DNA of 63,389 bases, the filler included, from Perkinsus chesapeaki ATCC PRA-425 (lineage: Eukaryota > Protista > Perkinsozoa), in the NCBI GenBank assembly GCA_013115145.1. It is 9 parts of 9 records of this genome, joined end to end, with 100 filler letters (N's around TTAATTAATTAA, not from the genome) between each part and the next. Parts side by side here need not be neighbours in the genome. Positions count along the whole stretch, not along the records: positions 1 to 8,065 come from JAAPAO010000993.1; positions 8,166 to 32,016 come from JAAPAO010000557.1; positions 32,117 to 35,169 come from JAAPAO010001471.1; positions 35,270 to 39,507 come from JAAPAO010001290.1; positions 39,608 to 52,325 come from JAAPAO010000805.1; positions 52,426 to 56,540 come from JAAPAO010001318.1; positions 56,641 to 59,508 come from JAAPAO010001506.1; 2 more parts are not named here. The stretch is one strand, 5' to 3'. The notes beneath the pieces are model-generated. The model was not told the DNA's origin, did no database searches, and was given only the letters and a program-made list of their open reading frames with translations. Below, in pieces: positions 1 to 63,389 of the stretch (the first letter of the stretch is position 1; each line of letters begins with the position of its first letter). A program made the translations under genes and the position numbers.

Positions 1-69
1 AAGGAGTTTGATAGGAAATATGTTACTAGTGATACGGAGGAGGAGATATAATAGAAAGGAGTTTGATAG
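1..69. repeat. 55-bp tandem minisatellite (partial, ~1.3 units)
   Basis: AAGGAGTTTGATAG at 1-14 recurs at 56-69. The same unit, with one substitution, opens the contig at 39608. Confidence 0.85.
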
Positions 70-102
70 AAAAAGTGCGTTTCTTTATCGCATCAGACTA
101 TC

Positions 103-1770
103 TCAAATTTGTGCAAAAGTTGGTATGACCGAATAGCGCATGTATCCGCAACATGCCTGCACAGATTTTGTGCAATTTGTCCCCCTCAAGAGACATAACA
201 TCCATGATTGAAACAAAGAGCGGTATGGGGATATTGCACAAATTCTGTCTCCCTTCCACCCCACTTGAATCTTCTGAACCCCAAATCGACGTAGGGTAAT
301 GTCCCTCTGCCGAGAGCTACATTCCGACTGACTACTCCTCATCCAAAGCTCTCGGATAGTCAAATCCAGTCAGGAATTGAATTAAGCCTGCCACTGGACA
401 GGTTGTAGGGATACCTCGAGCACTCCCTTCGAGACGTCCAATAGCTCCGTTTCGAGAGATCTGTTCAACTCTACAGTGTTTTAAAACTTCCGAGGTCGGT
501 TATCTACTGCTATTTAACTGACTGTGGAACGTGTTGACCCATAAGGACAAGGTTCGGATGGTACTGAGGAAACAACCGGTACGAGTTAAACCATTTCAAC
601 AAGCGAATGGCAAACGCCTCACCGAGATGAAAATAAAATGCCTTCTATAGAATCTGATATGATAGTATAATTAACAGAATAAATAACTCCATTATAGCAA
701 ACATTAAACACCAGCAAACCCATCGACCGCTCTCAACGCCACCAACCTACCCGAATTATCTTTTCGATTTTGCCTTTGAAGAGGATCCTGCCAACCCCCG
801 CGTTCGCGCTGCCTCAGTTGAGGTTCGTTGTCATTCTAGACTCCTGCGATTGGACCATCACAATGTTGCTATTTCACGAACTTTCATAATATCTTCGACC
901 TACTGTTCCGAAGTGCACGCTTCGACCCTAGATTCTCCGATATAAATAGTTACCATTTGTTTTCATAATTACGTATAAATAAGCATACATTGGCTATTGC
1001 CAGAAGGAAAGCGTTTGATGGGCACCTTAGAAATATCACCCAGTACATATAGATCAGATTACTGTTATTAATAATTAAATCTAATCTCTCTGGGAATAGG
1101 GCCCGTGCGCATGAGGTGAATCGTATATACCACTGGAAAGAGCAACAAATTTCTGATCCAATGCTACCATTTTCATCCTCAAACTCGATCTACATCACAT
1201 TCAGATCGGCGCTGGACAATTTTTTCTGACCAGACTGTATATTATAACTACGTGCAAGCACTCCTTGGTATAATAATGATGAATTAGTCTAACGTTATTG
1301 ATACATGTGTATTGATCTACTATATTGTTATAATCTATATATATTCTATCTCCGCACTGACAGATTTTTCCTGAGCCCAGCTTTGGCCGTGTCACTCGCA
1401 AGTGTTGATGGCAACTCAAACTCGACTCGCACTCTCGAGAATCTTTCAAAAGACCACTGGCTGAAATCAACCCGAGATTCTCACTAATAATACGAAATGC
1501 ATACTTCAACTTTAGATACGAAGATCTTCCTATCGCCGATGTGCCCGAAAAACACATCATTCGTTGCGTCACCGAGGGCCGCACTCTTTCGACAAATAAA
1601 TGTGAAAAACCTTCTCACGCAGATATCGACAACTCCGCGCACCAAACTGGAGGTAGGAAATTTCAGCAATAAAGTTCACATCACAAACTAGCGTAAAGAT
1701 CCGATAATTACTAAAAAGGGAAGAACAAAACCTCACCGAGGTCCTCCTGTAGCCGTAATGTGGCCGTATT
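103..1770 (-). CDS. Probable multi-exon gene of unknown function (boundaries approximate)
   Basis: Several short minus-strand open segments bounded by GT/AG (e.g. ...DATNDVFFGHIGDRKIFVSKVE|gtatgc). No recognisable domain. Confidence 0.3.
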
Positions 1771-1891
1771 AGAAATTATCCCTTAACCATTAAACTATAA
1801 ACTCAAGACTTAAATCACTTCTTGCGGCCGCGAAACCAAATCACGACACTACCGGCAGCTGCTAACAAGTGGCAATCAACGTCATCAACAT

Positions 1892-2634
1892 TTACTCCTC
1901 ATCATCATCACCACCACCGTTAGCGGCGTTACGCCTCTTTACGCGGCCGGGGCGTCCGCCACCGAAGGGCGAGGTGAGAGCGAAATCGATGTGCTTCTCC
2001 GAATCAAGGCGAACCATGAAGGAAGGAACATCACAGATTTGCTTGCCAACTCTGAAGTGAATGTTAAATTCGATTGATGAGATTTATTGCCTACCTGATG
2101 TGTCTCTGCTTGATGAGCACACGAGCATGATGAACGCTCTTGGCGAGACCGAGCTTGAAGACCTTAGTCTGGAGACGCCTCTCGAGCATCTTGTTGACGG
2201 TCAAAGCAAGGACGTAATCGAGCTTGCGCTCCTCCTCACCGAGAAGACCAAGGCGAACCAAACGGCGAAGCAAAGCCTCACCCTGGAAGACACGGGTCTC
2301 ATCGGTTTCCTCGAGAGTCAACAAATGTCTGAAACAGATATCCAATTATCCCTGCGCACTCAATCGACCTTTTATGAATCTTGCACGGTCGACCTCCGGA
2401 TACTACCTAGCGGCAGCACGGATCTTGGAAAGAGTGTACTGCACACGCCAGAGCTCACGCTTGTTCTTCAAGCCGTACTCGCCGACAATCTGAAGCTCAG
2501 AGTCGATACGGGCCTTCTCGAAGGGGCGACGCGGAGTCTTGGCAGTCTTGGAGTCTGAAACAGTCCAAAGGTAAGCCGCCAACCTCCCCCACACACACCT
2601 CCCTATTACAGTTTCGGTAGGATTTGATTCCCAT
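1892..2634 (-). CDS. RPS9: 40S ribosomal protein S9 (uS4), 4 exons: 2634-2610, 2554-2407, 2328-2095, 2051-1892; 188 aa
   Basis: Spliced product [24 protein letters not shown]...[35 protein letters not shown]. Three GT-AG introns (55, 78, 43 nt). Exon sum 567 nt ends in TAA. Confidence 0.97.
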
Positions 2635-2679
2635 GGCGGCTGCGGCGTGAGAAGAACGGCTTCACGGAGGTGCCGAGTG

Positions 2680-2725
2680 GGCTATCGATCGCCTGATCGA
2701 CGCGATTTTATGAAAGCGCGCGCCC
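2680..2725 (-). promoter_or_regulatory. Candidate ribosomal-protein promoter module (GGGCGCGCGCTTT-N21-CGATCGATAGCC in RPS9 sense)
   Basis: 36/46 gap-free identity to 52672-52717 upstream of RPS3. Lies in the 199-nt divergent gap between RPS9 and the FAM136A-like gene. Confidence 0.7.
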
Positions 2726-2833
2726 TGGTGATCGACTACAAACGCACGGGGTATCCGAGGTTGAAGCGTGAAAGATTCACTATAGGTCAATTGGAGGCCT
2801 CCCAATCAGCCTTTTTTTTGTTCTCTACCAGCA

Positions 2834-3778
2834 ATGAGTGACGAATTCCGTAATGCGCAAAGCGACCTCAACGCCAAGGCGGAGAAGTTGGCCGATCTCA
2901 TTCAGACACGACTTCTCAAGGTCGGCAGAAAAGTCGCCGTTCAGACCGTCAAATGTGAGTTATCGATCACCATTCACTAATAATCAATCTTTATAATAAC
3001 TTTGAAGCTCAATACGCCCTCTGAACTGTTTACCGAGCAGTATGTCAGGTTTCGATGACAACGGTGAGGACTACAAGGCAGTCGAGCGATGTCAGCAAGA
3101 TGCAGCTCAACCTGCTATGAGGTATGTTGGAGTGGCATATGCTACCATACCTCAATTAGCCGAGATTCGCCTTGTCAAATCGGCAATGCAGCGAAGATAT
3201 TTGGACAATTTTCCTCGAAATTTTATCACCCTTGCGAACTCATGTTGTCTCGAGCACGTGCATATCACTAAGCCGTCTAAGAAGATGAAAACGAGCAAAT
3301 CGGTAAAGTTCCGAAGATTCCTTTATTCGTTTTACTGTTACTCTCAATGAGATTACTCCACACAGTATTACTCCCAGCTAATCCATAAACGAGTTGGTTA
3401 GCTTGGAATGTATTGGAGACGTCAGACTGTCTACCGTTATCTTCCTCAGATTGCAACAAGAACTCCAGCATGACTCTCAGGCTGTCAGCAACATGATTCA
3501 GTCTTGCGTCAATGCTTGCATGCCTTCCAGTGCCAGCAACTCGGAGGTATTTATCGCGTCGAGTGGAGCCAAACATACATAATCGATCAAAAATACGTTG
3601 CTGCTTTTCGCGTCGTATGGTGGTCATATTTCAGTTGATGGCGAACCCGGATACAAGAAAGGCTGTCGAGGCCGAGTTTGACCGCTGCGCCGCGAAATGT
3701 GTTCGTGACGCGATGCCCAAGTTTGACCAGCTCGAGAAGACTAGTTTGGCGAGCATTGATCGTGTGGCAAAGGAGTAA
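2834..3778 (+). CDS. FAM136A/DUF842-like small Cys-motif helical protein, multi-exon
   Basis: MSDEFRNAQSDLNAKAEKLAD...VKCMSGF...VERCQQ...IQSCVNAC...FDRCAAKCVRDAM...; paired CxxxC helices as in FAM136A; GT-AG introns. Family assigned from memory. Confidence 0.7.
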
Positions 3779-4030
3779 GACACCCATTAGTTGCTTTTTC
3801 GATACTGTAATTCTCAATTGTTGGTCAATTCGGTCACTTCTTCGCCGAACCAAGTGACAGTAACGCGACGCTCGGGTACTTATTGGTGCCACATAGCTTC
3901 CCACTTCTAAGCGGGGCCTTGTCGATTCCGGGAGAGAACGGCACGACGTAAATTATGTCATCCTGAGAGATGGATTCGAAATATTAAGTTAATTCGGAGA
4001 AAGGCCGGGCACCCGTGATAGTGGGGAAAG

Positions 4031-4076
4031 CATAATTTTCGATTTGTCAATGACAAATCGAAAATTATGATGTCAT
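4031..4076. repeat. 19+1+19 perfect palindrome followed by TSD remnant (candidate transposon excision footprint)
   Basis: CATAATTTTCGATTTGTCA a TGACAAATCGAAAATTATG, then a + TGTCAT. TGTCAT repeats the end of the left arm plus the complement of the central base. Confidence 0.85.
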
Positions 4077-4819
4077 CATTACGAGGAAGCTTCTATTGCG
4101 TCGAGTATTAATTGCTGCCACCTAAACGTTAGAGGAAATGCGAATCTGAACTGCGGCTTGCGATTTTGACACCTCCAAGGTCGAGACGGAGGATCGGGTT
4201 AAGGCGGCGCTGATGAGATACAATCGCTGTTGTATATCAAGAAATAGCCATTGAGCTCTTGAACAGAAGTGCAGTCCTCACTACCGGAATGAAAGTCCAC
4301 GATTAACCGCGCGCAACAACACCAAAGTTAGTTGGCTCGCAACTGAACCACGCTCCATTCGTCGAGTTGCGCATGCCTACTTTTACAGCATGCGATGAGT
4401 CAGTATTGATGACACTACACAAGTTGTTTAACACAAAATACAAAAGTAAAACCTACCCCTTGACAGGTCGCAATTGTCGTCGGACAAATCGGAGAAGTGT
4501 TTGACGTACAGTAATTCCTTCCAGTGAGAACTGAAGCTGAGTCGTGCGGGTGCAAGGACGATAATAGCTATCAATACCAATGACAGCCATTGGCCGTCAT
4601 AGTCTCAGTCATTAAATTACTCAGATTATAATGGCCAGGCTGTACTACGAAAGAATGGATTTCCTAGCCAACTTGAACTACACAGTCTACAGAAAGATAC
4701 ATAGTAACATCATAATGAGGTCCTCATTGACATACAAGATGCGACTCACCACCGAAAAGTGTGCCGTGTGTAGGCATCTGTCGCGCCGAGCGCCGAAACT
4801 CGTTATTCATTAACAGCTA

Positions 4820-4841
4820 CTAAGTTGAACTTAGTAAGTTC
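4820..4841. repeat. Exact 22-bp hairpin-type footprint, inferred TSD CTAAGTTC
   Basis: CTAAGTT g AACTTA g TAAGTTC. Confidence 0.85.
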
Positions 4842-5063
4842 CGCAACTCGAGCCTAAATTAGTTGGAGAGACAGTTCGAGCCTGTTCTGTAGCGTCTGAG
4901 GAAATGTTTTGAAGAACGCCGAATTAACATTATGTCAATAATACTGTCATTATCAACGCTACACTAATTGACCTCAACTCATCGGCGATCATCAGCAACA
5001 AAGACAAAGTTCACTATTAAGCATTACCCTCTCGGAAAATACATGTGGAATGTGAGAGCAAGA

Positions 5064-5085
5064 TGTCAGAGTCTGACAGTCAGAC
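5064..5085. repeat. Exact 22-bp hairpin-type footprint, inferred TSD TGTCAGAC
   Basis: TGTCAGA g TCTGAC a GTCAGAC. Confidence 0.85.
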
Positions 5086-5344
5086 GTTCTGACGAGACGG
5101 CATCGACGTTCTGTAAGACACTAAGGATATTACTTCATTGAGAAGCTATATCTCAGAAAATATCTGGATCTCAGGATTTCAATCTTAGAAATTCTGTATA
5201 GCTGGACGCCAGCTTTATAAAAATTTCACTAGGAAACTGCCAGGAGATGTGTACAGTTGGCGGTCCAATTACTGGACTCCAGTACTATCAGGCTGAAAGC
5301 CAGTATCGACGACGAGTTCAAAGATACAATTGCCTTGGAGCATT

Positions 5345-6301
5345 TCATCTGATCACCTTTTCCATAGTCCTGAGAGCATCCAGCCTACCGAATGGCATTG
5401 GAGCTTTGCCATCAAAACTTTTAACCCCAGGAGTACTAGTAGATATAATTATAGACTTGATTTCTTTGACGGACAAGGGGCGTGGGGCCACGCTTTTCAT
5501 CATGGCTATAACGCCAGCGACTATAGCAGCAGAACCCGAGGTTCCAGCGAAACTGTCATAGCCACCAGACAGAGTGGTACTGTAAACATTGGCTGGAGCG
5601 GCTACGTCCACAAACGGTGCATAGTTGCTCTTTGAGTGGAGGTTCATGCCAGCATTATCCGTACCAGACACACATATGATACCGTCCAACGTCTTGGAAT
5701 ACTCGCATGGGTAACTAGTTTCACCGGGAAGTGATACATTCTTACCACGGTTGCCTGACGCGCAGATGAGGGGTATATTAGCCTGAGTAGCCTTAGTTAT
5801 GGAAGCCTCAACGGCGGCATTCTTCGGTTTCCAGCTGGCAGATAGGATTATAAGATCGACCTTCGAATCAACAGCGTAGTTGATAGCGTCAGAAAAATGA
5901 CGAAAAGCTATCGTCCCATAAACGCGGATGGGCATCAACTTGATGTGATCTGCAACACCACTTATACCTTTATCGTTATTAGTGACGGCTCCAACAACAC
6001 CAGCCATTGCCGTACCATGACCTGTAGTATCTTGGGTGTCAGCATTCTTATCCATCACATTATATCCAGTTACGATATTGCTCTTGAGATCCTCGTGGCC
6101 AGCCTGGATGCCAGAATCTACGAGGGCTACCGTAACCTTTTTCTGGGAAGGTATCGAGCGAGCTTTGGCCCATGCTGCTGGTACTCTTACAGCCTGAAAA
6201 TACGACTTCTGATGTACTTCATAAAGAGGGTCATTAGGGTCAGCGTTCACAGCAGTACAAACCAAGTATACAATGGTGGAGGCAAATCCCATTGTCCACA
6301 T
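5345..6301 (-). CDS. Secreted subtilisin-like serine protease (S8), intronless; start at 6301 or 6292
   Basis: Hydrophobic N-terminus. Catalytic motifs VDSG (Asp), GHGT (His) and GTSG (Ser); oxyanion Asn in ASGN; DPNDPLY resembles the mature N-terminus of thermitase-type enzymes. Confidence 0.93.
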   Translation of the reverse strand: MWTMGFASTIVYLVCTAVNADPNDPLYEVHQKSYFQAVRVPAAWAKARSIPSQKKVTVALVDSGIQAGHEDLKSNIVTGYNVMDKNADTQDTTGHGTAMAGVVGAVTNNDKGISGVADHIKLMPIRVYGTIAFRHFSDAINYAVDSKVDLIILSASWKPKNAAVEASITKATQANIPLICASGNRGKNVSLPGETSYPCEYSKTLDGIICVSGTDNAGMNLHSKSNYAPFVDVAAPANVYSTTLSGGYDSFAGTSGSAAIVAGVIAMMKSVAPRPLSVKEIKSIIISTSTPGVKSFDGKAPMPFGRLDALRTMEKVIR

Positions 6302-6780
6302 ATTATCAAATTATTCAAAACTATTTAATGAACAGTATTATTGCGAAGATGGCGCTTGCAGCGCGAGGCCCAGCTCCCCGACGGGGTTGCAAGCGGACTA
6401 AAATGGAACCGTCTACAACCTGAGTAACTTAGGCTAAGTTGTCGGGAGTATCTATGGGAGCTGTAATTGAAAGTTCCTGTACTGACAACAGAGAGTAATC
6501 TCTTTGTTAACTCGAGTTCCCTCAAACTGGGAGTCAGCTGCATCTGAACTCCAGATTCTGAAGCCGTAGTGAGGTACTGCGCCGCGCGCATGGCCCCTGC
6601 CCCGGCTGTCTGTTTTCCCCAATACCCATTGATGACCTCGAGAGCGCAAAGTAGGCTCAATAACCTCTAAGAATGGTCAGTAGCAACCAGCTTGCTGTGT
6701 TTACAGAAGGCCAGGACGCCCGAGGCCCGAGGGAGGATTTTTTCCGGACCGCTCCGCGAGCCGAAACACACTAATATGGC

Positions 6781-6802
6781 AGATGGGGCCCATCTGATGG
6801 GC
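6781..6802. repeat. Exact 22-bp hairpin-type footprint, inferred TSD AGATGGGC
   Basis: AGATGGG g CCCATC t GATGGGC. Confidence 0.85.
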
Positions 6803-7032
6803 TCGATGACAGTCTTGTAATATAAACTGAGTGCCTGCGGTGCTACAGTCTAGCTATGGACTATTAGGGCGAAAATTTACCCCTGAGAGTTAATCTATCC
6901 CTACTGTGCTGCAGTACCATGCTATTCAATACCGTGTTGTTGCATGTGTGTTGAGGGAGCATTTAGGGCGGCGAACTCTCTCAATTACTGGATAAAATTT
7001 TCTTGGGCGACCTAACGATTTCCTTGAATTCC

Positions 7033-7054
7033 GTACCCTCAGGGTACTACCCTG
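7033..7054. repeat. Exact 22-bp hairpin-type footprint, inferred TSD GTACCCTG
   Basis: GTACCCT c AGGGTA c TACCCTG. Confidence 0.85.
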
Positions 7055-7331
7055 GAATTTCCTGGGGATTTCACTTGTGAAATCTCCCGTGTAAAGCCTT
7101 CTTTCGACCAGAAGGTAGTCAACCAACTGGCTCCAGGCCTGGCCCAGACCGCCTGGACTAGCCAGCCGGTCAGGAAGTACACAACTGCTAGCTGGCCACC
7201 GACTCGTTGCAGCGAGGTCTAGTCCAGATCCGTGTAAACTACGGCCCGGCGTCAGTGACCCTGTTCCAAAGCACACCTGAATGCAGGATACCTAATACTG
7301 ATTTTTGGCCTCAAACTGCTGAATGGTACTG

Positions 7332-7369
7332 AATTGTACTCTAAGAGTACAATTGTAAGTACTACTCTT
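7332..7369. repeat. Two-hairpin footprint, inferred TSD GTACTCTT
   Basis: AATTGTACTCT a AGAGTACAATT (11+1+11), filler GTA, then AGTA c TACTCTT. Confidence 0.8.
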
Positions 7370-7464
7370 ATTTATTAATAATCATACCACTACAACTATT
7401 TCGGCCAAAGCTCCTCTACGGGCTGACACGACCAATATTTGCATAACGAATCGGAGCGCCCTGC

Positions 7465-7486
7465 TTGATGACTCATCATTGATGAG
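7465..7486. repeat. 22-bp footprint with one mismatch, inferred TSD TTGATGAG
   Basis: TTGATGA c TCATCA t TGATGAG (second spacer expected a). Confidence 0.6.
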
Positions 7487-7778
7487 GCAACTAGCTGATA
7501 TAGTTGTTAATCAAATGCATCTTGAACTTCAATCCTTCGAGAATCTGTCGTGTTAGTTCACTTGGTGACCATGTCTTGGTTCACTTGCTTGGCTGCCAAT
7601 TTGACAGTGCCAAAATATTTCAGCTGTTACAGCAGTGCTGTATCACAGTGCTACTAGCCCTGCTGTATTAGCAGCCACTACTGTACTACCACGGTTTAAC
7701 TCTCATAGAGGGTCACGCCGTTTCCCAATTTCATCCTGCTGAAGGGTGTCCCAGAAGGTCTACACCTATCACAGGTGA

Positions 7779-7798
7779 CCTATAGAATAGGCTATTCT
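7779..7798. repeat. Partial footprint (one hairpin, other end trimmed), inferred TSD CCTATTCT
   Basis: CCTAT AGAATAG g CTATTCT. Confidence 0.5.
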
Positions 7799-8284
7799 CC
7801 CTTCCTCAAGCCGAACAGCGCTTCCTACAGGGACGCATCGTATCCTTATCCTATCGTATCGTATCCTAAGGGACGGCCATCAACAAAGTGGCCACACTTC
7901 GTGACACGAAGTTCTTTTCTCCTCTTTTTGTCACTACTTCGTGGCGTCGCTGGGTCATCCATCGTATTCATATGTTCCTATATGATGTTCATATGATGTT
8001 CCTATAGACAACTCAATGCCAAATGGAACGAAGTGAACAAGTCTTAAACAAGTTCAACTTAATAANNNNNNNNNNNNNNNNNNNNNNNNNNNNNNNNNNN
8101 NNNNNNNNNTTAATTAATTAANNNNNNNNNNNNNNNNNNNNNNNNNNNNNNNNNNNNNNNNNNNNGAATGCAAGCACAACATTGACCAGGGGACCGGGGA
8201 ATCTGAATATAATGCACACGCATATCACTGTCATACGGCTATAATCTAATTGAAATAAACTGCATCATCCGAAACTGCACCACT

Positions 8285-8404
8285 AGGGAAAAGAGAGGGA
8301 AGAGGAGGGGGAAAAAGGGGGAAGAAAAAAGAGAAGAGGGAAAAAGAAAAAAGAGAAAAAGAGAAGAGAAAAAGAGATGGAAAAAAGAAGAAAAAAGAAG
8401 AAAG
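8285..8404 (+). repeat. ~120-nt polypurine (A/G) tract
   Basis: Only A and G apart from one T. Confidence 0.85.
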
Positions 8405-8530
8405 ACGTGTCACTGTCTAAGTCCACTTGATTCATTTACGAACACAAGCAAGTGTTAGACTGAGAATATGTGTTATCTGCATTATCGTCAGCATTATCTG
8501 ACAGTGTCTTCATGCATTAGACGCCAGCGC

Positions 8531-8552
8531 AACGCTCAGAGCGTTACGCTCT
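8531..8552. repeat. Exact 22-bp hairpin-type footprint, inferred TSD AACGCTCT
   Basis: AACGCTC a GAGCGT t ACGCTCT. Confidence 0.85.
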
Positions 8553-8584
8553 GAGAAGAAAACATGTACTTTTGGTACCAAAGC

Positions 8585-11468
8585 TCACTTACCTCGATAT
8601 TTGTGCCGGCGCTGTTCATTTTTACGCGACTGGCGTAGCTGGAGGCGCTCAATCTTAGCGTCTCGTAGAGATGCAAGGGTGGTATCGTCAAAGTTGCCTC
8701 CTACCGGGCAGTACCAGACCAAACTGCCGGAATCCAAAGCAAAACGCTCGTGCTTAACTTCCATATTGTTGAGCTTGTGTCTTAAAGTGCCCCCCATGGG
8801 CAATCGGCATAGTGAACATTTTTCCCCTTCCCCTCCACGGACACTACCTCATAATCTCCTACGCGGGCACGCGCCCGGGCGGCTGCCTCTCGTTTCGCCA
8901 AGAGCGTCGCCGGATCCCGCGTTGGAGCCTTTGGGCACCGACCGAATCGCGTACCATCGGGAATATGACCGTTGAACTCGGTTGCAGCCACCGGCAGACG
9001 GCAATACTTGCACAACATATCAGAGAGTCGTCGCTGTGAACCACCATGAGTATTACTCGTCTCTTCATTGCTATCGTTCCTGTGAGGTCCCGCACCACCA
9101 ACAACAACGGTGTTTCCAACGGTACTAGAGCTTACCCAAGCCCGCAAGAATTCTTCCAGAGCGATATCCTGAGCCTGTACCGGTTTGGGAGTCCCAAAGG
9201 AAAGCAGCCTCCACGTCAAACGGTACTTTCCCTAGCCGGAGGGACACGCACCTCCTGCTGGTTAAGCTCTTCCATGAGCCTAAGCACGGCCTCCATCCCC
9301 GTAGATGTAGTGGCCATCGTCGACTGCCGATTATTTAGTTTGGCCATATACGCCCTAAGGTCTGGCTGGGATATGCGGTGTAGAGGTAGGATTTCAGTAT
9401 CATGGTCTAGGGCCTTATCGATCTCCAAGAATACCCTTTTATTATACTCACGCCATACATCTTCTGGAGTCCCTTTATCAGCTGGGAGAGATGACATGAT
9501 GTCGTGCAAAGTAGTCCTCACCATTGGAGTCCAACAAGCCAGCGGAACGACTGCGGTAGATGCGCGTAGGCCCTTGAGACGTAAGAACCTTTTGCGCGTG
9601 TCGGGGAACTGAGGACTTTGGCGAGAAGATCATTAGGATTCTCCTCAGTGTCAGCTTGACCATCAAGGTCAGCCGCAGTTAGTGAGTCGAAGTCAGCGAA
9701 ACCTTCTACGTCACCTAGAGAGTTGTCATCAGTCTGGCCGCCGTCACAATCGAAATCGGCTGATTCCCCGCTGACACATTCGGCTAGTAACTGGTCGAGA
9801 GCATTGCTGTCAATAGTTTGTAGATATTCACTGCCGAATTTGATGGTGGGCTCACCATCGATGAGAAGCGCTTCTTTCACACGACTGAGCTGCGTCAAGG
9901 ATACCTCATCAATAGAGGATAGGGAACGGGATAGTGTCGTGGCCGTTCAAGGTGTGGTTTACTTGCCGATTATGGAATATTACTTTCCATAAACTCCTGG
10001 CATCGAAGAGCTCGGGCCCCAATCTTGTGATGCTAGAGTGGCTCCTCTTCCATACAGAGTGCAGGCACTCATTAGATGATGTTCCCCTCCGACATTTGAG
10101 CTTTCCATTATGATCCTTGATATCCATAGGAGTGAGCGGGTTGTCTGTCAAGCAGCCAGCATCAATGTGTGTCATCAATGAGGTATAGCTACTCCAGAGG
10201 TAGGCGCCCAAAAGAGTGTGGACCCTACTCTCCTCCTTGCTAGGGTCGTCGCCATGGGACTTCCGAGCCTCCTCGTCCAGGAGAAGGTATGTCTTGACAA
10301 CCTTCTCCACGCGCTCATGGAGTATCTCTGGTGATGGTATCCCTCTATGAACATTCTGCCTTAATCCTATGCGGCTCGGATCATCTGCCTTCCTGCCATG
10401 ATAGTTGCTCTCAATCTCATTGACAGGTATTCCAATAGCGCCAGATACTAAATTTTTCATATTGGTAGAAGCTGTTCCACAACAAGAGCAATCCTCATAC
10501 AATGTTAATCGCGGAGCGCTTGATCCCAATGGTCGGTCGATAACTCGGCCTTTCAGATCAGAGAATGCCAGCTCCAGCTCCTTGCTGGAAGTCGAGCCCA
10601 CTAACACCAAGTTCCAATACCGTACCCGTCCCATCGATCAAGGCACAGATATACCCTCCAGATCGGCACTGGGTAACTCTTTTGCAGACAGGCCTTGAGT
10701 GAGCGATAGAAGTTATGCCGTCGCACCGGTAGCTCTCGGGTTCCCTCAATGGTACCGATTTATGCCTCCGATAATCTTTAATGAACGCATTCTTCAGAAT
10801 GTAATAGCTCAAAGCCGGAAGTGGGCAACAATTGTGCGACAAGGAACAACGTTTACACCAACTACCTGGGGCGGCCTTGGTATAGCATTCTCGATATCGA
10901 CAGGATCTCCTAGCTGGCTCTGGAAAAGGGAGTGGGTGCGCCACCTCTCCATAGTGGCCTCAAATAACTGACGTCTCCTAGCCAGTGCCAGCTCCTCGGC
11001 GCCCTTAGCTATGGATAATTCTGTTTGTATCAGCCCCCCTCCCCCAACCCTTAGGCTGGGCGTCAAGCAAACGCTGAATTGAGCTTTGTCGGTAATAATG
11101 TACTGGAACGTCAAGTCTTGCGCTATATGCCGAGGTAAAGTCTTGAGGTACCTACCATAGAATTACGGCGGAAACGATATGATGGTTGTGCTCACCTCTG
11201 TGCCGTTGATACCCAAGTATAGGTACACTGTCGACACTGGCGTTTCAAACTATACAGCTTGACTGGCCACCCCAGATGGTATAACTTTACAACTGGCGAT
11301 ATCCTTGCTTGCGCTGTGCGCAAGGCTAGAGGATTTTGGGCATGCTCCGCCCCGTGGCGTCCACATTACTACAGAATGGGAGCATAGGTTTTTAGCGAGG
11401 TTCTTCGGTGTGGACCTTCTCGCCGCCTCTCCCGGCCGCGGCGGGTGATAAACATATAACCCCGGCAT
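8585..11468 (-). pseudogene. Degenerate intronless DUF6729-like, probably transposon-derived ORF with two C-terminal Zn-binding motifs
   Basis: Consecutive ORFs in shifted frames. Motifs VVMWTP..CP, LYEDCSCCG, GCLTDNP, KCRRGTSSNECLH..FHN, CKYCRLP..GH..RCP and CSLCRLP..KH..YCP resemble the eukaryotic DUF6729 family as I recall it. Frameshifts e.g. near 10630 and 8810. Confidence 0.55.
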
Positions 11469-11560
11469 GGATGCATCGTCACGGCTGTGCTTTCCCAGAA
11501 TGTCATTAAGATTCTTTAGAGTTCGACGAATGATGCTGATATAGTGTAATAAGAGAGTCT

Positions 11561-11582
11561 GGTGAGACTCTCACCGTGAGAG
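11561..11582. repeat. Exact 22-bp hairpin-type footprint, inferred TSD GGTGAGAG
   Basis: GGTGAGA c TCTCAC c GTGAGAG. Confidence 0.85.
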
Positions 11583-11788
11583 CCGAGAGTCTGACTTAAG
11601 GCGAACTCAGTGATAGCGGCCGCTGGTCGTACGTCGTGGAGTATTTCTGAATAAGACTCACTTTACCTACTACAGTGCAAACACAAGACCGCCGCTATCC
11701 TGGAGACTGGAAAACTCCGTAGAATGAGAGGATGACTTTGAATGGCTTTGTCCGACTCAATGTAGTAAAAAGTCATCCAGACGATCTT

Positions 11789-11810
11789 GTGTAAGCCTTA
11801 CACTGTAAGG
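11789..11810. repeat. Exact 22-bp hairpin-type footprint, inferred TSD GTGTAAGG
   Basis: GTGTAAG c CTTACA c TGTAAGG. Confidence 0.85.
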
Positions 11811-11904
11811 AGACGTGAAATTTGAGGAGATGCAGGCAGACTAATGAGGCGCATCGTACCTAACGATGGTGATACTTCTGGGAGCGGTCGTTTGCTGCTC
11901 AACC

Positions 11905-13021
11905 TCATGCCTTAACTGCCTGTGCTAAAGCATGGAAAATAGAGCGCTTATCCCACGGGTACATATCTGTACATAAACTATATGCCGGGTCAATCATAAT
12001 ACCGCCAAGGCTCATCTTTCTAACCAAATCTACTTTCTCTACCGCTCGTGGCTGAGAGAAAAAGTAATACGCTCCTGCAGGAGGGTATAAACGGGATCCA
12101 TTCCCCTTCGGATCAGCATGCATATCAAGGAGCACAGATGCATATCCAACATCAGAGGTAGCATAGTCAGCTCGCGCAATAAGAGGGATCTGAAGGAAGG
12201 AAGAAGTACCAATAGCAGCAAACCTCGTGATTCGATCAAAGTACTCACTCTAAGAATTATGTTTCTAGCATTTGCTCCGGCATTCATAGCTGTCCTTATT
12301 TTACGGATAGCAAACGCATTGGTATTGAATGTCTTTGCGAGAGACTTTCCGAAGTAGGGACTTAAGTAAATAACAGTGTAATCTGCAATTGCACCTAAAC
12401 CACTCTTCTTCACAGTTTCTTCGAACCCGGGCCAATACCTGAAAATACAAGAGACATCACAGATACGCTCTGTTCACTCTACTATAACAGGAGCGGTTAT
12501 CCTTACTGAAGAATAGCAGTCTTTCCAAGTGACTTGACAGTGCTGAGGACCTTGTACGCAGCCTCTGCCTTGCTCGGCATGTCTACATTAAATAAGAAAC
12601 CATCTACAGAGTAGTCCTTTATGAACTGCTTTGCGCTCTGACGGAAAACTGACTCATCAAACTTCTCGTTGTTGAAGTATTCTCCAAGCTCTAACCAGAT
12701 ACTTCCACCAACACTTGATACTTTCTGCTTGAAGTTAGCAAAGACACGTTTGTTCCACTGCGGATAGGATGGGGGATCTTTTGTGACCTTGCTTTCAACT
12801 ATGGAAAAGCCACCAAACAGAAAACGCTTGACTCCGTGAGCCCTAATGGTGTTGAAGAACCAATCCCAAGTATAGGTAACATCCTGTGGACATAGAGTGT
12901 CGTTGAAGCAGAATTGCCTTTCTCTAACAGCCCAGGGGTATAGAACACCTTTATAAAAGGGTACGTCAGCAGCGGCTCCCAGATTGAAGACGAGTAATAG
13001 GATCTTCACGTCGGCAAACAT
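11905..13021 (-). CDS. Secreted GH18 chitinase-like protein, probably non-catalytic; ~3 exons
   Basis: Signal peptide MFADVKILLLVFNLGAAAD; VDGFLFNVD at the DxxDxDxE position; C-terminal YYFFSQPRAVEKVDLVRKMSLGGIMID resembles the GH18 barrel end; intron CTTCA|gtaagg..ttcag|GTAT. Confidence 0.65.
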
Positions 13022-14289
13022 TAGTCAAGGCTCGTGTACCGGCTTTATATAGCAACTCTCGTAGTCTTAGTGAAGACAGCAACTTCATCCTTGTCATCCT
13101 TTAAGCGGAGCGGCTCTGTTTACACCCATATTATGCGCCATCGTGTGCGCCCGTGACACACATGGAATATAACTTCAGTTACTCATTCTGGCTCACTTAT
13201 TCGGCAATTTCTGCTCAGAGACAACCTACTCCTCGATGAGTCGGATAATGAAGTTCACTCCTAATAAAACATTCGTTTGAAAGGAAGAAGTTCTATGTCA
13301 CCGGTTCTGTCAAGTTCTTGTGCTATCGCGATTACTGAGATAGTGCTGTCAAAATACAAGAAGAATTTCTTGTGCTATCGTGAGAACTAAAAGAGTCTTA
13401 TCAAAATAAAGTGACAAGTTTTCGTGCTATCTGTCGCAGGCCCTGCGCCGCCGGCGCCTCCCGTTAGTTTTTAAAGCCCTCGGAGGCACGGAGCTGTCGC
13501 AGTGTTGTATCGGCAGCGGCCGTTTTCCCTCTTGCCCTTATGGTTCCCTGATGCGTGGCAGTCTTCAGTGTCGCGGGTTTCACTCCGCGTGGCGAGGTCT
13601 GCGACGGCCGGTGCCATTCGACGCACAGATTCTGCATCGGAGGCGCTGCCGATAAGTGTGGCTCTCCGCTTTCGTCCGGAACATGGCTCACCAACAAATC
13701 AAAGTATAAGTTACTCATAATGACTAATTGTAGGCAATGTGACAACGATACTTCCTAAGTACTCAAGTTGATTCGACTGGATGGCCGACGGCAGCTCGCA
13801 GTAAGCTGTAAGTCGCGCCTTTAAATCAACATTCGGTTGCGCTTCATGTAATATCATTGATGATGTTCGACAGTTCCATTTGCGAGAGCTTCATACATTT
13901 GTGTATGGTTAGCCTGATGATGCTAGATATTGAAGTATAAAGAATAAAAACTGAGTAACCTAGGTCAAATGCTCCTTTGTATGAGTTACATCATGAACGA
14001 TGTTGGCCGGAAAGGTGAAATCTACCTGATAATTATAAAGCTTGAACAGATTCGTATCCGACTGCAAGTCTCAATAGCGATCATTCACATCAACGTTGGT
14101 TCACACTGGCACTCTGGCCGAATGTTTGTGAAGCTGTGCATCATTTCAGTCAATAACAGGGATCCTTTGCATCCTCTATAAATAAGTTCGAATTATAAAT
14201 CAAAAGCTATCTGTGGGAGATAAACCTGTTACGTATAACCTTAGGGTATGGTGGACTACTGAAAATTGACTTGTTCAACATATTTGTTA

Positions 14290-16831
14290 TCATGAAACAG
14301 TGGGTGATGGATTATCTGGCAACAATCGGACAACACCCAAAGCTATCCTAGCAAGCTCTGATGGATCATGCTTTCTGCTCATTAAACCACGTATTAACCG
14401 TGTTGCTAAGATACATCTCTCACATGCTATCTCGCCGCCAAGTTCTCTAGCGTAAGTATCAATCCATTCGTCTCTGTAGAGCTGCATTATAGAGCTCAAT
14501 ATGACGCTAATCTGCCAGGCTTCCAAGGATTTATATTCATCAAGTAAAAGTGGTAGATAATGGTGGAGTAACTCGAGCCCAAGGTGACACAATCCAGGCA
14601 GAATAGAGCAGCCTCTCAGGACTAAGGTGATCGTGTCGAAAGCAAATGATGAGGGTGGAAGAGATATCTGACAGAGGTACTCAGCTGAATCCGAAGTCAG
14701 TTTCTACTCACCAATTGCGGTAATATTGACGTTTTCAGCAGAACACAAGCATCGGATCCTGTCCAATTACGATTCTCTACCAAACCATTGGTATAAGCCA
14801 TGGTGATCGCTTCACAAACAGCTCCTGCATCTCCGACTGAAAGCCTCCTTGGTGGATTGCGCTTCTGAAATCAAGTCACTGTCAAACTTGCAACAAGTTA
14901 TGTAGGGCAAGGTATTACGAGGCATCCAACGGTGGCATTGAAGAGCTGAGCTTGTGCTCTATAATGATGAACTGTCGATCGCCCATCTATTGGCTTTACT
15001 CCTACAACGTTGTTCAATAGACTAACTAAGTTGCGGCAGCTGATTAACTGTCGCTGTCTATTATCTGTTCCAGATGGGCAATGTTGGGATGATAGCTTGT
15101 TGGAAAGGGCACTATATAGTTCTACGTTAATATAGTTAGTAGTTTTGCACGCACTCATGTACCGAATTATGGTCTGAGATAATCATGACGATATGATCCA
15201 GAAACCGTGAGTTCACACTTACTTCAAAAGTTCCTCTATCTGATCGTACATCATATACTATAATCGCATGCAATGCTTCCATCTCAATAGACCGAAAACA
15301 TTTACGCCCATCGGGTAAAGATGACAGATACTCGATACCCTTAACAAGTTCACCACGGTGTATCTGAGAGAACAGCATACACAACGTGAAGAAAAGCAGG
15401 TAATGCAGTGAATGGTGCAGTGAATACCGATCGTCTTTCTCTGGCCAGATGGTGCATCAGCTCCATTGCTGACCTAGCGGCAACTCTAGAGGTTATGCTA
15501 GTCATGTGATTTAACAAAGTAAGGAGAGATGGAAGGAAGCCTACTGAATGAAAAAATAAAAATACAATGAAGCCATGGCTTGAGAAAAGAGGAACTCTCT
15601 GAGAGATTTACATATCATTCGGATCACACAGGACCTGCGCAATTCTGGGATATTTCATAACAGTAACAACGCTAATTTAATAAATATACAGGGTCACCCT
15701 AGAGAATATGATCTTTTCAATAACTTCTTCAGGGATTTGCGAAAAGTCCGGCTCAACAGCTTTCGAACGCCAGACTCGTCGTCTGAGGATTCACCCTCCC
15801 AAAAGAGTTCTTCAAAAAAGAGTCACATCTTTGGGTCGCTTGGGTGCGAACATTGAACATCTACTATGAGCATATTTACATACTATACAGTAGAATACCG
15901 CCACATTATATACAACAGAGTAAGTAAACGACTTGAAGTCGTGCTAGAACGGGTGGGGTGCTCAACTATATTCACGTACATTACAGTATCAACAACAACA
16001 ACAACAACTGCGGCGGCGGCGGTGAAGTGTTGCTAGTAAAGGTGGCGTCCTGCGCATGCGAATGTGATAAAAACAATCCTCTGATAGTCGAAACGGTAAT
16101 AAACACAAGCATTTATGATGGCTATTATCTATGGCTAAGGAAAGGACTGTAGAATGATGATAGCTAGAACCATAGCTTGAATCGTTTTCGTTCAGCGGCC
16201 TGAAGATGTCATATACCGCAAGTCTCCAAGTCGAAAGCCGTGTTGAACAACGATTCTTACGTCTTCAGCTTCTAGCATTTTCATACCGCGTCTAAGTAAT
16301 CTTGCAGCTTCTTTCTCCGCATCAACTCCAGTAGCTTCATCGAATTCACGTACTAAACAAATGCCCCTCGACTATTCGGCCATTCACACAATTTCATCTT
16401 GATAGTGTTAACAAAGAGTAATAAATTAATACTCTTTGTGCAATAACAAGATATATGCTAAACTACCATCCAGTTTTGGTGCAAGTGATTCCACATTCAT
16501 AAGATTAAATGATTCAGCCGAGTCTTTTAATCTTTCCATGGCAGATTCCCTTCGACATGCACTACGACGATTGAGATAGAATATCGGCATCGTCACCAAC
16601 CATACAATAGGGAATGTTCTTGTTACCGCACGATACACTAAAATACAATATTTGTATTTATAATACTACTGAACCACTAGTAGCCTTACCACTACCAGCC
16701 ACTACAGGCTCCATCACAGAGTGTACTCCAGCTGCAGTAATAGCAACTACACCCGATGCTTGAGCAGATGACAATAACAACTCTAATGATGTTCTCTCAT
16801 GTATGTCCCTATGTCGTAGATTTATAACCAT
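14290..16831 (-). CDS. Probable multi-exon gene, Leu-rich helical protein of unknown function (approximate)
   Basis: First exon MVINLRHRDIHERTSLELLL...|gtaagg; several further open segments with GT/AG ends. Confidence 0.35.
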
Positions 16832-17066
16832 TTACACTTATATTTGCATATAATTTTAGTATTGCCAGCCTAATTGAAATAATTATATTACGCAACACTC
16901 AGTTCATAATAAACAGCTTTCGCTAAGTTATTGAATACGTTGTTGAAACAATCGTGATATCACAGACCACCGTTACCATCATCTTCACGATTGGTCGGTA
17001 TAAAATGATATGTTGTTACTGTTGTTGGATTTATTAATGGTAAATATTAATAGGTACAAGTGTAGA

Positions 17067-20000
17067 CTACTGTAATGCTGGTCTAATATTATGTACTAAG
17101 ACTCTAGCAGCCATTGTACGATTACCAGTCTGTACATGTAATGTTGCTAGATTATATGCAGCAGCTACTCTTATATATTCAACTTCATCCTCTACTTGTA
17201 TATTATTATTCCTAGCTTCTTCTATAACTTTTAATGCCTCTCTATACAATCTATCAGCTAAATGGAACACAGATAACTGATGCCATAGTCTTCCTTGATT
17301 ATATGATATCTCAGCCTTTGCCAACACTTCTGTTACACCACATTGGTGGTGTTGGTGATGGCCTTGTTGTTCTAATCTTAATCTCTCATATAATTGGAAT
17401 ACTGCTAAACCTATTTATAATAATAAGTAATACTACTATCACTATCACTTTTATTACTACCTTTTGTTATAGTTAATTGCCTATCATAAGTTACTCTAGA
17501 TATTGACATTGTAATAAGAGATGCTGTAAGTAATAATGCAGGATATGGATCATTTGGTCTTAATCGCATTGCTCTATAATACTCTCGTACACTATATCGA
17601 TGTCTAAATATTATCGATATAAATACTACCAAATTAATACTATTAATTATTACGTTTGTGCTAAGGTACTTAAATGCCCTAACATTAATGTATATTCATA
17701 TACTTGTGGATGCTTAATTGCTTGTCTAATAAGCCATGCTCTTTGATCAATAAACTCTAATTGATCTGGTTTAGTCCCCCTTCTCATAGTGGTCTTCCCT
17801 TTAACTTCGTCAGAATGAACAGAGAACCCCTACCAATAACAACAACAGCAAGTGATATATATGTATTTAATATATTATTCTTACAGCTTCCTCTTCACCA
17901 GCGGCAGTATCATAGAACATAAGTTTCGATAAGAAGCTAAGTGTGCGTGATAATGTTGAATAATCCTTCTCATGTGCATTATTAACAGCCTAATAATAAT
18001 ATCATCATCATCACCAATACTTCTTACCCTTCTCCCCTTACCCTTTGACGAAGATATTTAAATACAACCTTCCTCATACGTGCCTTTATAGCAAGATTAA
18101 AGCTTGCCTTCTCTAACCGTGATATATTATCTAATCCACTGCCAACAACAGTAGCATTGTTGTTGTTGGTGTTATCAGTATCATCAGCACCAGTAGTAGT
18201 CATAATGGTCGGATGTAGTACACTAATCTTGTCAGTTGCCGTAGTAGTAGCAGATGAACTAGTAGTATCAGTAGTAGGTGTATTACTACTAGACCATCTC
18301 TTACGACGCGCATGAAGTACCTGATACTTGACTAATTAAGCACCAATGGTCTGTAATGTTGTTGGCGGTGGTGCTCTTGCTATTCATACCGTTTCAATAA
18401 TCTCTACAGCTTCCTGTTCTCTACCAACAAGATGGCATACATAAGAGCCTCTAACAATAAAGTCAACTAATGCTTTATCACCGTATATATCATCAATTGC
18501 CAATAATTGCATCTCCTTTTTAATACGTGGTAATGCAGGCTAAAAACCATTATACAATAATATTAAAACATTATACCTTAATGTATCATCATCATCATTA
18601 CTACCATTCCCTCCTTAGCTTTAGCTTCTGCTACTGCTTTTGGATCATTACGTCCAAAATTAATAAGGGGTGTTAAACCACCACCACTACCACCACCACC
18701 ACCTTGTTGTTGTCTTGGTGTAGTTCCACCACTAGAACTACTCCCTTTATGTACCTTCTTACTTGGACTAGTAGGATGTGTGGTAGTATTTGTATTAAAG
18801 TATTGTGGATATTGACTACGTCGATACTAAAAATAATACTATTAGTATCATCATTTATTGTATATTCATTATAATACTCTAGAAGCACGTTGATTATCTA
18901 ATTCACAATCCCTCATTAGACTTATCCATGCTGATGCAAATCTAAATAAGTTTATATACTACAATGCTTATGATTACCAGACAATACTACTACTTTAACC
19001 TTTTATCCTGTACATCTGGTGGAATGTCATTATTATCATCGTCATCATCATTATCTACTTGTAATTCACCACTATCCAACATATTCAATAAAGCAGTATA
19101 TCTAATAATAATATGTAATATGCTACTATTACTTATTATTATTATTATTATTACGCTGCTTTCCTTTCCTTAGTACTATGTGCTCTAGGTAAACTTCTAC
19201 ACATTAATAAATCCTCATAACTTAGACTCTCTAATAATAGCCTATCAGCATCTGCACTTCTACCAAGTCTACGCCAAATATCAGATAATTGTACCAATAC
19301 CTAGACATCATCATCATCATACCATTTCTAACTAACATACCATTATTACTGTAGGATCATTCTGTGATATATCATTATCCCTAGTAACACCGCCGCCCCC
19401 AATACCACCACCAGCAGCAGCACTTGTTATATCATCATTAGGATTCCATGATTCTGCTGCTGCTGCTGATGATCTAGCAGCATTAATAGCCTTAGTCTCT
19501 ACTGCTCTCTCTAAGTATATCCCTGCATTCTCTATATCACCAAGAGCATAATAATAACTAATAATATATAATAATACTATTACCAATACCATAATGCTAT
19601 TACTTTCCTATTCTACCACATAATGTTTTAGCATGTACTGGATCAATAACCTTGCCTGGTTGTGCTAATGCTACTAATAATTCTAATGCTTCTTTAGTAT
19701 GACCATTATCATGCATAGCATCAGCTAATTGTAAATGTAAATCCTCTAATCCTGTTGGACTTTGACCTACTGTTCCACTTTAACAGCACCCATAACCACC
19801 GCCCATAACCTCCTATATTACCTCCATTATCTTCCATCTCTTGTGCTGCTGCCATTAATAATACTCTACAGCATGCCTTGGCTAATACACTAGCAGATAC
19901 CTCCTTCCTCCCTATAGCCAATGCCTCTTCTGTAGTCCTGGCTGACTGTGCTGCTGCTGCAGCAGCTGTTGTTGATGATGATGTTCCTATTATAGCATTA

Positions 20001-21853
20001 CTTATTATACGCGATGACTATACAAATATATGAATTATTACCAATATGTGTATAATAGTAAGCCTCAGCTACACCAAGTTTAACAACCAGATCTATAGGT
20101 TGTACACTTAATGCTGTTACTAATGCTTCTTCATCTATCATTGATATACCATATGGTAATAAGAACTTAGTCAATATAGCACGACATTTACCATACTCAC
20201 GTAGATCAATATATCTATACAAGGAGAAGGAATAAGGGAAATAGTATTATTATTATAATATTACACTTCGCATAACATATTCATAAGATCGGCATCTGGT
20301 GGTATTGTCTGTTGTTGTGCCTCCTGTAATGTTGTTATATCCTCTGGTTGTTTAACATCACCATCAACTCCTAGACACAACTCTAACACTTTAGCTGTAG
20401 CTGGTTTATCAGCTTGAAGATACAGTGCTTTTGATAACATACGTCCGATAACTAATAATAATAACAATTATAATACTATGATACTAATTACTCATTACCT
20501 AAATCCCCTGGATGAAGATCAAATAACATTTGTAGATAACGTGCTGCTCTACTATATCTTTTTATCTAATATATAACTATTCCCTAACCCATTCTCCTTT
20601 CTATTATCACCTTCATAAAACAATCAGCCATATCCCATAATACTGATTTAGCTTCATCAGTTGTATCATCTTGTATAGATCTCCAACATCTATGATAACA
20701 GTATGCTGCTTGTGTATAATTACCAAGCTCATCTCTTGATCTTTCAGCAAGCCTTTTCCATAATTGTGTATCTCCAGGTGTTAAATGTGCTGCTACTAAC
20801 AATACCTAACTACTAATTACGATACTATTAACCCCTCTAACCATTACCTCTAATGCTTTCTTAGAATCCCCCATTTCCTCATATATTAACCCTAAAGTTA
20901 GGAATGGATCGGGTACACCAGGGCCTAGACGTATTGCTTCCTGAATAAGCAGCAATAATAATACTCCTACCCACTAATACTTATTACTTTTAAATCATCA
21001 ATAGCAGTCTCATAATCTCTTTTAAGAAAGGCATTATTAGCTTTACCAAGCATCTCTCTAACCTCTGGGCTAACTTTCTTAGATGGACCAGATGCTACTG
21101 TAGGACGTTTATGCTTTTTAGGTTTTAAACTAACAGTAGTAATAATACTATATCCCATATATATTACTACTACCCTTTAGCTTTCCTCTCTTTCAGCTTC
21201 TTACGCCTCCTTCTTCTATGTCTTGCTTTACTCTTTAAGAATTGACTTGCATTATTACTCATGAGTAGGTCATCAAGATCAGATGAATCATATGAAGAGA
21301 GACCACTAGACTCATCTTCTCCTACTCCTATACCATCACCACCTTCATCATCATCATAATCACCATCAGATAACCATGATGAAGCATGTGACTGAATATC
21401 ACCATCACTAGATATACCTATAACATCATCCTAATACCCTTCCACACCCCTTCCTATATATACTTACCCATTTCAATATCATCGGCTGTTGATCCAGGTA
21501 TTGATGATGACTAATATGATTATTATAAATACAACCATTCTTCATATTACCTGTCGTTGGCCTCCTCCTCCACCACCCGTTGTTCTTCGTCTACTTCTCT
21601 TTATACCACTCATTATCCTTTCTTCAGCCTCTTCAGCTCGTTCAGCTAATGGTATGAAATCCTGTAGATTAACTTCAGGATCACCATGATATAAGGTATC
21701 CAAATCCATTCCCTCAGGTGGTGTCATAGCCTGTGCTGCTGCTAATGCAGCTGTAGGAGGAGCAGCAGCAGCGCTACTACTACCATCTCTACTACTTATT
21801 ACTGGATGAACAGCAGCTGTTTTAGATGGAGATGTTGATGATGTTGATGACAT
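17067..21853 (-). CDS. GTF3C3: RNA polymerase III transcription factor TFIIIC TPR subunit (Tfc4/GTF3C3), many short introns
   Basis: N-terminal KKVSPEVREMLGKANNAFLKRDYETAI..AAHLTPGDTQLWKRLAE..YTQAAYCY and C-terminal EISYNQGRLWHQL..AAYNLATLHVQTGN match the conserved ends of Tfc4. Confidence 0.88.
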
Positions 21854-21999
21854 AAGACGTTTATGATAAGGGTTATAATAATTAAACCCCTTATACAGTC
21901 TTACTTATTACTCAACTAAACATTGATATGAGTAGTAGTATAATTATACAATAGTTATGATTGTACATTAACAACATGTTACACAAGTAGGAGGAGGGG

Positions 22000-23249
22000 G
22001 AGGCTATATCTCAACTGTTGAGTATGGGAAGCAGCAAACATCATCAGTATCATCACTTTTATTAGAGCGTCTCTTTGGTATATGAGATAATGGTGATGAT
22101 GATGATGATCCTATATGCCCATTACCTATATTAAACTACAAGATAAGATGAATAGGTTAGTAGTTATTACCACCATCACGACTATGGTGTCGAGATGCTT
22201 GAACAGCTGCTACTATAGGTGCATAATAGGCAGTATTCCTATAGTGTTATGAGATACATTTTATTATATATAATAATACACCACTTACTTATCTATTGAT
22301 ACACTAGTAGTAGTAGTAGTAGTAGTATGATGATGATGATGATGGTGTGATGGTAATATAGACGTTGACGATGATGATCCATGAGGTAATTGTAGCTCAT
22401 CCTCTAACTCATTGAATAGTTGTATAATAGTATCACTATCAATATCTCCATTACTATTAGGCATAGCCTATATAGATTGTATTAATAGGTAGTATTATCA
22501 CTATTACACTCATCAGCTTCAATCTAATCCTTTGTAATAGTAATATTATAGTATGTTCATCATCTGATATATCGTTCTCTATTATCTGCCTTAATATCCT
22601 AGTTTTAAGTTCCATCTTTTTATCAGATATAAATGTACCCTTCCATTCCTCTATACCACTTTTGCCTTAACAACAACATCATAATTATCATAACCACCTA
22701 AATTCCCCTTATCCTAATACCTACTTATCCTATTACTGTGCTTCTTGTCCATACTAGATACTCCTGATGATTTCTTACATGATATGGATGACCTATTCTT
22801 CCCTCCCTTTCCTATCATATTATCCTAATAATGCTTATATTAATATACTATCCCCTATAACCTCTACCTTATCTATATGTGTTCTATTATCATTTATTCT
22901 CCTTATCATATGCCATATATTATTATAATGTGTAGCTAGTATCTATTACCACCACTATATATTGTCCTATATGTATCCTAACCCTATCATCCTTTCTCCT
23001 TCGTGCATCAGATATCCTTTTACTTAAACTATACCGTTCTTCTTGTCGTTGTTGTTCTATAATCTTCCTCTACATAATGATTGCATACCCCCTTCATAAT
23101 TCTCCTTACCCCAGTTGTATTGTGTTGTGCTGTCCCTTTTAATACTCTATCTCTTTCTTCTATTAACTTCCTACCATTCCCTTCTAACATTTACTAACAA
23201 ATAACCCCATTACGGGTCTACTACAACAGTCATCATACTGCGGTATCAT
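22000..23249 (-). CDS. Possible multi-exon gene of unknown function, divergent from RPL4 (approximate)
   Basis: ATG at 23249 and short AT-rich open segments with GT/AG ends; no domain recognised. Confidence 0.25.
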
Positions 23250-23259
23250 GCTTTACGTT

Positions 23260-23288
23260 AAAAGCGCTCGCCCATAGCGTGATCGATT
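23260..23288. promoter_or_regulatory. AAAAGCGCTCGCCC motif plus GTGATCGA upstream of RPL4
   Basis: Reverse complement of the RPS3 motif GGGCGAGCGCTTTT; about 75 nt upstream of the RPL4 ATG. Confidence 0.65.
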
Positions 23289-23347
23289 TTGTCTAATAAT
23301 AGTTGCAGGTGAGTTTCTCCTTTAAGGTAATTAGACCTCTGTCAACG

Positions 23348-24535
23348 ATGTCCACCGCTCGGCCCGTCGTATCAGTATACGATCTATCCGGATCATCATC
23401 TAGCACTACCTGTGCTCCTACCGTCTTCCAGGCCCCTCTCAGACCTGACTTAGTCAGATCTGTCCACTCCGCCATGGCCAAGAACAAGCGTCAGGCTCGT
23501 GGTGTTAAGTTCGAGGCTGGTTATGAGACCGCTGCTGCCTCTTGGGGTACCGGTCGTGCCGTGTCTCGTATTCCACGTGTACCTGGTGGTGGTACCCACC
23601 GTTCGGGTCAGGGTGCCTTCGGTAATATGTGCCGTGGTGGTGGTATGTTCGCTCCTCTTAAGACTTGGAGACGCTGGCACCGTAAGTCTAACTTGACTGA
23701 GAAGCGTCATGCTATGGCATCTGCTATTGCTGCTTCTGCCTTGCCTCCACTTGTTATGGCCCGTGGTCATCGTATTGGTGAGGTCCCTGAGCTCCCTCTT
23801 GTTGTTGCCCAGGGTGCCGAGTCTGTTCAGAAGACTAAGGAGGCCGTTGCTGCTCTTGAGGCTCTTGGTGCTGGTGCCGATCTCCAGAGAGTTAAGGACT
23901 CTAAGAAGGTTCGTGCTGGTGCTGGTAAGATGCGTAACCGTCGTTATGTTATGCGTCGTGGTCCTCTTGTTGTATACTCTGAGGATGATGGTCTTACTAA
24001 GGCCTTCCGTAACATCCCCGGTGTTGAGCTCTGCCAGGTTGATCGTCTCAACCTCTTGCAGGTTGCCCCCGGTGGTACCTTCGGTCGTTTCATCATCTGG
24101 ACCCAGCCCGCCTTTGACCGTCTTCAGCAGCTCTTTGGTTCTTATAGATCCAGTGCAGCTCTTAAGACTGGTTACAGGCTTCCTAGACCTTTGATGACTA
24201 ACGCTGATATCGCTAAGATCATTAACTCTGAGGAGGTCCAGTCTGTCTGCCGTCCTGCTCTTGCTCCTGCCCGTCGTGTTGGCCAGAAGAAGAATGCTCT
24301 TAAGAACCGTCAAGTGATGGCCAAGCTCAACCCTGGTGCTCTTCATCGCGCTAAGCTGCGCGCTCAGGCCCAGGAGGAGGGTACTCAGGCTCATGCCCAG
24401 AAGGTCGCCGCCATCCGTGCCCGTGCTGAGCAAGCCAAGAAGAGCTCCAAGGTCGGTAAGGTGTTCTATGATGAGTTGACTGCTGCCTATCATCCCGCTG
24501 CTGACAGCGAGTCTGAGGCCGAGTCCGAGGAGTAA
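23348..24535 (+). CDS. RPL4: 60S ribosomal protein L4 (uL4), intronless
   Basis: MSTARPVVSVY..APLRPDLV..AASWGTGRAVSRIPRVPGGGTHRSGQGAFGNMCRGGGMFAP..RRWHRK; true ATG at 23348. Confidence 0.98.
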   Translation: MSTARPVVSVYDLSGSSSSTTCAPTVFQAPLRPDLVRSVHSAMAKNKRQARGVKFEAGYETAAASWGTGRAVSRIPRVPGGGTHRSGQGAFGNMCRGGGMFAPLKTWRRWHRKSNLTEKRHAMASAIAASALPPLVMARGHRIGEVPELPLVVAQGAESVQKTKEAVAALEALGAGADLQRVKDSKKVRAGAGKMRNRRYVMRRGPLVVYSEDDGLTKAFRNIPGVELCQVDRLNLLQVAPGGTFGRFIIWTQPAFDRLQQLFGSYRSSAALKTGYRLPRPLMTNADIAKIINSEEVQSVCRPALAPARRVGQKKNALKNRQVMAKLNPGALHRAKLRAQAQEEGTQAHAQKVAAIRARAEQAKKSSKVGKVFYDELTAAYHPAADSESEAESEE

Positions 24536-24663
24536 TTTTAATACGACGAATATCTGTATATGAGGTTATATAGGTATAAGAGCGTTTGGTAATACTGATA
24601 GAGGAATGCTTAATGTTGTTGTGTTGTATGTTGTATTAAGGGGGAAGTAGTATTACATCACGA

Positions 24664-26652
24664 ATGTCATCTACTAAGGGAAGGGTGAAAAGAGTAATGG
24701 GTAATAAGAGGCAATTGAATGACAATGTGGTAAAGAACAAGAAAAAGGCACGTATTGATGAACAGTGGGTTAAAGTCGTTGATGCTCTTACACCAGAGGA
24801 CGATAATATGCCACTAGAAGAATGCTGTAAAAGAGGAAAACTACTACAAACGTTATTAAAGGGTAGTGGTTATATACGTGATGGTTTTATTACAGAACAT
24901 TACCTAAAGAGTAGACCATTATTATTAAGGGATGGTGCTACTGGTGATATATTAGACGATATATGTGGGGAATATCTAGGGGGATTAGATATTGAAGAGA
25001 TGTTAGAAGCATCATCTAGTGATACTATACATGTATGGTTAACACCTAATGGTCCATTTCATAATGAACCTGCTACTAGTATAGAATTACATGATCCATC
25101 AGCAGCAATTGCAGCACTTAAAACAGGCGCTGCACAATTGTAATAATAATACAGTGTTATGTAGAATAATAATGGTACGTTGTTGGTATTGTAGGTATTT
25201 TCCAGCACCTCAACCATTAGCAGATTTAATGTGTAGATCAATAGCAGATGGTTTAGGTATACCTAAACCATGTCAAGAGTATTCAGATCATACTATACGT
25301 AGTGAAATAGAGACATTTATATGTCGTAAAGGCCATAATACTGATTGGCATACTGACTTCCAAACTAATTTTACTATACAATTAAGTGGAAGAAAGAGAT
25401 GGACATTAAAGGTTAGAAAGTAGTGGTGGAAATAATATACGACTTAATGGTTAGAAAGCTGAATTATCATCATCCTCCTCAATAACCTATCCTATAAGAG
25501 GAAGATCACCACACTTCTCAACATCATCCAATCACGAACAACAGCTTAAGGCTGGTAGAATGCAAGATCCGTATACAGAGTATAGACCACCTGATGAGTA
25601 GGCGGCTATGTTATATTATGTGAAAGGGTATGTGTATGATAGATACTTTACTAAAGATGGTACGGCGGAGGAGGTTATATTATCGCCAGGTGATGTATTA
25701 TTCCATCCAGCTGGTGTATGGCATAAAGTAGAAAGTCTTGATGATGATAATATAGCTATTAATATATCTATAATACCATTACGATGGGCTGATATAATAT
25801 CAGGAGCTATTAAACAGTTATTATTACAGCGTACAGCATTAGTATGGCCAGTAGGAGCAATACCATCACAGGGGTTGATAAAGGAACGTATTAGTAGTCT
25901 TATAAAGAAAGAAGTAGTTCCATTATTAACGGGAGATGATGAGAGATTAGCTGAAGATATAGCATGCGGACTGAAAGGGTAGTATAGGATAAGGGTGATA
26001 AGGGGGGGGAGTATATTAGTAATAATGGTAGGCATATACCTAAACTATTGGACCTTACCAAACCAGAGAAGGTTATAAAACAACTAGCTGATATTATAGA
26101 ATTAGATGATGATAAGGATCGAATTGGTAAAGTATATGTATTCAATAGATTAGCTACTGTTATTGAAGCACCTGAAGGGTGAGGTGATACTCTGTAGAGT
26201 TAGGTTTATTATTATAGTTGGCAGATGTGTTATTGATGATGAGGAGCTTGATGAAGAAGGTGAGGAAGAAGAGGAAGGGGAGGAGGTTGATGATGATATG
26301 GGAGAGATAAGGTTACGTACTGATGATGAAATAGCTGGAAGGGATGGAGGGAAAGAAGAAGAAGAGGAGGAAGAGGAGGAGGAAGAGGAGGAGGAAGAGG
26401 AGGAGGATGTCGAGGAAGAGGAAGAGGGTTATAAGCTATATTCACTTCATATAAACTATTACCGTGATGATACTACTTTAGATGATCTTATACGTGTTAT
26501 ACTAAAGGTTAGTTGATACCTTTTATTGATAGTATATTATTATCATGATAATCAGGTACCATCTCAGTTAATACCAGTAATGACATGGTTACAACATCAT
26601 CATAACCCTACTTCCTCCTCCTCCTCATCCTCTACTACTTCTTCTAATTCAC

Positions 26653-26694
<42 letters not shown>

Positions 26695-26810
26695 TTACCC
26701 TGTCTGACCTTATCAAATGTAGTGCTGCCAATTGTGATAACACTGATAACATTAACCTCCTTATTACTGTTGGCCTTGCTACTGGTTGGTTTTATTGTCG
26801 TCATCATTAA
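24664..26810 (+). CDS. JmjC-domain 2OG/Fe(II) oxygenase, ROX-like (NO66/MINA53/YcfD type), multi-exon
   Basis: TDWHTDFQTNFTIQLSGRKRW (HxD) and EVILSPGDVLFHPAGVWHKVES..IAINISI (distal His); acidic insert; short C-terminal helical domain. Confidence 0.82.
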
Positions 26811-26951
26811 TAATGACGATGTATGGTAGTGTAAACGTTACTCTCAAGTTTCTCCAGTACTATTAGTGATTGTGTTGATTAACATTTATAATCATACTGA
26901 TCATAACACAGGCTCAGTTTTTTTCAGAGTTCTCCTCCTCCTCCTCCTTGT

Positions 26952-27565
26952 ATGTTCCGTTCTAGAGAGCTATCATATGCATTGTCTCGTGCCTTGGATA
27001 AAGAGAAGGAGGAGGCTACTATGACTAAGAGGAATGTTCTGTAATAGGTTATATACGTCTAATAGCTTGTTGTTATTGTTGTTATTTAGTCTGGTAACTG
27101 ATGATGGTATGGTTGTTGCCGCAGCTAAAGCATCTGATGAATCATCTAAGACTATTGGGGCTGTAGCAGCTAATGTTTATATGGAATATAAGGTATTAAT
27201 CAATCTTACTCCTACTCTTACCATAATAATATTGTTTAGTGTACAGAGAATGCTCTAGGGTCACCATTAACATCACTGTTAATGCAGTGTGAATACGCCC
27301 CCGGTGAAAAAACAGCTGTGAGAGTTACACCATTCTCACAATCAGACTGTGAGGCTGATGATCCAATGCTAGTGCTCTTAGCAGTGGTTGGAAGGGATGG
27401 GGATGAGTAATATAACGAGTCCTTGGGGAAATGAAAGTATATAGAGTATGTAGTTACGATTGGTTAGAAGAAGTCGGTATGAGAGTTGATAAAGATTTAG
27501 CATTCCTTAAAGATGAAGTATTTAATAAAATGATAAGAGAACCATCACCATCTGATGGGCCATAA
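26952..27565 (+). CDS. Roadblock/LC7 fold protein, LAMTOR2-like, multi-exon
   Basis: MFRSRELSYALSRA..LVTDDGMVVAAA..SKTIGAVAANVYMEY parallels the LAMTOR2 pattern MLRPKALTQVL..LLNNEGSLLA..TAAIASNIWAAY. Confidence 0.55.
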
Positions 27566-27771
27566 TAGCATCATCATTATTATCACAAAGACTGTATTAT
27601 TAGTTTCATGCTGCTGCTGCTGCTACTCATATATACAAGCCTATTGAGTTAATAGTATATTTTATATTAAACTATGACCAATATTACCATTCTTATGATA
27701 ATGGCATCACCCTCCATTCCTTATACTGTAGTAGTACCACCAATACCTGATAGGAATATCGATATAAGGAA

Positions 27772-28570
27772 GTGATGATTGCGTATAGTACTATGGGTTG
27801 GTTGGTATCTATTGTTGTTATTACTAGGTATTATGGTGCCAGAGATGATATAATGCCTAAGCTAGAACTAGCGATAGAAGCATTGTTAAAGGAGATAAAG
27901 AATAATGGGCATTTAATATATTGGATTAAGAAAAGAGTAATATGGATATGTGCTTATTAATATGTTAATATTATAGCCCTACTGTTAATTATAATATTAT
28001 ATATCGTAGTAGGAGATGGAGCATGAGGCTAAACGTAAACGTGCATCTAATAAGAGACAATCAACGACGCTTAAGCGGTCTAACTCGGGGAGCAGATTAG
28101 TAGGAGGAGCTCATAGAGCATCAAGGGTGACAAGATCAAGCTATTTAACACATGTTAATAATAATGATGATGCTTTATCTGTTATATCTACATCTCGTAT
28201 GTCATTATATTCTACCTATGATGATGATGTTAAATCATATAATGGTGACCACCAGGAGCAGCAGGATGATGATGAGGACAATGACACCACTGTGATAGCT
28301 GAGTTTAACCCTTTAAAATGGTTAGCTGATTATATTACACAACAACACTGTACTACGTATAAGAATGTAGTGGATAATGATGATAATAATAAGGGGAAGG
28401 ATGAAGGTAGGAGTAGGGTTATATGATAAATTAGAATACTAACAAGTGATGGTATTGTGTACTATGTTAGAGGCACCTGTGGAGGAAGGAGTAGCTTTAG
28501 TAGAAGAAGAGGAAAAGGAGAAGGAGAAGAGCGAAGATACATCTGTCATAGAGAATGTTAATGATACATG
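27772..28570 (+). CDS. Probable gene with a split DPY-30/RIIa-like docking motif (approximate)
   Basis: DIMPKLELAIEALLKE and FNPLKWLADYI separated by a low-complexity insert. Confidence 0.35.
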
Positions 28571-28700
28571 TTGATGAAAGCATGATAATATCACACTATA
28601 ATATCACTATAATAATAATGTATTTCTTATTACCCTATATGTAATGTCGTGTTATCATGCTAATAATAATATTAGGGTTTTCATATGTTACCACGACTCT

Positions 28701-30621
28701 ATGATGCAGCAGAAACAACAACAGCAGCACTATGATCACATAATGAAAGGAGTCCAACAATCATCACGATCATCATCTCCATCACTCTACCATCGTCTGA
28801 CTGCTCCTATAGCTCCGAGAGCACAACAACCTCGAGCACCTCCAGCACCAGCAACAGCTGCAGCACCTGTACAACAACGAGGAGCTCCAGCACCAGCAAC
28901 AGCAACAGCTGCACCTGTACAACAACGAGGAGCTCCAGCACCAGCAACAGCTGCAGTACCTGTGCAACAACGAGCACCTCTAGCACCAGCAACAGCTGCA
29001 GCACCTGTACAACAACGAGGACAGTCTTCTTTTTCTTCTTCTTGTTCATTTCGGTGGAATACGGATAGTTATGCAGCAACACCTAGGGTAGATAATAACA
29101 CTAATTGCACTATACCAAAAGATAGTGATGGAGGACGCCACCGCCAACAACAGCAAGAAGAAGAAGAAGTAGGACAACGTGGACAAGAAGGGGAACATCT
29201 GAAGAAGGTAAAGACGCATCGTAAGAAGAAGCATAGAGGGGAAGTACTTGCGACTAGTAAGAGTGGTACTCATCATCATCACCGACATCATCATCATCAT
29301 GATCATGGTCATCATCATAAGGGTCATAAAAGACATAGTTCATCTAGTAAGGAGGATGGTATCAAGAAGAGTAGGAAGATTATTGATATAAATAATAGTA
29401 AGAATGATGCAATACCACTAAAAAGAAGGTGTTCAGAAGCAGTACCATCATTATCCGAATTAGTAGCTAATCATAATAAACCTACAACGCCTATTAATAA
29501 TATAAGGTCTCTTACTGGTCGTATGTCAACAACAACAACAACTACTCCAATAAGGACCCCACTACCACCTTTAAGATCAGTCTATCATCATCAACATCAA
29601 CAAGGACAGTTTAATAAGAAGGCCGCGGCCACTGGCGGCAGTAGTAACGGTAGTGGTGGTGGTGTTACTAGTAATGGATTTGCTCCTAAATATGTTCCTA
29701 AAGGTGAGCATGCTGATAAAAGGAGTAAAACTATTGGTCATACTAATGAATGTCCAGTAAAACATAAATGGGTAGTAGATGGTAGTAGTACAAATAGTGG
29801 AACTACTACTACCAACGCACAGCGTCAAATAGGTGGTGCTGGAGGAGGAGGCTGCTGCTGCCCAGTATGTAGTGCTTTATTAGAGCCACATGCTACAAGA
29901 GCTAAGGAGAATAACTTACGCTTATTAACAACTGCTATTGATGTATCACCTGATACTAAAACAATAACATTACGGTATGGTTGTAGATATGGTCATAAAT
30001 TTACACAACAACAGGATGTATCAGCACCATATGATAAGCCATTATCATGTCCACATTGTAGATTAGCTAAAGCTCCTTCTCCACCACCATCAATGAGATC
30101 AACCCCCTTCAAGAAACCATACCGTAATAACAATCACAATAATGGAGTATCTCGTGGATCAGGAGGATGTATTGATCCATTAATTGGTATGTCAGCAAGA
30201 GATAGGCAAGCTGCTGCATTAAAGGCAGCTAGATTGGAATATGAAGCATCACTACATAAAGGTATATCACCTATGACAATAGAAAATAGTGCTAAAATTA
30301 ATAAACTTGTTGCTAAATTAAAAGCTCAAGTTCCTAGTACACGTGAGCAGGTTGTATTAGGGATAGTTGAATGTCCACATGAGCTTGGATTATGGACCTT
30401 ATTACGTACTTTATTGGATTTACATCCACAACCAGGTCAAACAGAAGTTGATAGGGATAGGGTAAGTTATTATATAACTATAAGTATAGTATTATTTATT
30501 ATTATCTTAGTTATATCGTCGTGCAGCACTGTTATGTCATCCTGATAAATGTGACCATGAGCGTGCTAAAGAAGCCTTTGCTAAGTTAAGCGCTGAATAT
30601 GCATCATCATCTAATAAGTGA
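28701..30621 (+). CDS. Low-complexity protein with Cys/His Zn-ribbon motifs and a C-terminal J-domain-like segment; 2 exons
   Basis: Long ORF with CPVC..CRYGH..CPHC. Splicing GATAGG|gtaagt..ttag|TTATAT gives DRDRLYRRAALLCHPDKCDHERAKEAFAKL. Confidence 0.7.
28836..29021 (+). repeat. Coding tandem repeat, 45-48 bp x ~4 (APAPATAAAPVQQRG)
   Basis: Visible in DNA and translation. Confidence 0.9.
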
Positions 30622-31081
30622 TAACCTAACTCCTAACCAATATACTTATCGTAACATAACCGATAATAACACCACTGCCTATCTTCCACTCTTCTTGTTG
30701 TTTTTGCTGCTGCTTGGATCATCATCATTACTAACGTTTGCTGATTGTATAGCCATCCTCCTCCTCATCCTCCTTTCGCCGTCTCTTCCTGCTGCTACTG
30801 CTGCCCTTAATATAGGGCATTGGTAATACTTGATTATTATTGTTGTTGTTATGTTGATACGGATGATAGTACTGTTATTATTGATACGTAGAGGTTATTA
30901 TGATTGTTTTATTCATATTATTAGTAGTATTATTATCCTTCTCTTGAGTAGTATTGTAACATTATTACACTGTATTACTAGTGCCTAGATATTAGATATC
31001 ATCCACCTATTGTGTTACTCTTATTAATATTATTAGTATTAATAGAGTAGCCCATACCCTTGAAGGTTATAAAGCAATACT

Positions 31082-31790
31082 ATGTCAACTACAGCAGCAG
31101 CAGCAGCAGCAGGAGGAGGAGGTGTGGAGGGAACTCATACCACAATTGACAATGCTACCACTACCACCAGCATCATCCACAACAACAACAACAACAACCA
31201 AGAACAGGAGGACGATAATAAGGGCAACAGCAGCAGCATCACTGATCAGGCTAACCACGAAGTTAAACTACTACTCAGAGTGGCTAGTATTGTGGTTGCT
31301 GATAATGCCTTCCTTACCTTAGGGTGATACCTTAAAGGTTTATAATACTGCAATAGTGTTAGAAGAGGATGAGATGTCAAGTGGTAGACGTATTATAATA
31401 CATGTTGATATACCATCAATATTACATAGATCAAGGAGAGGAAAGGAGCAGCAGCAGTACTCTACTGATATTATTGTAATACTATATTGTTAATTATTAA
31501 TAGCATTATATAGGTTGTTATGATTATAGGTTAATAGATGGCTTGCTTCAATGGCATGGGGTAGAATAGATGATACTACTGGTGATTGGATATTAGCTGT
31601 AGATAAGATATCTATAAACCCACCAATAGATGAGAACCAAGTAAGGCAGCAGCAGCAGCATTATGATTGGTATTGGGTATGTTTACATGCCACATTTAGT
31701 CATCATCATGTAATAGTGAACACCACCAGCAGCAGCAGGATACACAACAATACACTACTGACGGAGTAGGAGGAGAAGGAGAGCTGGCTA
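31082..31790 (+). CDS. Probable multi-exon gene of unknown function (approximate)
   Basis: MSTTAAAA..EVKLLLRVASIVVADNAFLTL and AWGRIDDTTGDWILAVDKISINPP segments. Confidence 0.3.
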
Positions 31791-32766
31791 ATAGTATACT
31801 CATTACATACTTGGAATACTTGGAGAATAAATATATAAGAGAACGAGGATATGATAATGAGGAAGAGGATGATGATGGTGAAGTAGAGGAGGTTGATAAA
31901 GAGTAATGATAATAATAACAATACTACTACTACTACTACTTCATTCATTCATTCATTCATCAAGCGCATAAATCCAACTGAGGGACGTGCGCGCTCCGAA
32001 TATTAGTGAAATAATGNNNNNNNNNNNNNNNNNNNNNNNNNNNNNNNNNNNNNNNNNNNNTTAATTAATTAANNNNNNNNNNNNNNNNNNNNNNNNNNNN
32101 NNNNNNNNNNNNNNNNATGCTCTTCAGAGCCTGTACTGCCTGCTGAGCAAGCTCAGCTGTGCACCCAGCAGTTGCCAACTCCTTGAAAGCCTCCGATGAC
32201 AAGGAGTCACTCATTACTGTTAAGGAGGGGGAAAAATGAAACTGAAAATGAAACTAAAAAAAAAGAAAATAAATCCATCGAACCTCCTCCCGGAGCCGGC
32301 CGACCTAACTGAGTCTTATTCAGCAAGTTTACAAACGGACGCTACATGTCCAATAAAATAGCTTAGCGCGACACAAATGTCCCCGACTTGGCTCCACCAT
32401 CCTACGCCGATCATTCCGAAGAAGAAGAACAACAACAAAAAAAATAAAAAATGGACAATGCCCCGACCCAATACTAGCCTGGGCCCACTTCAAGAACGAC
32501 CGCGCAGCCCAGACCCTAACACGAACGACCTCATAACACCAAAACCCCACACCGCTACCAATGGGCCACCTCCACGCATGATCAACGCGTCCGTGTACCA
32601 AACCATACCGTATCCAAAACCAATAGACACTTCTCTAGCACCCACACCGGGTATCGCACGTTTCTAACCCTCCACTACCGGAGGCCTACCATCTCTATCG
32701 ATTCACACAAACGAGGTCTCACTCAGCAGTTCCACGCACACCCTCCACTGAACAACTCAAGCAACA

Positions 32767-33055
32767 ATCGGATCAGCGCTCTCAGACGCGTTCCGAAAGA
32801 CGTTCCAGAAGACCGACACATGTTGAAACACCGAGAAATTCCAGATCTGCGCTCTAAGGCGCGTTCCGGGCCTTCTCAACAAACAAAAACCTCTAGAGGA
32901 CAACCTGGGAACTCCGACGAACCCTCCGCTAGCATCGGATCTGCGCTCTAAGACGCGCTCCGAGCTCTGTGGGAAGGGAGCCTCTAGAAAACCACTCCAC
33001 AAGACAGGGACAGACCACCCCAAGCATCGGATCTGCGCTCCTAGACGCGTTCCAG
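32767..33055. repeat. Four copies of a ~30-nt motif (consensus AGCATCGGATCTGCGCTCTAAGACGCGTTCC) at 73/94/92-nt spacing
   Basis: Copies at ~32767, 32841, 32931 and 33023. Confidence 0.8.
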
Positions 33056-33115
33056 ATACTCAGACTACCCTCTAAACTCAAACCGGTACCCACTCTCTCA
33101 CACTCCGGGGTCCCA

Positions 33116-33198
33116 GATTCGAGAGTGGGTGATTCGAGAGTAGGTGATTCGAGAGTAGGTGATTCGAGAGTAGGTGATTCGAGAGTAGGTGATTCGAG
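33116..33198. repeat. 15-bp tandem repeat GATTCGAGAGTAGGT x5.5
   Basis: Directly visible. Confidence 0.95.
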
Positions 33199-33424
33199 CA
33201 TGAGTATAGGAGAACGTTGTCAAATAGTCACTTGATTAACGCATCAAAGCTACATGTACAACATAGACGATATACGTAAAAATGAAATGGTAATAATTCT
33301 AAGTCGTTATAATCCTCATAACATTAAGTCATCACAGCCATATACGTAGACGTACTTAATTGTCGTTGAATTCTTCGTCGTCGTTGTCCCTAGCCCATTC
33401 ACCAACGTAAAATAGTGACGTTGC

Positions 33425-33446
33425 TCGGCAAGTTGCCGACGGCAAC
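33425..33446. repeat. Exact 22-bp hairpin-type footprint, inferred TSD TCGGCAAC
   Basis: TCGGCAA g TTGCCG a CGGCAAC. Confidence 0.85.
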
Positions 33447-34448
33447 ACGTAAGGCCGCCAACCTGATCATACCGTTGTAGTCGTTAGTGTAGAACTACTC
33501 ATATGCACTACTCGTACTTGGAGAGGACGTTACCCACAGCGTCGAGGGCGTTACTGTACAACATACAGCGCATATATATGTTGCTAGTCGTAGTGACCAT
33601 CAGGTACTTGTGGACGTAGGTCTTCTGCATGTCTTCTGATGTCATCAATGAAGCCGTTGTAGGTATTATTGGCAACCATAGTCAGTTTGATTTCGTACCC
33701 CTCGAACTCGTACACCCGATGGTTCGTACACTTATGCGAATTTTTTCAGTTCAGTGGGGAGATCACTAGATTGTTAATCCAAAGGTTGAGCGTTCAATCC
33801 CTAGAGGCGACATAACTGGCAAACTTTGTCTGTCTGGCGAAGCGAATAGCACTTCTTGGCAATTATTTTGAGTCAATGCGGCATTGACTTGTGTAGTCGG
33901 ATTGCTCTAGTCGTATAACGGCCATCTGACATGGGCACCAGTGTGTCCCCAAAAAGTTTTTGGAGTGTACGAAATGAAAGTGTACGGGATATGCGTGTAT
34001 GAAAAAAGTGTGGATTGAGATTTTGGTGTATGAAATGGGGGTGAACGAAATGAAGGTGTACGAACTTTTAGTGTACTGAATGCAAGTGTACCGAGCTTAT
34101 GGATACGAGATAATAGTGAGCGTACTTTTGGTGGTCGAACCGCCGATGATCTGAATAGGAGCGAACGAGCTGACTGTGTACGTGTTTCAAGCAATCGAGT
34201 TGAGTATGAACGTGATTTATGGAGATTGAACATTAAGTGTACGTGTTTTATGTGTACCAATCGCTAACATTCCCGTAACGTATGCCCTTTGACGTATCTC
34301 TCGACCTTACGTAGTCGCTCAGGATTAAGATGTCGTCGTATTAGGCCGGTCTCATCCAAGTAGCATATACGTGCAGGCTTGCGCAGTTTAACCTTTAGCT
34401 CTCAAGCAAAACGTTAAAGTCACCCAAGTGCTTATCAAGTCTCTGTTT

Positions 34449-34540
34449 ACGACGTACACAGTGTACGTCGTGCCTGCCGTTAACGGCTTGCCTACTACGT
34501 ACAGTGTACGGTACACTGTACGTAGTAGGCAAGCCGTTAA
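34449..34540. repeat. Adjacent 11+1+11 and 30+1+30 perfect palindromes forming one two-hairpin footprint, inferred TSD CGTACACT
   Basis: ACGACGTACAC a GTGTACGTCGT, filler GCCTGCCG, then TTAACGGCTTGCCTACTACGTACAGTGTAC g GTACACTGTACGTAGTAGGCAAGCCGTTAA. Confidence 0.9.
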
Positions 34541-34660
34541 TCTGATCTCGTAGTTACCGTCGTATTGTAGTTCTTCTTTTTCTTCCACTGGCTTAGGATA
34601 ACGTGCCAATAACCTTAACTCTCCTCCTTCATCGGGACTAAAATCGTCGAGATTAGTGAA

Positions 34661-34682
34661 GTCGATAGTATCGACTTGATAC
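34661..34682. repeat. 22-bp footprint with one CpG>TpG mismatch, inferred TSD GTCGATAC
   Basis: GTCGATA g TATCGA c TTGATAC. Confidence 0.7.
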
Positions 34683-35269
34683 CATCCTCGTTAAGCATCA
34701 TGAATCGCCTCAGGCGATGAAGTAGTTGTAGTGTTATTCTCCTGGTCACCATTAACAGTATGTAGGTTATTCGTGGCGTTAGCCACGGGAGAGGTAGTCA
34801 CAATTGGGGTTGTGGCGTCAGCCACGGGAGAGTTCGTCGACAGTGAGGTGGTAGGTATAGGGTCGTTGTAGTTGAAGTCCTCGTCTTCAGGAGCAACCTC
34901 TTCTTCCACCTCTCATAGAACCTTTGTTGAACTTAGCACGTGACATCTCGTCAGCATAGTTAGGTTCAGAATCAAGGGGTACGCCCTTGATGATAGCGTC
35001 CAACTCTCGACACGTCTCTCGGATATCTTTATGTCGGCGTCTCCTTCGGATCCTATGCTAGTAGTAACTTCTTTTCACGTTGTGGCCCAAGTCCTCAGGC
35101 GCTGTACCAACTCCTCTGTCAGAGTGTCGTCCCAGGCTTTATATAGGGTACAGATCTCTCGCCAAAGTCNNNNNNNNNNNNNNNNNNNNNNNNNNNNNNN
35201 NNNNNNNNNNNNNTTAATTAATTAANNNNNNNNNNNNNNNNNNNNNNNNNNNNNNNNNNNNNNNNNNNN

Positions 35270-38200
35270 TATTATCGCCGTGGTCTTCTCTCTGGTTATG
35301 CTGATGTAGCAAACAAGCATTATGCCTCAATTTTATATGCTCCCGAATTAGCCTGTGAAGTAGATAGGTATTGTCGTATGAACCATATAAGAGTTGTTGG
35401 TCCTACGCCCAATCGGCGGACTAATGATAATAAGTCCAATACTTTGTCCGATTCTACTCCTGGTTTTATGTTAACTCCTAAAGAGTTTGAATATGTTCGT
35501 GCCAATCGGATATGTTTTTCATTTGCTAAATATGGCTCTTGTAATCGTGATGAATGCGCGTTTAAACATGTGTCTCAGTCTCAGGTCAAAGAGGCTGTTG
35601 CGTCAACTCCCGAAGTTGCTGGTCCATTGTCGACATCTAAAACTTCGCCCTCTACTGATTCGACTTTGACGACTCATAAAGTATGTCATGACTCCACAGA
35701 GCAGAAGCGAACTCTCAGGAGTTATGACCTTGGTGACTTGTTCATCGAGATCGACACTGGCTGCAGCACATCTATAATTTCGTCTCATGCCTTCGAAGTC
35801 CTGTCGGAGTCCAATTTGGTTCGCGATGTTGTGAGCGTTGATCAATCATTTAGTACTGCGTCCGGTCCTAATGCTTTACACGCAAACAAGCGTGCTTATG
35901 TAGAAATATCGGTGTATGATATTAATAATGTGGCACATAAGCTGGTTTGGCAACCTTATGTGGTCAATTCGGTAATACCTCAATGTGACGGGTTATTCGG
36001 CAAAGATGTGTTATTATTCGGTGACAGAGGCTTGGAAATTTTATTGGCAGATGGTGCGTATGATCTGGCCCTTTTTTGGTGTTCACGCACTGATGTTATC
36101 GAGTGCCAATTTACGTCACCAGTGTCATCCCCAGATACGTCGGTCAGTTCATTAGGCGAAGATGGTAATGATGTTTTATCCGACGGTGCTATGACATTGC
36201 AAGCTGATATAGATGTCCCGGACTTCACGACAACAACCTACAAACTTCCTGATGATCCTATAGATCACGTGATTTATGATGGTGTTTGGTATAGGATAAG
36301 TGTTCAGCGGAAAGGAGATGGTTCCCGCTATTTTCTCTGTGACTTTTCCACGGAGTTTGGTGAGTGGTTGGACCTNNNNNNNNNNNNNNNNNNNNNNNNN
36401 NNNNNNNNNNNNNNNNNNNNNNNNNNNNNNNNNNNNNNNNNNNNNNNNNNNNNNNNNNNNNNNNNNNNNNACTCTCTACCAATGTCGCCGGTACCGAAGG
36501 TACACTGGAAGTGGGCTAAAGCCGAAGATATCTGCCGTAAAGAATGCACTACGCAATTGGAGAAGTTCGTGACCGGTAAGAAGCTCGTTCCTGTGCAACA
36601 TGTGCGCAAGAATCTGTTTCGTAGCAATTTTTATGGTGTTGCGGGTCGGAAAAGACATCGTGTGGTTACGCCTCTATTGCAGCTTAATAATGCTCTACGC
36701 CCTGCTATCACTAAGTACAAATTGCCTAATCCTCAAGGTCGCATCACTGCAGTAATGCACAGACTGCGCTGTGCAGAATGCGCTTATTTGTTGGATGTGC
36801 GCGATGCGTACATGTGTATACGATGTGGTGAAGTGATGGCCAGTAAGCTGGAAATTTGGTGGTATCACAGTGGTTTTTCCGTATGGAGATTTTTATATTT
36901 AATATATGGGAGCTCGGTGGCTCCACTAACCCTGGAGTTATGTATGGCGTATTTGGAACTCCGTTGCCCAAAGCCACTTCCTTGTAATGGTTTACCCAAA
37001 CCGGCTACTTTCATGGATGATATTGTACGACCTTGCCATATTACTGCTGACTCTAACGTGTGTGATGATACTATAGCTGTTTATGCTAACCATCAATTTA
37101 CACTTACTAATGACCGTTTATGTTCGGATCGATATGTAACGGCATTGGGTACTAATGTTTCTCTCGATTCTATTACTTACCGCCAAGACAAGTATGCGAC
37201 TGTCTGCGAGCTTGTTCTTCCCGATACTATATCCTATCGTCGTGGTTTAGAGGTCCTTGGATTGATAATTAACGAACCTGATTTACTTGGTCTGCATATT
37301 CTTCCGGTAAAACATGCTCTTGTTGGTTTACTGTCCCATTGGCGACATATGAATGATGCGAAATGGGATCAACCGGTTCCTTTAACTTTGTTCGACCTTA
37401 TAAGAGAATGGCTTAGTTTAGTAGCCCTCTCACCACTACCTGTAGTTCCAAGACGTATTGATATGACTGCTGCATTTGATGTGTATACTGATTCGTCCAG
37501 ATCGTTACAATGTTATCAAATCTTTCAAACAAGTAATGTACCAATAATGTGTGAACAATTCACAATAAGTGCCTCTGAATCTCATTTTCATATTAATGTA
37601 CTTGAACTGTCGTCGGTTTGGCGAGCTCTTACTCGATTACAATTGCTCTGTTTGGATACTGCTTTATCCATAACATCTGTAGTTACAGTTCATGTAGATT
37701 CTAAAACTGCACTCAGTATTCTTTGTAGTCATCGTGTCCCGAGGGGACCTTTCCAAGCTTTGTATCAGAAGTATTTAGATTTGATCCAAATTGCTGGGCT
37801 CGGGCTCCACTTGCAATATGTGTATGTTGCATCGAAGGAGAATCCTGCGGATGCAGGTACTAGATGCGAGTTATTGGGTAGAATCCATTCAGTACGCGCT
37901 CAACTTGCTGATAATTCCCAAGAAGATGAACAGGTTATGGCGGTTCGACGACGCTCAGAATTCGATGATGATAACGAGTCTCCTTTGGTACGACGGTCTG
38001 CCCGACTTGCTAAAAAGCGACGAACTGATGAAACTGATATCGCAGAAGATATNNNNNNNNNNNNNNNNNNNNNNNNNNNNNNNNNNNNNNNNNNNNNNNN
38101 NNNNNNNNNNNNNNNNNNNNNNNNNNNNNNNNNNNNNNNNNNNNNNNNNNGTCGTGATGAAGATGACGAGGTCAACAACAAAGATGCTTTGGTAGATGAG

Positions 38201-39346
38201 GATGAGATCTTGTTCAACTATATTAGACCCGATTATGATTTTGTACCATTGGCTTTATTTGATGATGACCTTCCGGCACCAATGTACCTATCAGATTTGA
38301 ATGGTTATATAACTAACATTGAGATTGTTGATGTCACTGATCCAGCCCAACAATTACGTCTGGCCTCTATTGGGCATAATGTTGCTCACGAGTCTGATGA
38401 TATTGTGTGTGATCGACTAAGGAAGTTTTATCGATGGCCAAATATGAAAGCTACTATAACCAAGGCTGCTCAACTCTGTGAACCTTGTAATCGTACCAAG
38501 ACTCGTCCTAACGATTGCAAGTTCAAACAAATTCCTCATGTTCCAAGATTGGTTCCTATTCCTTTTCATAAAGTGGGCATGGATGGTCTAGGTCCTTATG
38601 GTTCGGTATATGTACTCACGTTAACCGACTATTTTACAGGTTATATAATGGTTCGGGTGACGATGGGTGCCCCTAAAACCCATGATGTTCGTCAGCTAAT
38701 AAATCATGTTTATCGGGTATTTGGTATGTTTCCGAGAATTGTGAGATCTGATAATGCTTCGATTTTCCAATCTGCTGCTAAGGACTTTCCTGGATTATGG
38801 ACGTTCAGCCCAATTCATGGAAGCCCTTCTAATGGCTTGGCTGAGAGACGACATCGGGATATAAATCAAAAGCTACGACGACTTATGCTACAAGGAGTTG
38901 CTGGCACTGATCTTATTAGTTGGTGTGATATATTAGATAAAGTATGCGGCGAGATGAATAATGCGCCTGTTAAGCGAGCTAAAGGCTTATCCCCTACTGA
39001 TGTGCTTATGTATTATCCGTGTACTAACCTTCTGACTGGAACTAATCGTCAGCAAGATCCTGATCGGCATGTTGTTTGGTCTAATTATAGGGCGGATTCG
39101 CTAAAGACGAATGCCCAAAGAATTGCTGTGGCACATCAACAGTTGAAAATTGGTCAACAAGTAATGGCACGGATTAGCCAACCCAATTCTAAGTTGTCTC
39201 CACGTTATAACCCAGCGGTGATAACTCGTATTTTGGGCCCTAATCGTGTAGAATTAGATAACGGGTCGGTTGTTCATTCCCGCGATTTGAAGATTCTACA
39301 ATCATTACTTGTTGAAGAAGTTGAAGATGATGTTGAAGAAGAATAA
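35270..39346 (+). mobile_element. LTR retrotransposon gag-pol (PR-RT-RNaseH-integrase order), 5'-truncated by the contig edge, two internal N gaps
   Basis: Protease DTG; RT LDVRDAY..FMDD; RNase H VYTDSS/HINVLEL/VHVDS/NPAD; integrase H-x3-H..CxxC, GMDGLGP, SDN, NGLAER. Frame is open from the contig start. Confidence 0.93.
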
Positions 39347-39370
39347 TGTTTTTGTAATTGTTTTCTCTTC

Positions 39371-39507
39371 AAGGGGAGGGAGATGTGATTGTGTTGGCAC
39401 ACAATCCGCTGTCTCCTTTTACAAGAGCTAGGCTAAGTGCAGAGTTTTACTATTGTTTGTATAAAACAGGTATCTTTATTTACAGGTGTCGAGTTCCTGT
39501 GATAACA
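39371..39507 (+). mobile_element. Polypurine tract (39371-39383) and 3' LTR (39384-39507, TGT..ACA; may be cut by the contig end)
   Basis: AAGGGGAGGGAGA directly before TGTGATTG; identical sequence occurs in reverse at 59609-59680. Confidence 0.85.
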
Positions 39508-39607
39508 NNNNNNNNNNNNNNNNNNNNNNNNNNNNNNNNNNNNNNNNNNNNTTAATTAATTAANNNNNNNNNNNNNNNNNNNNNNNNNNNNNNNNNNNNN
39601 NNNNNNN

Positions 39608-39680
39608 TGATAGGAAATATGTTACTAGTGATACAGAGGAGGAGATATAATAGAAAGGAGTTTGATAGGAAATATGTTAC
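39608..39680. repeat. 55-bp tandem minisatellite (same family as 1-69)
   Basis: TGATAGGAAATATGTTAC repeated at 55-nt period. Confidence 0.85.
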
Positions 39681-39692
39681 CAGTTCGGGCAA

Positions 39693-45994
<6,302 letters not shown>

Positions 45995-46088
45995 TTTCAT
46001 ACCGCTCTTTTCTCTGATCATGCCTCTGTTCCTTTGTCACTGTCATCATCGTCGGCCTTAAAGGCTACTATTAATAAATCGATTAATC

Positions 46089-46102
46089 GGGCGCGCGCTT
46101 TT
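46089..46102 (+). promoter_or_regulatory. Fourth copy of the GGGCG[A/C]GCGCTTT motif
   Basis: GGGCGCGCGCTTTT preceded by AATCGAT, between the CDPK 3' end and the next gene. Confidence 0.55.
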
Positions 46103-46609
46103 GACTTGAGCCGCTGCCTGTGTTGTTGTGGTTTATAACATTCCTCTGTTATATACATGATAACTTATGTTCCTACTGTGTTAGCGGAGCGAAGCGATTA
46201 TTGTTTGCCATTTTTCGTATTGGAAATTTTGTTGGTCGGTTTTGACCAGGTAAGAACGCAGACAATTCGGTTTCTTTCCTCCACTACTTTTCAAGGGCTA
46301 TAAACGCCTTTGGAAATAATATTCTTCGGTCACTGTCGGTCCGGAGAGTGCGGCAGTGATAGAGCATCATTCGTATAGAAAGTTGTTACGTCAGAAGGTA
46401 ACTCGATTATCTCTGATTACACTGTGGGCATGCGTGCATACCGCTCCTTTCTCAAATCCTACTACATGGTTGTGCCCATTCGGTTATATATTTGTTATCG
46501 TCATCAGTTTTGGGCTTGTCGATAATTTACCCAGATTGTGGTTGTTGTATCGATTAAGTTCAATACTTGTAAATTAGCGTCTCATTCCTACTTTCCTTCC
46601 TAATAGTTG

Positions 46610-49600
46610 ATGATGATAGCAATATTACAGTTTGTGCCAAATTGTGTTGGTAAATAGTCGGCTTGTTCAGCCTTCAGCAGCGTCTCTGTGGCCACCACTG
46701 ACAGCGCTGCTGTGGTTGATCAGGTCTCTGGCCACGAGAGTGCCACCGTTCATTTCGAGGATAGTTTAGAAAAGTTTGGTATGACAGTACCGTCGACTCC
46801 GCAACCGTCCTTGCCGATCGATCGAGTAGCTTCATCGTCATCAGCGGACTCGCCGACAGACGCGCTTTTGAGAGATCTGAGAATCCATGAGAAAACTGGC
46901 GATATGACACCCGCAGCGGCGCTGGCGTTTTCTCATCACGGCGTGGAGGCGCACCACGGCGTGAATGACGGAGGCAGCAGCACGCCCATGATGGTCACAA
47001 CGCCACGGATGAGACTTCGGAGCAATGGAAGTGAACAGGAGCTTCTGGGGGCGGCGGTGGCACCAAGTACAGTGAGACCGAAGAGGATAACGAGGATACA
47101 TAGCATGCCATCTGAATCGTAAGGGAAGGGACATTCGACAAAAATGCGGTATGAAAGCGTTTACGTATTTCGTTTTTCTTATTTTTTCACTTTCTTTCCC
47201 CAGTTTTTCCAATTTTTTCCCCATTTTTTTCTTTTTTTTCCAATTTTTCCAATTTTTGTTATTTTTTTTCATTTTCATCTTCCTACCTTCACGTTTCCTC
47301 ATTTTTCTTCCCTCCTTCATACCCTACTAATCCCTTAAATAAATACTGTCTCGTTAATATTTTCCTGCGGTTCATTCTGAAGAGAGGGAGATTTGTGTGA
47401 ATTTGTGTCTGGTTTCGGTTGCTATAGCGGTTTGTTGAACTCATTCGTTGGTAGACAATATTTCGGTGCAATTTTCTGCTACGAAATGTGAAATGATTTC
47501 CTCTGTGGAGAAGTATCGTAACTTCTTTCGACTCAGCGGAATTCATTTTCGGTCGCTTCCGTCCTTGCTTTGCGATTCCTCCACCAGAAACTCTCGCTAA
47601 GATCGTTCGGAAAATTTCCTAAAATATTCCAACTATAAGTTTGATAATTGTTGTATTTTAAAATGTATCGTTTTGTTAGGTATAATGTTTACCAAGCTCC
47701 TATGTTCCATCAATTGGTGTTGAAACCATTCTATCAAAGGCACCCGATCTCGAACGTTGTTATGGGCCTCGTTATGGGCACGTCGACGTAAGCAAGGAAG
47801 GCCCTTATGCAGAAATTTTGTGGAAAATTTCGGGAAAATCTGTATTTTTTGTGTCTACTGTTACATTGTTGATTCTTTTTTGCGAAATTTTCGAAAATCG
47901 CTGAAATCACCTCTCCATTCCAAGATGATCCTTGGGCGCTCTCTGCAACTCCCCTGTGTTGAGTTGCGTTTTCAGATACGCTCGAACAAGCATTCGCGAG
48001 GGTGTTGGTAAAATAATAAGATTCCCTCATCTGCACTGTGGAGGATTCATATTTATACCAAATCCAAAGTTCCACGAGGATCCGATCACGGTTGCTGTGA
48101 TGGCGAATAATTTGCGAGAAGGTCGAGGTAGGCAGCTTGTAGTTGATATGATGATTCTTGGACCACGAAAATTTGTAAAGTTCTCGCTCGAATCGGTGAT
48201 CTTTTTTGACTGGTTTGGTCGGCTTGACGCTTGAACCAACAGCACTGTGTGAAGGGGACAGCTTTCGGTCACTCAGTAGTACCGAAGTTTCGTATTGTGT
48301 TACTCCGACCGAGAAGCAATGTATGGAGAGGAAGGCAGCCTTTCGGATTCGGTTATGTCAGGTTTTGAGACTGGCTCCTTTCGGTTTGTCGTTTGGTGGA
48401 TACCTGAGGAACTCTGGTCAAATGTGGAAGAGTGGGTGGATAAGGCAAGCGAGGAGAGGACCTCCGACATAGCAGCAGCATCAGCTGGTAAGAATTATGT
48501 GGCGCGCGGTCATTTATGGTGTTGGTGCATGATCTCATGAAGTGCCTTATGGATATTGGCAGGCGCACCAAATTCAATGGAAATTTCATCGCGAGAAATC
48601 GTAGTGTTTTGGTGTCTACAGTGTTTCTAACAGACATTGTTGTTTAATAGACATATAACTGGACATATTTTGACATGATCATTTCATCCAGATTTGATAG
48701 GTATTAGTAGCGCATCACCGTGTCCATTTTTACTGTGTACTAAATCCTCTTTAGGTGTTGCACGTGAAAATTGTAGCTCGGAGAGATTGAGTGATTATGA
48801 CGTAAGTGGTTTTGGCAGGCATGTCAGGCTTACAAATGGTATTGTTAGTTTTCTGGTATTAATTCATTTGACGATATTCCAACACCAGTCGGCGCGCCCG
48901 GTGATTTCCGGTTCAGTGACGTGCCTAAGCCTGGTGATGATAGGTAGGTCGGTTCAGAGCGGAAATGGAAGTCCATGGCAATCTTCTGTGCAAGAAATCA
49001 TATTTTCGGCTCCTTTAGTGGCGGCAGCACTCTGTTACGATTTTCGGCTGATAGTCGCATCGGTGGTGCATTGAGATATTTTTGATGGGGATAGTTGTCC
49101 GGTTTACCTTTACTGTAGCTAGGAGCATCGGGTAGCGTGGGTCTATTTAAACTGGCGGTAATTAGGTTTATTAAGTCTTATTTACGATAAGTGTTGTCTG
49201 GTGGAGATCTTAGTTAATTTAAATTAATAACGCTCTTCAACTTACAATGCCTTGTAGCCTAGTAGTTTGCCGATAGACAGTCGAAGGTTAAAACGGTAGC
49301 TTGGGTATTTCTCGTGAGTATCCCCCTTTGGTTTTCTTGTGTGAATGAATTATCCTTCTTTTATAATTATCAGTTATCTTCATACATATCGAGATCTCGA
49401 TTCTCCTGTCCATGCGGAAATGCTTCGGCTCCTGCTTGATGAGTGCCAGCAATTTTTGGTGTCCTTGTTGGGAGATCAATTCATTAGCGGAGCGAAGCTC
49501 AGTATGGGTTTTCACTATCCTGTCCGAACGCAGTATTCGACACTGCATATGCAGGTGAGGAAGGGTTGATATTTAGAGAGCGAATCTTTGGTTGAAGCGT

Positions 49601-51569
49601 GCATCGATGACCTTGTTTTTATTTGCTGAATAGCCAGAAACATACATAGTGGTTCGGCGCAAACTGCAGAAGATCGTTCTCAAAGACGCCCTTTGAAAAT
49701 GTGGGGACACGAAAATATGCACTTACCCACGTTTCGAGCTTGTTAGTATTTTGAGGTGCGGCAGCCACTTCAGACCCCCTCGAGATCTACTTCCCTCCAC
49801 GGAGTTCAGAACCACGTGGTTGATGAACTATGCCGTGTGTGGTTCTTCTATTCGGTTGGCCGTATAGTGATCGTTTTTAGAGGCGCTCACGGCATTTTTC
49901 CAAGTTTTGCGATCACGTCTTGCATGGTTTTGTGTGCTGTAGGGCCACTTTGGCACCCTAGAATGGTAAGCGGTGTAAAATCAATATCGTTGTTTTTTGC
50001 TTAACCTTGTTTGATGAGGATATTTAACCCATTATAAAGAGTTTCTCATTTTGAACCGGAAAAGTTATCCCAAAGAACCTAATTTGCATGAAGATTTGAC
50101 TCGCGCTGTGAAGCACATTTGATCTTCCCATCGTCTATTCTCAGATTCGAATAAATTCTGGTGATGTAGTTAGTCGAGACGGGCGTGGTGTGGCTGCCCA
50201 GCATGTCCTGGCTGTGTTGGAGAGAGACCCGCTGCACTACGCGAGGGATAACATGCCTTTAAGGTGGGACATGCATTTATGACATCATCGAGAAGTATTA
50301 TACAAATACTGCGGAGGGAAACCTTATAACGAGAAATATGCGCGTATGCTATCCTGATAGAAAATTGGAGCAAAAGTTGGTATGGAGCTTTACCTGCGTT
50401 TTTCGGAGCACTTTTTCGGAGCTTGTTTCCTTCAAAGAGAAGAAGCTGGACGAGATCTTCGTCGAGATTTCTCCACTGAGAATTACCAAGATTCAGCGCA
50501 CTGCAGAAGCAGCACTACTTTATTATTCTCAAGTGTCGCTAGGATTCGCCGAAACGTCGGGAAATTTTCCCCGAAATGTTGTCTTCGAGTCTGCTACTGG
50601 AACTGGCGACCATGTTCTGCTTTCAGGTACGAAGTGACGGAGAACATCAAGATGAATTTGCTAGCAGCAGCCGAGTGTGATTCTTACGGGAATCGTGGAG
50701 GAGATCATCGCACCAATCGAGGATCGAGAGGGTATTTCTTCAACTGCGTTGGACTTGGACAGTAAGAAGGCAACTCGCAATCGAGGGCGGTCTCGTAACG
50801 TTTTCCACGTCCCTTTGGTCGCTTTATATCAGCCACAGTGATAGCCCAACTGTATCGGACAGCTGTCGGGCACAGTGCGTCTACATTGAGCATCATTATT
50901 AGAGCTTCATTCTTTAGTGTACAGTAGTAGCTCTAAGAGCTATTAGATCTACTCGAATGCTCATTTAGTAGCTCTATTGCTAATGGAGCTAAGCTGCTGC
51001 TGTACTACCACTAAGACCATCATTATATAATCCTTGTCGGTGTCGTTGCTGGTGTATTTTCCTCGCGTCGTTGCTATGGAGGCTGGGTCATCGCGTTGTG
51101 TATTAGCGATACGCAAGTGACAATATTATAATGCTTGGACTTATAACGTCTGACAATGGGGATTCCGATGGTTTCCCCGCCTAGCTTTTGAAATCGAGCG
51201 GAAAATCGGGACCGTTTTCGAGAAGTCGTTGAATACAACCTAAGGCTGGCTCGGCTTTGATAAGCTCACTTTCATCTTCAGTATCTTGTCTTTACAATTA
51301 AAGTGAGTTGATATGGTATAGAACGTTATATAGATACGAGTTGCTGCTCGGAGGAACTGAGTGTGATGAAGGTGGAGAATATGGATGTGACACCACATCG
51401 ATTAACGTTGGTGAAGCCTCGGAAGAAAGTCCTTGGATGTGCAAAGGCGATGACGATATATTCGAAAGGTGAGTGCATGCTCCTCAGTTGTGGAATGGAT
51501 TTTGAATACCCCTTGGATGATCCGTTGTGCTTTTGGGATCGAGCGACATGGTTTACGGCGTTCGAATGA
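46610..51569 (+). CDS. Large multi-exon gene of unknown function (approximate)
   Basis: Ser/Thr-rich N-terminal exon (46671-47118) and many GT-AG-bounded open segments to ..FWDRATWFTAFE*; no domain recognised. Confidence 0.55.
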
Positions 51570-52425
51570 CGAACAATAATTCTAGGTTGCCACACGTTTG
51601 TTTTAGTGGATATAACAAACCGATGTCCACGATAGCCGAAGGTTCAGTGACAAGTTTAGAAGATTCCTGTCGAGAAGATCACCCTGGAAATCGAGCTTCA
51701 ACCTAAGATACTCCAACTGGGCGAAGTAGCCATTTTTTGTATTCATGTGAATGTATGATGATATTTGCCTTTATTCTCTGCTCGTCTGTTACTGTGTAAT
51801 GGTGACTGCGGCAGACATTCTGTTTAATGTCGTCAATTCTGCCGACGGTGGCAACCACTGAAGATACCGTCTCATTGTTGTTGTTTACTATTATCATATT
51901 GCTAGCCAGTAGCCCTCGCGATTAGTTATGCTATATTAGTACCATTATTATTAAATAAGATTCGTTATTGTTATTATCACTGTCGAAAGCAGTGCCATCC
52001 GGTAGAGCGAAAGTGCTGCGTTGATAGTTAATTGACATCCGCAAAATCAGCGAATGATATAACGAAGATGCGCTTGATTATACACAACGAGGCGTACTGC
52101 GGATTTCGTACTACTTTTGGTGTGATTGCGCCGCATTCGGTGCGTATGACTGCGCATTTGAACATTGGCATGAATCTTACTTCCATGCGATAAAAGTGTC
52201 TCAGTTGTACTGTAGGAGAAAGTTCAATATGAAACATCTACGCAGGTGTGGAATAGAAAGTCTCGTTAGAGGCCAGGGTCAATAGGCGGGTAGGTGGTTC
52301 GAGAGCGGGCGCGCGCGCCCACTGGNNNNNNNNNNNNNNNNNNNNNNNNNNNNNNNNNNNNNNNNNNNNTTAATTAATTAANNNNNNNNNNNNNNNNNNN
52401 NNNNNNNNNNNNNNNNNNNNNNNNN

Positions 52426-52606
52426 TAGTAGCAGTTATCTAATCATAATAACAATATGTTATTATGGTCATAAGACCGTCGTATTTATCATCATTATAAT
52501 AATAACACAATTACTTATTCAGTGAGCTGGGTTTAGTAGCAGTTATCTAATCATAATAACAATATGTTATTATGGTCATAAGACCGTCGTATTTATCATC
52601 ATTATA
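52426..52606. repeat. 73-bp perfect direct repeat, period 108
   Basis: 52426-52498 identical to 52534-52606. Confidence 0.9.
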
Positions 52607-52671
52607 GTTCAATAACATTATTAGTCCCCCCCCCACCACATCCCCCTTACTCTGACAGCTCTTTTATTTTT

Positions 52672-52717
52672 GGGCGAGCGCTTTTTTGAAAACTGATCGA
52701 TTAGACGATCGATAGCC
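52672..52717 (+). promoter_or_regulatory. Candidate ribosomal-protein promoter module (GGGCGAGCGCTTT-N21-CGATCGATAGCC)
   Basis: Collinear with the RPS9 upstream block; ends 34 nt before the RPS3 ATG. Confidence 0.7.
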
Positions 52718-52751
52718 TGTTTCAGGTTTGAATTGGTATCCCCTATCCAAG

Positions 52752-53522
52752 ATGGCAACCGCAGCAAGTCAAAAGCAGGTCTCTAAGAAGCGTAAGTTCG
52801 TCGCCGATGGCGTGTTCTATGCTGAACTTAATGAACTACTTACTACTATATTGGCTGAAGATGGTTATTCTGGTGTAGAAGTACGTGTAACCCCTATTAA
52901 AACTGAGATTATTATACGTGCTACTAGAACACGTGAAGTACTTGGTGAAAAAGGACGTAGGATTAGAGAGTTAACTGCTCTTGTTGAAAGACGTTTTGAT
53001 TTCCCAGAAAACTCTGTTGAACTATTTGCTGAACGTGTTGATAATCGTGCTTTATGTGCTCAAGCTCAAGCCGAATCACTTCGTTATAAGTTATTGGGTG
53101 GTCTACCTGTACGTAGAGCTGCTTATGGTGTATTAAGGTTTGTTATGGAGAATGGTGCTAAAGGTGTTGAAGTTACCGTATCTGGTAAATTACGTGCTCA
53201 ACGTGCTAAGGTTATGAAGTTTGCTGATGGTTATCTTCTATCTACTGGTACACCTAAGGAAATGTATGTTGATCAAGCTATTCGTAATGTTGATATGCGT
53301 CAAGGTATTCTTGGTATTAGAGTTAAGATTATGATGGCTTATGATCCTGAAGGTAAAAGTGGTCCTAAAACACGTTTACCTGATGATATTACTATTCATG
53401 AGCCTAAGGAGGATACAGTCTTCCCAGTTGATACTACCACCCCTACTCAAGAAGAGCAACAAGAGGAGGAGGAGGCTACTACTCAACAGCAAGAGACTGC
53501 TGGTGTTGAGATAACAGCTTAA
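52752..53522 (+). CDS. RPS3: 40S ribosomal protein S3 (uS3), intronless
   Basis: [66 protein letters not shown]. Confidence 0.98.
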
Positions 53523-53749
53523 ATAGTAGTAATGATGATTATCAATAATGATGGTCGTTGGTGATGATTACAACGCTAATGTTGGTGTTGTTGTTCGTAT
53601 GGCGTTATAACAAGTATATAACCATCATTATAAAGGTCATTGTAGTCATAAGAGACCAATGTCATTGATAAGCCGCTACTTGCTATCCTGCTTCGGGTTA
53701 TTATTATAATTATTGTGTTATTAAAACACTCAATTAAAAACAACAATAA

Positions 53750-56034
53750 CAACAGTCGCCAACAGTATTAATATTATTAAATGGATTTTTTAATAGATTC
53801 ATGTATCAATGATTTTGCTATATTATCTTCGTTAGGCAATATTGTCTTCATAAATTTTTTCATAGCTTTATCGGTTGTTGTTGTATTATATTTATTTATT
53901 AACTTTGGTGGTGGTGGTGGTTGTATTGCGTGCTGCTGCTGTTTCTGTTGTTGTAATGGTGGTGGTGTTGTTGTTATAAGATCATCATCATTTAATAATG
54001 TTGATACATCTGAATAATGTTTAATGTTGTTATAATTATAACTTACAATCTTTAGTAAGTATAATATCATCTTGTGTTGTTGGTATTGCTACTTCACGTA
54101 ATATCTCGTATGGTTCAATCTCATCGCCTTGTGTTAAATATTTATTATTTTTAATAAATATCTCATCATCATTACGATTTTGTGATTGTTGCCCCATTAT
54201 ATAAGTATTATTGCTACCAAATCTAGCAGTCTCTTGCTGCTGCTGCTGATGTTCTATGATAATCCCTGACCTAATACTAAATAACAAGAACAACAGCAGC
54301 AGCATTGTTATATTACATTTTGTTATTCGTTTTTTTTAAAGTTGTTGAATTATTGTTATCTATCTTTGATATTGTTGTATTATTGTGTATATGTTGTTTA
54401 ATATTATTATCTTTCTTATTATTTATTATATAATCTATACATTATCGATTATTAATACTATAATACCTTAATTTAATAATACCTTCACCATCTATAATAT
54501 CTTCTCTTATATCATCGTCACCATCATTATGTGTATACATAATCCCTGAAATAACAATAATAATGACTAACACTAATAACAACAACAACCATCAGCATTA
54601 TCATAATATTCTCCTTCTTTATGTTGTTGTTGTTGTTGTTTACTATATCTTATAATATTAGCCTCATCAAGTGCTCTTTGCCATTGTCTAACTTGTTGTT
54701 TTCTACTACTAATATTATTTAATATATTCTAATAATCAAGTATTTAATATACTATGGATTATTATTACATTATTTATTTTATCTTCTTTTTTTATAATTC
54801 TATCAACTGCATTAGTAACTTCCCGTACAGCATCTTTATGTCCCCCTAATTCGCGATATAAATCGTTCAGTGACACATATCTATATCTCACATATAGTAA
54901 TAATAATAATAATCTACTTATTAATACCCCGATAATCTTCCCCTATCAATAATACTATTTCTTTTCATTCCTGGTCCTGGTCCTGGTCCTGGTCCTGATG
55001 GTGGTGGTGGTGGTGGTCTTCTGTGTTGAGTATAATGTATATTATTAGTATTATCAATATCTTTATATTCTCTAACAATAACAACTGCTGCTGCTACTAT
55101 TATATATGATAACTATTACTTCTTGTTATATTCTTCCTTATTATTAATATCCATTTTAGTACGTTTTTCTGTTTCTTCTCTTTTTGAACGTGAATGTGTT
55201 ATATTAATTTTATTATTATTATTATATTGTCTATTCCGTAATTTCACCACTTTTTCAACAACTTCTTCTTCTTCATGATCAATTAATTTAACTCTTTTTA
55301 ATAAATGTATATGATGATGATGATGATTATCATTATATTCCACTAGTAGTAATATCGCTTTACGTTGAAGATCTTCTAAATATACTCTATGATGTGCAAG
55401 TGCCTAAATACTAACTACTATTACTATTACTAATAATAATAATCTATATATTGTTACCTTGCTTAAACGTATATTCCTTCCTTTAGCTTCTCTTATTAAT
55501 GTATTTATCAATTCATGTCTTATATTACGATTAGATGATGATGAATGAACATCATCATCATCTTTATTATTATTAATTGATAAGGCTTCTTTATAACGAT
55601 CTTCCATATCTATTATATGTAATTTATGATATTCTATTGCCTAACATGCTCATCTTGTTATATTCAGTACGGTGATCATTAATAATAATAATACATTACT
55701 ACTTTATATAATGCATTCAACCATTTATAAGATTCATTTATATGATAATCTATCTCATTACGACATTCTTTATTTTTAAATCTATGCCGACTTATTCGTT
55801 TAACTAGTTCATCGTGTGATGTTAATACCTATATACAATAACAATAATAACAATAATAACAATAATAACAATAATAATAGTAACAATAATAACAATAATA
55901 ACAATAATAATAGTAACAATAATAATTAATATATTTACTCTTTTCATTTCATTTTCTTTTCTCTTAGCAATTTGTAATACTCTATCAAATTCTTCTTTAT
56001 CAATATCTCTCTTGCTCGTCCTCCTTAATAACAT
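53750..56034 (-). CDS. Probable AT-rich multi-exon low-complexity gene (approximate)
   Basis: Chain of minus-strand open segments rich in Q/N/K/E; no domain recognised. Confidence 0.3.
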
Positions 56035-56436
56035 TAATAATAACTAATATTATAAATACCGCTGCATTCCATTATTACATATAATCGTCCTTATTCTTAT
56101 TTCCCTTTATTTCCCTTTGTTGTTGTTGTTTAATATAATGATGATGATGATATGATGATGACGATCCACCTGTCATCATCACCATTGTTATTATTATTAT
56201 GAACTAGTCATTGTTGTTGTTATTAGTACTACTACTACTACTACTAACCTGGGTTAGGTGTATGTCTACTTCTACCACCACAAGGAATCCAATCATCGTA
56301 TTCTATTATATTATCATATATTATAATCATAATAATACTTTATAATAATATTATTATACCAAAATATTTCATTATAACAAAAAACAACAAACACTCATAA
56401 TAACTTCATGAAACCTTATTATTATTATCATGATAA

Positions 56437-56540
56437 GAATTATAATAGATATACCAACTACAATAATAATTATAATAGATATACCAACTACAATAATAAT
56501 TATAATAGATATACCAACTACAATAATAATTATAATAGAT
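56437..56540. repeat. 30-bp tandem repeat AATTATAATAGATATACCAACTACAATAAT x3.5, running into the contig end
   Basis: Directly visible. Confidence 0.93.
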
Positions 56541-57383
56541 NNNNNNNNNNNNNNNNNNNNNNNNNNNNNNNNNNNNNNNNNNNNTTAATTAATTAANNNN
56601 NNNNNNNNNNNNNNNNNNNNNNNNNNNNNNNNNNNNNNNNGCTGAAACAGGGAGTTAGAACTTCGTATTCTACGGTACTGCCGGCCAGGGGCCTTAAGTT
56701 GCGTCAAATAACTCAACCTTTGTGCCTCATCTGGACTTCAGCGGTAACGGTACAGATAACTTTCGACCGTCTCCGTAATACTCAACGATTGTTCGATAAT
56801 TGAAGTCTGAAGCAATGAACTACGGATAGCAATCATCACGACGTAATAGGACTCGAACCGGACCCATATTCGCCTACTCCCGGAAAGTGACTTTTCGCCA
56901 GAGGTCAGTGATTTATGATGAGTCGCCCGTTTGCAATTTACGGGGCCTAGATTTTGCGACTGCCTGGTTGGTCAAGTGCTGCTTCGCTGGTCGTGTGATA
57001 GCTTTCTATTGGAGATGTTTGATTCGAGCAGTATCGAGACAAGGAGGATGAAGGAAGTCAATAAGGAGAGAGCGCCGATTTCCGCTTCGCTTGCTCATCG
57101 CATAATGTTCGCGATTTTTCGAGGTATTCCCAGAAAGAAATTCGCTAAGCAGACCTTCCACTATCGCTGTATCACCGTGTAATGCCCCTAGATGCTTTAT
57201 TTCATACAATGTATATGTATCATATATGTTTTATGTTCATGTATGTTTCTTATATGTAATAATGTATCGATATTATCACAGCTGCGACACAACTCGAGTG
57301 AGAAAGGGCATAAGACAAGTCTCACACCCTAAAGTTGGCAACGGTTTAGTCACGAAGCCATCGAGCAGTGTACTCAAGGAGGG

Positions 57384-57410
57384 GCTGCACAGTGCTGCGC
57401 AGCCTGCACT
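57384..57410. repeat. Two-hairpin footprint with one mismatch, inferred TSD GCTGCACT
   Basis: GCTGCAC a GTGCTGC GCAG c CTGCACT. Confidence 0.6.
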
Positions 57411-58586
57411 CAATTGGCTCGACTTGATTTCGTTGTGGATTGTGTCGTTGTGGGTCTACCGGAAAGGGTTCTATATTCTGTTGGGAACAGGCTGTTGCAC
57501 TGGGCTCTGCAATAAGCCTCTGGGAACATCTGCGCTGGCCAAGCGCTGACATTGCCGATCTCGTCGCTTCTTGGATCATAAGCGGACTGGCGCGTGCGGC
57601 GCGATCGCACACACGTCCAAGTCTGCACCCACGACAGATATAGTTGAACTACATCCAGAAGGCTGTGATGTTCCGTCGTGGAGTCAATCGCAAAATCCTG
57701 ACGCGATCAATGCACACAAGAAGATTCATTCTTACGAGTTTGAACGATCAAACCTGGAAAGGTTTACCTAGTGGCAGGGCAACTCTACCAGCTCCGTTCA
57801 TGTAGCTATTACATTGGTCAATAATCCCACAAACGGGTACATTCATGGGAAGAGGATCGCATGAACTCGGTTTCTGAGTAATGTTAACTTGTCTTTTTCA
57901 AGCATTTGCATGGGAATGATTGCAGAAATGTAGGTTGTATGATACGAGGAAGACTAGTTCGACAGACGAAGTAGACAATTGAATTCATCCGGAGCACGAA
58001 TCTTATTTCAATGAAGCATTATTTCTGCTGGATGAGATCGAACAGAGAGTGAAGACCGTTATGCGATGATAAGCTACTCATACAGGTGTCTAGAAGCAGG
58101 TAAAGTGTCCGGGGCAGCAGCTGACTGCTTTACCACCAGTGCACAGTGTGCGCCTCTACGCCTGCTGTATAAACACTGTCTACCCTTTGCACTCATGTTT
58201 GTTCAAGAAAAGTTGGAGATAACGAGGCTAACTCGAAGAATTTCGGCAACTCTTATTCATCATCATCTGTTTGTTGTAGGTTTGTTTACGGTAAACGGTT
58301 TACCCCAGACCCCGTCGTTGACCGAACATTAACGAACGACCGTTGCGCAGGACCGAGGCGCCGCGCCGTGGTTGCACTGCGCTAAGCTTAGGCGGTGCAC
58401 TTGCGTGTAGCAAAACACTCTGCTATCATTCACAGTATCTTCGAGCGCTGTGCTTGTTTGAATCAGTGGTAGTCTATTATTCCCTAGTGAGTAGTCCACC
58501 CACCTCTTACGTGTTCCAGTTGTTAGTAGGAAGAATCGGTTCAAAGCCGCGAGACTTCACACAGGTTTATCTTGTGTTTACCATCA

Positions 58587-58952
58587 ATGAACCCAACATC
58601 CATCACCACTATTTTCGTCCTCTACCTCCTCAACATGGTTCGTGCTAACGACCTCTCTGGTTCCTACACGAGGTGTGTATACGACCTTATACCGCTCACT
58701 AGAATTGATCTGACGGACAGCCAAGTGACCTTCCACTTTGACGGGGATAAGGTCTATGGGCCCTACAGTTACAGGATGAGCTTGGGGATGGTTGCTCCTA
58801 ACATCCCGTTTTCTGACCCGATATTCACCGCTTATGCGTACGCTCTGACTCCAGGGGCCTTCTACGGCATTCCAGTAGACAGTCAAGGCAGACTTATGGT
58901 CTCCTCTTTGAGGCAGTTCCGTGGCACTACTCAATTCTATTGTAAGCAGTAA
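58587..58952 (+). CDS. Small putative secreted protein (121 aa), lineage-specific
   Basis: Signal-peptide-like MNPTSITTIFVLYLLNMVRA, then a beta-rich-looking segment (LSGSY..GPYSY) with 2 Cys; intronless. Confidence 0.55.
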   Translation: MNPTSITTIFVLYLLNMVRANDLSGSYTRCVYDLIPLTRIDLTDSQVTFHFDGDKVYGPYSYRMSLGMVAPNIPFSDPIFTAYAYALTPGAFYGIPVDSQGRLMVSSLRQFRGTTQFYCKQ

Positions 58953-59608
58953 ATCTGGACTGTATCGGTTGTATGAATTTTTACACACTGGCAGATGACA
59001 CCGAGGGCTTCTTATGTGGAACGTCCGTCTCTGCCTTTCATTGTCGTCTACCACGTCGGAAAAATAGTTTTGTACTTGTTGTACATATTGTCTCGAAATC
59101 TTGTGGAATCTTGTTCTGCTGTCTTCCATCAGCAATAACAAGTCTGTCCTACTAAAGTCCATTGTCTGTGCCCGTATTGTAGCACGCATTATCCACTCTC
59201 CACAGCGACAGACCGCAACAGTTGTGCTGTCGGTCCCACTCGTGGACGAGAATCTTTTTGTTGCCCTCTCTTGCGACGAGCTTTGCTAGGAGGCATGCTA
59301 GTGTCTCCTCTGCTCCAGCTCTGATCCTGGCATCTGATCCATGGTGATCGTGGCAGCTGACGACTAACTGTAAGCTGTTTTTCCCTTCACCGTATTGGAG
59401 TAACACCTATTGTGTTGAAGTGTCATAGTTAAACAAATTCAAACGAGTATTATGTACGTTGTAAGGTCATGCAAATCTTGGCTTACACAGCAGTAGTGTC
59501 CCTTGGACNNNNNNNNNNNNNNNNNNNNNNNNNNNNNNNNNNNNNNNNNNNNTTAATTAATTAANNNNNNNNNNNNNNNNNNNNNNNNNNNNNNNNNNNN
59601 NNNNNNNN

Positions 59609-59680
59609 CAATAGTAAAACTCTGCACTTAGCCTAGCTCTTGTAAAAGGAGACAGCGGATTGTGTGCCAACACAATCACA
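59609..59680 (-). mobile_element. 5' end of a second copy of the LTR (5' LTR or solo LTR)
   Basis: Reverse complement identical to 39384-39455; flank is CGGTC rather than the polypurine tract. Confidence 0.9.
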
Positions 59681-60277
59681 CGGTCACATTATCATGTTTA
59701 ATCGAATTTAATGTCCGGCTTTTGCCCATATCTAGTCCCACGAACCAAAGGTTGCACTGCTGCCACATGGCAACTTAGGCTTTGTAGAACTATATAGCTA
59801 CTTATTGAGAATATCATGGAGCGTCATTTTCATTTCACCAGAATGTCTAGAACAACTTACTACTACAAAGATGTTGACCTAAGTTCGAGCGAATGCTACA
59901 GCGAAGCAGTAGGCCGAAGCTGATGACCAAAGCAGTAGGCTGATGCTGATCAGCTCCATTCAGTTCCCAACTTCGTGACTCTACGAAGGTTGTTTGGCGA
60001 GTCTGTACTCTCACACTAACATGTCCCCATTCATCATTATTATAGTTCTTTTAGCACACAGTGTGGTTCACACTGGGTAAAGTATGAATAAAACACAAGA
60101 ACCAGTGGCATGCAGAACGTTGGTGGCAGCGGCAGCTTTGGGTAGCATGAATAGTCGGGGATACGTTAGGCTGACAAGAACCCGATGGACTGTCTCGACA
60201 AACAATCGGAATGCTTTTATTTTTAATTTAGTAAGAAATACTCGTTATGTTACAAGCAGTTGCATAAGATCACATTC

Positions 60278-61800
60278 TCAGTCTTTACGCTCCGATATAG
60301 GCGACTCGACAACCATGTCCAGGGAACCTAGGGAGATATATAAACAGGAATATTGCAAAAGAGCATCCCTACTGGACCGAGTTCGACGGCCATCAGCGTA
60401 GCTGTTGGCCAGCGCTTCCCTGATGCCAGCCTCAGCCATAGTCTCTATTGTAGGCAGTAACTCCTGAACTATTCTCAAAAAGACGAGTATTGCGACATGT
60501 CACCTGTTCAATCATTTCAATCGCCTTGGTCCTGACAGACTGCACAATACCAGCAGTAGCGGACTTCACTATTGCCTCCACCTCGGCGGCAGCCCTGCTA
60601 TGAATGCCAGCATATACCATTACACTTCCTCGTTACCTATCAGATTGCAGATCAGCCACTGATCGTGTTCCCGTGAGCCTCCTGGTAGGTGCCGCTCCCC
60701 GACGTGTTGGTGCTGGGTTCAAGCTGCGCGATCTTCCACCGATTACTGCACCCGAAAAAGGCCTCGCAGCAGCAACGCCCCTCACGTATGCTTACCTTTC
60801 ATATTATGTGACATCGACCTGGTTACCACCCTTGATCCGGGACCACTCTTCGCCTTGGGGGTTACGTCTTGGTGCATCACCAACTGCGTCGTTGAAGCTC
60901 GTATCGCTCCGCTGCCTTCAAGGCGACTACGCTTCTTCGGGGATGGCCTGAGTAATGCCCTAGGAATCGGCTACGAATCCGAAGTACGAACCTGACAGGC
61001 TCAGCGCCATCGGTGTCAGTCTCGTCTGGTATGTCCATGTCTCTGATGCTCTCATCCTCTTCTATAGTGGCACACATTGAGCGCTCCACTTCCTGAAGCA
61101 TAAAGTCAAGATAGCCGCAAGCCTCTCCGAGGTAACCAAAACAGATCTACGTAAAGCGTCGATCCGAGAAGCGAAGGAAACAAAGTTTTTATCATAAGGA
61201 TGCCGCTGATCATGGCCGGTTGTCAGCCAGTGACTGAAAGCGGTTGAGGGATCGCGGGAAGTGATAGATGAGCGCCTAATTGAGCCTTCCGAACAGTTAC
61301 CTTCTGCAAGCTTGTTGGCCGTGTATCTATCAATAGAGGCTGATGCGGGCTCAGGAACTCACTGAGATTTGTGTCTTCTCCACTGAGCAAAGATACCTCT
61401 ATCAGTCCGGTGTCGCAGAGATGCTCACCCCTCGTATGTGATAGACATGGCATCATCGTCATCATCGAATAACAACATATCGCGGTCGTGAGAGACGACC
61501 GTCGCGGCCGCTGCTGCATTAAGAGCTTCCTCTCGGATGGCCTCGCACTCTTCTAGTGACATAGTCTTGTAATCGATCTGATACCGACAGGAGCCTCCAG
61601 CAGCACAGCGGTTAAGTTGCTGCATGATTGAGTACGCATATTCGATTCTAAAGCTGGACCGGTCTAGGCCTCTAACGTACTCTAGGAAATGTGTTCTACT
61701 CTTCTATCGTATATGACCCATATCAGTCCGAAGCGAGAAGTGTTTTAGCTGCAACAGCGCCATTTCCCTAAGCCGCTCTTTACTCTTGTCTGCTAGTACA
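60278..61800 (-). CDS. Probable multi-exon gene of unknown function, 5' part beyond the contig edge (approximate)
   Basis: Series of open segments separated by 30-50-nt GT-AG introns (e.g. ..SITYEG|gtgagc..atag|). Confidence 0.4.
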
Positions 61801-62007
61801 AAGTTCTTGAAACTTGAAAAATGAAACAACTAACCTCAAGGTTAGTTGTTTCATTTATGACTATTCAACGTTCGCCCGTCCATCCCACCCCCGGCATCTC
61901 TCCGTCANNNNNNNNNNNNNNNNNNNNNNNNNNNNNNNNNNNNNNNNNNNNTTAATTAATTAANNNNNNNNNNNNNNNNNNNNNNNNNNNNNNNNNNNNN
62001 NNNNNNN

Positions 62008-62186
62008 ACTATCACTACTGTTATTACTATCACTACTGTTATGACTATCACTACTGTTATTACTATCACGACTGTTATGACTATCACTACTGTTATTACT
62101 ATCACGACTGTTATGACTATCACTACTGTTATTACTATCACGACTGTTATGACTATCACTACTGTTATGACTATCACTACTGTTAT
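62008..62186. repeat. 18-bp tandem repeat with alternating variants (ACTATCACTACTGTTATT / ACTATCACGACTGTTATG)
   Basis: Directly visible at the contig start. Confidence 0.93.
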
Positions 62187-63389
62187 ACATGTTCGTACAT
62201 CACTTATGTATTTATCACTATCAGTGGTACAGTGCCACCACCGTTGCTAATACAGCTACCGCAATTGCTGTCACAACTAGAAATACAAGCGTAAATACTT
62301 CGACTATATTTAAGTTAAATGTAGTCGAACAGAATTTAACTACCGCTACTGTTACCAGCCATGATATAGACTAATCTAGACTACTGTCAGTCCATAACTG
62401 CGGCTTTTGCTAACCCCCTCCCATTCCCGTCTCGGATTCCCGTTTTTTGATTATGGCATTGCTCTAAAATTTACAACATGACACTTTATCAAGAATACAT
62501 GGAAACGGTGTGAGACCCACTTACCACGTCTACCGTATTTCTGTGGCACAAACTCAGTGCTATCGGACGAGATATCCTTTACAGCTGAAAATAGGCATTT
62601 AGAAATGACGAACTCCTGATACGATTAGTCGTTGGGTTGGTGAGCGTGTTGGGAGTGATTTTCTCTTCTCGTTGGGAAGTCCTCACCCAGGCCTGGTGAA
62701 TCACCATCTATAGTGATTGGGCTAATGGTTGGTGTCTGCTTACGCAGCTCTTGGCTAATTATATATTGAAGGCCTGCCTTATAACGCGGTAGGTAGTACG
62801 CCTTACGCGCCTACGTTTCAGGAATTTTTTTAAGCGTGCTGTTTATAGGCGTCGGAGGCTCTACGGTAGACACCATGTCTACTATGTCAAAGATATGGTA
62901 TGACGATTGTTTCCCGGTACTACTCGAAACTCAAGGTCCACTCGTATACTTGACGAAAGCACGAACACACATACATGCGAATACTTTATACGGATAATAG
63001 GAAAAAAGTAAAGAGTTCACGAGGAAATCATCGTTCTACATATACACACGATGTTAATAACATCATGTTATCATCTAACCACTCCTTAGCTTTGCTTGTA
63101 ATTAAGCACTGCGCATTGAGAGTGGCATAAAGTAAGAACACTGTGAAACTTCGAAAAACGCTCTGACATGCACGATGAATCTTCTGTCGTTACCTGAATG
63201 CATAAATACCTACACTCCAGAAGGTACTTCGTTAAACTATCATGTATATGTCCCATTTTCTCAAGCTGTATTTATTACTACATTCCTCTCTACATACTCA
63301 TCTACAGCTCTAGTCATACTAACGATTGACTGAACGCGTAGTGAACTACCTTCCTAGGTGCACCGCCACAAGTAGTATTCGAGATTATG

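Follow-up and report, generated by a model that had tools for sequence, protein, structure and literature searches.

The window analyzed here, a stretch of 63,389 nucleotides from the shellfish parasite Perkinsus chesapeaki ATCC PRA-425 (GCA_013115145.1) in which nine contigs are joined end to end with filler, contains the ribosomal-protein genes RPS9, RPL4, and RPS3, located on three different contigs (1, 2, and 6 of 9; Table 1). As the initial annotation had stated, these are the only ribosomal-protein genes present, each with a copy of a GC-rich box upstream: when 221 pieces of the 243 ORFs of at least 70 aa were searched against Pfam, a search that genes made of shorter exons alone could escape, only S4/S9, L4, and S3 were found. 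The RPS9 open frame comprises 188 codons plus a stop, and introns 1 and 2 of this gene terminate in CTGTTTCAG. Divergently oriented to it is a DUF842-family gene, presumably FAM136-like; a 96%-identical contig shows a spliced leader attached to this gene near position 2806. RPL4 lies at a strand switch: on its left, the minus strand carries a TPR-domain frame, and about 130 nt past its stop codon begins a JmjC gene without the motif upstream.

Table 1. Genes and sequence elements in the window
Feature	Position	Strand	Remarks
RPS9 (uS4) coding region	1891..2634	-	Four exons; Pfam S4 and Ribosomal_S4; joints from a relative's contigs
Inverted repeat GTCGATC-AGGC-GATCGAT	2684..2701	-	7-bp arms, 4-nt loop; right half of RPS9 module
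GC box GGGCGCGCGCTTT	2713..2725	-	Within the 199 nt separating the divergent RPS9 (-) and DUF842 (+) genes; box start 91 nt upstream of RPS9 ATG
GTGATCGA	2728..2735	+	Opposite flank of RPS9 GC box, facing DUF842 gene
Divergent partner gene, DUF842 family	2834..3778	+	144 aa; expressed, spliced
GC box GGGCGAGCGCTTT	23261..23273	-	Inverted relative to RPL4; near-left edge 87 nt before RPL4 ATG
GTGATCGAT	23279..23287	+	Single half-site upstream of RPL4
RPL4 (uL4) coding region	23348..24535	+	One open frame; Pfam Ribosomal_L4
Inverted repeat ATCGATC-ACGC-GATCGAT	42198..42215	+	48-nt kinase intron; ends 20 nt before AG
Inverted repeat ATCGATC-GTTT-GATCGAT	44477..44494	+	Kinase intron; ends 13 nt before AG
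Fourth GC box; ATCGAT lies 5 nt beyond the GGG end	46078..46101	+	Intron between exons 45739-45849 and 46730-47119 of kinase gene model
GC box GGGCGAGCGCTTT	52672..52684	+	Starts 80 nt before RPS3 ATG
Inverted repeat ATCGATT-AGAC-GATCGAT plus AGCC	52696..52717	+	Right half of RPS3 module
CTGTTTCAG, inferred spliced-leader acceptor of RPS3	52717..52725	+	Identical RNA contig begins at AG (52724)
RPS3 (uS3) coding region	52752..53522	+	One open frame; Pfam KH_2 and Ribosomal_S3_C

Read in gene sense, the 46-mers upstream of RPS9 (2725-2680, terminating in AGCC) and RPS3 (52672-52717) are identical at 36 of 46 positions without gaps, have a 21-nt spacer in both cases, and end 45 nt (RPS9, ATG at 2634) and 34 nt (RPS3, ATG at 52752) before the start codon, as originally described. 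The second-best ungapped match on either strand of the whole window reaches only 25/46 with the RPS9 query and 24/46 with the RPS3 query. The GC box at the left end of the module, GGGCG[AC]GCGCTTT, occurs exactly four times in the window, at the three ribosomal-protein genes and at 46089-46101 (+), and allowing up to two mismatches added no further copy in the whole window. Its expected count is 0.0009 to 0.0025 under Markov models of orders 0 to 5, the same order as the earlier estimate of about 0.004, and no match appeared in 200 local dinucleotide resamplings. A test that presupposes no motif gave a consistent picture: the three 100-nt ribosomal upstream regions have a 13-mer in common (at most one mismatch, either strand), a length that 1,586 triples drawn at random from these three contigs, and likewise 712 shuffled triples, never reached.

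The full 46-nt module is found at two of the three ribosomal-protein genes only. At RPL4 the core is inverted, as claimed previously, and is a GC box copy on the minus strand, with an exact 15-mer in common with the RPS3 box. The word GTGATCGA lies 5 nt after the RPL4 GC box; a further copy adjoins the RPS9 box on the far side. In either orientation, the start of the GC box is 80 to 91 nt from the ATG at all three ribosomal-protein genes. This similar distance despite the RPL4 inversion fits a DNA site, not an RNA site. A TCGA word is located 43 to 65 nt before each of the three start codons; in RPS9 and RPS3 it is doubled to an inverted repeat, 21 nt from the GC box, which makes up the right half of the module. 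The pattern TCGAT-N6-ATCGA occurs four times in the window (shuffle mean, 0.075; maximum, 2 in 200 shuffles). Folding of the three upstream regions was no better than that of shuffled sequences (z scores of -0.37, 0.15, and 0.15), neither Rfam at gathering score nor a tRNA search returned any match in the window, and a bacterial promoter scan of the RPS9 spacer, of no relevance to a eukaryote, gave none either.

RNA contigs and sequences from a relative bear on where the module lies with respect to the transcript. At RPS3, a 100%-identical RNA contig from a leader-carrying library begins at the AG 7 nt past the module, and this start likely marks the leader acceptor rather than the transcription start. 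None of the near-identical RNA contigs on RPS3 or RPS9 covers a module, a weak observation that rests on contigs from 6 of 11 runs; the 11 public runs all consist of contigs, none holds half of the RPS3 words, and four were compared on RPS3 and four on RPS9. For the RPS9 5' end, the near-identical runs yielded no contig matching the gene, and that of the relative stops in adapter at 2637. Downstream of GTGATCGAT, candidate acceptor AGs lie at -45, -39, -34, -21, and -13 from the RPL4 ATG. The ribosomal-protein genes are trans-spliced, a point missed by the initial annotation, and some of the module may therefore belong to the transcribed outron and not to the promoter; this applies to the right half in particular, since trans-splicing needs an outron.

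In a relative whose RPS3 coding DNA is 89 to 91% identical, the last eight bases of the module (52710-52717) are all retained at the same 34 nt from the ATG, while the next stretch matches at only 8 of 22 bases, a background at which an 8/8 footprint has a P value of about 3e-4. This comparison spans 30 letters, and the GC box lies beyond the visible stretch. The footprint is not alone in being conserved upstream of RPS3, as the 12 bases directly before the ATG are retained too. At RPS9, a second, low-depth contig from the same run as the relative's RPS3 contig aligns solely over 2698-2735, which covers the GC box and GTGATCGA, and is unlike the P. chesapeaki sequence immediately beyond; the piece is deduced from depth and loose-end tables, its orthology is putative, and a similar short low-depth piece that likewise continues into unlike sequence ends at 3071.

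Counterexamples to a purely ribosomal distribution come from the introns of one calcium-dependent kinase-like gene, which hold one of the four GC boxes and two of the four inverted repeats. The intronic GC box is identical to that of RPS9, and these introns also carry 11- to 12-base words identical to sequence upstream of RPL4, together with other recurring modules. Among four candidate gene starts that are neither ribosomal nor divergent, none has a GC box or TCGA word within about 150 nt, their positions being approximate.

Collectively, these findings point, on balance, to the GC box and nearby TCGAT words upstream of the three ribosomal-protein genes being a promoter module for strong, shared transcription, which we regard as somewhat probable. 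A sequence-specific transcription factor would recognize the GC box in either orientation, and the palindromic TCGAT repeat would provide a second site, probably a dimeric one, close to or at the transcription start. ApiAP2 proteins are candidate factors by analogy only. In the RPS9 spacer, one box would serve two divergent genes, with a TCGA word of its own facing each; a bidirectional promoter has been demonstrated in P. marinus (bioRxiv 10.1101/2021.06.11.447996, in part). An AG lying a few bases farther on (52725 for RPS3) would then accept the spliced leader on the primary transcript, and the mature mRNA would thus lack the module. The proposal of a functional cis-element upstream of ribosomal-protein genes gains support from the shared distance to the ATG, the retention of its RPS3 3' end in the relative, and the location of the modules outside the RNA contigs. 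The further designation as a ribosomal-protein regulon is not established: it concerns three genes, copies occur in kinase introns, and the RPS9 GC box is held in common with the expressed, non-ribosomal DUF842 gene, which it also faces, serving both equally well.

That last arrangement is also what would be expected if the box belonged to promoters in general wherever transcription starts are strong or divergently arranged, possibly heading same-strand clusters resolved by trans-splicing, with the ribosomal-protein genes being simply the strong genes of this window. RPL4 likewise sits at a strand switch, and Toxoplasma TRP-2 is found well beyond ribosomal genes (PMC11358496, in part). However, all three non-intronic GC boxes adjoin ribosomal-protein genes, one per gene, and the 246 nt by which the contig extends to the left of RPS3 contain no divergent neighbor; we consider a general element possible but unlikely. 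A different division of labor would leave the GC box as a DNA site and have the right half act as RNA, as a 7-bp outron or intron hairpin that sets or strengthens a nearby 3' acceptor, for the leader and for some cis introns. The excess of TCGAT-N6-ATCGA over shuffles is in line with this, as are the positions of three of the four repeats, which end 12, 13, and 20 nt upstream of an acceptor AG, whether known or inferred, the retention of sense-strand pairing via G-U at both arm differences between RPS9 and RPS3 (14/14 cells paired), and the folding of the 48-nt kinase intron (z score, -3.18). The pairing comparison, however, involves two sequences with no two-sided change and a powerless shuffle control (500/500), and because ATCGAT is itself palindromic, any tandem pair folds. 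RPL4 and the DUF842 side carry a half-site only. ATCGA or TCGAT occurs in the last 45 nt of only 6 of 34 introns (a count that omits RPS9 intron 2), a frequency that also led us to reject a general signal for branch points or splicing. Counting each word pair once, the enrichment close to the AG falls short of significance (6/22, P = 0.11; uncollapsed, 8/24, P = 0.024). An RNA hairpin thus appears improbable. Much the same doubt applies to a combined scheme, in which a single module couples initiation at the DNA box to trans-splicing through an outron hairpin at fixed spacing; in this sister lineage of dinoflagellates, the scheme would extend from ribosomal promoters to other strong ones, many of them bidirectional.

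Finally, the shared words could be nonfunctional and have been dispersed through repeats or by short templated insertions. The identity of kinase intron sequences to the RPS9 box and to RPL4 upstream words is what such copying would produce, and it may well be the source of the three intronic copies. As an account of the whole pattern it is very improbable: it leaves unexplained the similar distance of the box before three ribosomal ATGs on three contigs and the conservation in the relative amid diverged flanks, and the sites fit neither an excision scar nor a spliced-leader relic. A 22-bp hAT-type excision scar, X[1-7] + revcomp(X) + X[2-8], requires 7 to 11 mismatches of 14 at seven motif sites and was rejected. 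A spliced-leader relic of a retrogene was likewise rejected, as the best matches upstream of the ATG, 10 to 12 of 21, are within the background of random 100-nt windows (at least 10 in 1,157 of 1,500 and at least 12 in 142 of 1,500).

Wider searches returned no second occurrence of the module. A metagenome scan for the GC box followed by 15 to 27 nt and CGATCGAT gave 68 loci, none Perkinsus-like or ribosomal and none with a 21-nt spacer; these were attributed to chance, as they had no tblastn match to the three ribosomal proteins and were mostly GC-rich. An RPS3-based search of viral contigs gave 59 pattern matches, of which none was confirmed. No published description of the module was found in a literature search that covered few subscription journals. 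Three motif strings had no match in the six supplementary files of PMC7200600, and the word "motif" is absent from the accessible main text of the P. marinus promoter paper (bioRxiv 10.1101/2021.06.11.447996). The Perkinsus module would be a further member of an already-known kind, that of the ribosomal-gene motifs of apicomplexans.

For transcription initiation in the dinoflagellate lineage, the elements proposed so far are a TTT(T/G) 4-mer and a few unconfirmed words (PMC5029490 and PMC5585692, in part). Perkinsus stands at the base of this lineage, with trans-spliced mRNAs, normal nucleosomes, and retained AP2 domains of apicomplexan type, and its promoters have so far been used as whole upstream fragments. 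A compact conserved element 35 to 90 nt before the ATG would be the first concrete Perkinsus promoter sequence to test, and it would help locate transcription starts hidden by trans-splicing. If it is merely one more lineage-specific ribosomal motif, it would be useful but unsurprising.

Among elements described elsewhere, the proposed dinoflagellate core promoter TTT(T/G), at -50 to -100 (PMC5585692 and PMC5029490, in part), resembles the T run that ends the GC box 68 to 79 nt before the RPS3 and RPS9 ATGs, although a 4-mer is too common to discriminate. RPS9 has TTTC, the run is inverted at RPL4, and the Perkinsus element is far longer and CG-rich. Drosophila DRE/DREF and BEAF-32 CGATA sites are similar in being clustered palindromic ATCGAT-centered words near housekeeping and ribosomal starts, but BEAF-32 sites have at least three CGATA within 100 bp versus one CGATA per Perkinsus module, and in so distant a lineage the likeness is an analogy only (PMC12549938, in part). 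A DRE/BEAF-32 site was rejected, as GATCGATA matches TATCGATA at 7 of 8 positions at best, once per module. To our knowledge, no factor homologous to DREF or BEAF-32 has been described for the Perkinsus lineage.

Ribosomal-gene motifs are known in Toxoplasma, Cryptosporidium, and Plasmodium (PMC11358496 and PMC3734150, in part). The E2F-like motif of Cryptosporidium parvum also has a symmetric GCGC core and a T-rich flank and occurs upstream of ribosomal genes in either orientation; however, the E2F core [C/G]GCGC[G/C] is present in two of the four Perkinsus copies, excluding RPS3 and RPL4, and the T run follows the core (3') in Perkinsus but precedes it (5') in the E2F sites quoted (PMC3734150, in part). 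An E2F/DP site was rejected on these two grounds. TRP-1 was not seen in the three ribosomal upstream regions. The window has 18 GCATGC sites, all of them outside these regions, which therefore lack the TRP-2/AP2XII-8 site [T/C]GCATGC[G/A]. The module would extend the proposed turnover of ribosomal-gene regulators among alveolates (E2F-like, G-box, and TRP-2; PMC3734150, in part). The AP2XII-8-bound TRP-1/TRP-2 elements of Toxoplasma differ in that their sequence is unrelated, that the Perkinsus genes are trans-spliced, and that a factor and regulon are only putative in Perkinsus, but they are alike in placing two different motifs close together in ribosomal-protein promoters of an alveolate parasite, one of the pair being a palindrome that also occurs away from ribosomal genes (PMC11358496, in part).

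The 46-mers preceding RPS9 and RPS3, reported in the initial annotation as a common module, were confirmed to share 36 of 46 positions without gaps, ending 45 and 34 nt before the ATG, respectively; the runner-up ungapped match to the module on either strand of the window reached 25/46. Likewise, the 13-mer GC box that opens the module was found four times, as claimed (expected, 0.0009-0.0025; 0 in 200 resamplings), and no additional copy was present in the window at <=2 mismatches. Because the motif had been picked from these very regions, a motif-free test was run, in which the longest word common to three 100-nt regions was sought at <=1 mismatch. The ribosomal triple shared a 13-nt word, a length reached by none of 1586 random triples from the same contigs and none of 712 shuffled triples. 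Among 221 ORF pieces from 243 ORFs, Pfam analysis detected no ribosomal proteins besides S4/S9, L4, and S3. In the window, which consists of nine joined contigs, the RPS3 protein is 98% identical to P. olseni RPS3 and 91% to P. marinus RPS3.

Two separable parts make up the element: the GC box and one or more TCGA/TCGAT words. At RPS9 and RPS3, two copies of the TCGA word form an inverted repeat (arms of 7 bp, loop of 4 nt), which is the right half of the module. The RPS9 box is located within a 199-nt head-to-head spacer, across which the divergent DUF842 gene (144 aa) is expressed and spliced. On the far side of this box, 2 nt away and facing the DUF842 gene, lies GTGATCGA, which also follows the RPL4 box. 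With TCGA words on both sides, the RPS9 spacer thus holds one box with a TCGA word toward each of two genes. The RPL4 upstream element resembles a tiny CpG island, and most of its CpGs come from the motif itself. Contig 5 ends 6 nt beyond a perfect palindrome, GGGCGCGCGCGCCC, that resembles the left half of the GC box written twice; the palindrome lies past the last modelled kinase exon.

Positions of the element parts and of other features in the window
Feature	Position (strand)	GC box start before ATG (nt)	Closest TCGA word before ATG (nt)	Remark
GC box GGGCG[AC]GCGCTTT, RPS9	2713-2725 (-)	91	54	
GC box, RPL4	23261-23273 (-)	87	65	inverted
GC box, RPS3	52672-52684 (+)	80	43	
GC box, kinase intron	46089-46101 (+)			
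GCACGCATG	39861, 45362 (+); 44612, 46437 (-)			all kinase introns
GGTTCGANNCC	39978, 41910			weaker copy near 41539
AGCGGAGCGAAG	40390, 46183, 49486 (+); 40820 (-)			kinase introns
GGGCGCGCGCGCCC palindrome	52306-52319			
RPL4 upstream element	23250-23300			CpG-rich, o/e 2.3
AT-rich TPR-gene region	17001-23200			CpG-depleted, o/e 0.35
22-bp pattern X[1-7]+revcomp(X)+X[2-8]	4707-63071			24 sites at <=2 mismatches, 9 exact, as a raw count; 13/24 within 4707-7918
Retrotransposon-like open frame	35270-39346			long; integrase domains; broken by two N gaps
Tandem duplication, RPS3 contig start	52427-52607			near-exact, ~70 bases; possibly assembly artefact
T-rich acceptor-like tract	2801-2833			just before DUF842 ATG
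RPL4 stop to JmjC gene	24535-24664			~130 nt
Apparent close neighbour of RPS9	1800-1891			

The public data comprised 11 runs, all in the form of contigs and none with half of the RPS3 words, of which six were compared with the RPS3 or RPS9 contig. In organism C, a coded relative, the 5' end of RPS3 showed 20 differences from the window over 188 nt, and the contig extended 199 nt upstream. The 30 letters visible there start with CGATAGCC, at a distance to the ATG identical to that in the window, after which agreement falls to 8 of the following 22 bases (p about 3e-4); the AG of the inferred RPS3 acceptor belongs to these eight. A low-depth organism C contig also aligned to the RPS9 contig, stopping at 2735 and continuing with 255 unlike letters, and the depth table limits its aligned part to 2698-2735, that is, the GC box and GTGATCGA. 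Placed by the depth table and only putatively orthologous, this piece is weaker evidence, the more so as a similar short piece ends at 3071. The element is real, upstream, and partly conserved.

In X1, a coded public run, the DUF842 contig opens on a complete dinoflagellate-type spliced leader whose junction lies near 2806, so this library contains leader-bearing 5' ends. The X1 RPS3 contig, 100% identical to the window, has its first base at 52724, 7 nt downstream of the module. This base is the A of the AG within CTGTTTCAG, a 9-mer that also ends RPS9 introns 1 and 2. We infer a trans-splice acceptor of RPS3 at 52725, which would place the module outside the mature mRNA, and its right half may lie within the outron. 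Published accounts describe trans-splicing in Perkinsus as established (PMC3101222, PMC2868825, PMC9399869). At the DUF842 gene, the leader joins upstream of the T-rich tract, which is retained in the mRNA, and the window carries no AG immediately before the junction of this 96%-identical contig. Close same-strand neighbours with no motif between them were seen at RPL4, followed by a JmjC gene, and apparently at RPS9; these would be expected if the transcript is shared and resolved by trans-splicing.

The fourth GC box is intronic in the kinase gene, a single 30-exon model that makes up contig 5, with a P. olseni protein matching it throughout. ATCGAT occurs 5 nt from the GGG end of this box, as on the DUF842 side, and two of the four inverted repeats also fall in kinase introns, 20 and 13 nt before AG. 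The proposal of a ribosomal-protein element was upheld in part: the GC box stands upstream of 3/3 ribosomal genes, whereas the kinase-intron copies and the box shared with the DUF842 gene count against a ribosomal-only reading. Ribosomal specificity rests on three genes, against three intronic counter-examples.

Other words recur in the kinase introns. GCACGCATG overlaps the GCATGC core of TRP-2, a Toxoplasma ribosomal-promoter motif, at three of its four sites; GGTTCGANNCC is tRNA B-box-like, with no tRNA gene called; and two of the four copies of AGCGGAGCGAAG extend to a 32-nt, 88% match. The TCGAT word was rejected as a general splice signal, being present, in either orientation, in the last 45 nt of only 6/34 introns. 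Four candidate non-ribosomal gene starts carry neither the GC box nor the TCGA part.

On balance, we lean towards a promoter module, in which an orientation-independent factor site would be provided by the GC box and a second site near the transcription start by the TCGAT repeat, with spliced-leader addition a few bases downstream. Position, orientation, partial conservation, and the RNA contig start were observed, whereas factor binding, the start site, and co-regulation of these genes are predicted. A general element of strong or bidirectional promoters seems rather unlikely.

The right half could form a hairpin in the outron or intron, given that the RPS9/RPS3 differences keep pairing through G-U and that it lies near acceptors; however, the two sequences compared give no covariation in its favour and whole upstream regions show no folding signal, and we consider the hairpin improbable. 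That the shared words are non-functional copies is very improbable, though the intronic ones may be short copied pieces, and other recurring modules are present in the same introns. A spliced-leader relic and an excision scar were both rejected on testing.

No description of the element was found in the literature searched, most of it outside subscription journals, and the promoter module would offer an initial entry point into the promoter sequences of the Perkinsus lineage. Among known systems, RPS3 and RPL4 do not match the E2F core, and the T run of the Perkinsus GC box is on the opposite side; by their criteria, the element is neither a DRE nor a BEAF site. TRP-2 is absent from the Perkinsus ribosomal upstream regions, and Cryptosporidium ribosomal genes reportedly carry a different word, GGCGTCTC. 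The element matches none of the apicomplexan paired ribosomal-promoter motifs by sequence but would function like them. A bidirectional promoter has been demonstrated in P. marinus (bioRxiv 10.1101/2021.06.11.447996). Perkinsus has AP2 domains related to apicomplexan ones (PMC4117751), which makes AP2 proteins candidate binders, and no more.

Follow-up and report, generated by a model that had tools for sequence, protein, structure and literature searches.

The excision of a DNA transposon is normally invisible in a single genome. For Ascot-1 in Ascobolus, Colot reportedly described in 1998 non-random footprints in which short inverted repeats are joined at microhomologies; that work reportedly concerned a single locus, unlike the marks described here. 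Ac/Ds footprints have been described as palindromes whose centre is the complement of the element-adjacent base, mostly with microhomology (PMC5873905), the latter at 85 to almost 100% of joints in Arabidopsis and 88-89% in S. cerevisiae (PMC5873905, PMC1978519). Across plants, Saccharomyces and Candida albicans, the same sources report an 8-bp duplication and P-nucleotide tracts, which reach up to 20 bases in yeast (PMC5873905, PMC1978519). Flank hairpins and an 8-bp duplication are also described for Hermes and TcBuster (PMC6900584, PMC2803484, PMC3499496, PMC4763223), Hermes preferring targets of the form nTnnnnAn (PMC2803484, PMC6900584). Hairpin opening, P nucleotides and microhomology joining are likewise features of V(D)J coding joints and of Transib, which differ in their exact-boundary cleavage, centreless palindromes and 5-bp duplication (PMC6900584).

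We compared these systems with a mark that recurs in the non-coding DNA of Perkinsus within the window, that is, the whole 63,389-nucleotide stretch of DNA analysed here, which protein matches assign to P. chesapeaki. The mark is a forward-reverse-forward 22-mer, X[1-7]+rc(X)+X[2-8], where X is an 8-mer, and at least 18 copies with no more than one mismatch are present (Table 1). It shares the 8-bp duplication and the P-nucleotide tracts of Ac/Ds, whereas the published Ac/Ds footprints come from induced events at a single engineered site and form a heterogeneous, mostly short set; in Perkinsus, one product carrying the full inverted duplication occurs at dozens of natural sites, and short footprints are not enriched.

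Table 1. Footprints and footprint-rich stretches, in window coordinates.
Feature	Position	Strand	Remark
Exact 22-bp footprint	4820..4841	.	unchanged in read-built contigs
Exact 22-bp footprint	5064..5085	.	unchanged in read-built contigs
Exact 22-bp footprint	6781..6802	.	unchanged in read-built contigs
Exact 22-bp footprint	7033..7054	.	unchanged in read-built contigs
Exact 22-bp footprint	8531..8552	.	~40 bases past last aligned codon of Dada-like fossil
Exact 22-bp footprint	11561..11582	.	immediately upstream of first aligned codon of Dada-like fossil
Exact 22-bp footprint	11789..11810	.	pattern scan
Exact 22-bp footprint	33425..33446	.	pattern scan
Exact 22-bp footprint	63050..63071	.	absent from first-pass list
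One-mismatch footprint	4707..4728	.	pattern scan
One-mismatch footprint	5263..5284	.	pattern scan
One-mismatch footprint	6419..6440	.	pattern scan
One-mismatch footprint	6542..6563	.	pattern scan
One-mismatch footprint	7465..7486	.	pattern scan
One-mismatch footprint	7593..7614	.	pattern scan
One-mismatch footprint	7621..7642	.	overlapped by two-mismatch copy at 7640
One-mismatch footprint	34661..34682	.	pattern scan
One-mismatch footprint	58283..58304	.	pattern scan
Long-tract footprint	7336..7369	.	both target halves exact; tracts 12 + 5 bases; 3 filler bases
Long-tract footprint	34453..34517	.	both target halves exact; tracts 12 + 31 bases; 8 filler bases
Long-tract footprint	57384..57410	.	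both target halves exact; tracts 5 + 5 bases; 3 filler bases
Probable one-sided long-tract footprint	4031..4076	.	19-bp arms, one-base centre; second target half next, one mismatch
Scar hot spot downstream of subtilisin gene	3760..5345	.	5 footprints (0-2 mismatches); 3.2 per kb
Scar hot spot upstream of subtilisin gene	6295..8065	.	12 footprints (0-2 mismatches); 6.8 per kb

With mismatches scored by the majority of the three copies of X within each 22-mer, the window holds nine exact, nine one-mismatch and 14 two-mismatch copies, as against means of 0 (maximum 0), 0.04 (maximum 1) and 0.95 (maximum 5) in 200 local dinucleotide shuffles. The first-pass annotation had listed eight exact copies and two with one mismatch, at 7465 and 34661; all ten are as described, and seven further one-mismatch copies were found. 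The sharp length peak at 8 that it predicted also appeared in the window: when 72 geometries, combining nine trimming patterns with word lengths from 5 to 12, were scanned against shuffled controls, the sole outlier was trimming (1,1) at length 8, with nine exact copies versus 0.02. The same trimming gave one exact copy at length 7, none at 9 or 10 and three versus 1.6 at length 5, and the untrimmed form X+rc(X)+X gave none at length 8 and none versus 0.3 at length 5. Among palindromes with arms of at least 7 bases, those centred on a single base were likewise in excess (41 versus 5.4 by chance), those with spacers of 0, 2, 3, 5 or 6 bases being near chance in the window. The 18 target words are unrelated, no pair agreeing at more than 5 of 8 positions, and decay by point mutation is visible in the mismatched copies.

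Recurrence, as claimed in the first-pass annotation, is thus well founded, but its description of the scars as genome-wide is an extrapolation, because the 18 copies lie on only five of the 11 gap-separated pieces of the window, with 11 of them on the first, and their distribution is patchy. Two-mismatch copies in the upstream hot spot include those at 7136, 7560, 7640, 7763 and 7897, and none of the 18 scars falls in the subtilisin frame at 5345-6295 that separates the two hot spots.

We consider it probable, judging from the sequence patterns, that the 22-base marks are excision footprints of a cut-and-paste transposon with an 8-bp duplication and hAT-type cutting, the ends having been joined through the inverted duplication. 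Insertion would duplicate the 8-mer X. On excision each flank would receive a nick one base inside it and be closed into a hairpin, a step established for hAT elements, so that the left end would read x1-x7 followed by the complement strand c8..c1, with the right end as its mirror image. Host enzymes may then cut each hairpin open at a point several bases away from its tip, leaving 3' tails c8..c1 and x1..x8 that would be complementary because the target is duplicated. Annealing of these tails, trimming of flaps and filling of gaps would give x1-x7+rc(X)+x2-x8, which is 14 bases longer than the empty site, and any pair of openings overlapping within X would give the same product. The first-pass annotation proposed annealing through the shared inverted duplication as well; its restriction to a 6-bp core does not hold, since up to all 8 bases are usable. 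The same nine exact matches were obtained from every split point with a+b=8, which indicates that the openings funnel into one product. Point mutation would later erode the marks.

Rarer joins made out of register would retain both target halves with unequal palindromic tracts and a few filler bases, and this class is visible as sequence: it occurs at length 8 only (3 versus 0.05; none at 6, 7, 9 or 10), with tracts of 5-31 bases. Length 8 alone is thus enriched in both the 22-mer and the long-tract classes, from which an 8-bp target duplication is inferred; the palindromes show the one-base offset that a centre on the complement of the element-adjacent base would give; and tract length varies, the main product being the one that annealing over the inverted duplication would yield. 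The 5-bp duplication and centreless palindromes of RAG/Transib are not enriched in the window. Against a hAT source, the short classical Ac footprint shows no enrichment (4 versus 1.8), the short forms with a,b of 1,1, 0,1 and 1,0 being at chance level or low-complexity. It also speaks against the proposed footprints that no 22-mer lies inside the 2.9-kb decayed transposase or a Gypsy stretch of 4.2 kb, two regions in which such marks should be tolerated.

The target words lean weakly towards the Hermes-type nTnnnnAn. T at position 2 and A at position 7 fill 17 of 36 places versus 9.8 expected locally (P=0.007 for the prior hypothesis), although this loses significance once all 16 cells are corrected for (P=0.07). 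T at position 4 occurs in 11 of 36, and the nnnTAnnn pattern of TcBuster is not seen. Together with the restriction of long tracts to length 8 and the missing fold-back microhomology, this weak lean supports the earlier proposal that the 22-mer follows exactly from hAT chemistry. The single dominant repair route suggested there is a conjecture as regards all excisions, since precise or deleting repairs leave no readable mark. The source elements that it pointed to did not turn up in the window: a Pfam scan of 245 of its reading frames, restricted to the longer ones in 16000-32016, 40400-47300 and 52426-56540, returned no hAT, MULE or BED family, and a scan for terminal inverted repeats flanked by a convincing 8-bp duplication yielded only low-complexity or chance pairs.

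Two other elements in the window are rival candidate makers of the scars, and it is conceivable, if rather unlikely, that the same excision-and-anneal route was driven by a MULE-group or Dada-type DDE transposase of the shared C/DxxH kind, with a one-base flank nick and an 8-bp duplication. One is a decayed Dada-like DDE transposase with DxxH at 8590-11525; D345, D376-x-x-H379 and E528 are nearly invariant in 36 relatives of P0050. The fossil's assignment to Dada is tentative and follows traits described for that group: a DDE triad that includes DxxH, CCCC fingers at the N terminus and CCHC fingers at the C terminus, and a lack of introns in Perkinsus; the cysteine motifs were noted by eye. 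Full-length members of the fossil's family exist in both P. olseni and P. chesapeaki, and the family is similar to DUF6729 and to Mutator-like clusters. The other is a high-copy MITE-like repeat at 33682-34270, whose subterminal motifs with a 15-base period recall the tandem subterminal repeats of Muta1; its exact 24-base pattern had no matches in metagenome contigs. Another copy of this repeat shows a net length difference of +14, which we did not count as support for the scar model because the gain of one 15-base unit together with the loss of one base accounts for it equally well. The MULE Muta1 forms hairpins on the flanks and duplicates 8 or 9 bp, but its excision in yeast is more than 90% precise (PMC5499845). 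Such a maker would be expected to give duplications of mixed length, 8-10 bp, yet no exact scar has length 9 or 10, and none has zero offset. For some Dada elements, an 8-bp duplication was left open by Kojima and Jurka (PMC3706591), but Dada is described as duplicating 6-7 bp within small RNA genes; the scars, by contrast, lie at unrelated words in a window with no match in tRNA or Rfam scans. The target bias, weak as it is, is also hAT-like.

A less probable alternative supposes that no stable insertion was ever made: gap filling during integration would halt at x7, leaving the last base unfilled, whereupon the transposase, still bound, would use that end to hairpin the flank and release the element. 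By our reasoning, the nicked excision intermediate and an integration gap filled at 7 of 8 positions are the same structure, and Melek and Gellert are said to have shown in 2000 that RAG resolves transposition intermediates by hairpinning target DNA. Such a route would account for the 17 scars within 3.4 kb of intergenic DNA, given that no filled element was found in the window. Missing filled sites need no new chemistry, however, as assembly from short reads breaks off where a repeat is filled, and selection purges insertions but tolerates 14-base scars. At 33425, moreover, the alignment of paralogous contigs ends at 33430/33431, on the seventh base of X, without picking up again, so that they could be the filled state. 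In favour of the excision reading, scar-bearing stretches within 34374-34745 coincide with breaks or shortening of paralogous contigs, and one such contig is 14 window letters short in sum over 34520-34912, across 34661, possibly through several small gaps.

An origin in template switching or in fold-back synthesis, while DNA is replicated or breaks are repaired, would produce direct-inverted-direct triplications independently of any transposon, but appears more doubtful still. It needs no element, none having been found in the window, and one-base-centred palindromes at 33880, 33956 and 9191 have no second target half nearby; but it leaves unaccounted for the fixed length of 8, the identical one-base trimming at both joints and the 8-mer retained in duplicate at both ends of the long-tract variants. 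The fold-back microhomology that it requires is lacking at the scar sites, with four of 36 scar ends carrying it versus nine expected by chance. An origin in sequencing or assembly, through library fold-back chimeras or mis-joins, is hardly credible. The window is a gapped draft in 11 pieces and four of the five read runs are possibly its own source, but read-built contigs from two studies equal the window over 1196-8020 or 3661-8020 with no differing letter and no gap, running through the scars at about 100-fold depth, and the scars decay by point mutation and avoid the intact reading frame. No alleles were seen at any scar in 1-8060, a region that is single-copy-like and uniform in the four runs compared.

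Excision followed by annealing over the inverted duplication, our preferred reading, involves chemistry of a known kind; what is new is the long-tract class, the missing fold-back microhomology and the weak target lean. In agreement with the first-pass annotation, searches of the literature turned up no account of such scars in Perkinsus, nor anything on Perkinsus with Ku70 and end joining. The scars are likely by-products, with no sign of function. A fixed, self-describing scar would give the target word, the position and, through its mismatches, the relative age of each lost insertion, making the turnover of cut-and-paste elements (lost versus kept insertions) and their target preference countable from one assembly. 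It would also read out hairpin opening and end joining in an early-branching alveolate, which bears on genome-edit design in Perkinsus. One further proposal, which we regard as unlikely, is that perkinsids make a single, near-deterministic product from hairpin-capped breaks through long opening and annealing, with little classical end joining, and that most scars come from hit-and-run events or from a non-hAT DxxH transposase striking repeatedly beside secreted-protein genes, a site-biased mutator that would write several percent of the local regulatory DNA and leave no elements.

The local effect is large around the subtilisin gene, where the 17 scars with up to two mismatches add about 7% of the 3.4 kb of intergenic DNA. 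Elsewhere in the window, a 61-bp palindrome at 34480-34540 consists of the right tract of the long-tract footprint at 34453 together with its flank, and folding of 34430-34550 gives two perfect hairpins and nothing further.

We scanned every 22-mer in the window for the form X[1-7]+rc(X)+X[2-8], in which X is an 8-base target word (x1..x8) and rc its reverse complement. The eight exact scars listed in the first-pass annotation were all recovered, together with a ninth, absent from that list, at 63050. Mismatch classes were assigned by majority rule over the three copies of X, and 200 shuffles keeping dinucleotides in 500-base blocks served as controls. The enrichment that the annotation had predicted was found, with 9 exact (vs 0), 9 one-mismatch (vs 0.04) and 14 two-mismatch (vs 0.95) 22-mers, and three-mismatch forms numbered 37 (vs 11.3). 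Its expected sharp peak at length 8 was also borne out: of the 72 geometries tried, enrichment appeared solely at length 8 with a one-base trim at each joint (9 vs 0.02; 60 shuffles). The window geometry scan gave no exact scars at lengths 9-12 and one exact length-7 match, at 34498, within the compound site (a long-tract footprint whose right tract is part of a longer palindrome). Single-centre-base palindromes with arms of at least 7 bases numbered 41 (5.4 expected), those with spacers of 0, 2, 3, 5 and 6 bases 10, 3, 8, 3 and 6 (6.1, 4.0, 4.0, 3.6 and 3.7 expected), and spacer-4 palindromes were mildly elevated (13 vs 4.3). The 22-base scar pattern is real and highly significant.

The window, a gapped draft, was counted as 11 pieces with N runs between them, most of these runs enclosing a 12-base spacer. 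Scars with no more than one mismatch (18 in all) occur on five of these pieces, 11 of them on the first. Allowing two mismatches, the intergenic DNA flanking the subtilisin gene contains 5 scars in one stretch and 12 in the other (3.2 and 6.8 per kb). None fall in the subtilisin frame, the decayed transposase or the Gypsy stretch, and the 16-kb AT-rich housekeeping block has three doubtful ones, about one chance match being expected in the whole window. Since counts are uneven among pieces and region types, the pattern is patchy. At 14 added bases each, scars account for about 7% of the DNA in the hot spots. These hot spots adjoin subtilisin or possibly secreted-protein genes, not the housekeeping block. 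Further genes in the window encode ribosomal proteins L4 and S3, a JmjC/cupin piece and a Gypsy-type integrase.

Contigs built from the reads of two studies cover 1196-8020 (run X1) or 3661-8020 (runs X2, X3 and X5) with 0 differing letters, 0 gaps and about 100-fold depth; an assembly or chimera artefact is therefore excluded. Of the five runs found, four are possible sources of the window DNA, so that these contigs do not represent a second strain, and they carry no variant alleles at scars.

It is highly likely that some transposase forming hairpins on the flanking DNA made the scars, and the probable reading is a hAT-type excision footprint whose two ends were joined via the inverted duplication. 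Template switching would require fold-back microhomology in the empty site, yet at least one base of it occurs at only 4 of the 36 scar ends, where 9 are expected by chance. The hAT reading, proposed by the annotation, found no counterpart in a Pfam search of 245 window frames, which returned no hAT family, and no filled element (X-element-X) was found in the window. Because the short classical Ac footprint is near chance level (4 vs 1.8), hairpins under the hAT reading would have to open farther from the tip than in plants or Candida. The 18 target words are unrelated to one another. T at position 2 or A at position 7 fills 17 of the 36 possible places, the local expectation being 9.8 (P=0.007 as a prior hypothesis, 0.07 corrected over 16 cells); T2/A7 is the Hermes target consensus in an excerpt of PMC2803484. 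The TcBuster consensus nnnTAnnn (PMC3499496, excerpt) was not seen among the 18 words.

In the hAT-type route, an 8-base duplication X would lie on both sides of the element, and excision would leave a left hairpin linking x7 to c8 and a right hairpin linking c2 to x1 (c, complement-strand base). The Hermes nick is reportedly offset by one base, as Zhou 2004 and Hickman 2018 are said to describe. Opened hairpins would expose 3' tails c8..c1 and x1..x8; annealing through the inverted duplication, as first suggested, fits, but its restriction to a 6-bp core does not, as the tails would be complementary over up to 8 bases. Any pair of openings overlapping inside X would give x1-x7, rc(X), x2-x8. 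All nine splits a+b=8 recover the same nine exact scars, so many opening pairs would funnel into one product. Only the end product is observed, and everything from insertion up to the join is inferred. For Ac/Ds, parts of PMC5873905 describe palindromic footprints centred on the complement of the element-adjacent base. Microhomology there marks 85 to almost 100% of Arabidopsis joints and 88-89% of yeast joints, with arms reaching 20 bases in yeast; cleavage is located at the flanking nucleotide in an excerpt of PMC1978519. The chemistry is known, and what is unusual is the uniformity and density of scars in a natural genome. Repair that is precise or that deletes bases leaves nothing to read, and scar counts therefore do not give the share of excisions ending in this product. 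A full-text literature search, with most subscription papers beyond its reach, found these scars described nowhere for Perkinsus, and excerpts of PMC2868825, PMC8062965 and PMC10368747 give no information on either hAT elements or end joining for the genus. This very product may have been published before, as a minor class of footprint.

Hairpins opened at variable places would yield some off-register joins that keep both target halves with unequal palindromic tracts. Such long-tract footprints, with tracts on both sides, number three at length 8 (vs 0.05; 60 shuffles) and 0 in the window at lengths 6, 7, 9 and 10. A one-sided candidate at 62307 was dropped under the stricter two-sided rule.

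Paralogous contigs in 33150-35169 bear on three sites. One, aligned across 34520-34912, lacks 14 letters in total and has 5 extra; an empty site at 34661 would leave it 14 letters short, but several small gaps could add up to as much. Paralogs break across the compound site, one having 84 letters where the window has 127. Near 33425, the paralogs of all four runs break off at 33430 or 33431, where x1-x7 ends, without picking up again; this would fit a filled site or some subsequent rearrangement and does not show an empty site.

None of the candidate makers, among them the decayed transposase, a high-copy repeat and Merlin, is tied to the scars. Among 36 relatives of the transposase, D345, D376-x-x-H379 and E528 are nearly invariant and eight match DUF6729; full-length relatives are recorded for both P. 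olseni and P. chesapeaki. Its Atlas placement is near DUF6729 and, below 0.9, Mutator-like clusters. Compared by description, it appears to agree with Dada, for which an excerpt of PMC3706591 gives eight P. marinus families and 6-7-bp duplications in small RNA genes. The window has no tRNA or Rfam matches, and no tRNA target fragment was seen beside the transposase. Scars lie on both its flanks and do not share its target. PMC8101967 reports Merlin remnants (8-9-bp duplications) in P. marinus, with no identifiable ends. The repeat is MITE-like, with sharp edges and internal deletion variants, and its 7-base motif recurs at a 15-base period, inverted in orientation between the two ends. Muta1 ends are similarly built; that element forms flank hairpins, makes 8-9-bp duplications and excises precisely in yeast (PMC5499845, excerpts).

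Coordinates of footprints, genes and repeats in the window
Feature	Position	Description
Long-tract footprint	7336	tracts 12 and 5
Long-tract footprint	34453	tracts 12 and 31
Long-tract footprint	57384	tracts 5 and 5
19-base palindrome	4031-4069	fits long-tract scheme with one mismatch
Long palindrome	61819-61856	outside one-base rule; centre of 3 bases
Long palindrome	25248-25271	outside one-base rule; centre of 0 bases
Subtilisin frame	5345-6295	99% identity (over 5348-6292) to P. chesapeaki protein, in keeping with a perkinsid source; next relatives P. chesapeaki and P. olseni; member of Perkinsus multigene family
Frames without Pfam match	12503-13024; 58530-58952	hydrophobic start, possibly secreted
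Ribosomal protein L4 gene	23303-24565	410 codons without intron; 371-codon open frame on opposite strand
Gene region	2724-3630	contigs of X2, X3 and X5 omit four stretches (79-307 bases), as intron-less paralog or RNA-derived contigs would
Decayed DDE transposase	8590-11525	minus strand; five pieces, 42-63% identity to 1031-residue P. olseni protein; stops and at least four frameshifts
High-copy repeat	33682-34270	lacks ~25 letters common to other copies at left end
Palindrome in high-copy repeat	33949-33963	one-base-centred, where this copy diverges from others (loose ends 33937, 33953); centre base no obvious fit to hairpin rule
Tandem repeat	1-73; 39608-39690	~47-base unit, extreme summed depth across runs; probably satellite
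Short multi-copy repeats	1077-1225; 7993-8065	second starts LTR-like and closes first piece
Gypsy-type retroelement	35270-39500	integrase matches; 3' LTR begins ~39385 after purine tract
Gypsy LTR start	59609-59680	found again, inverted
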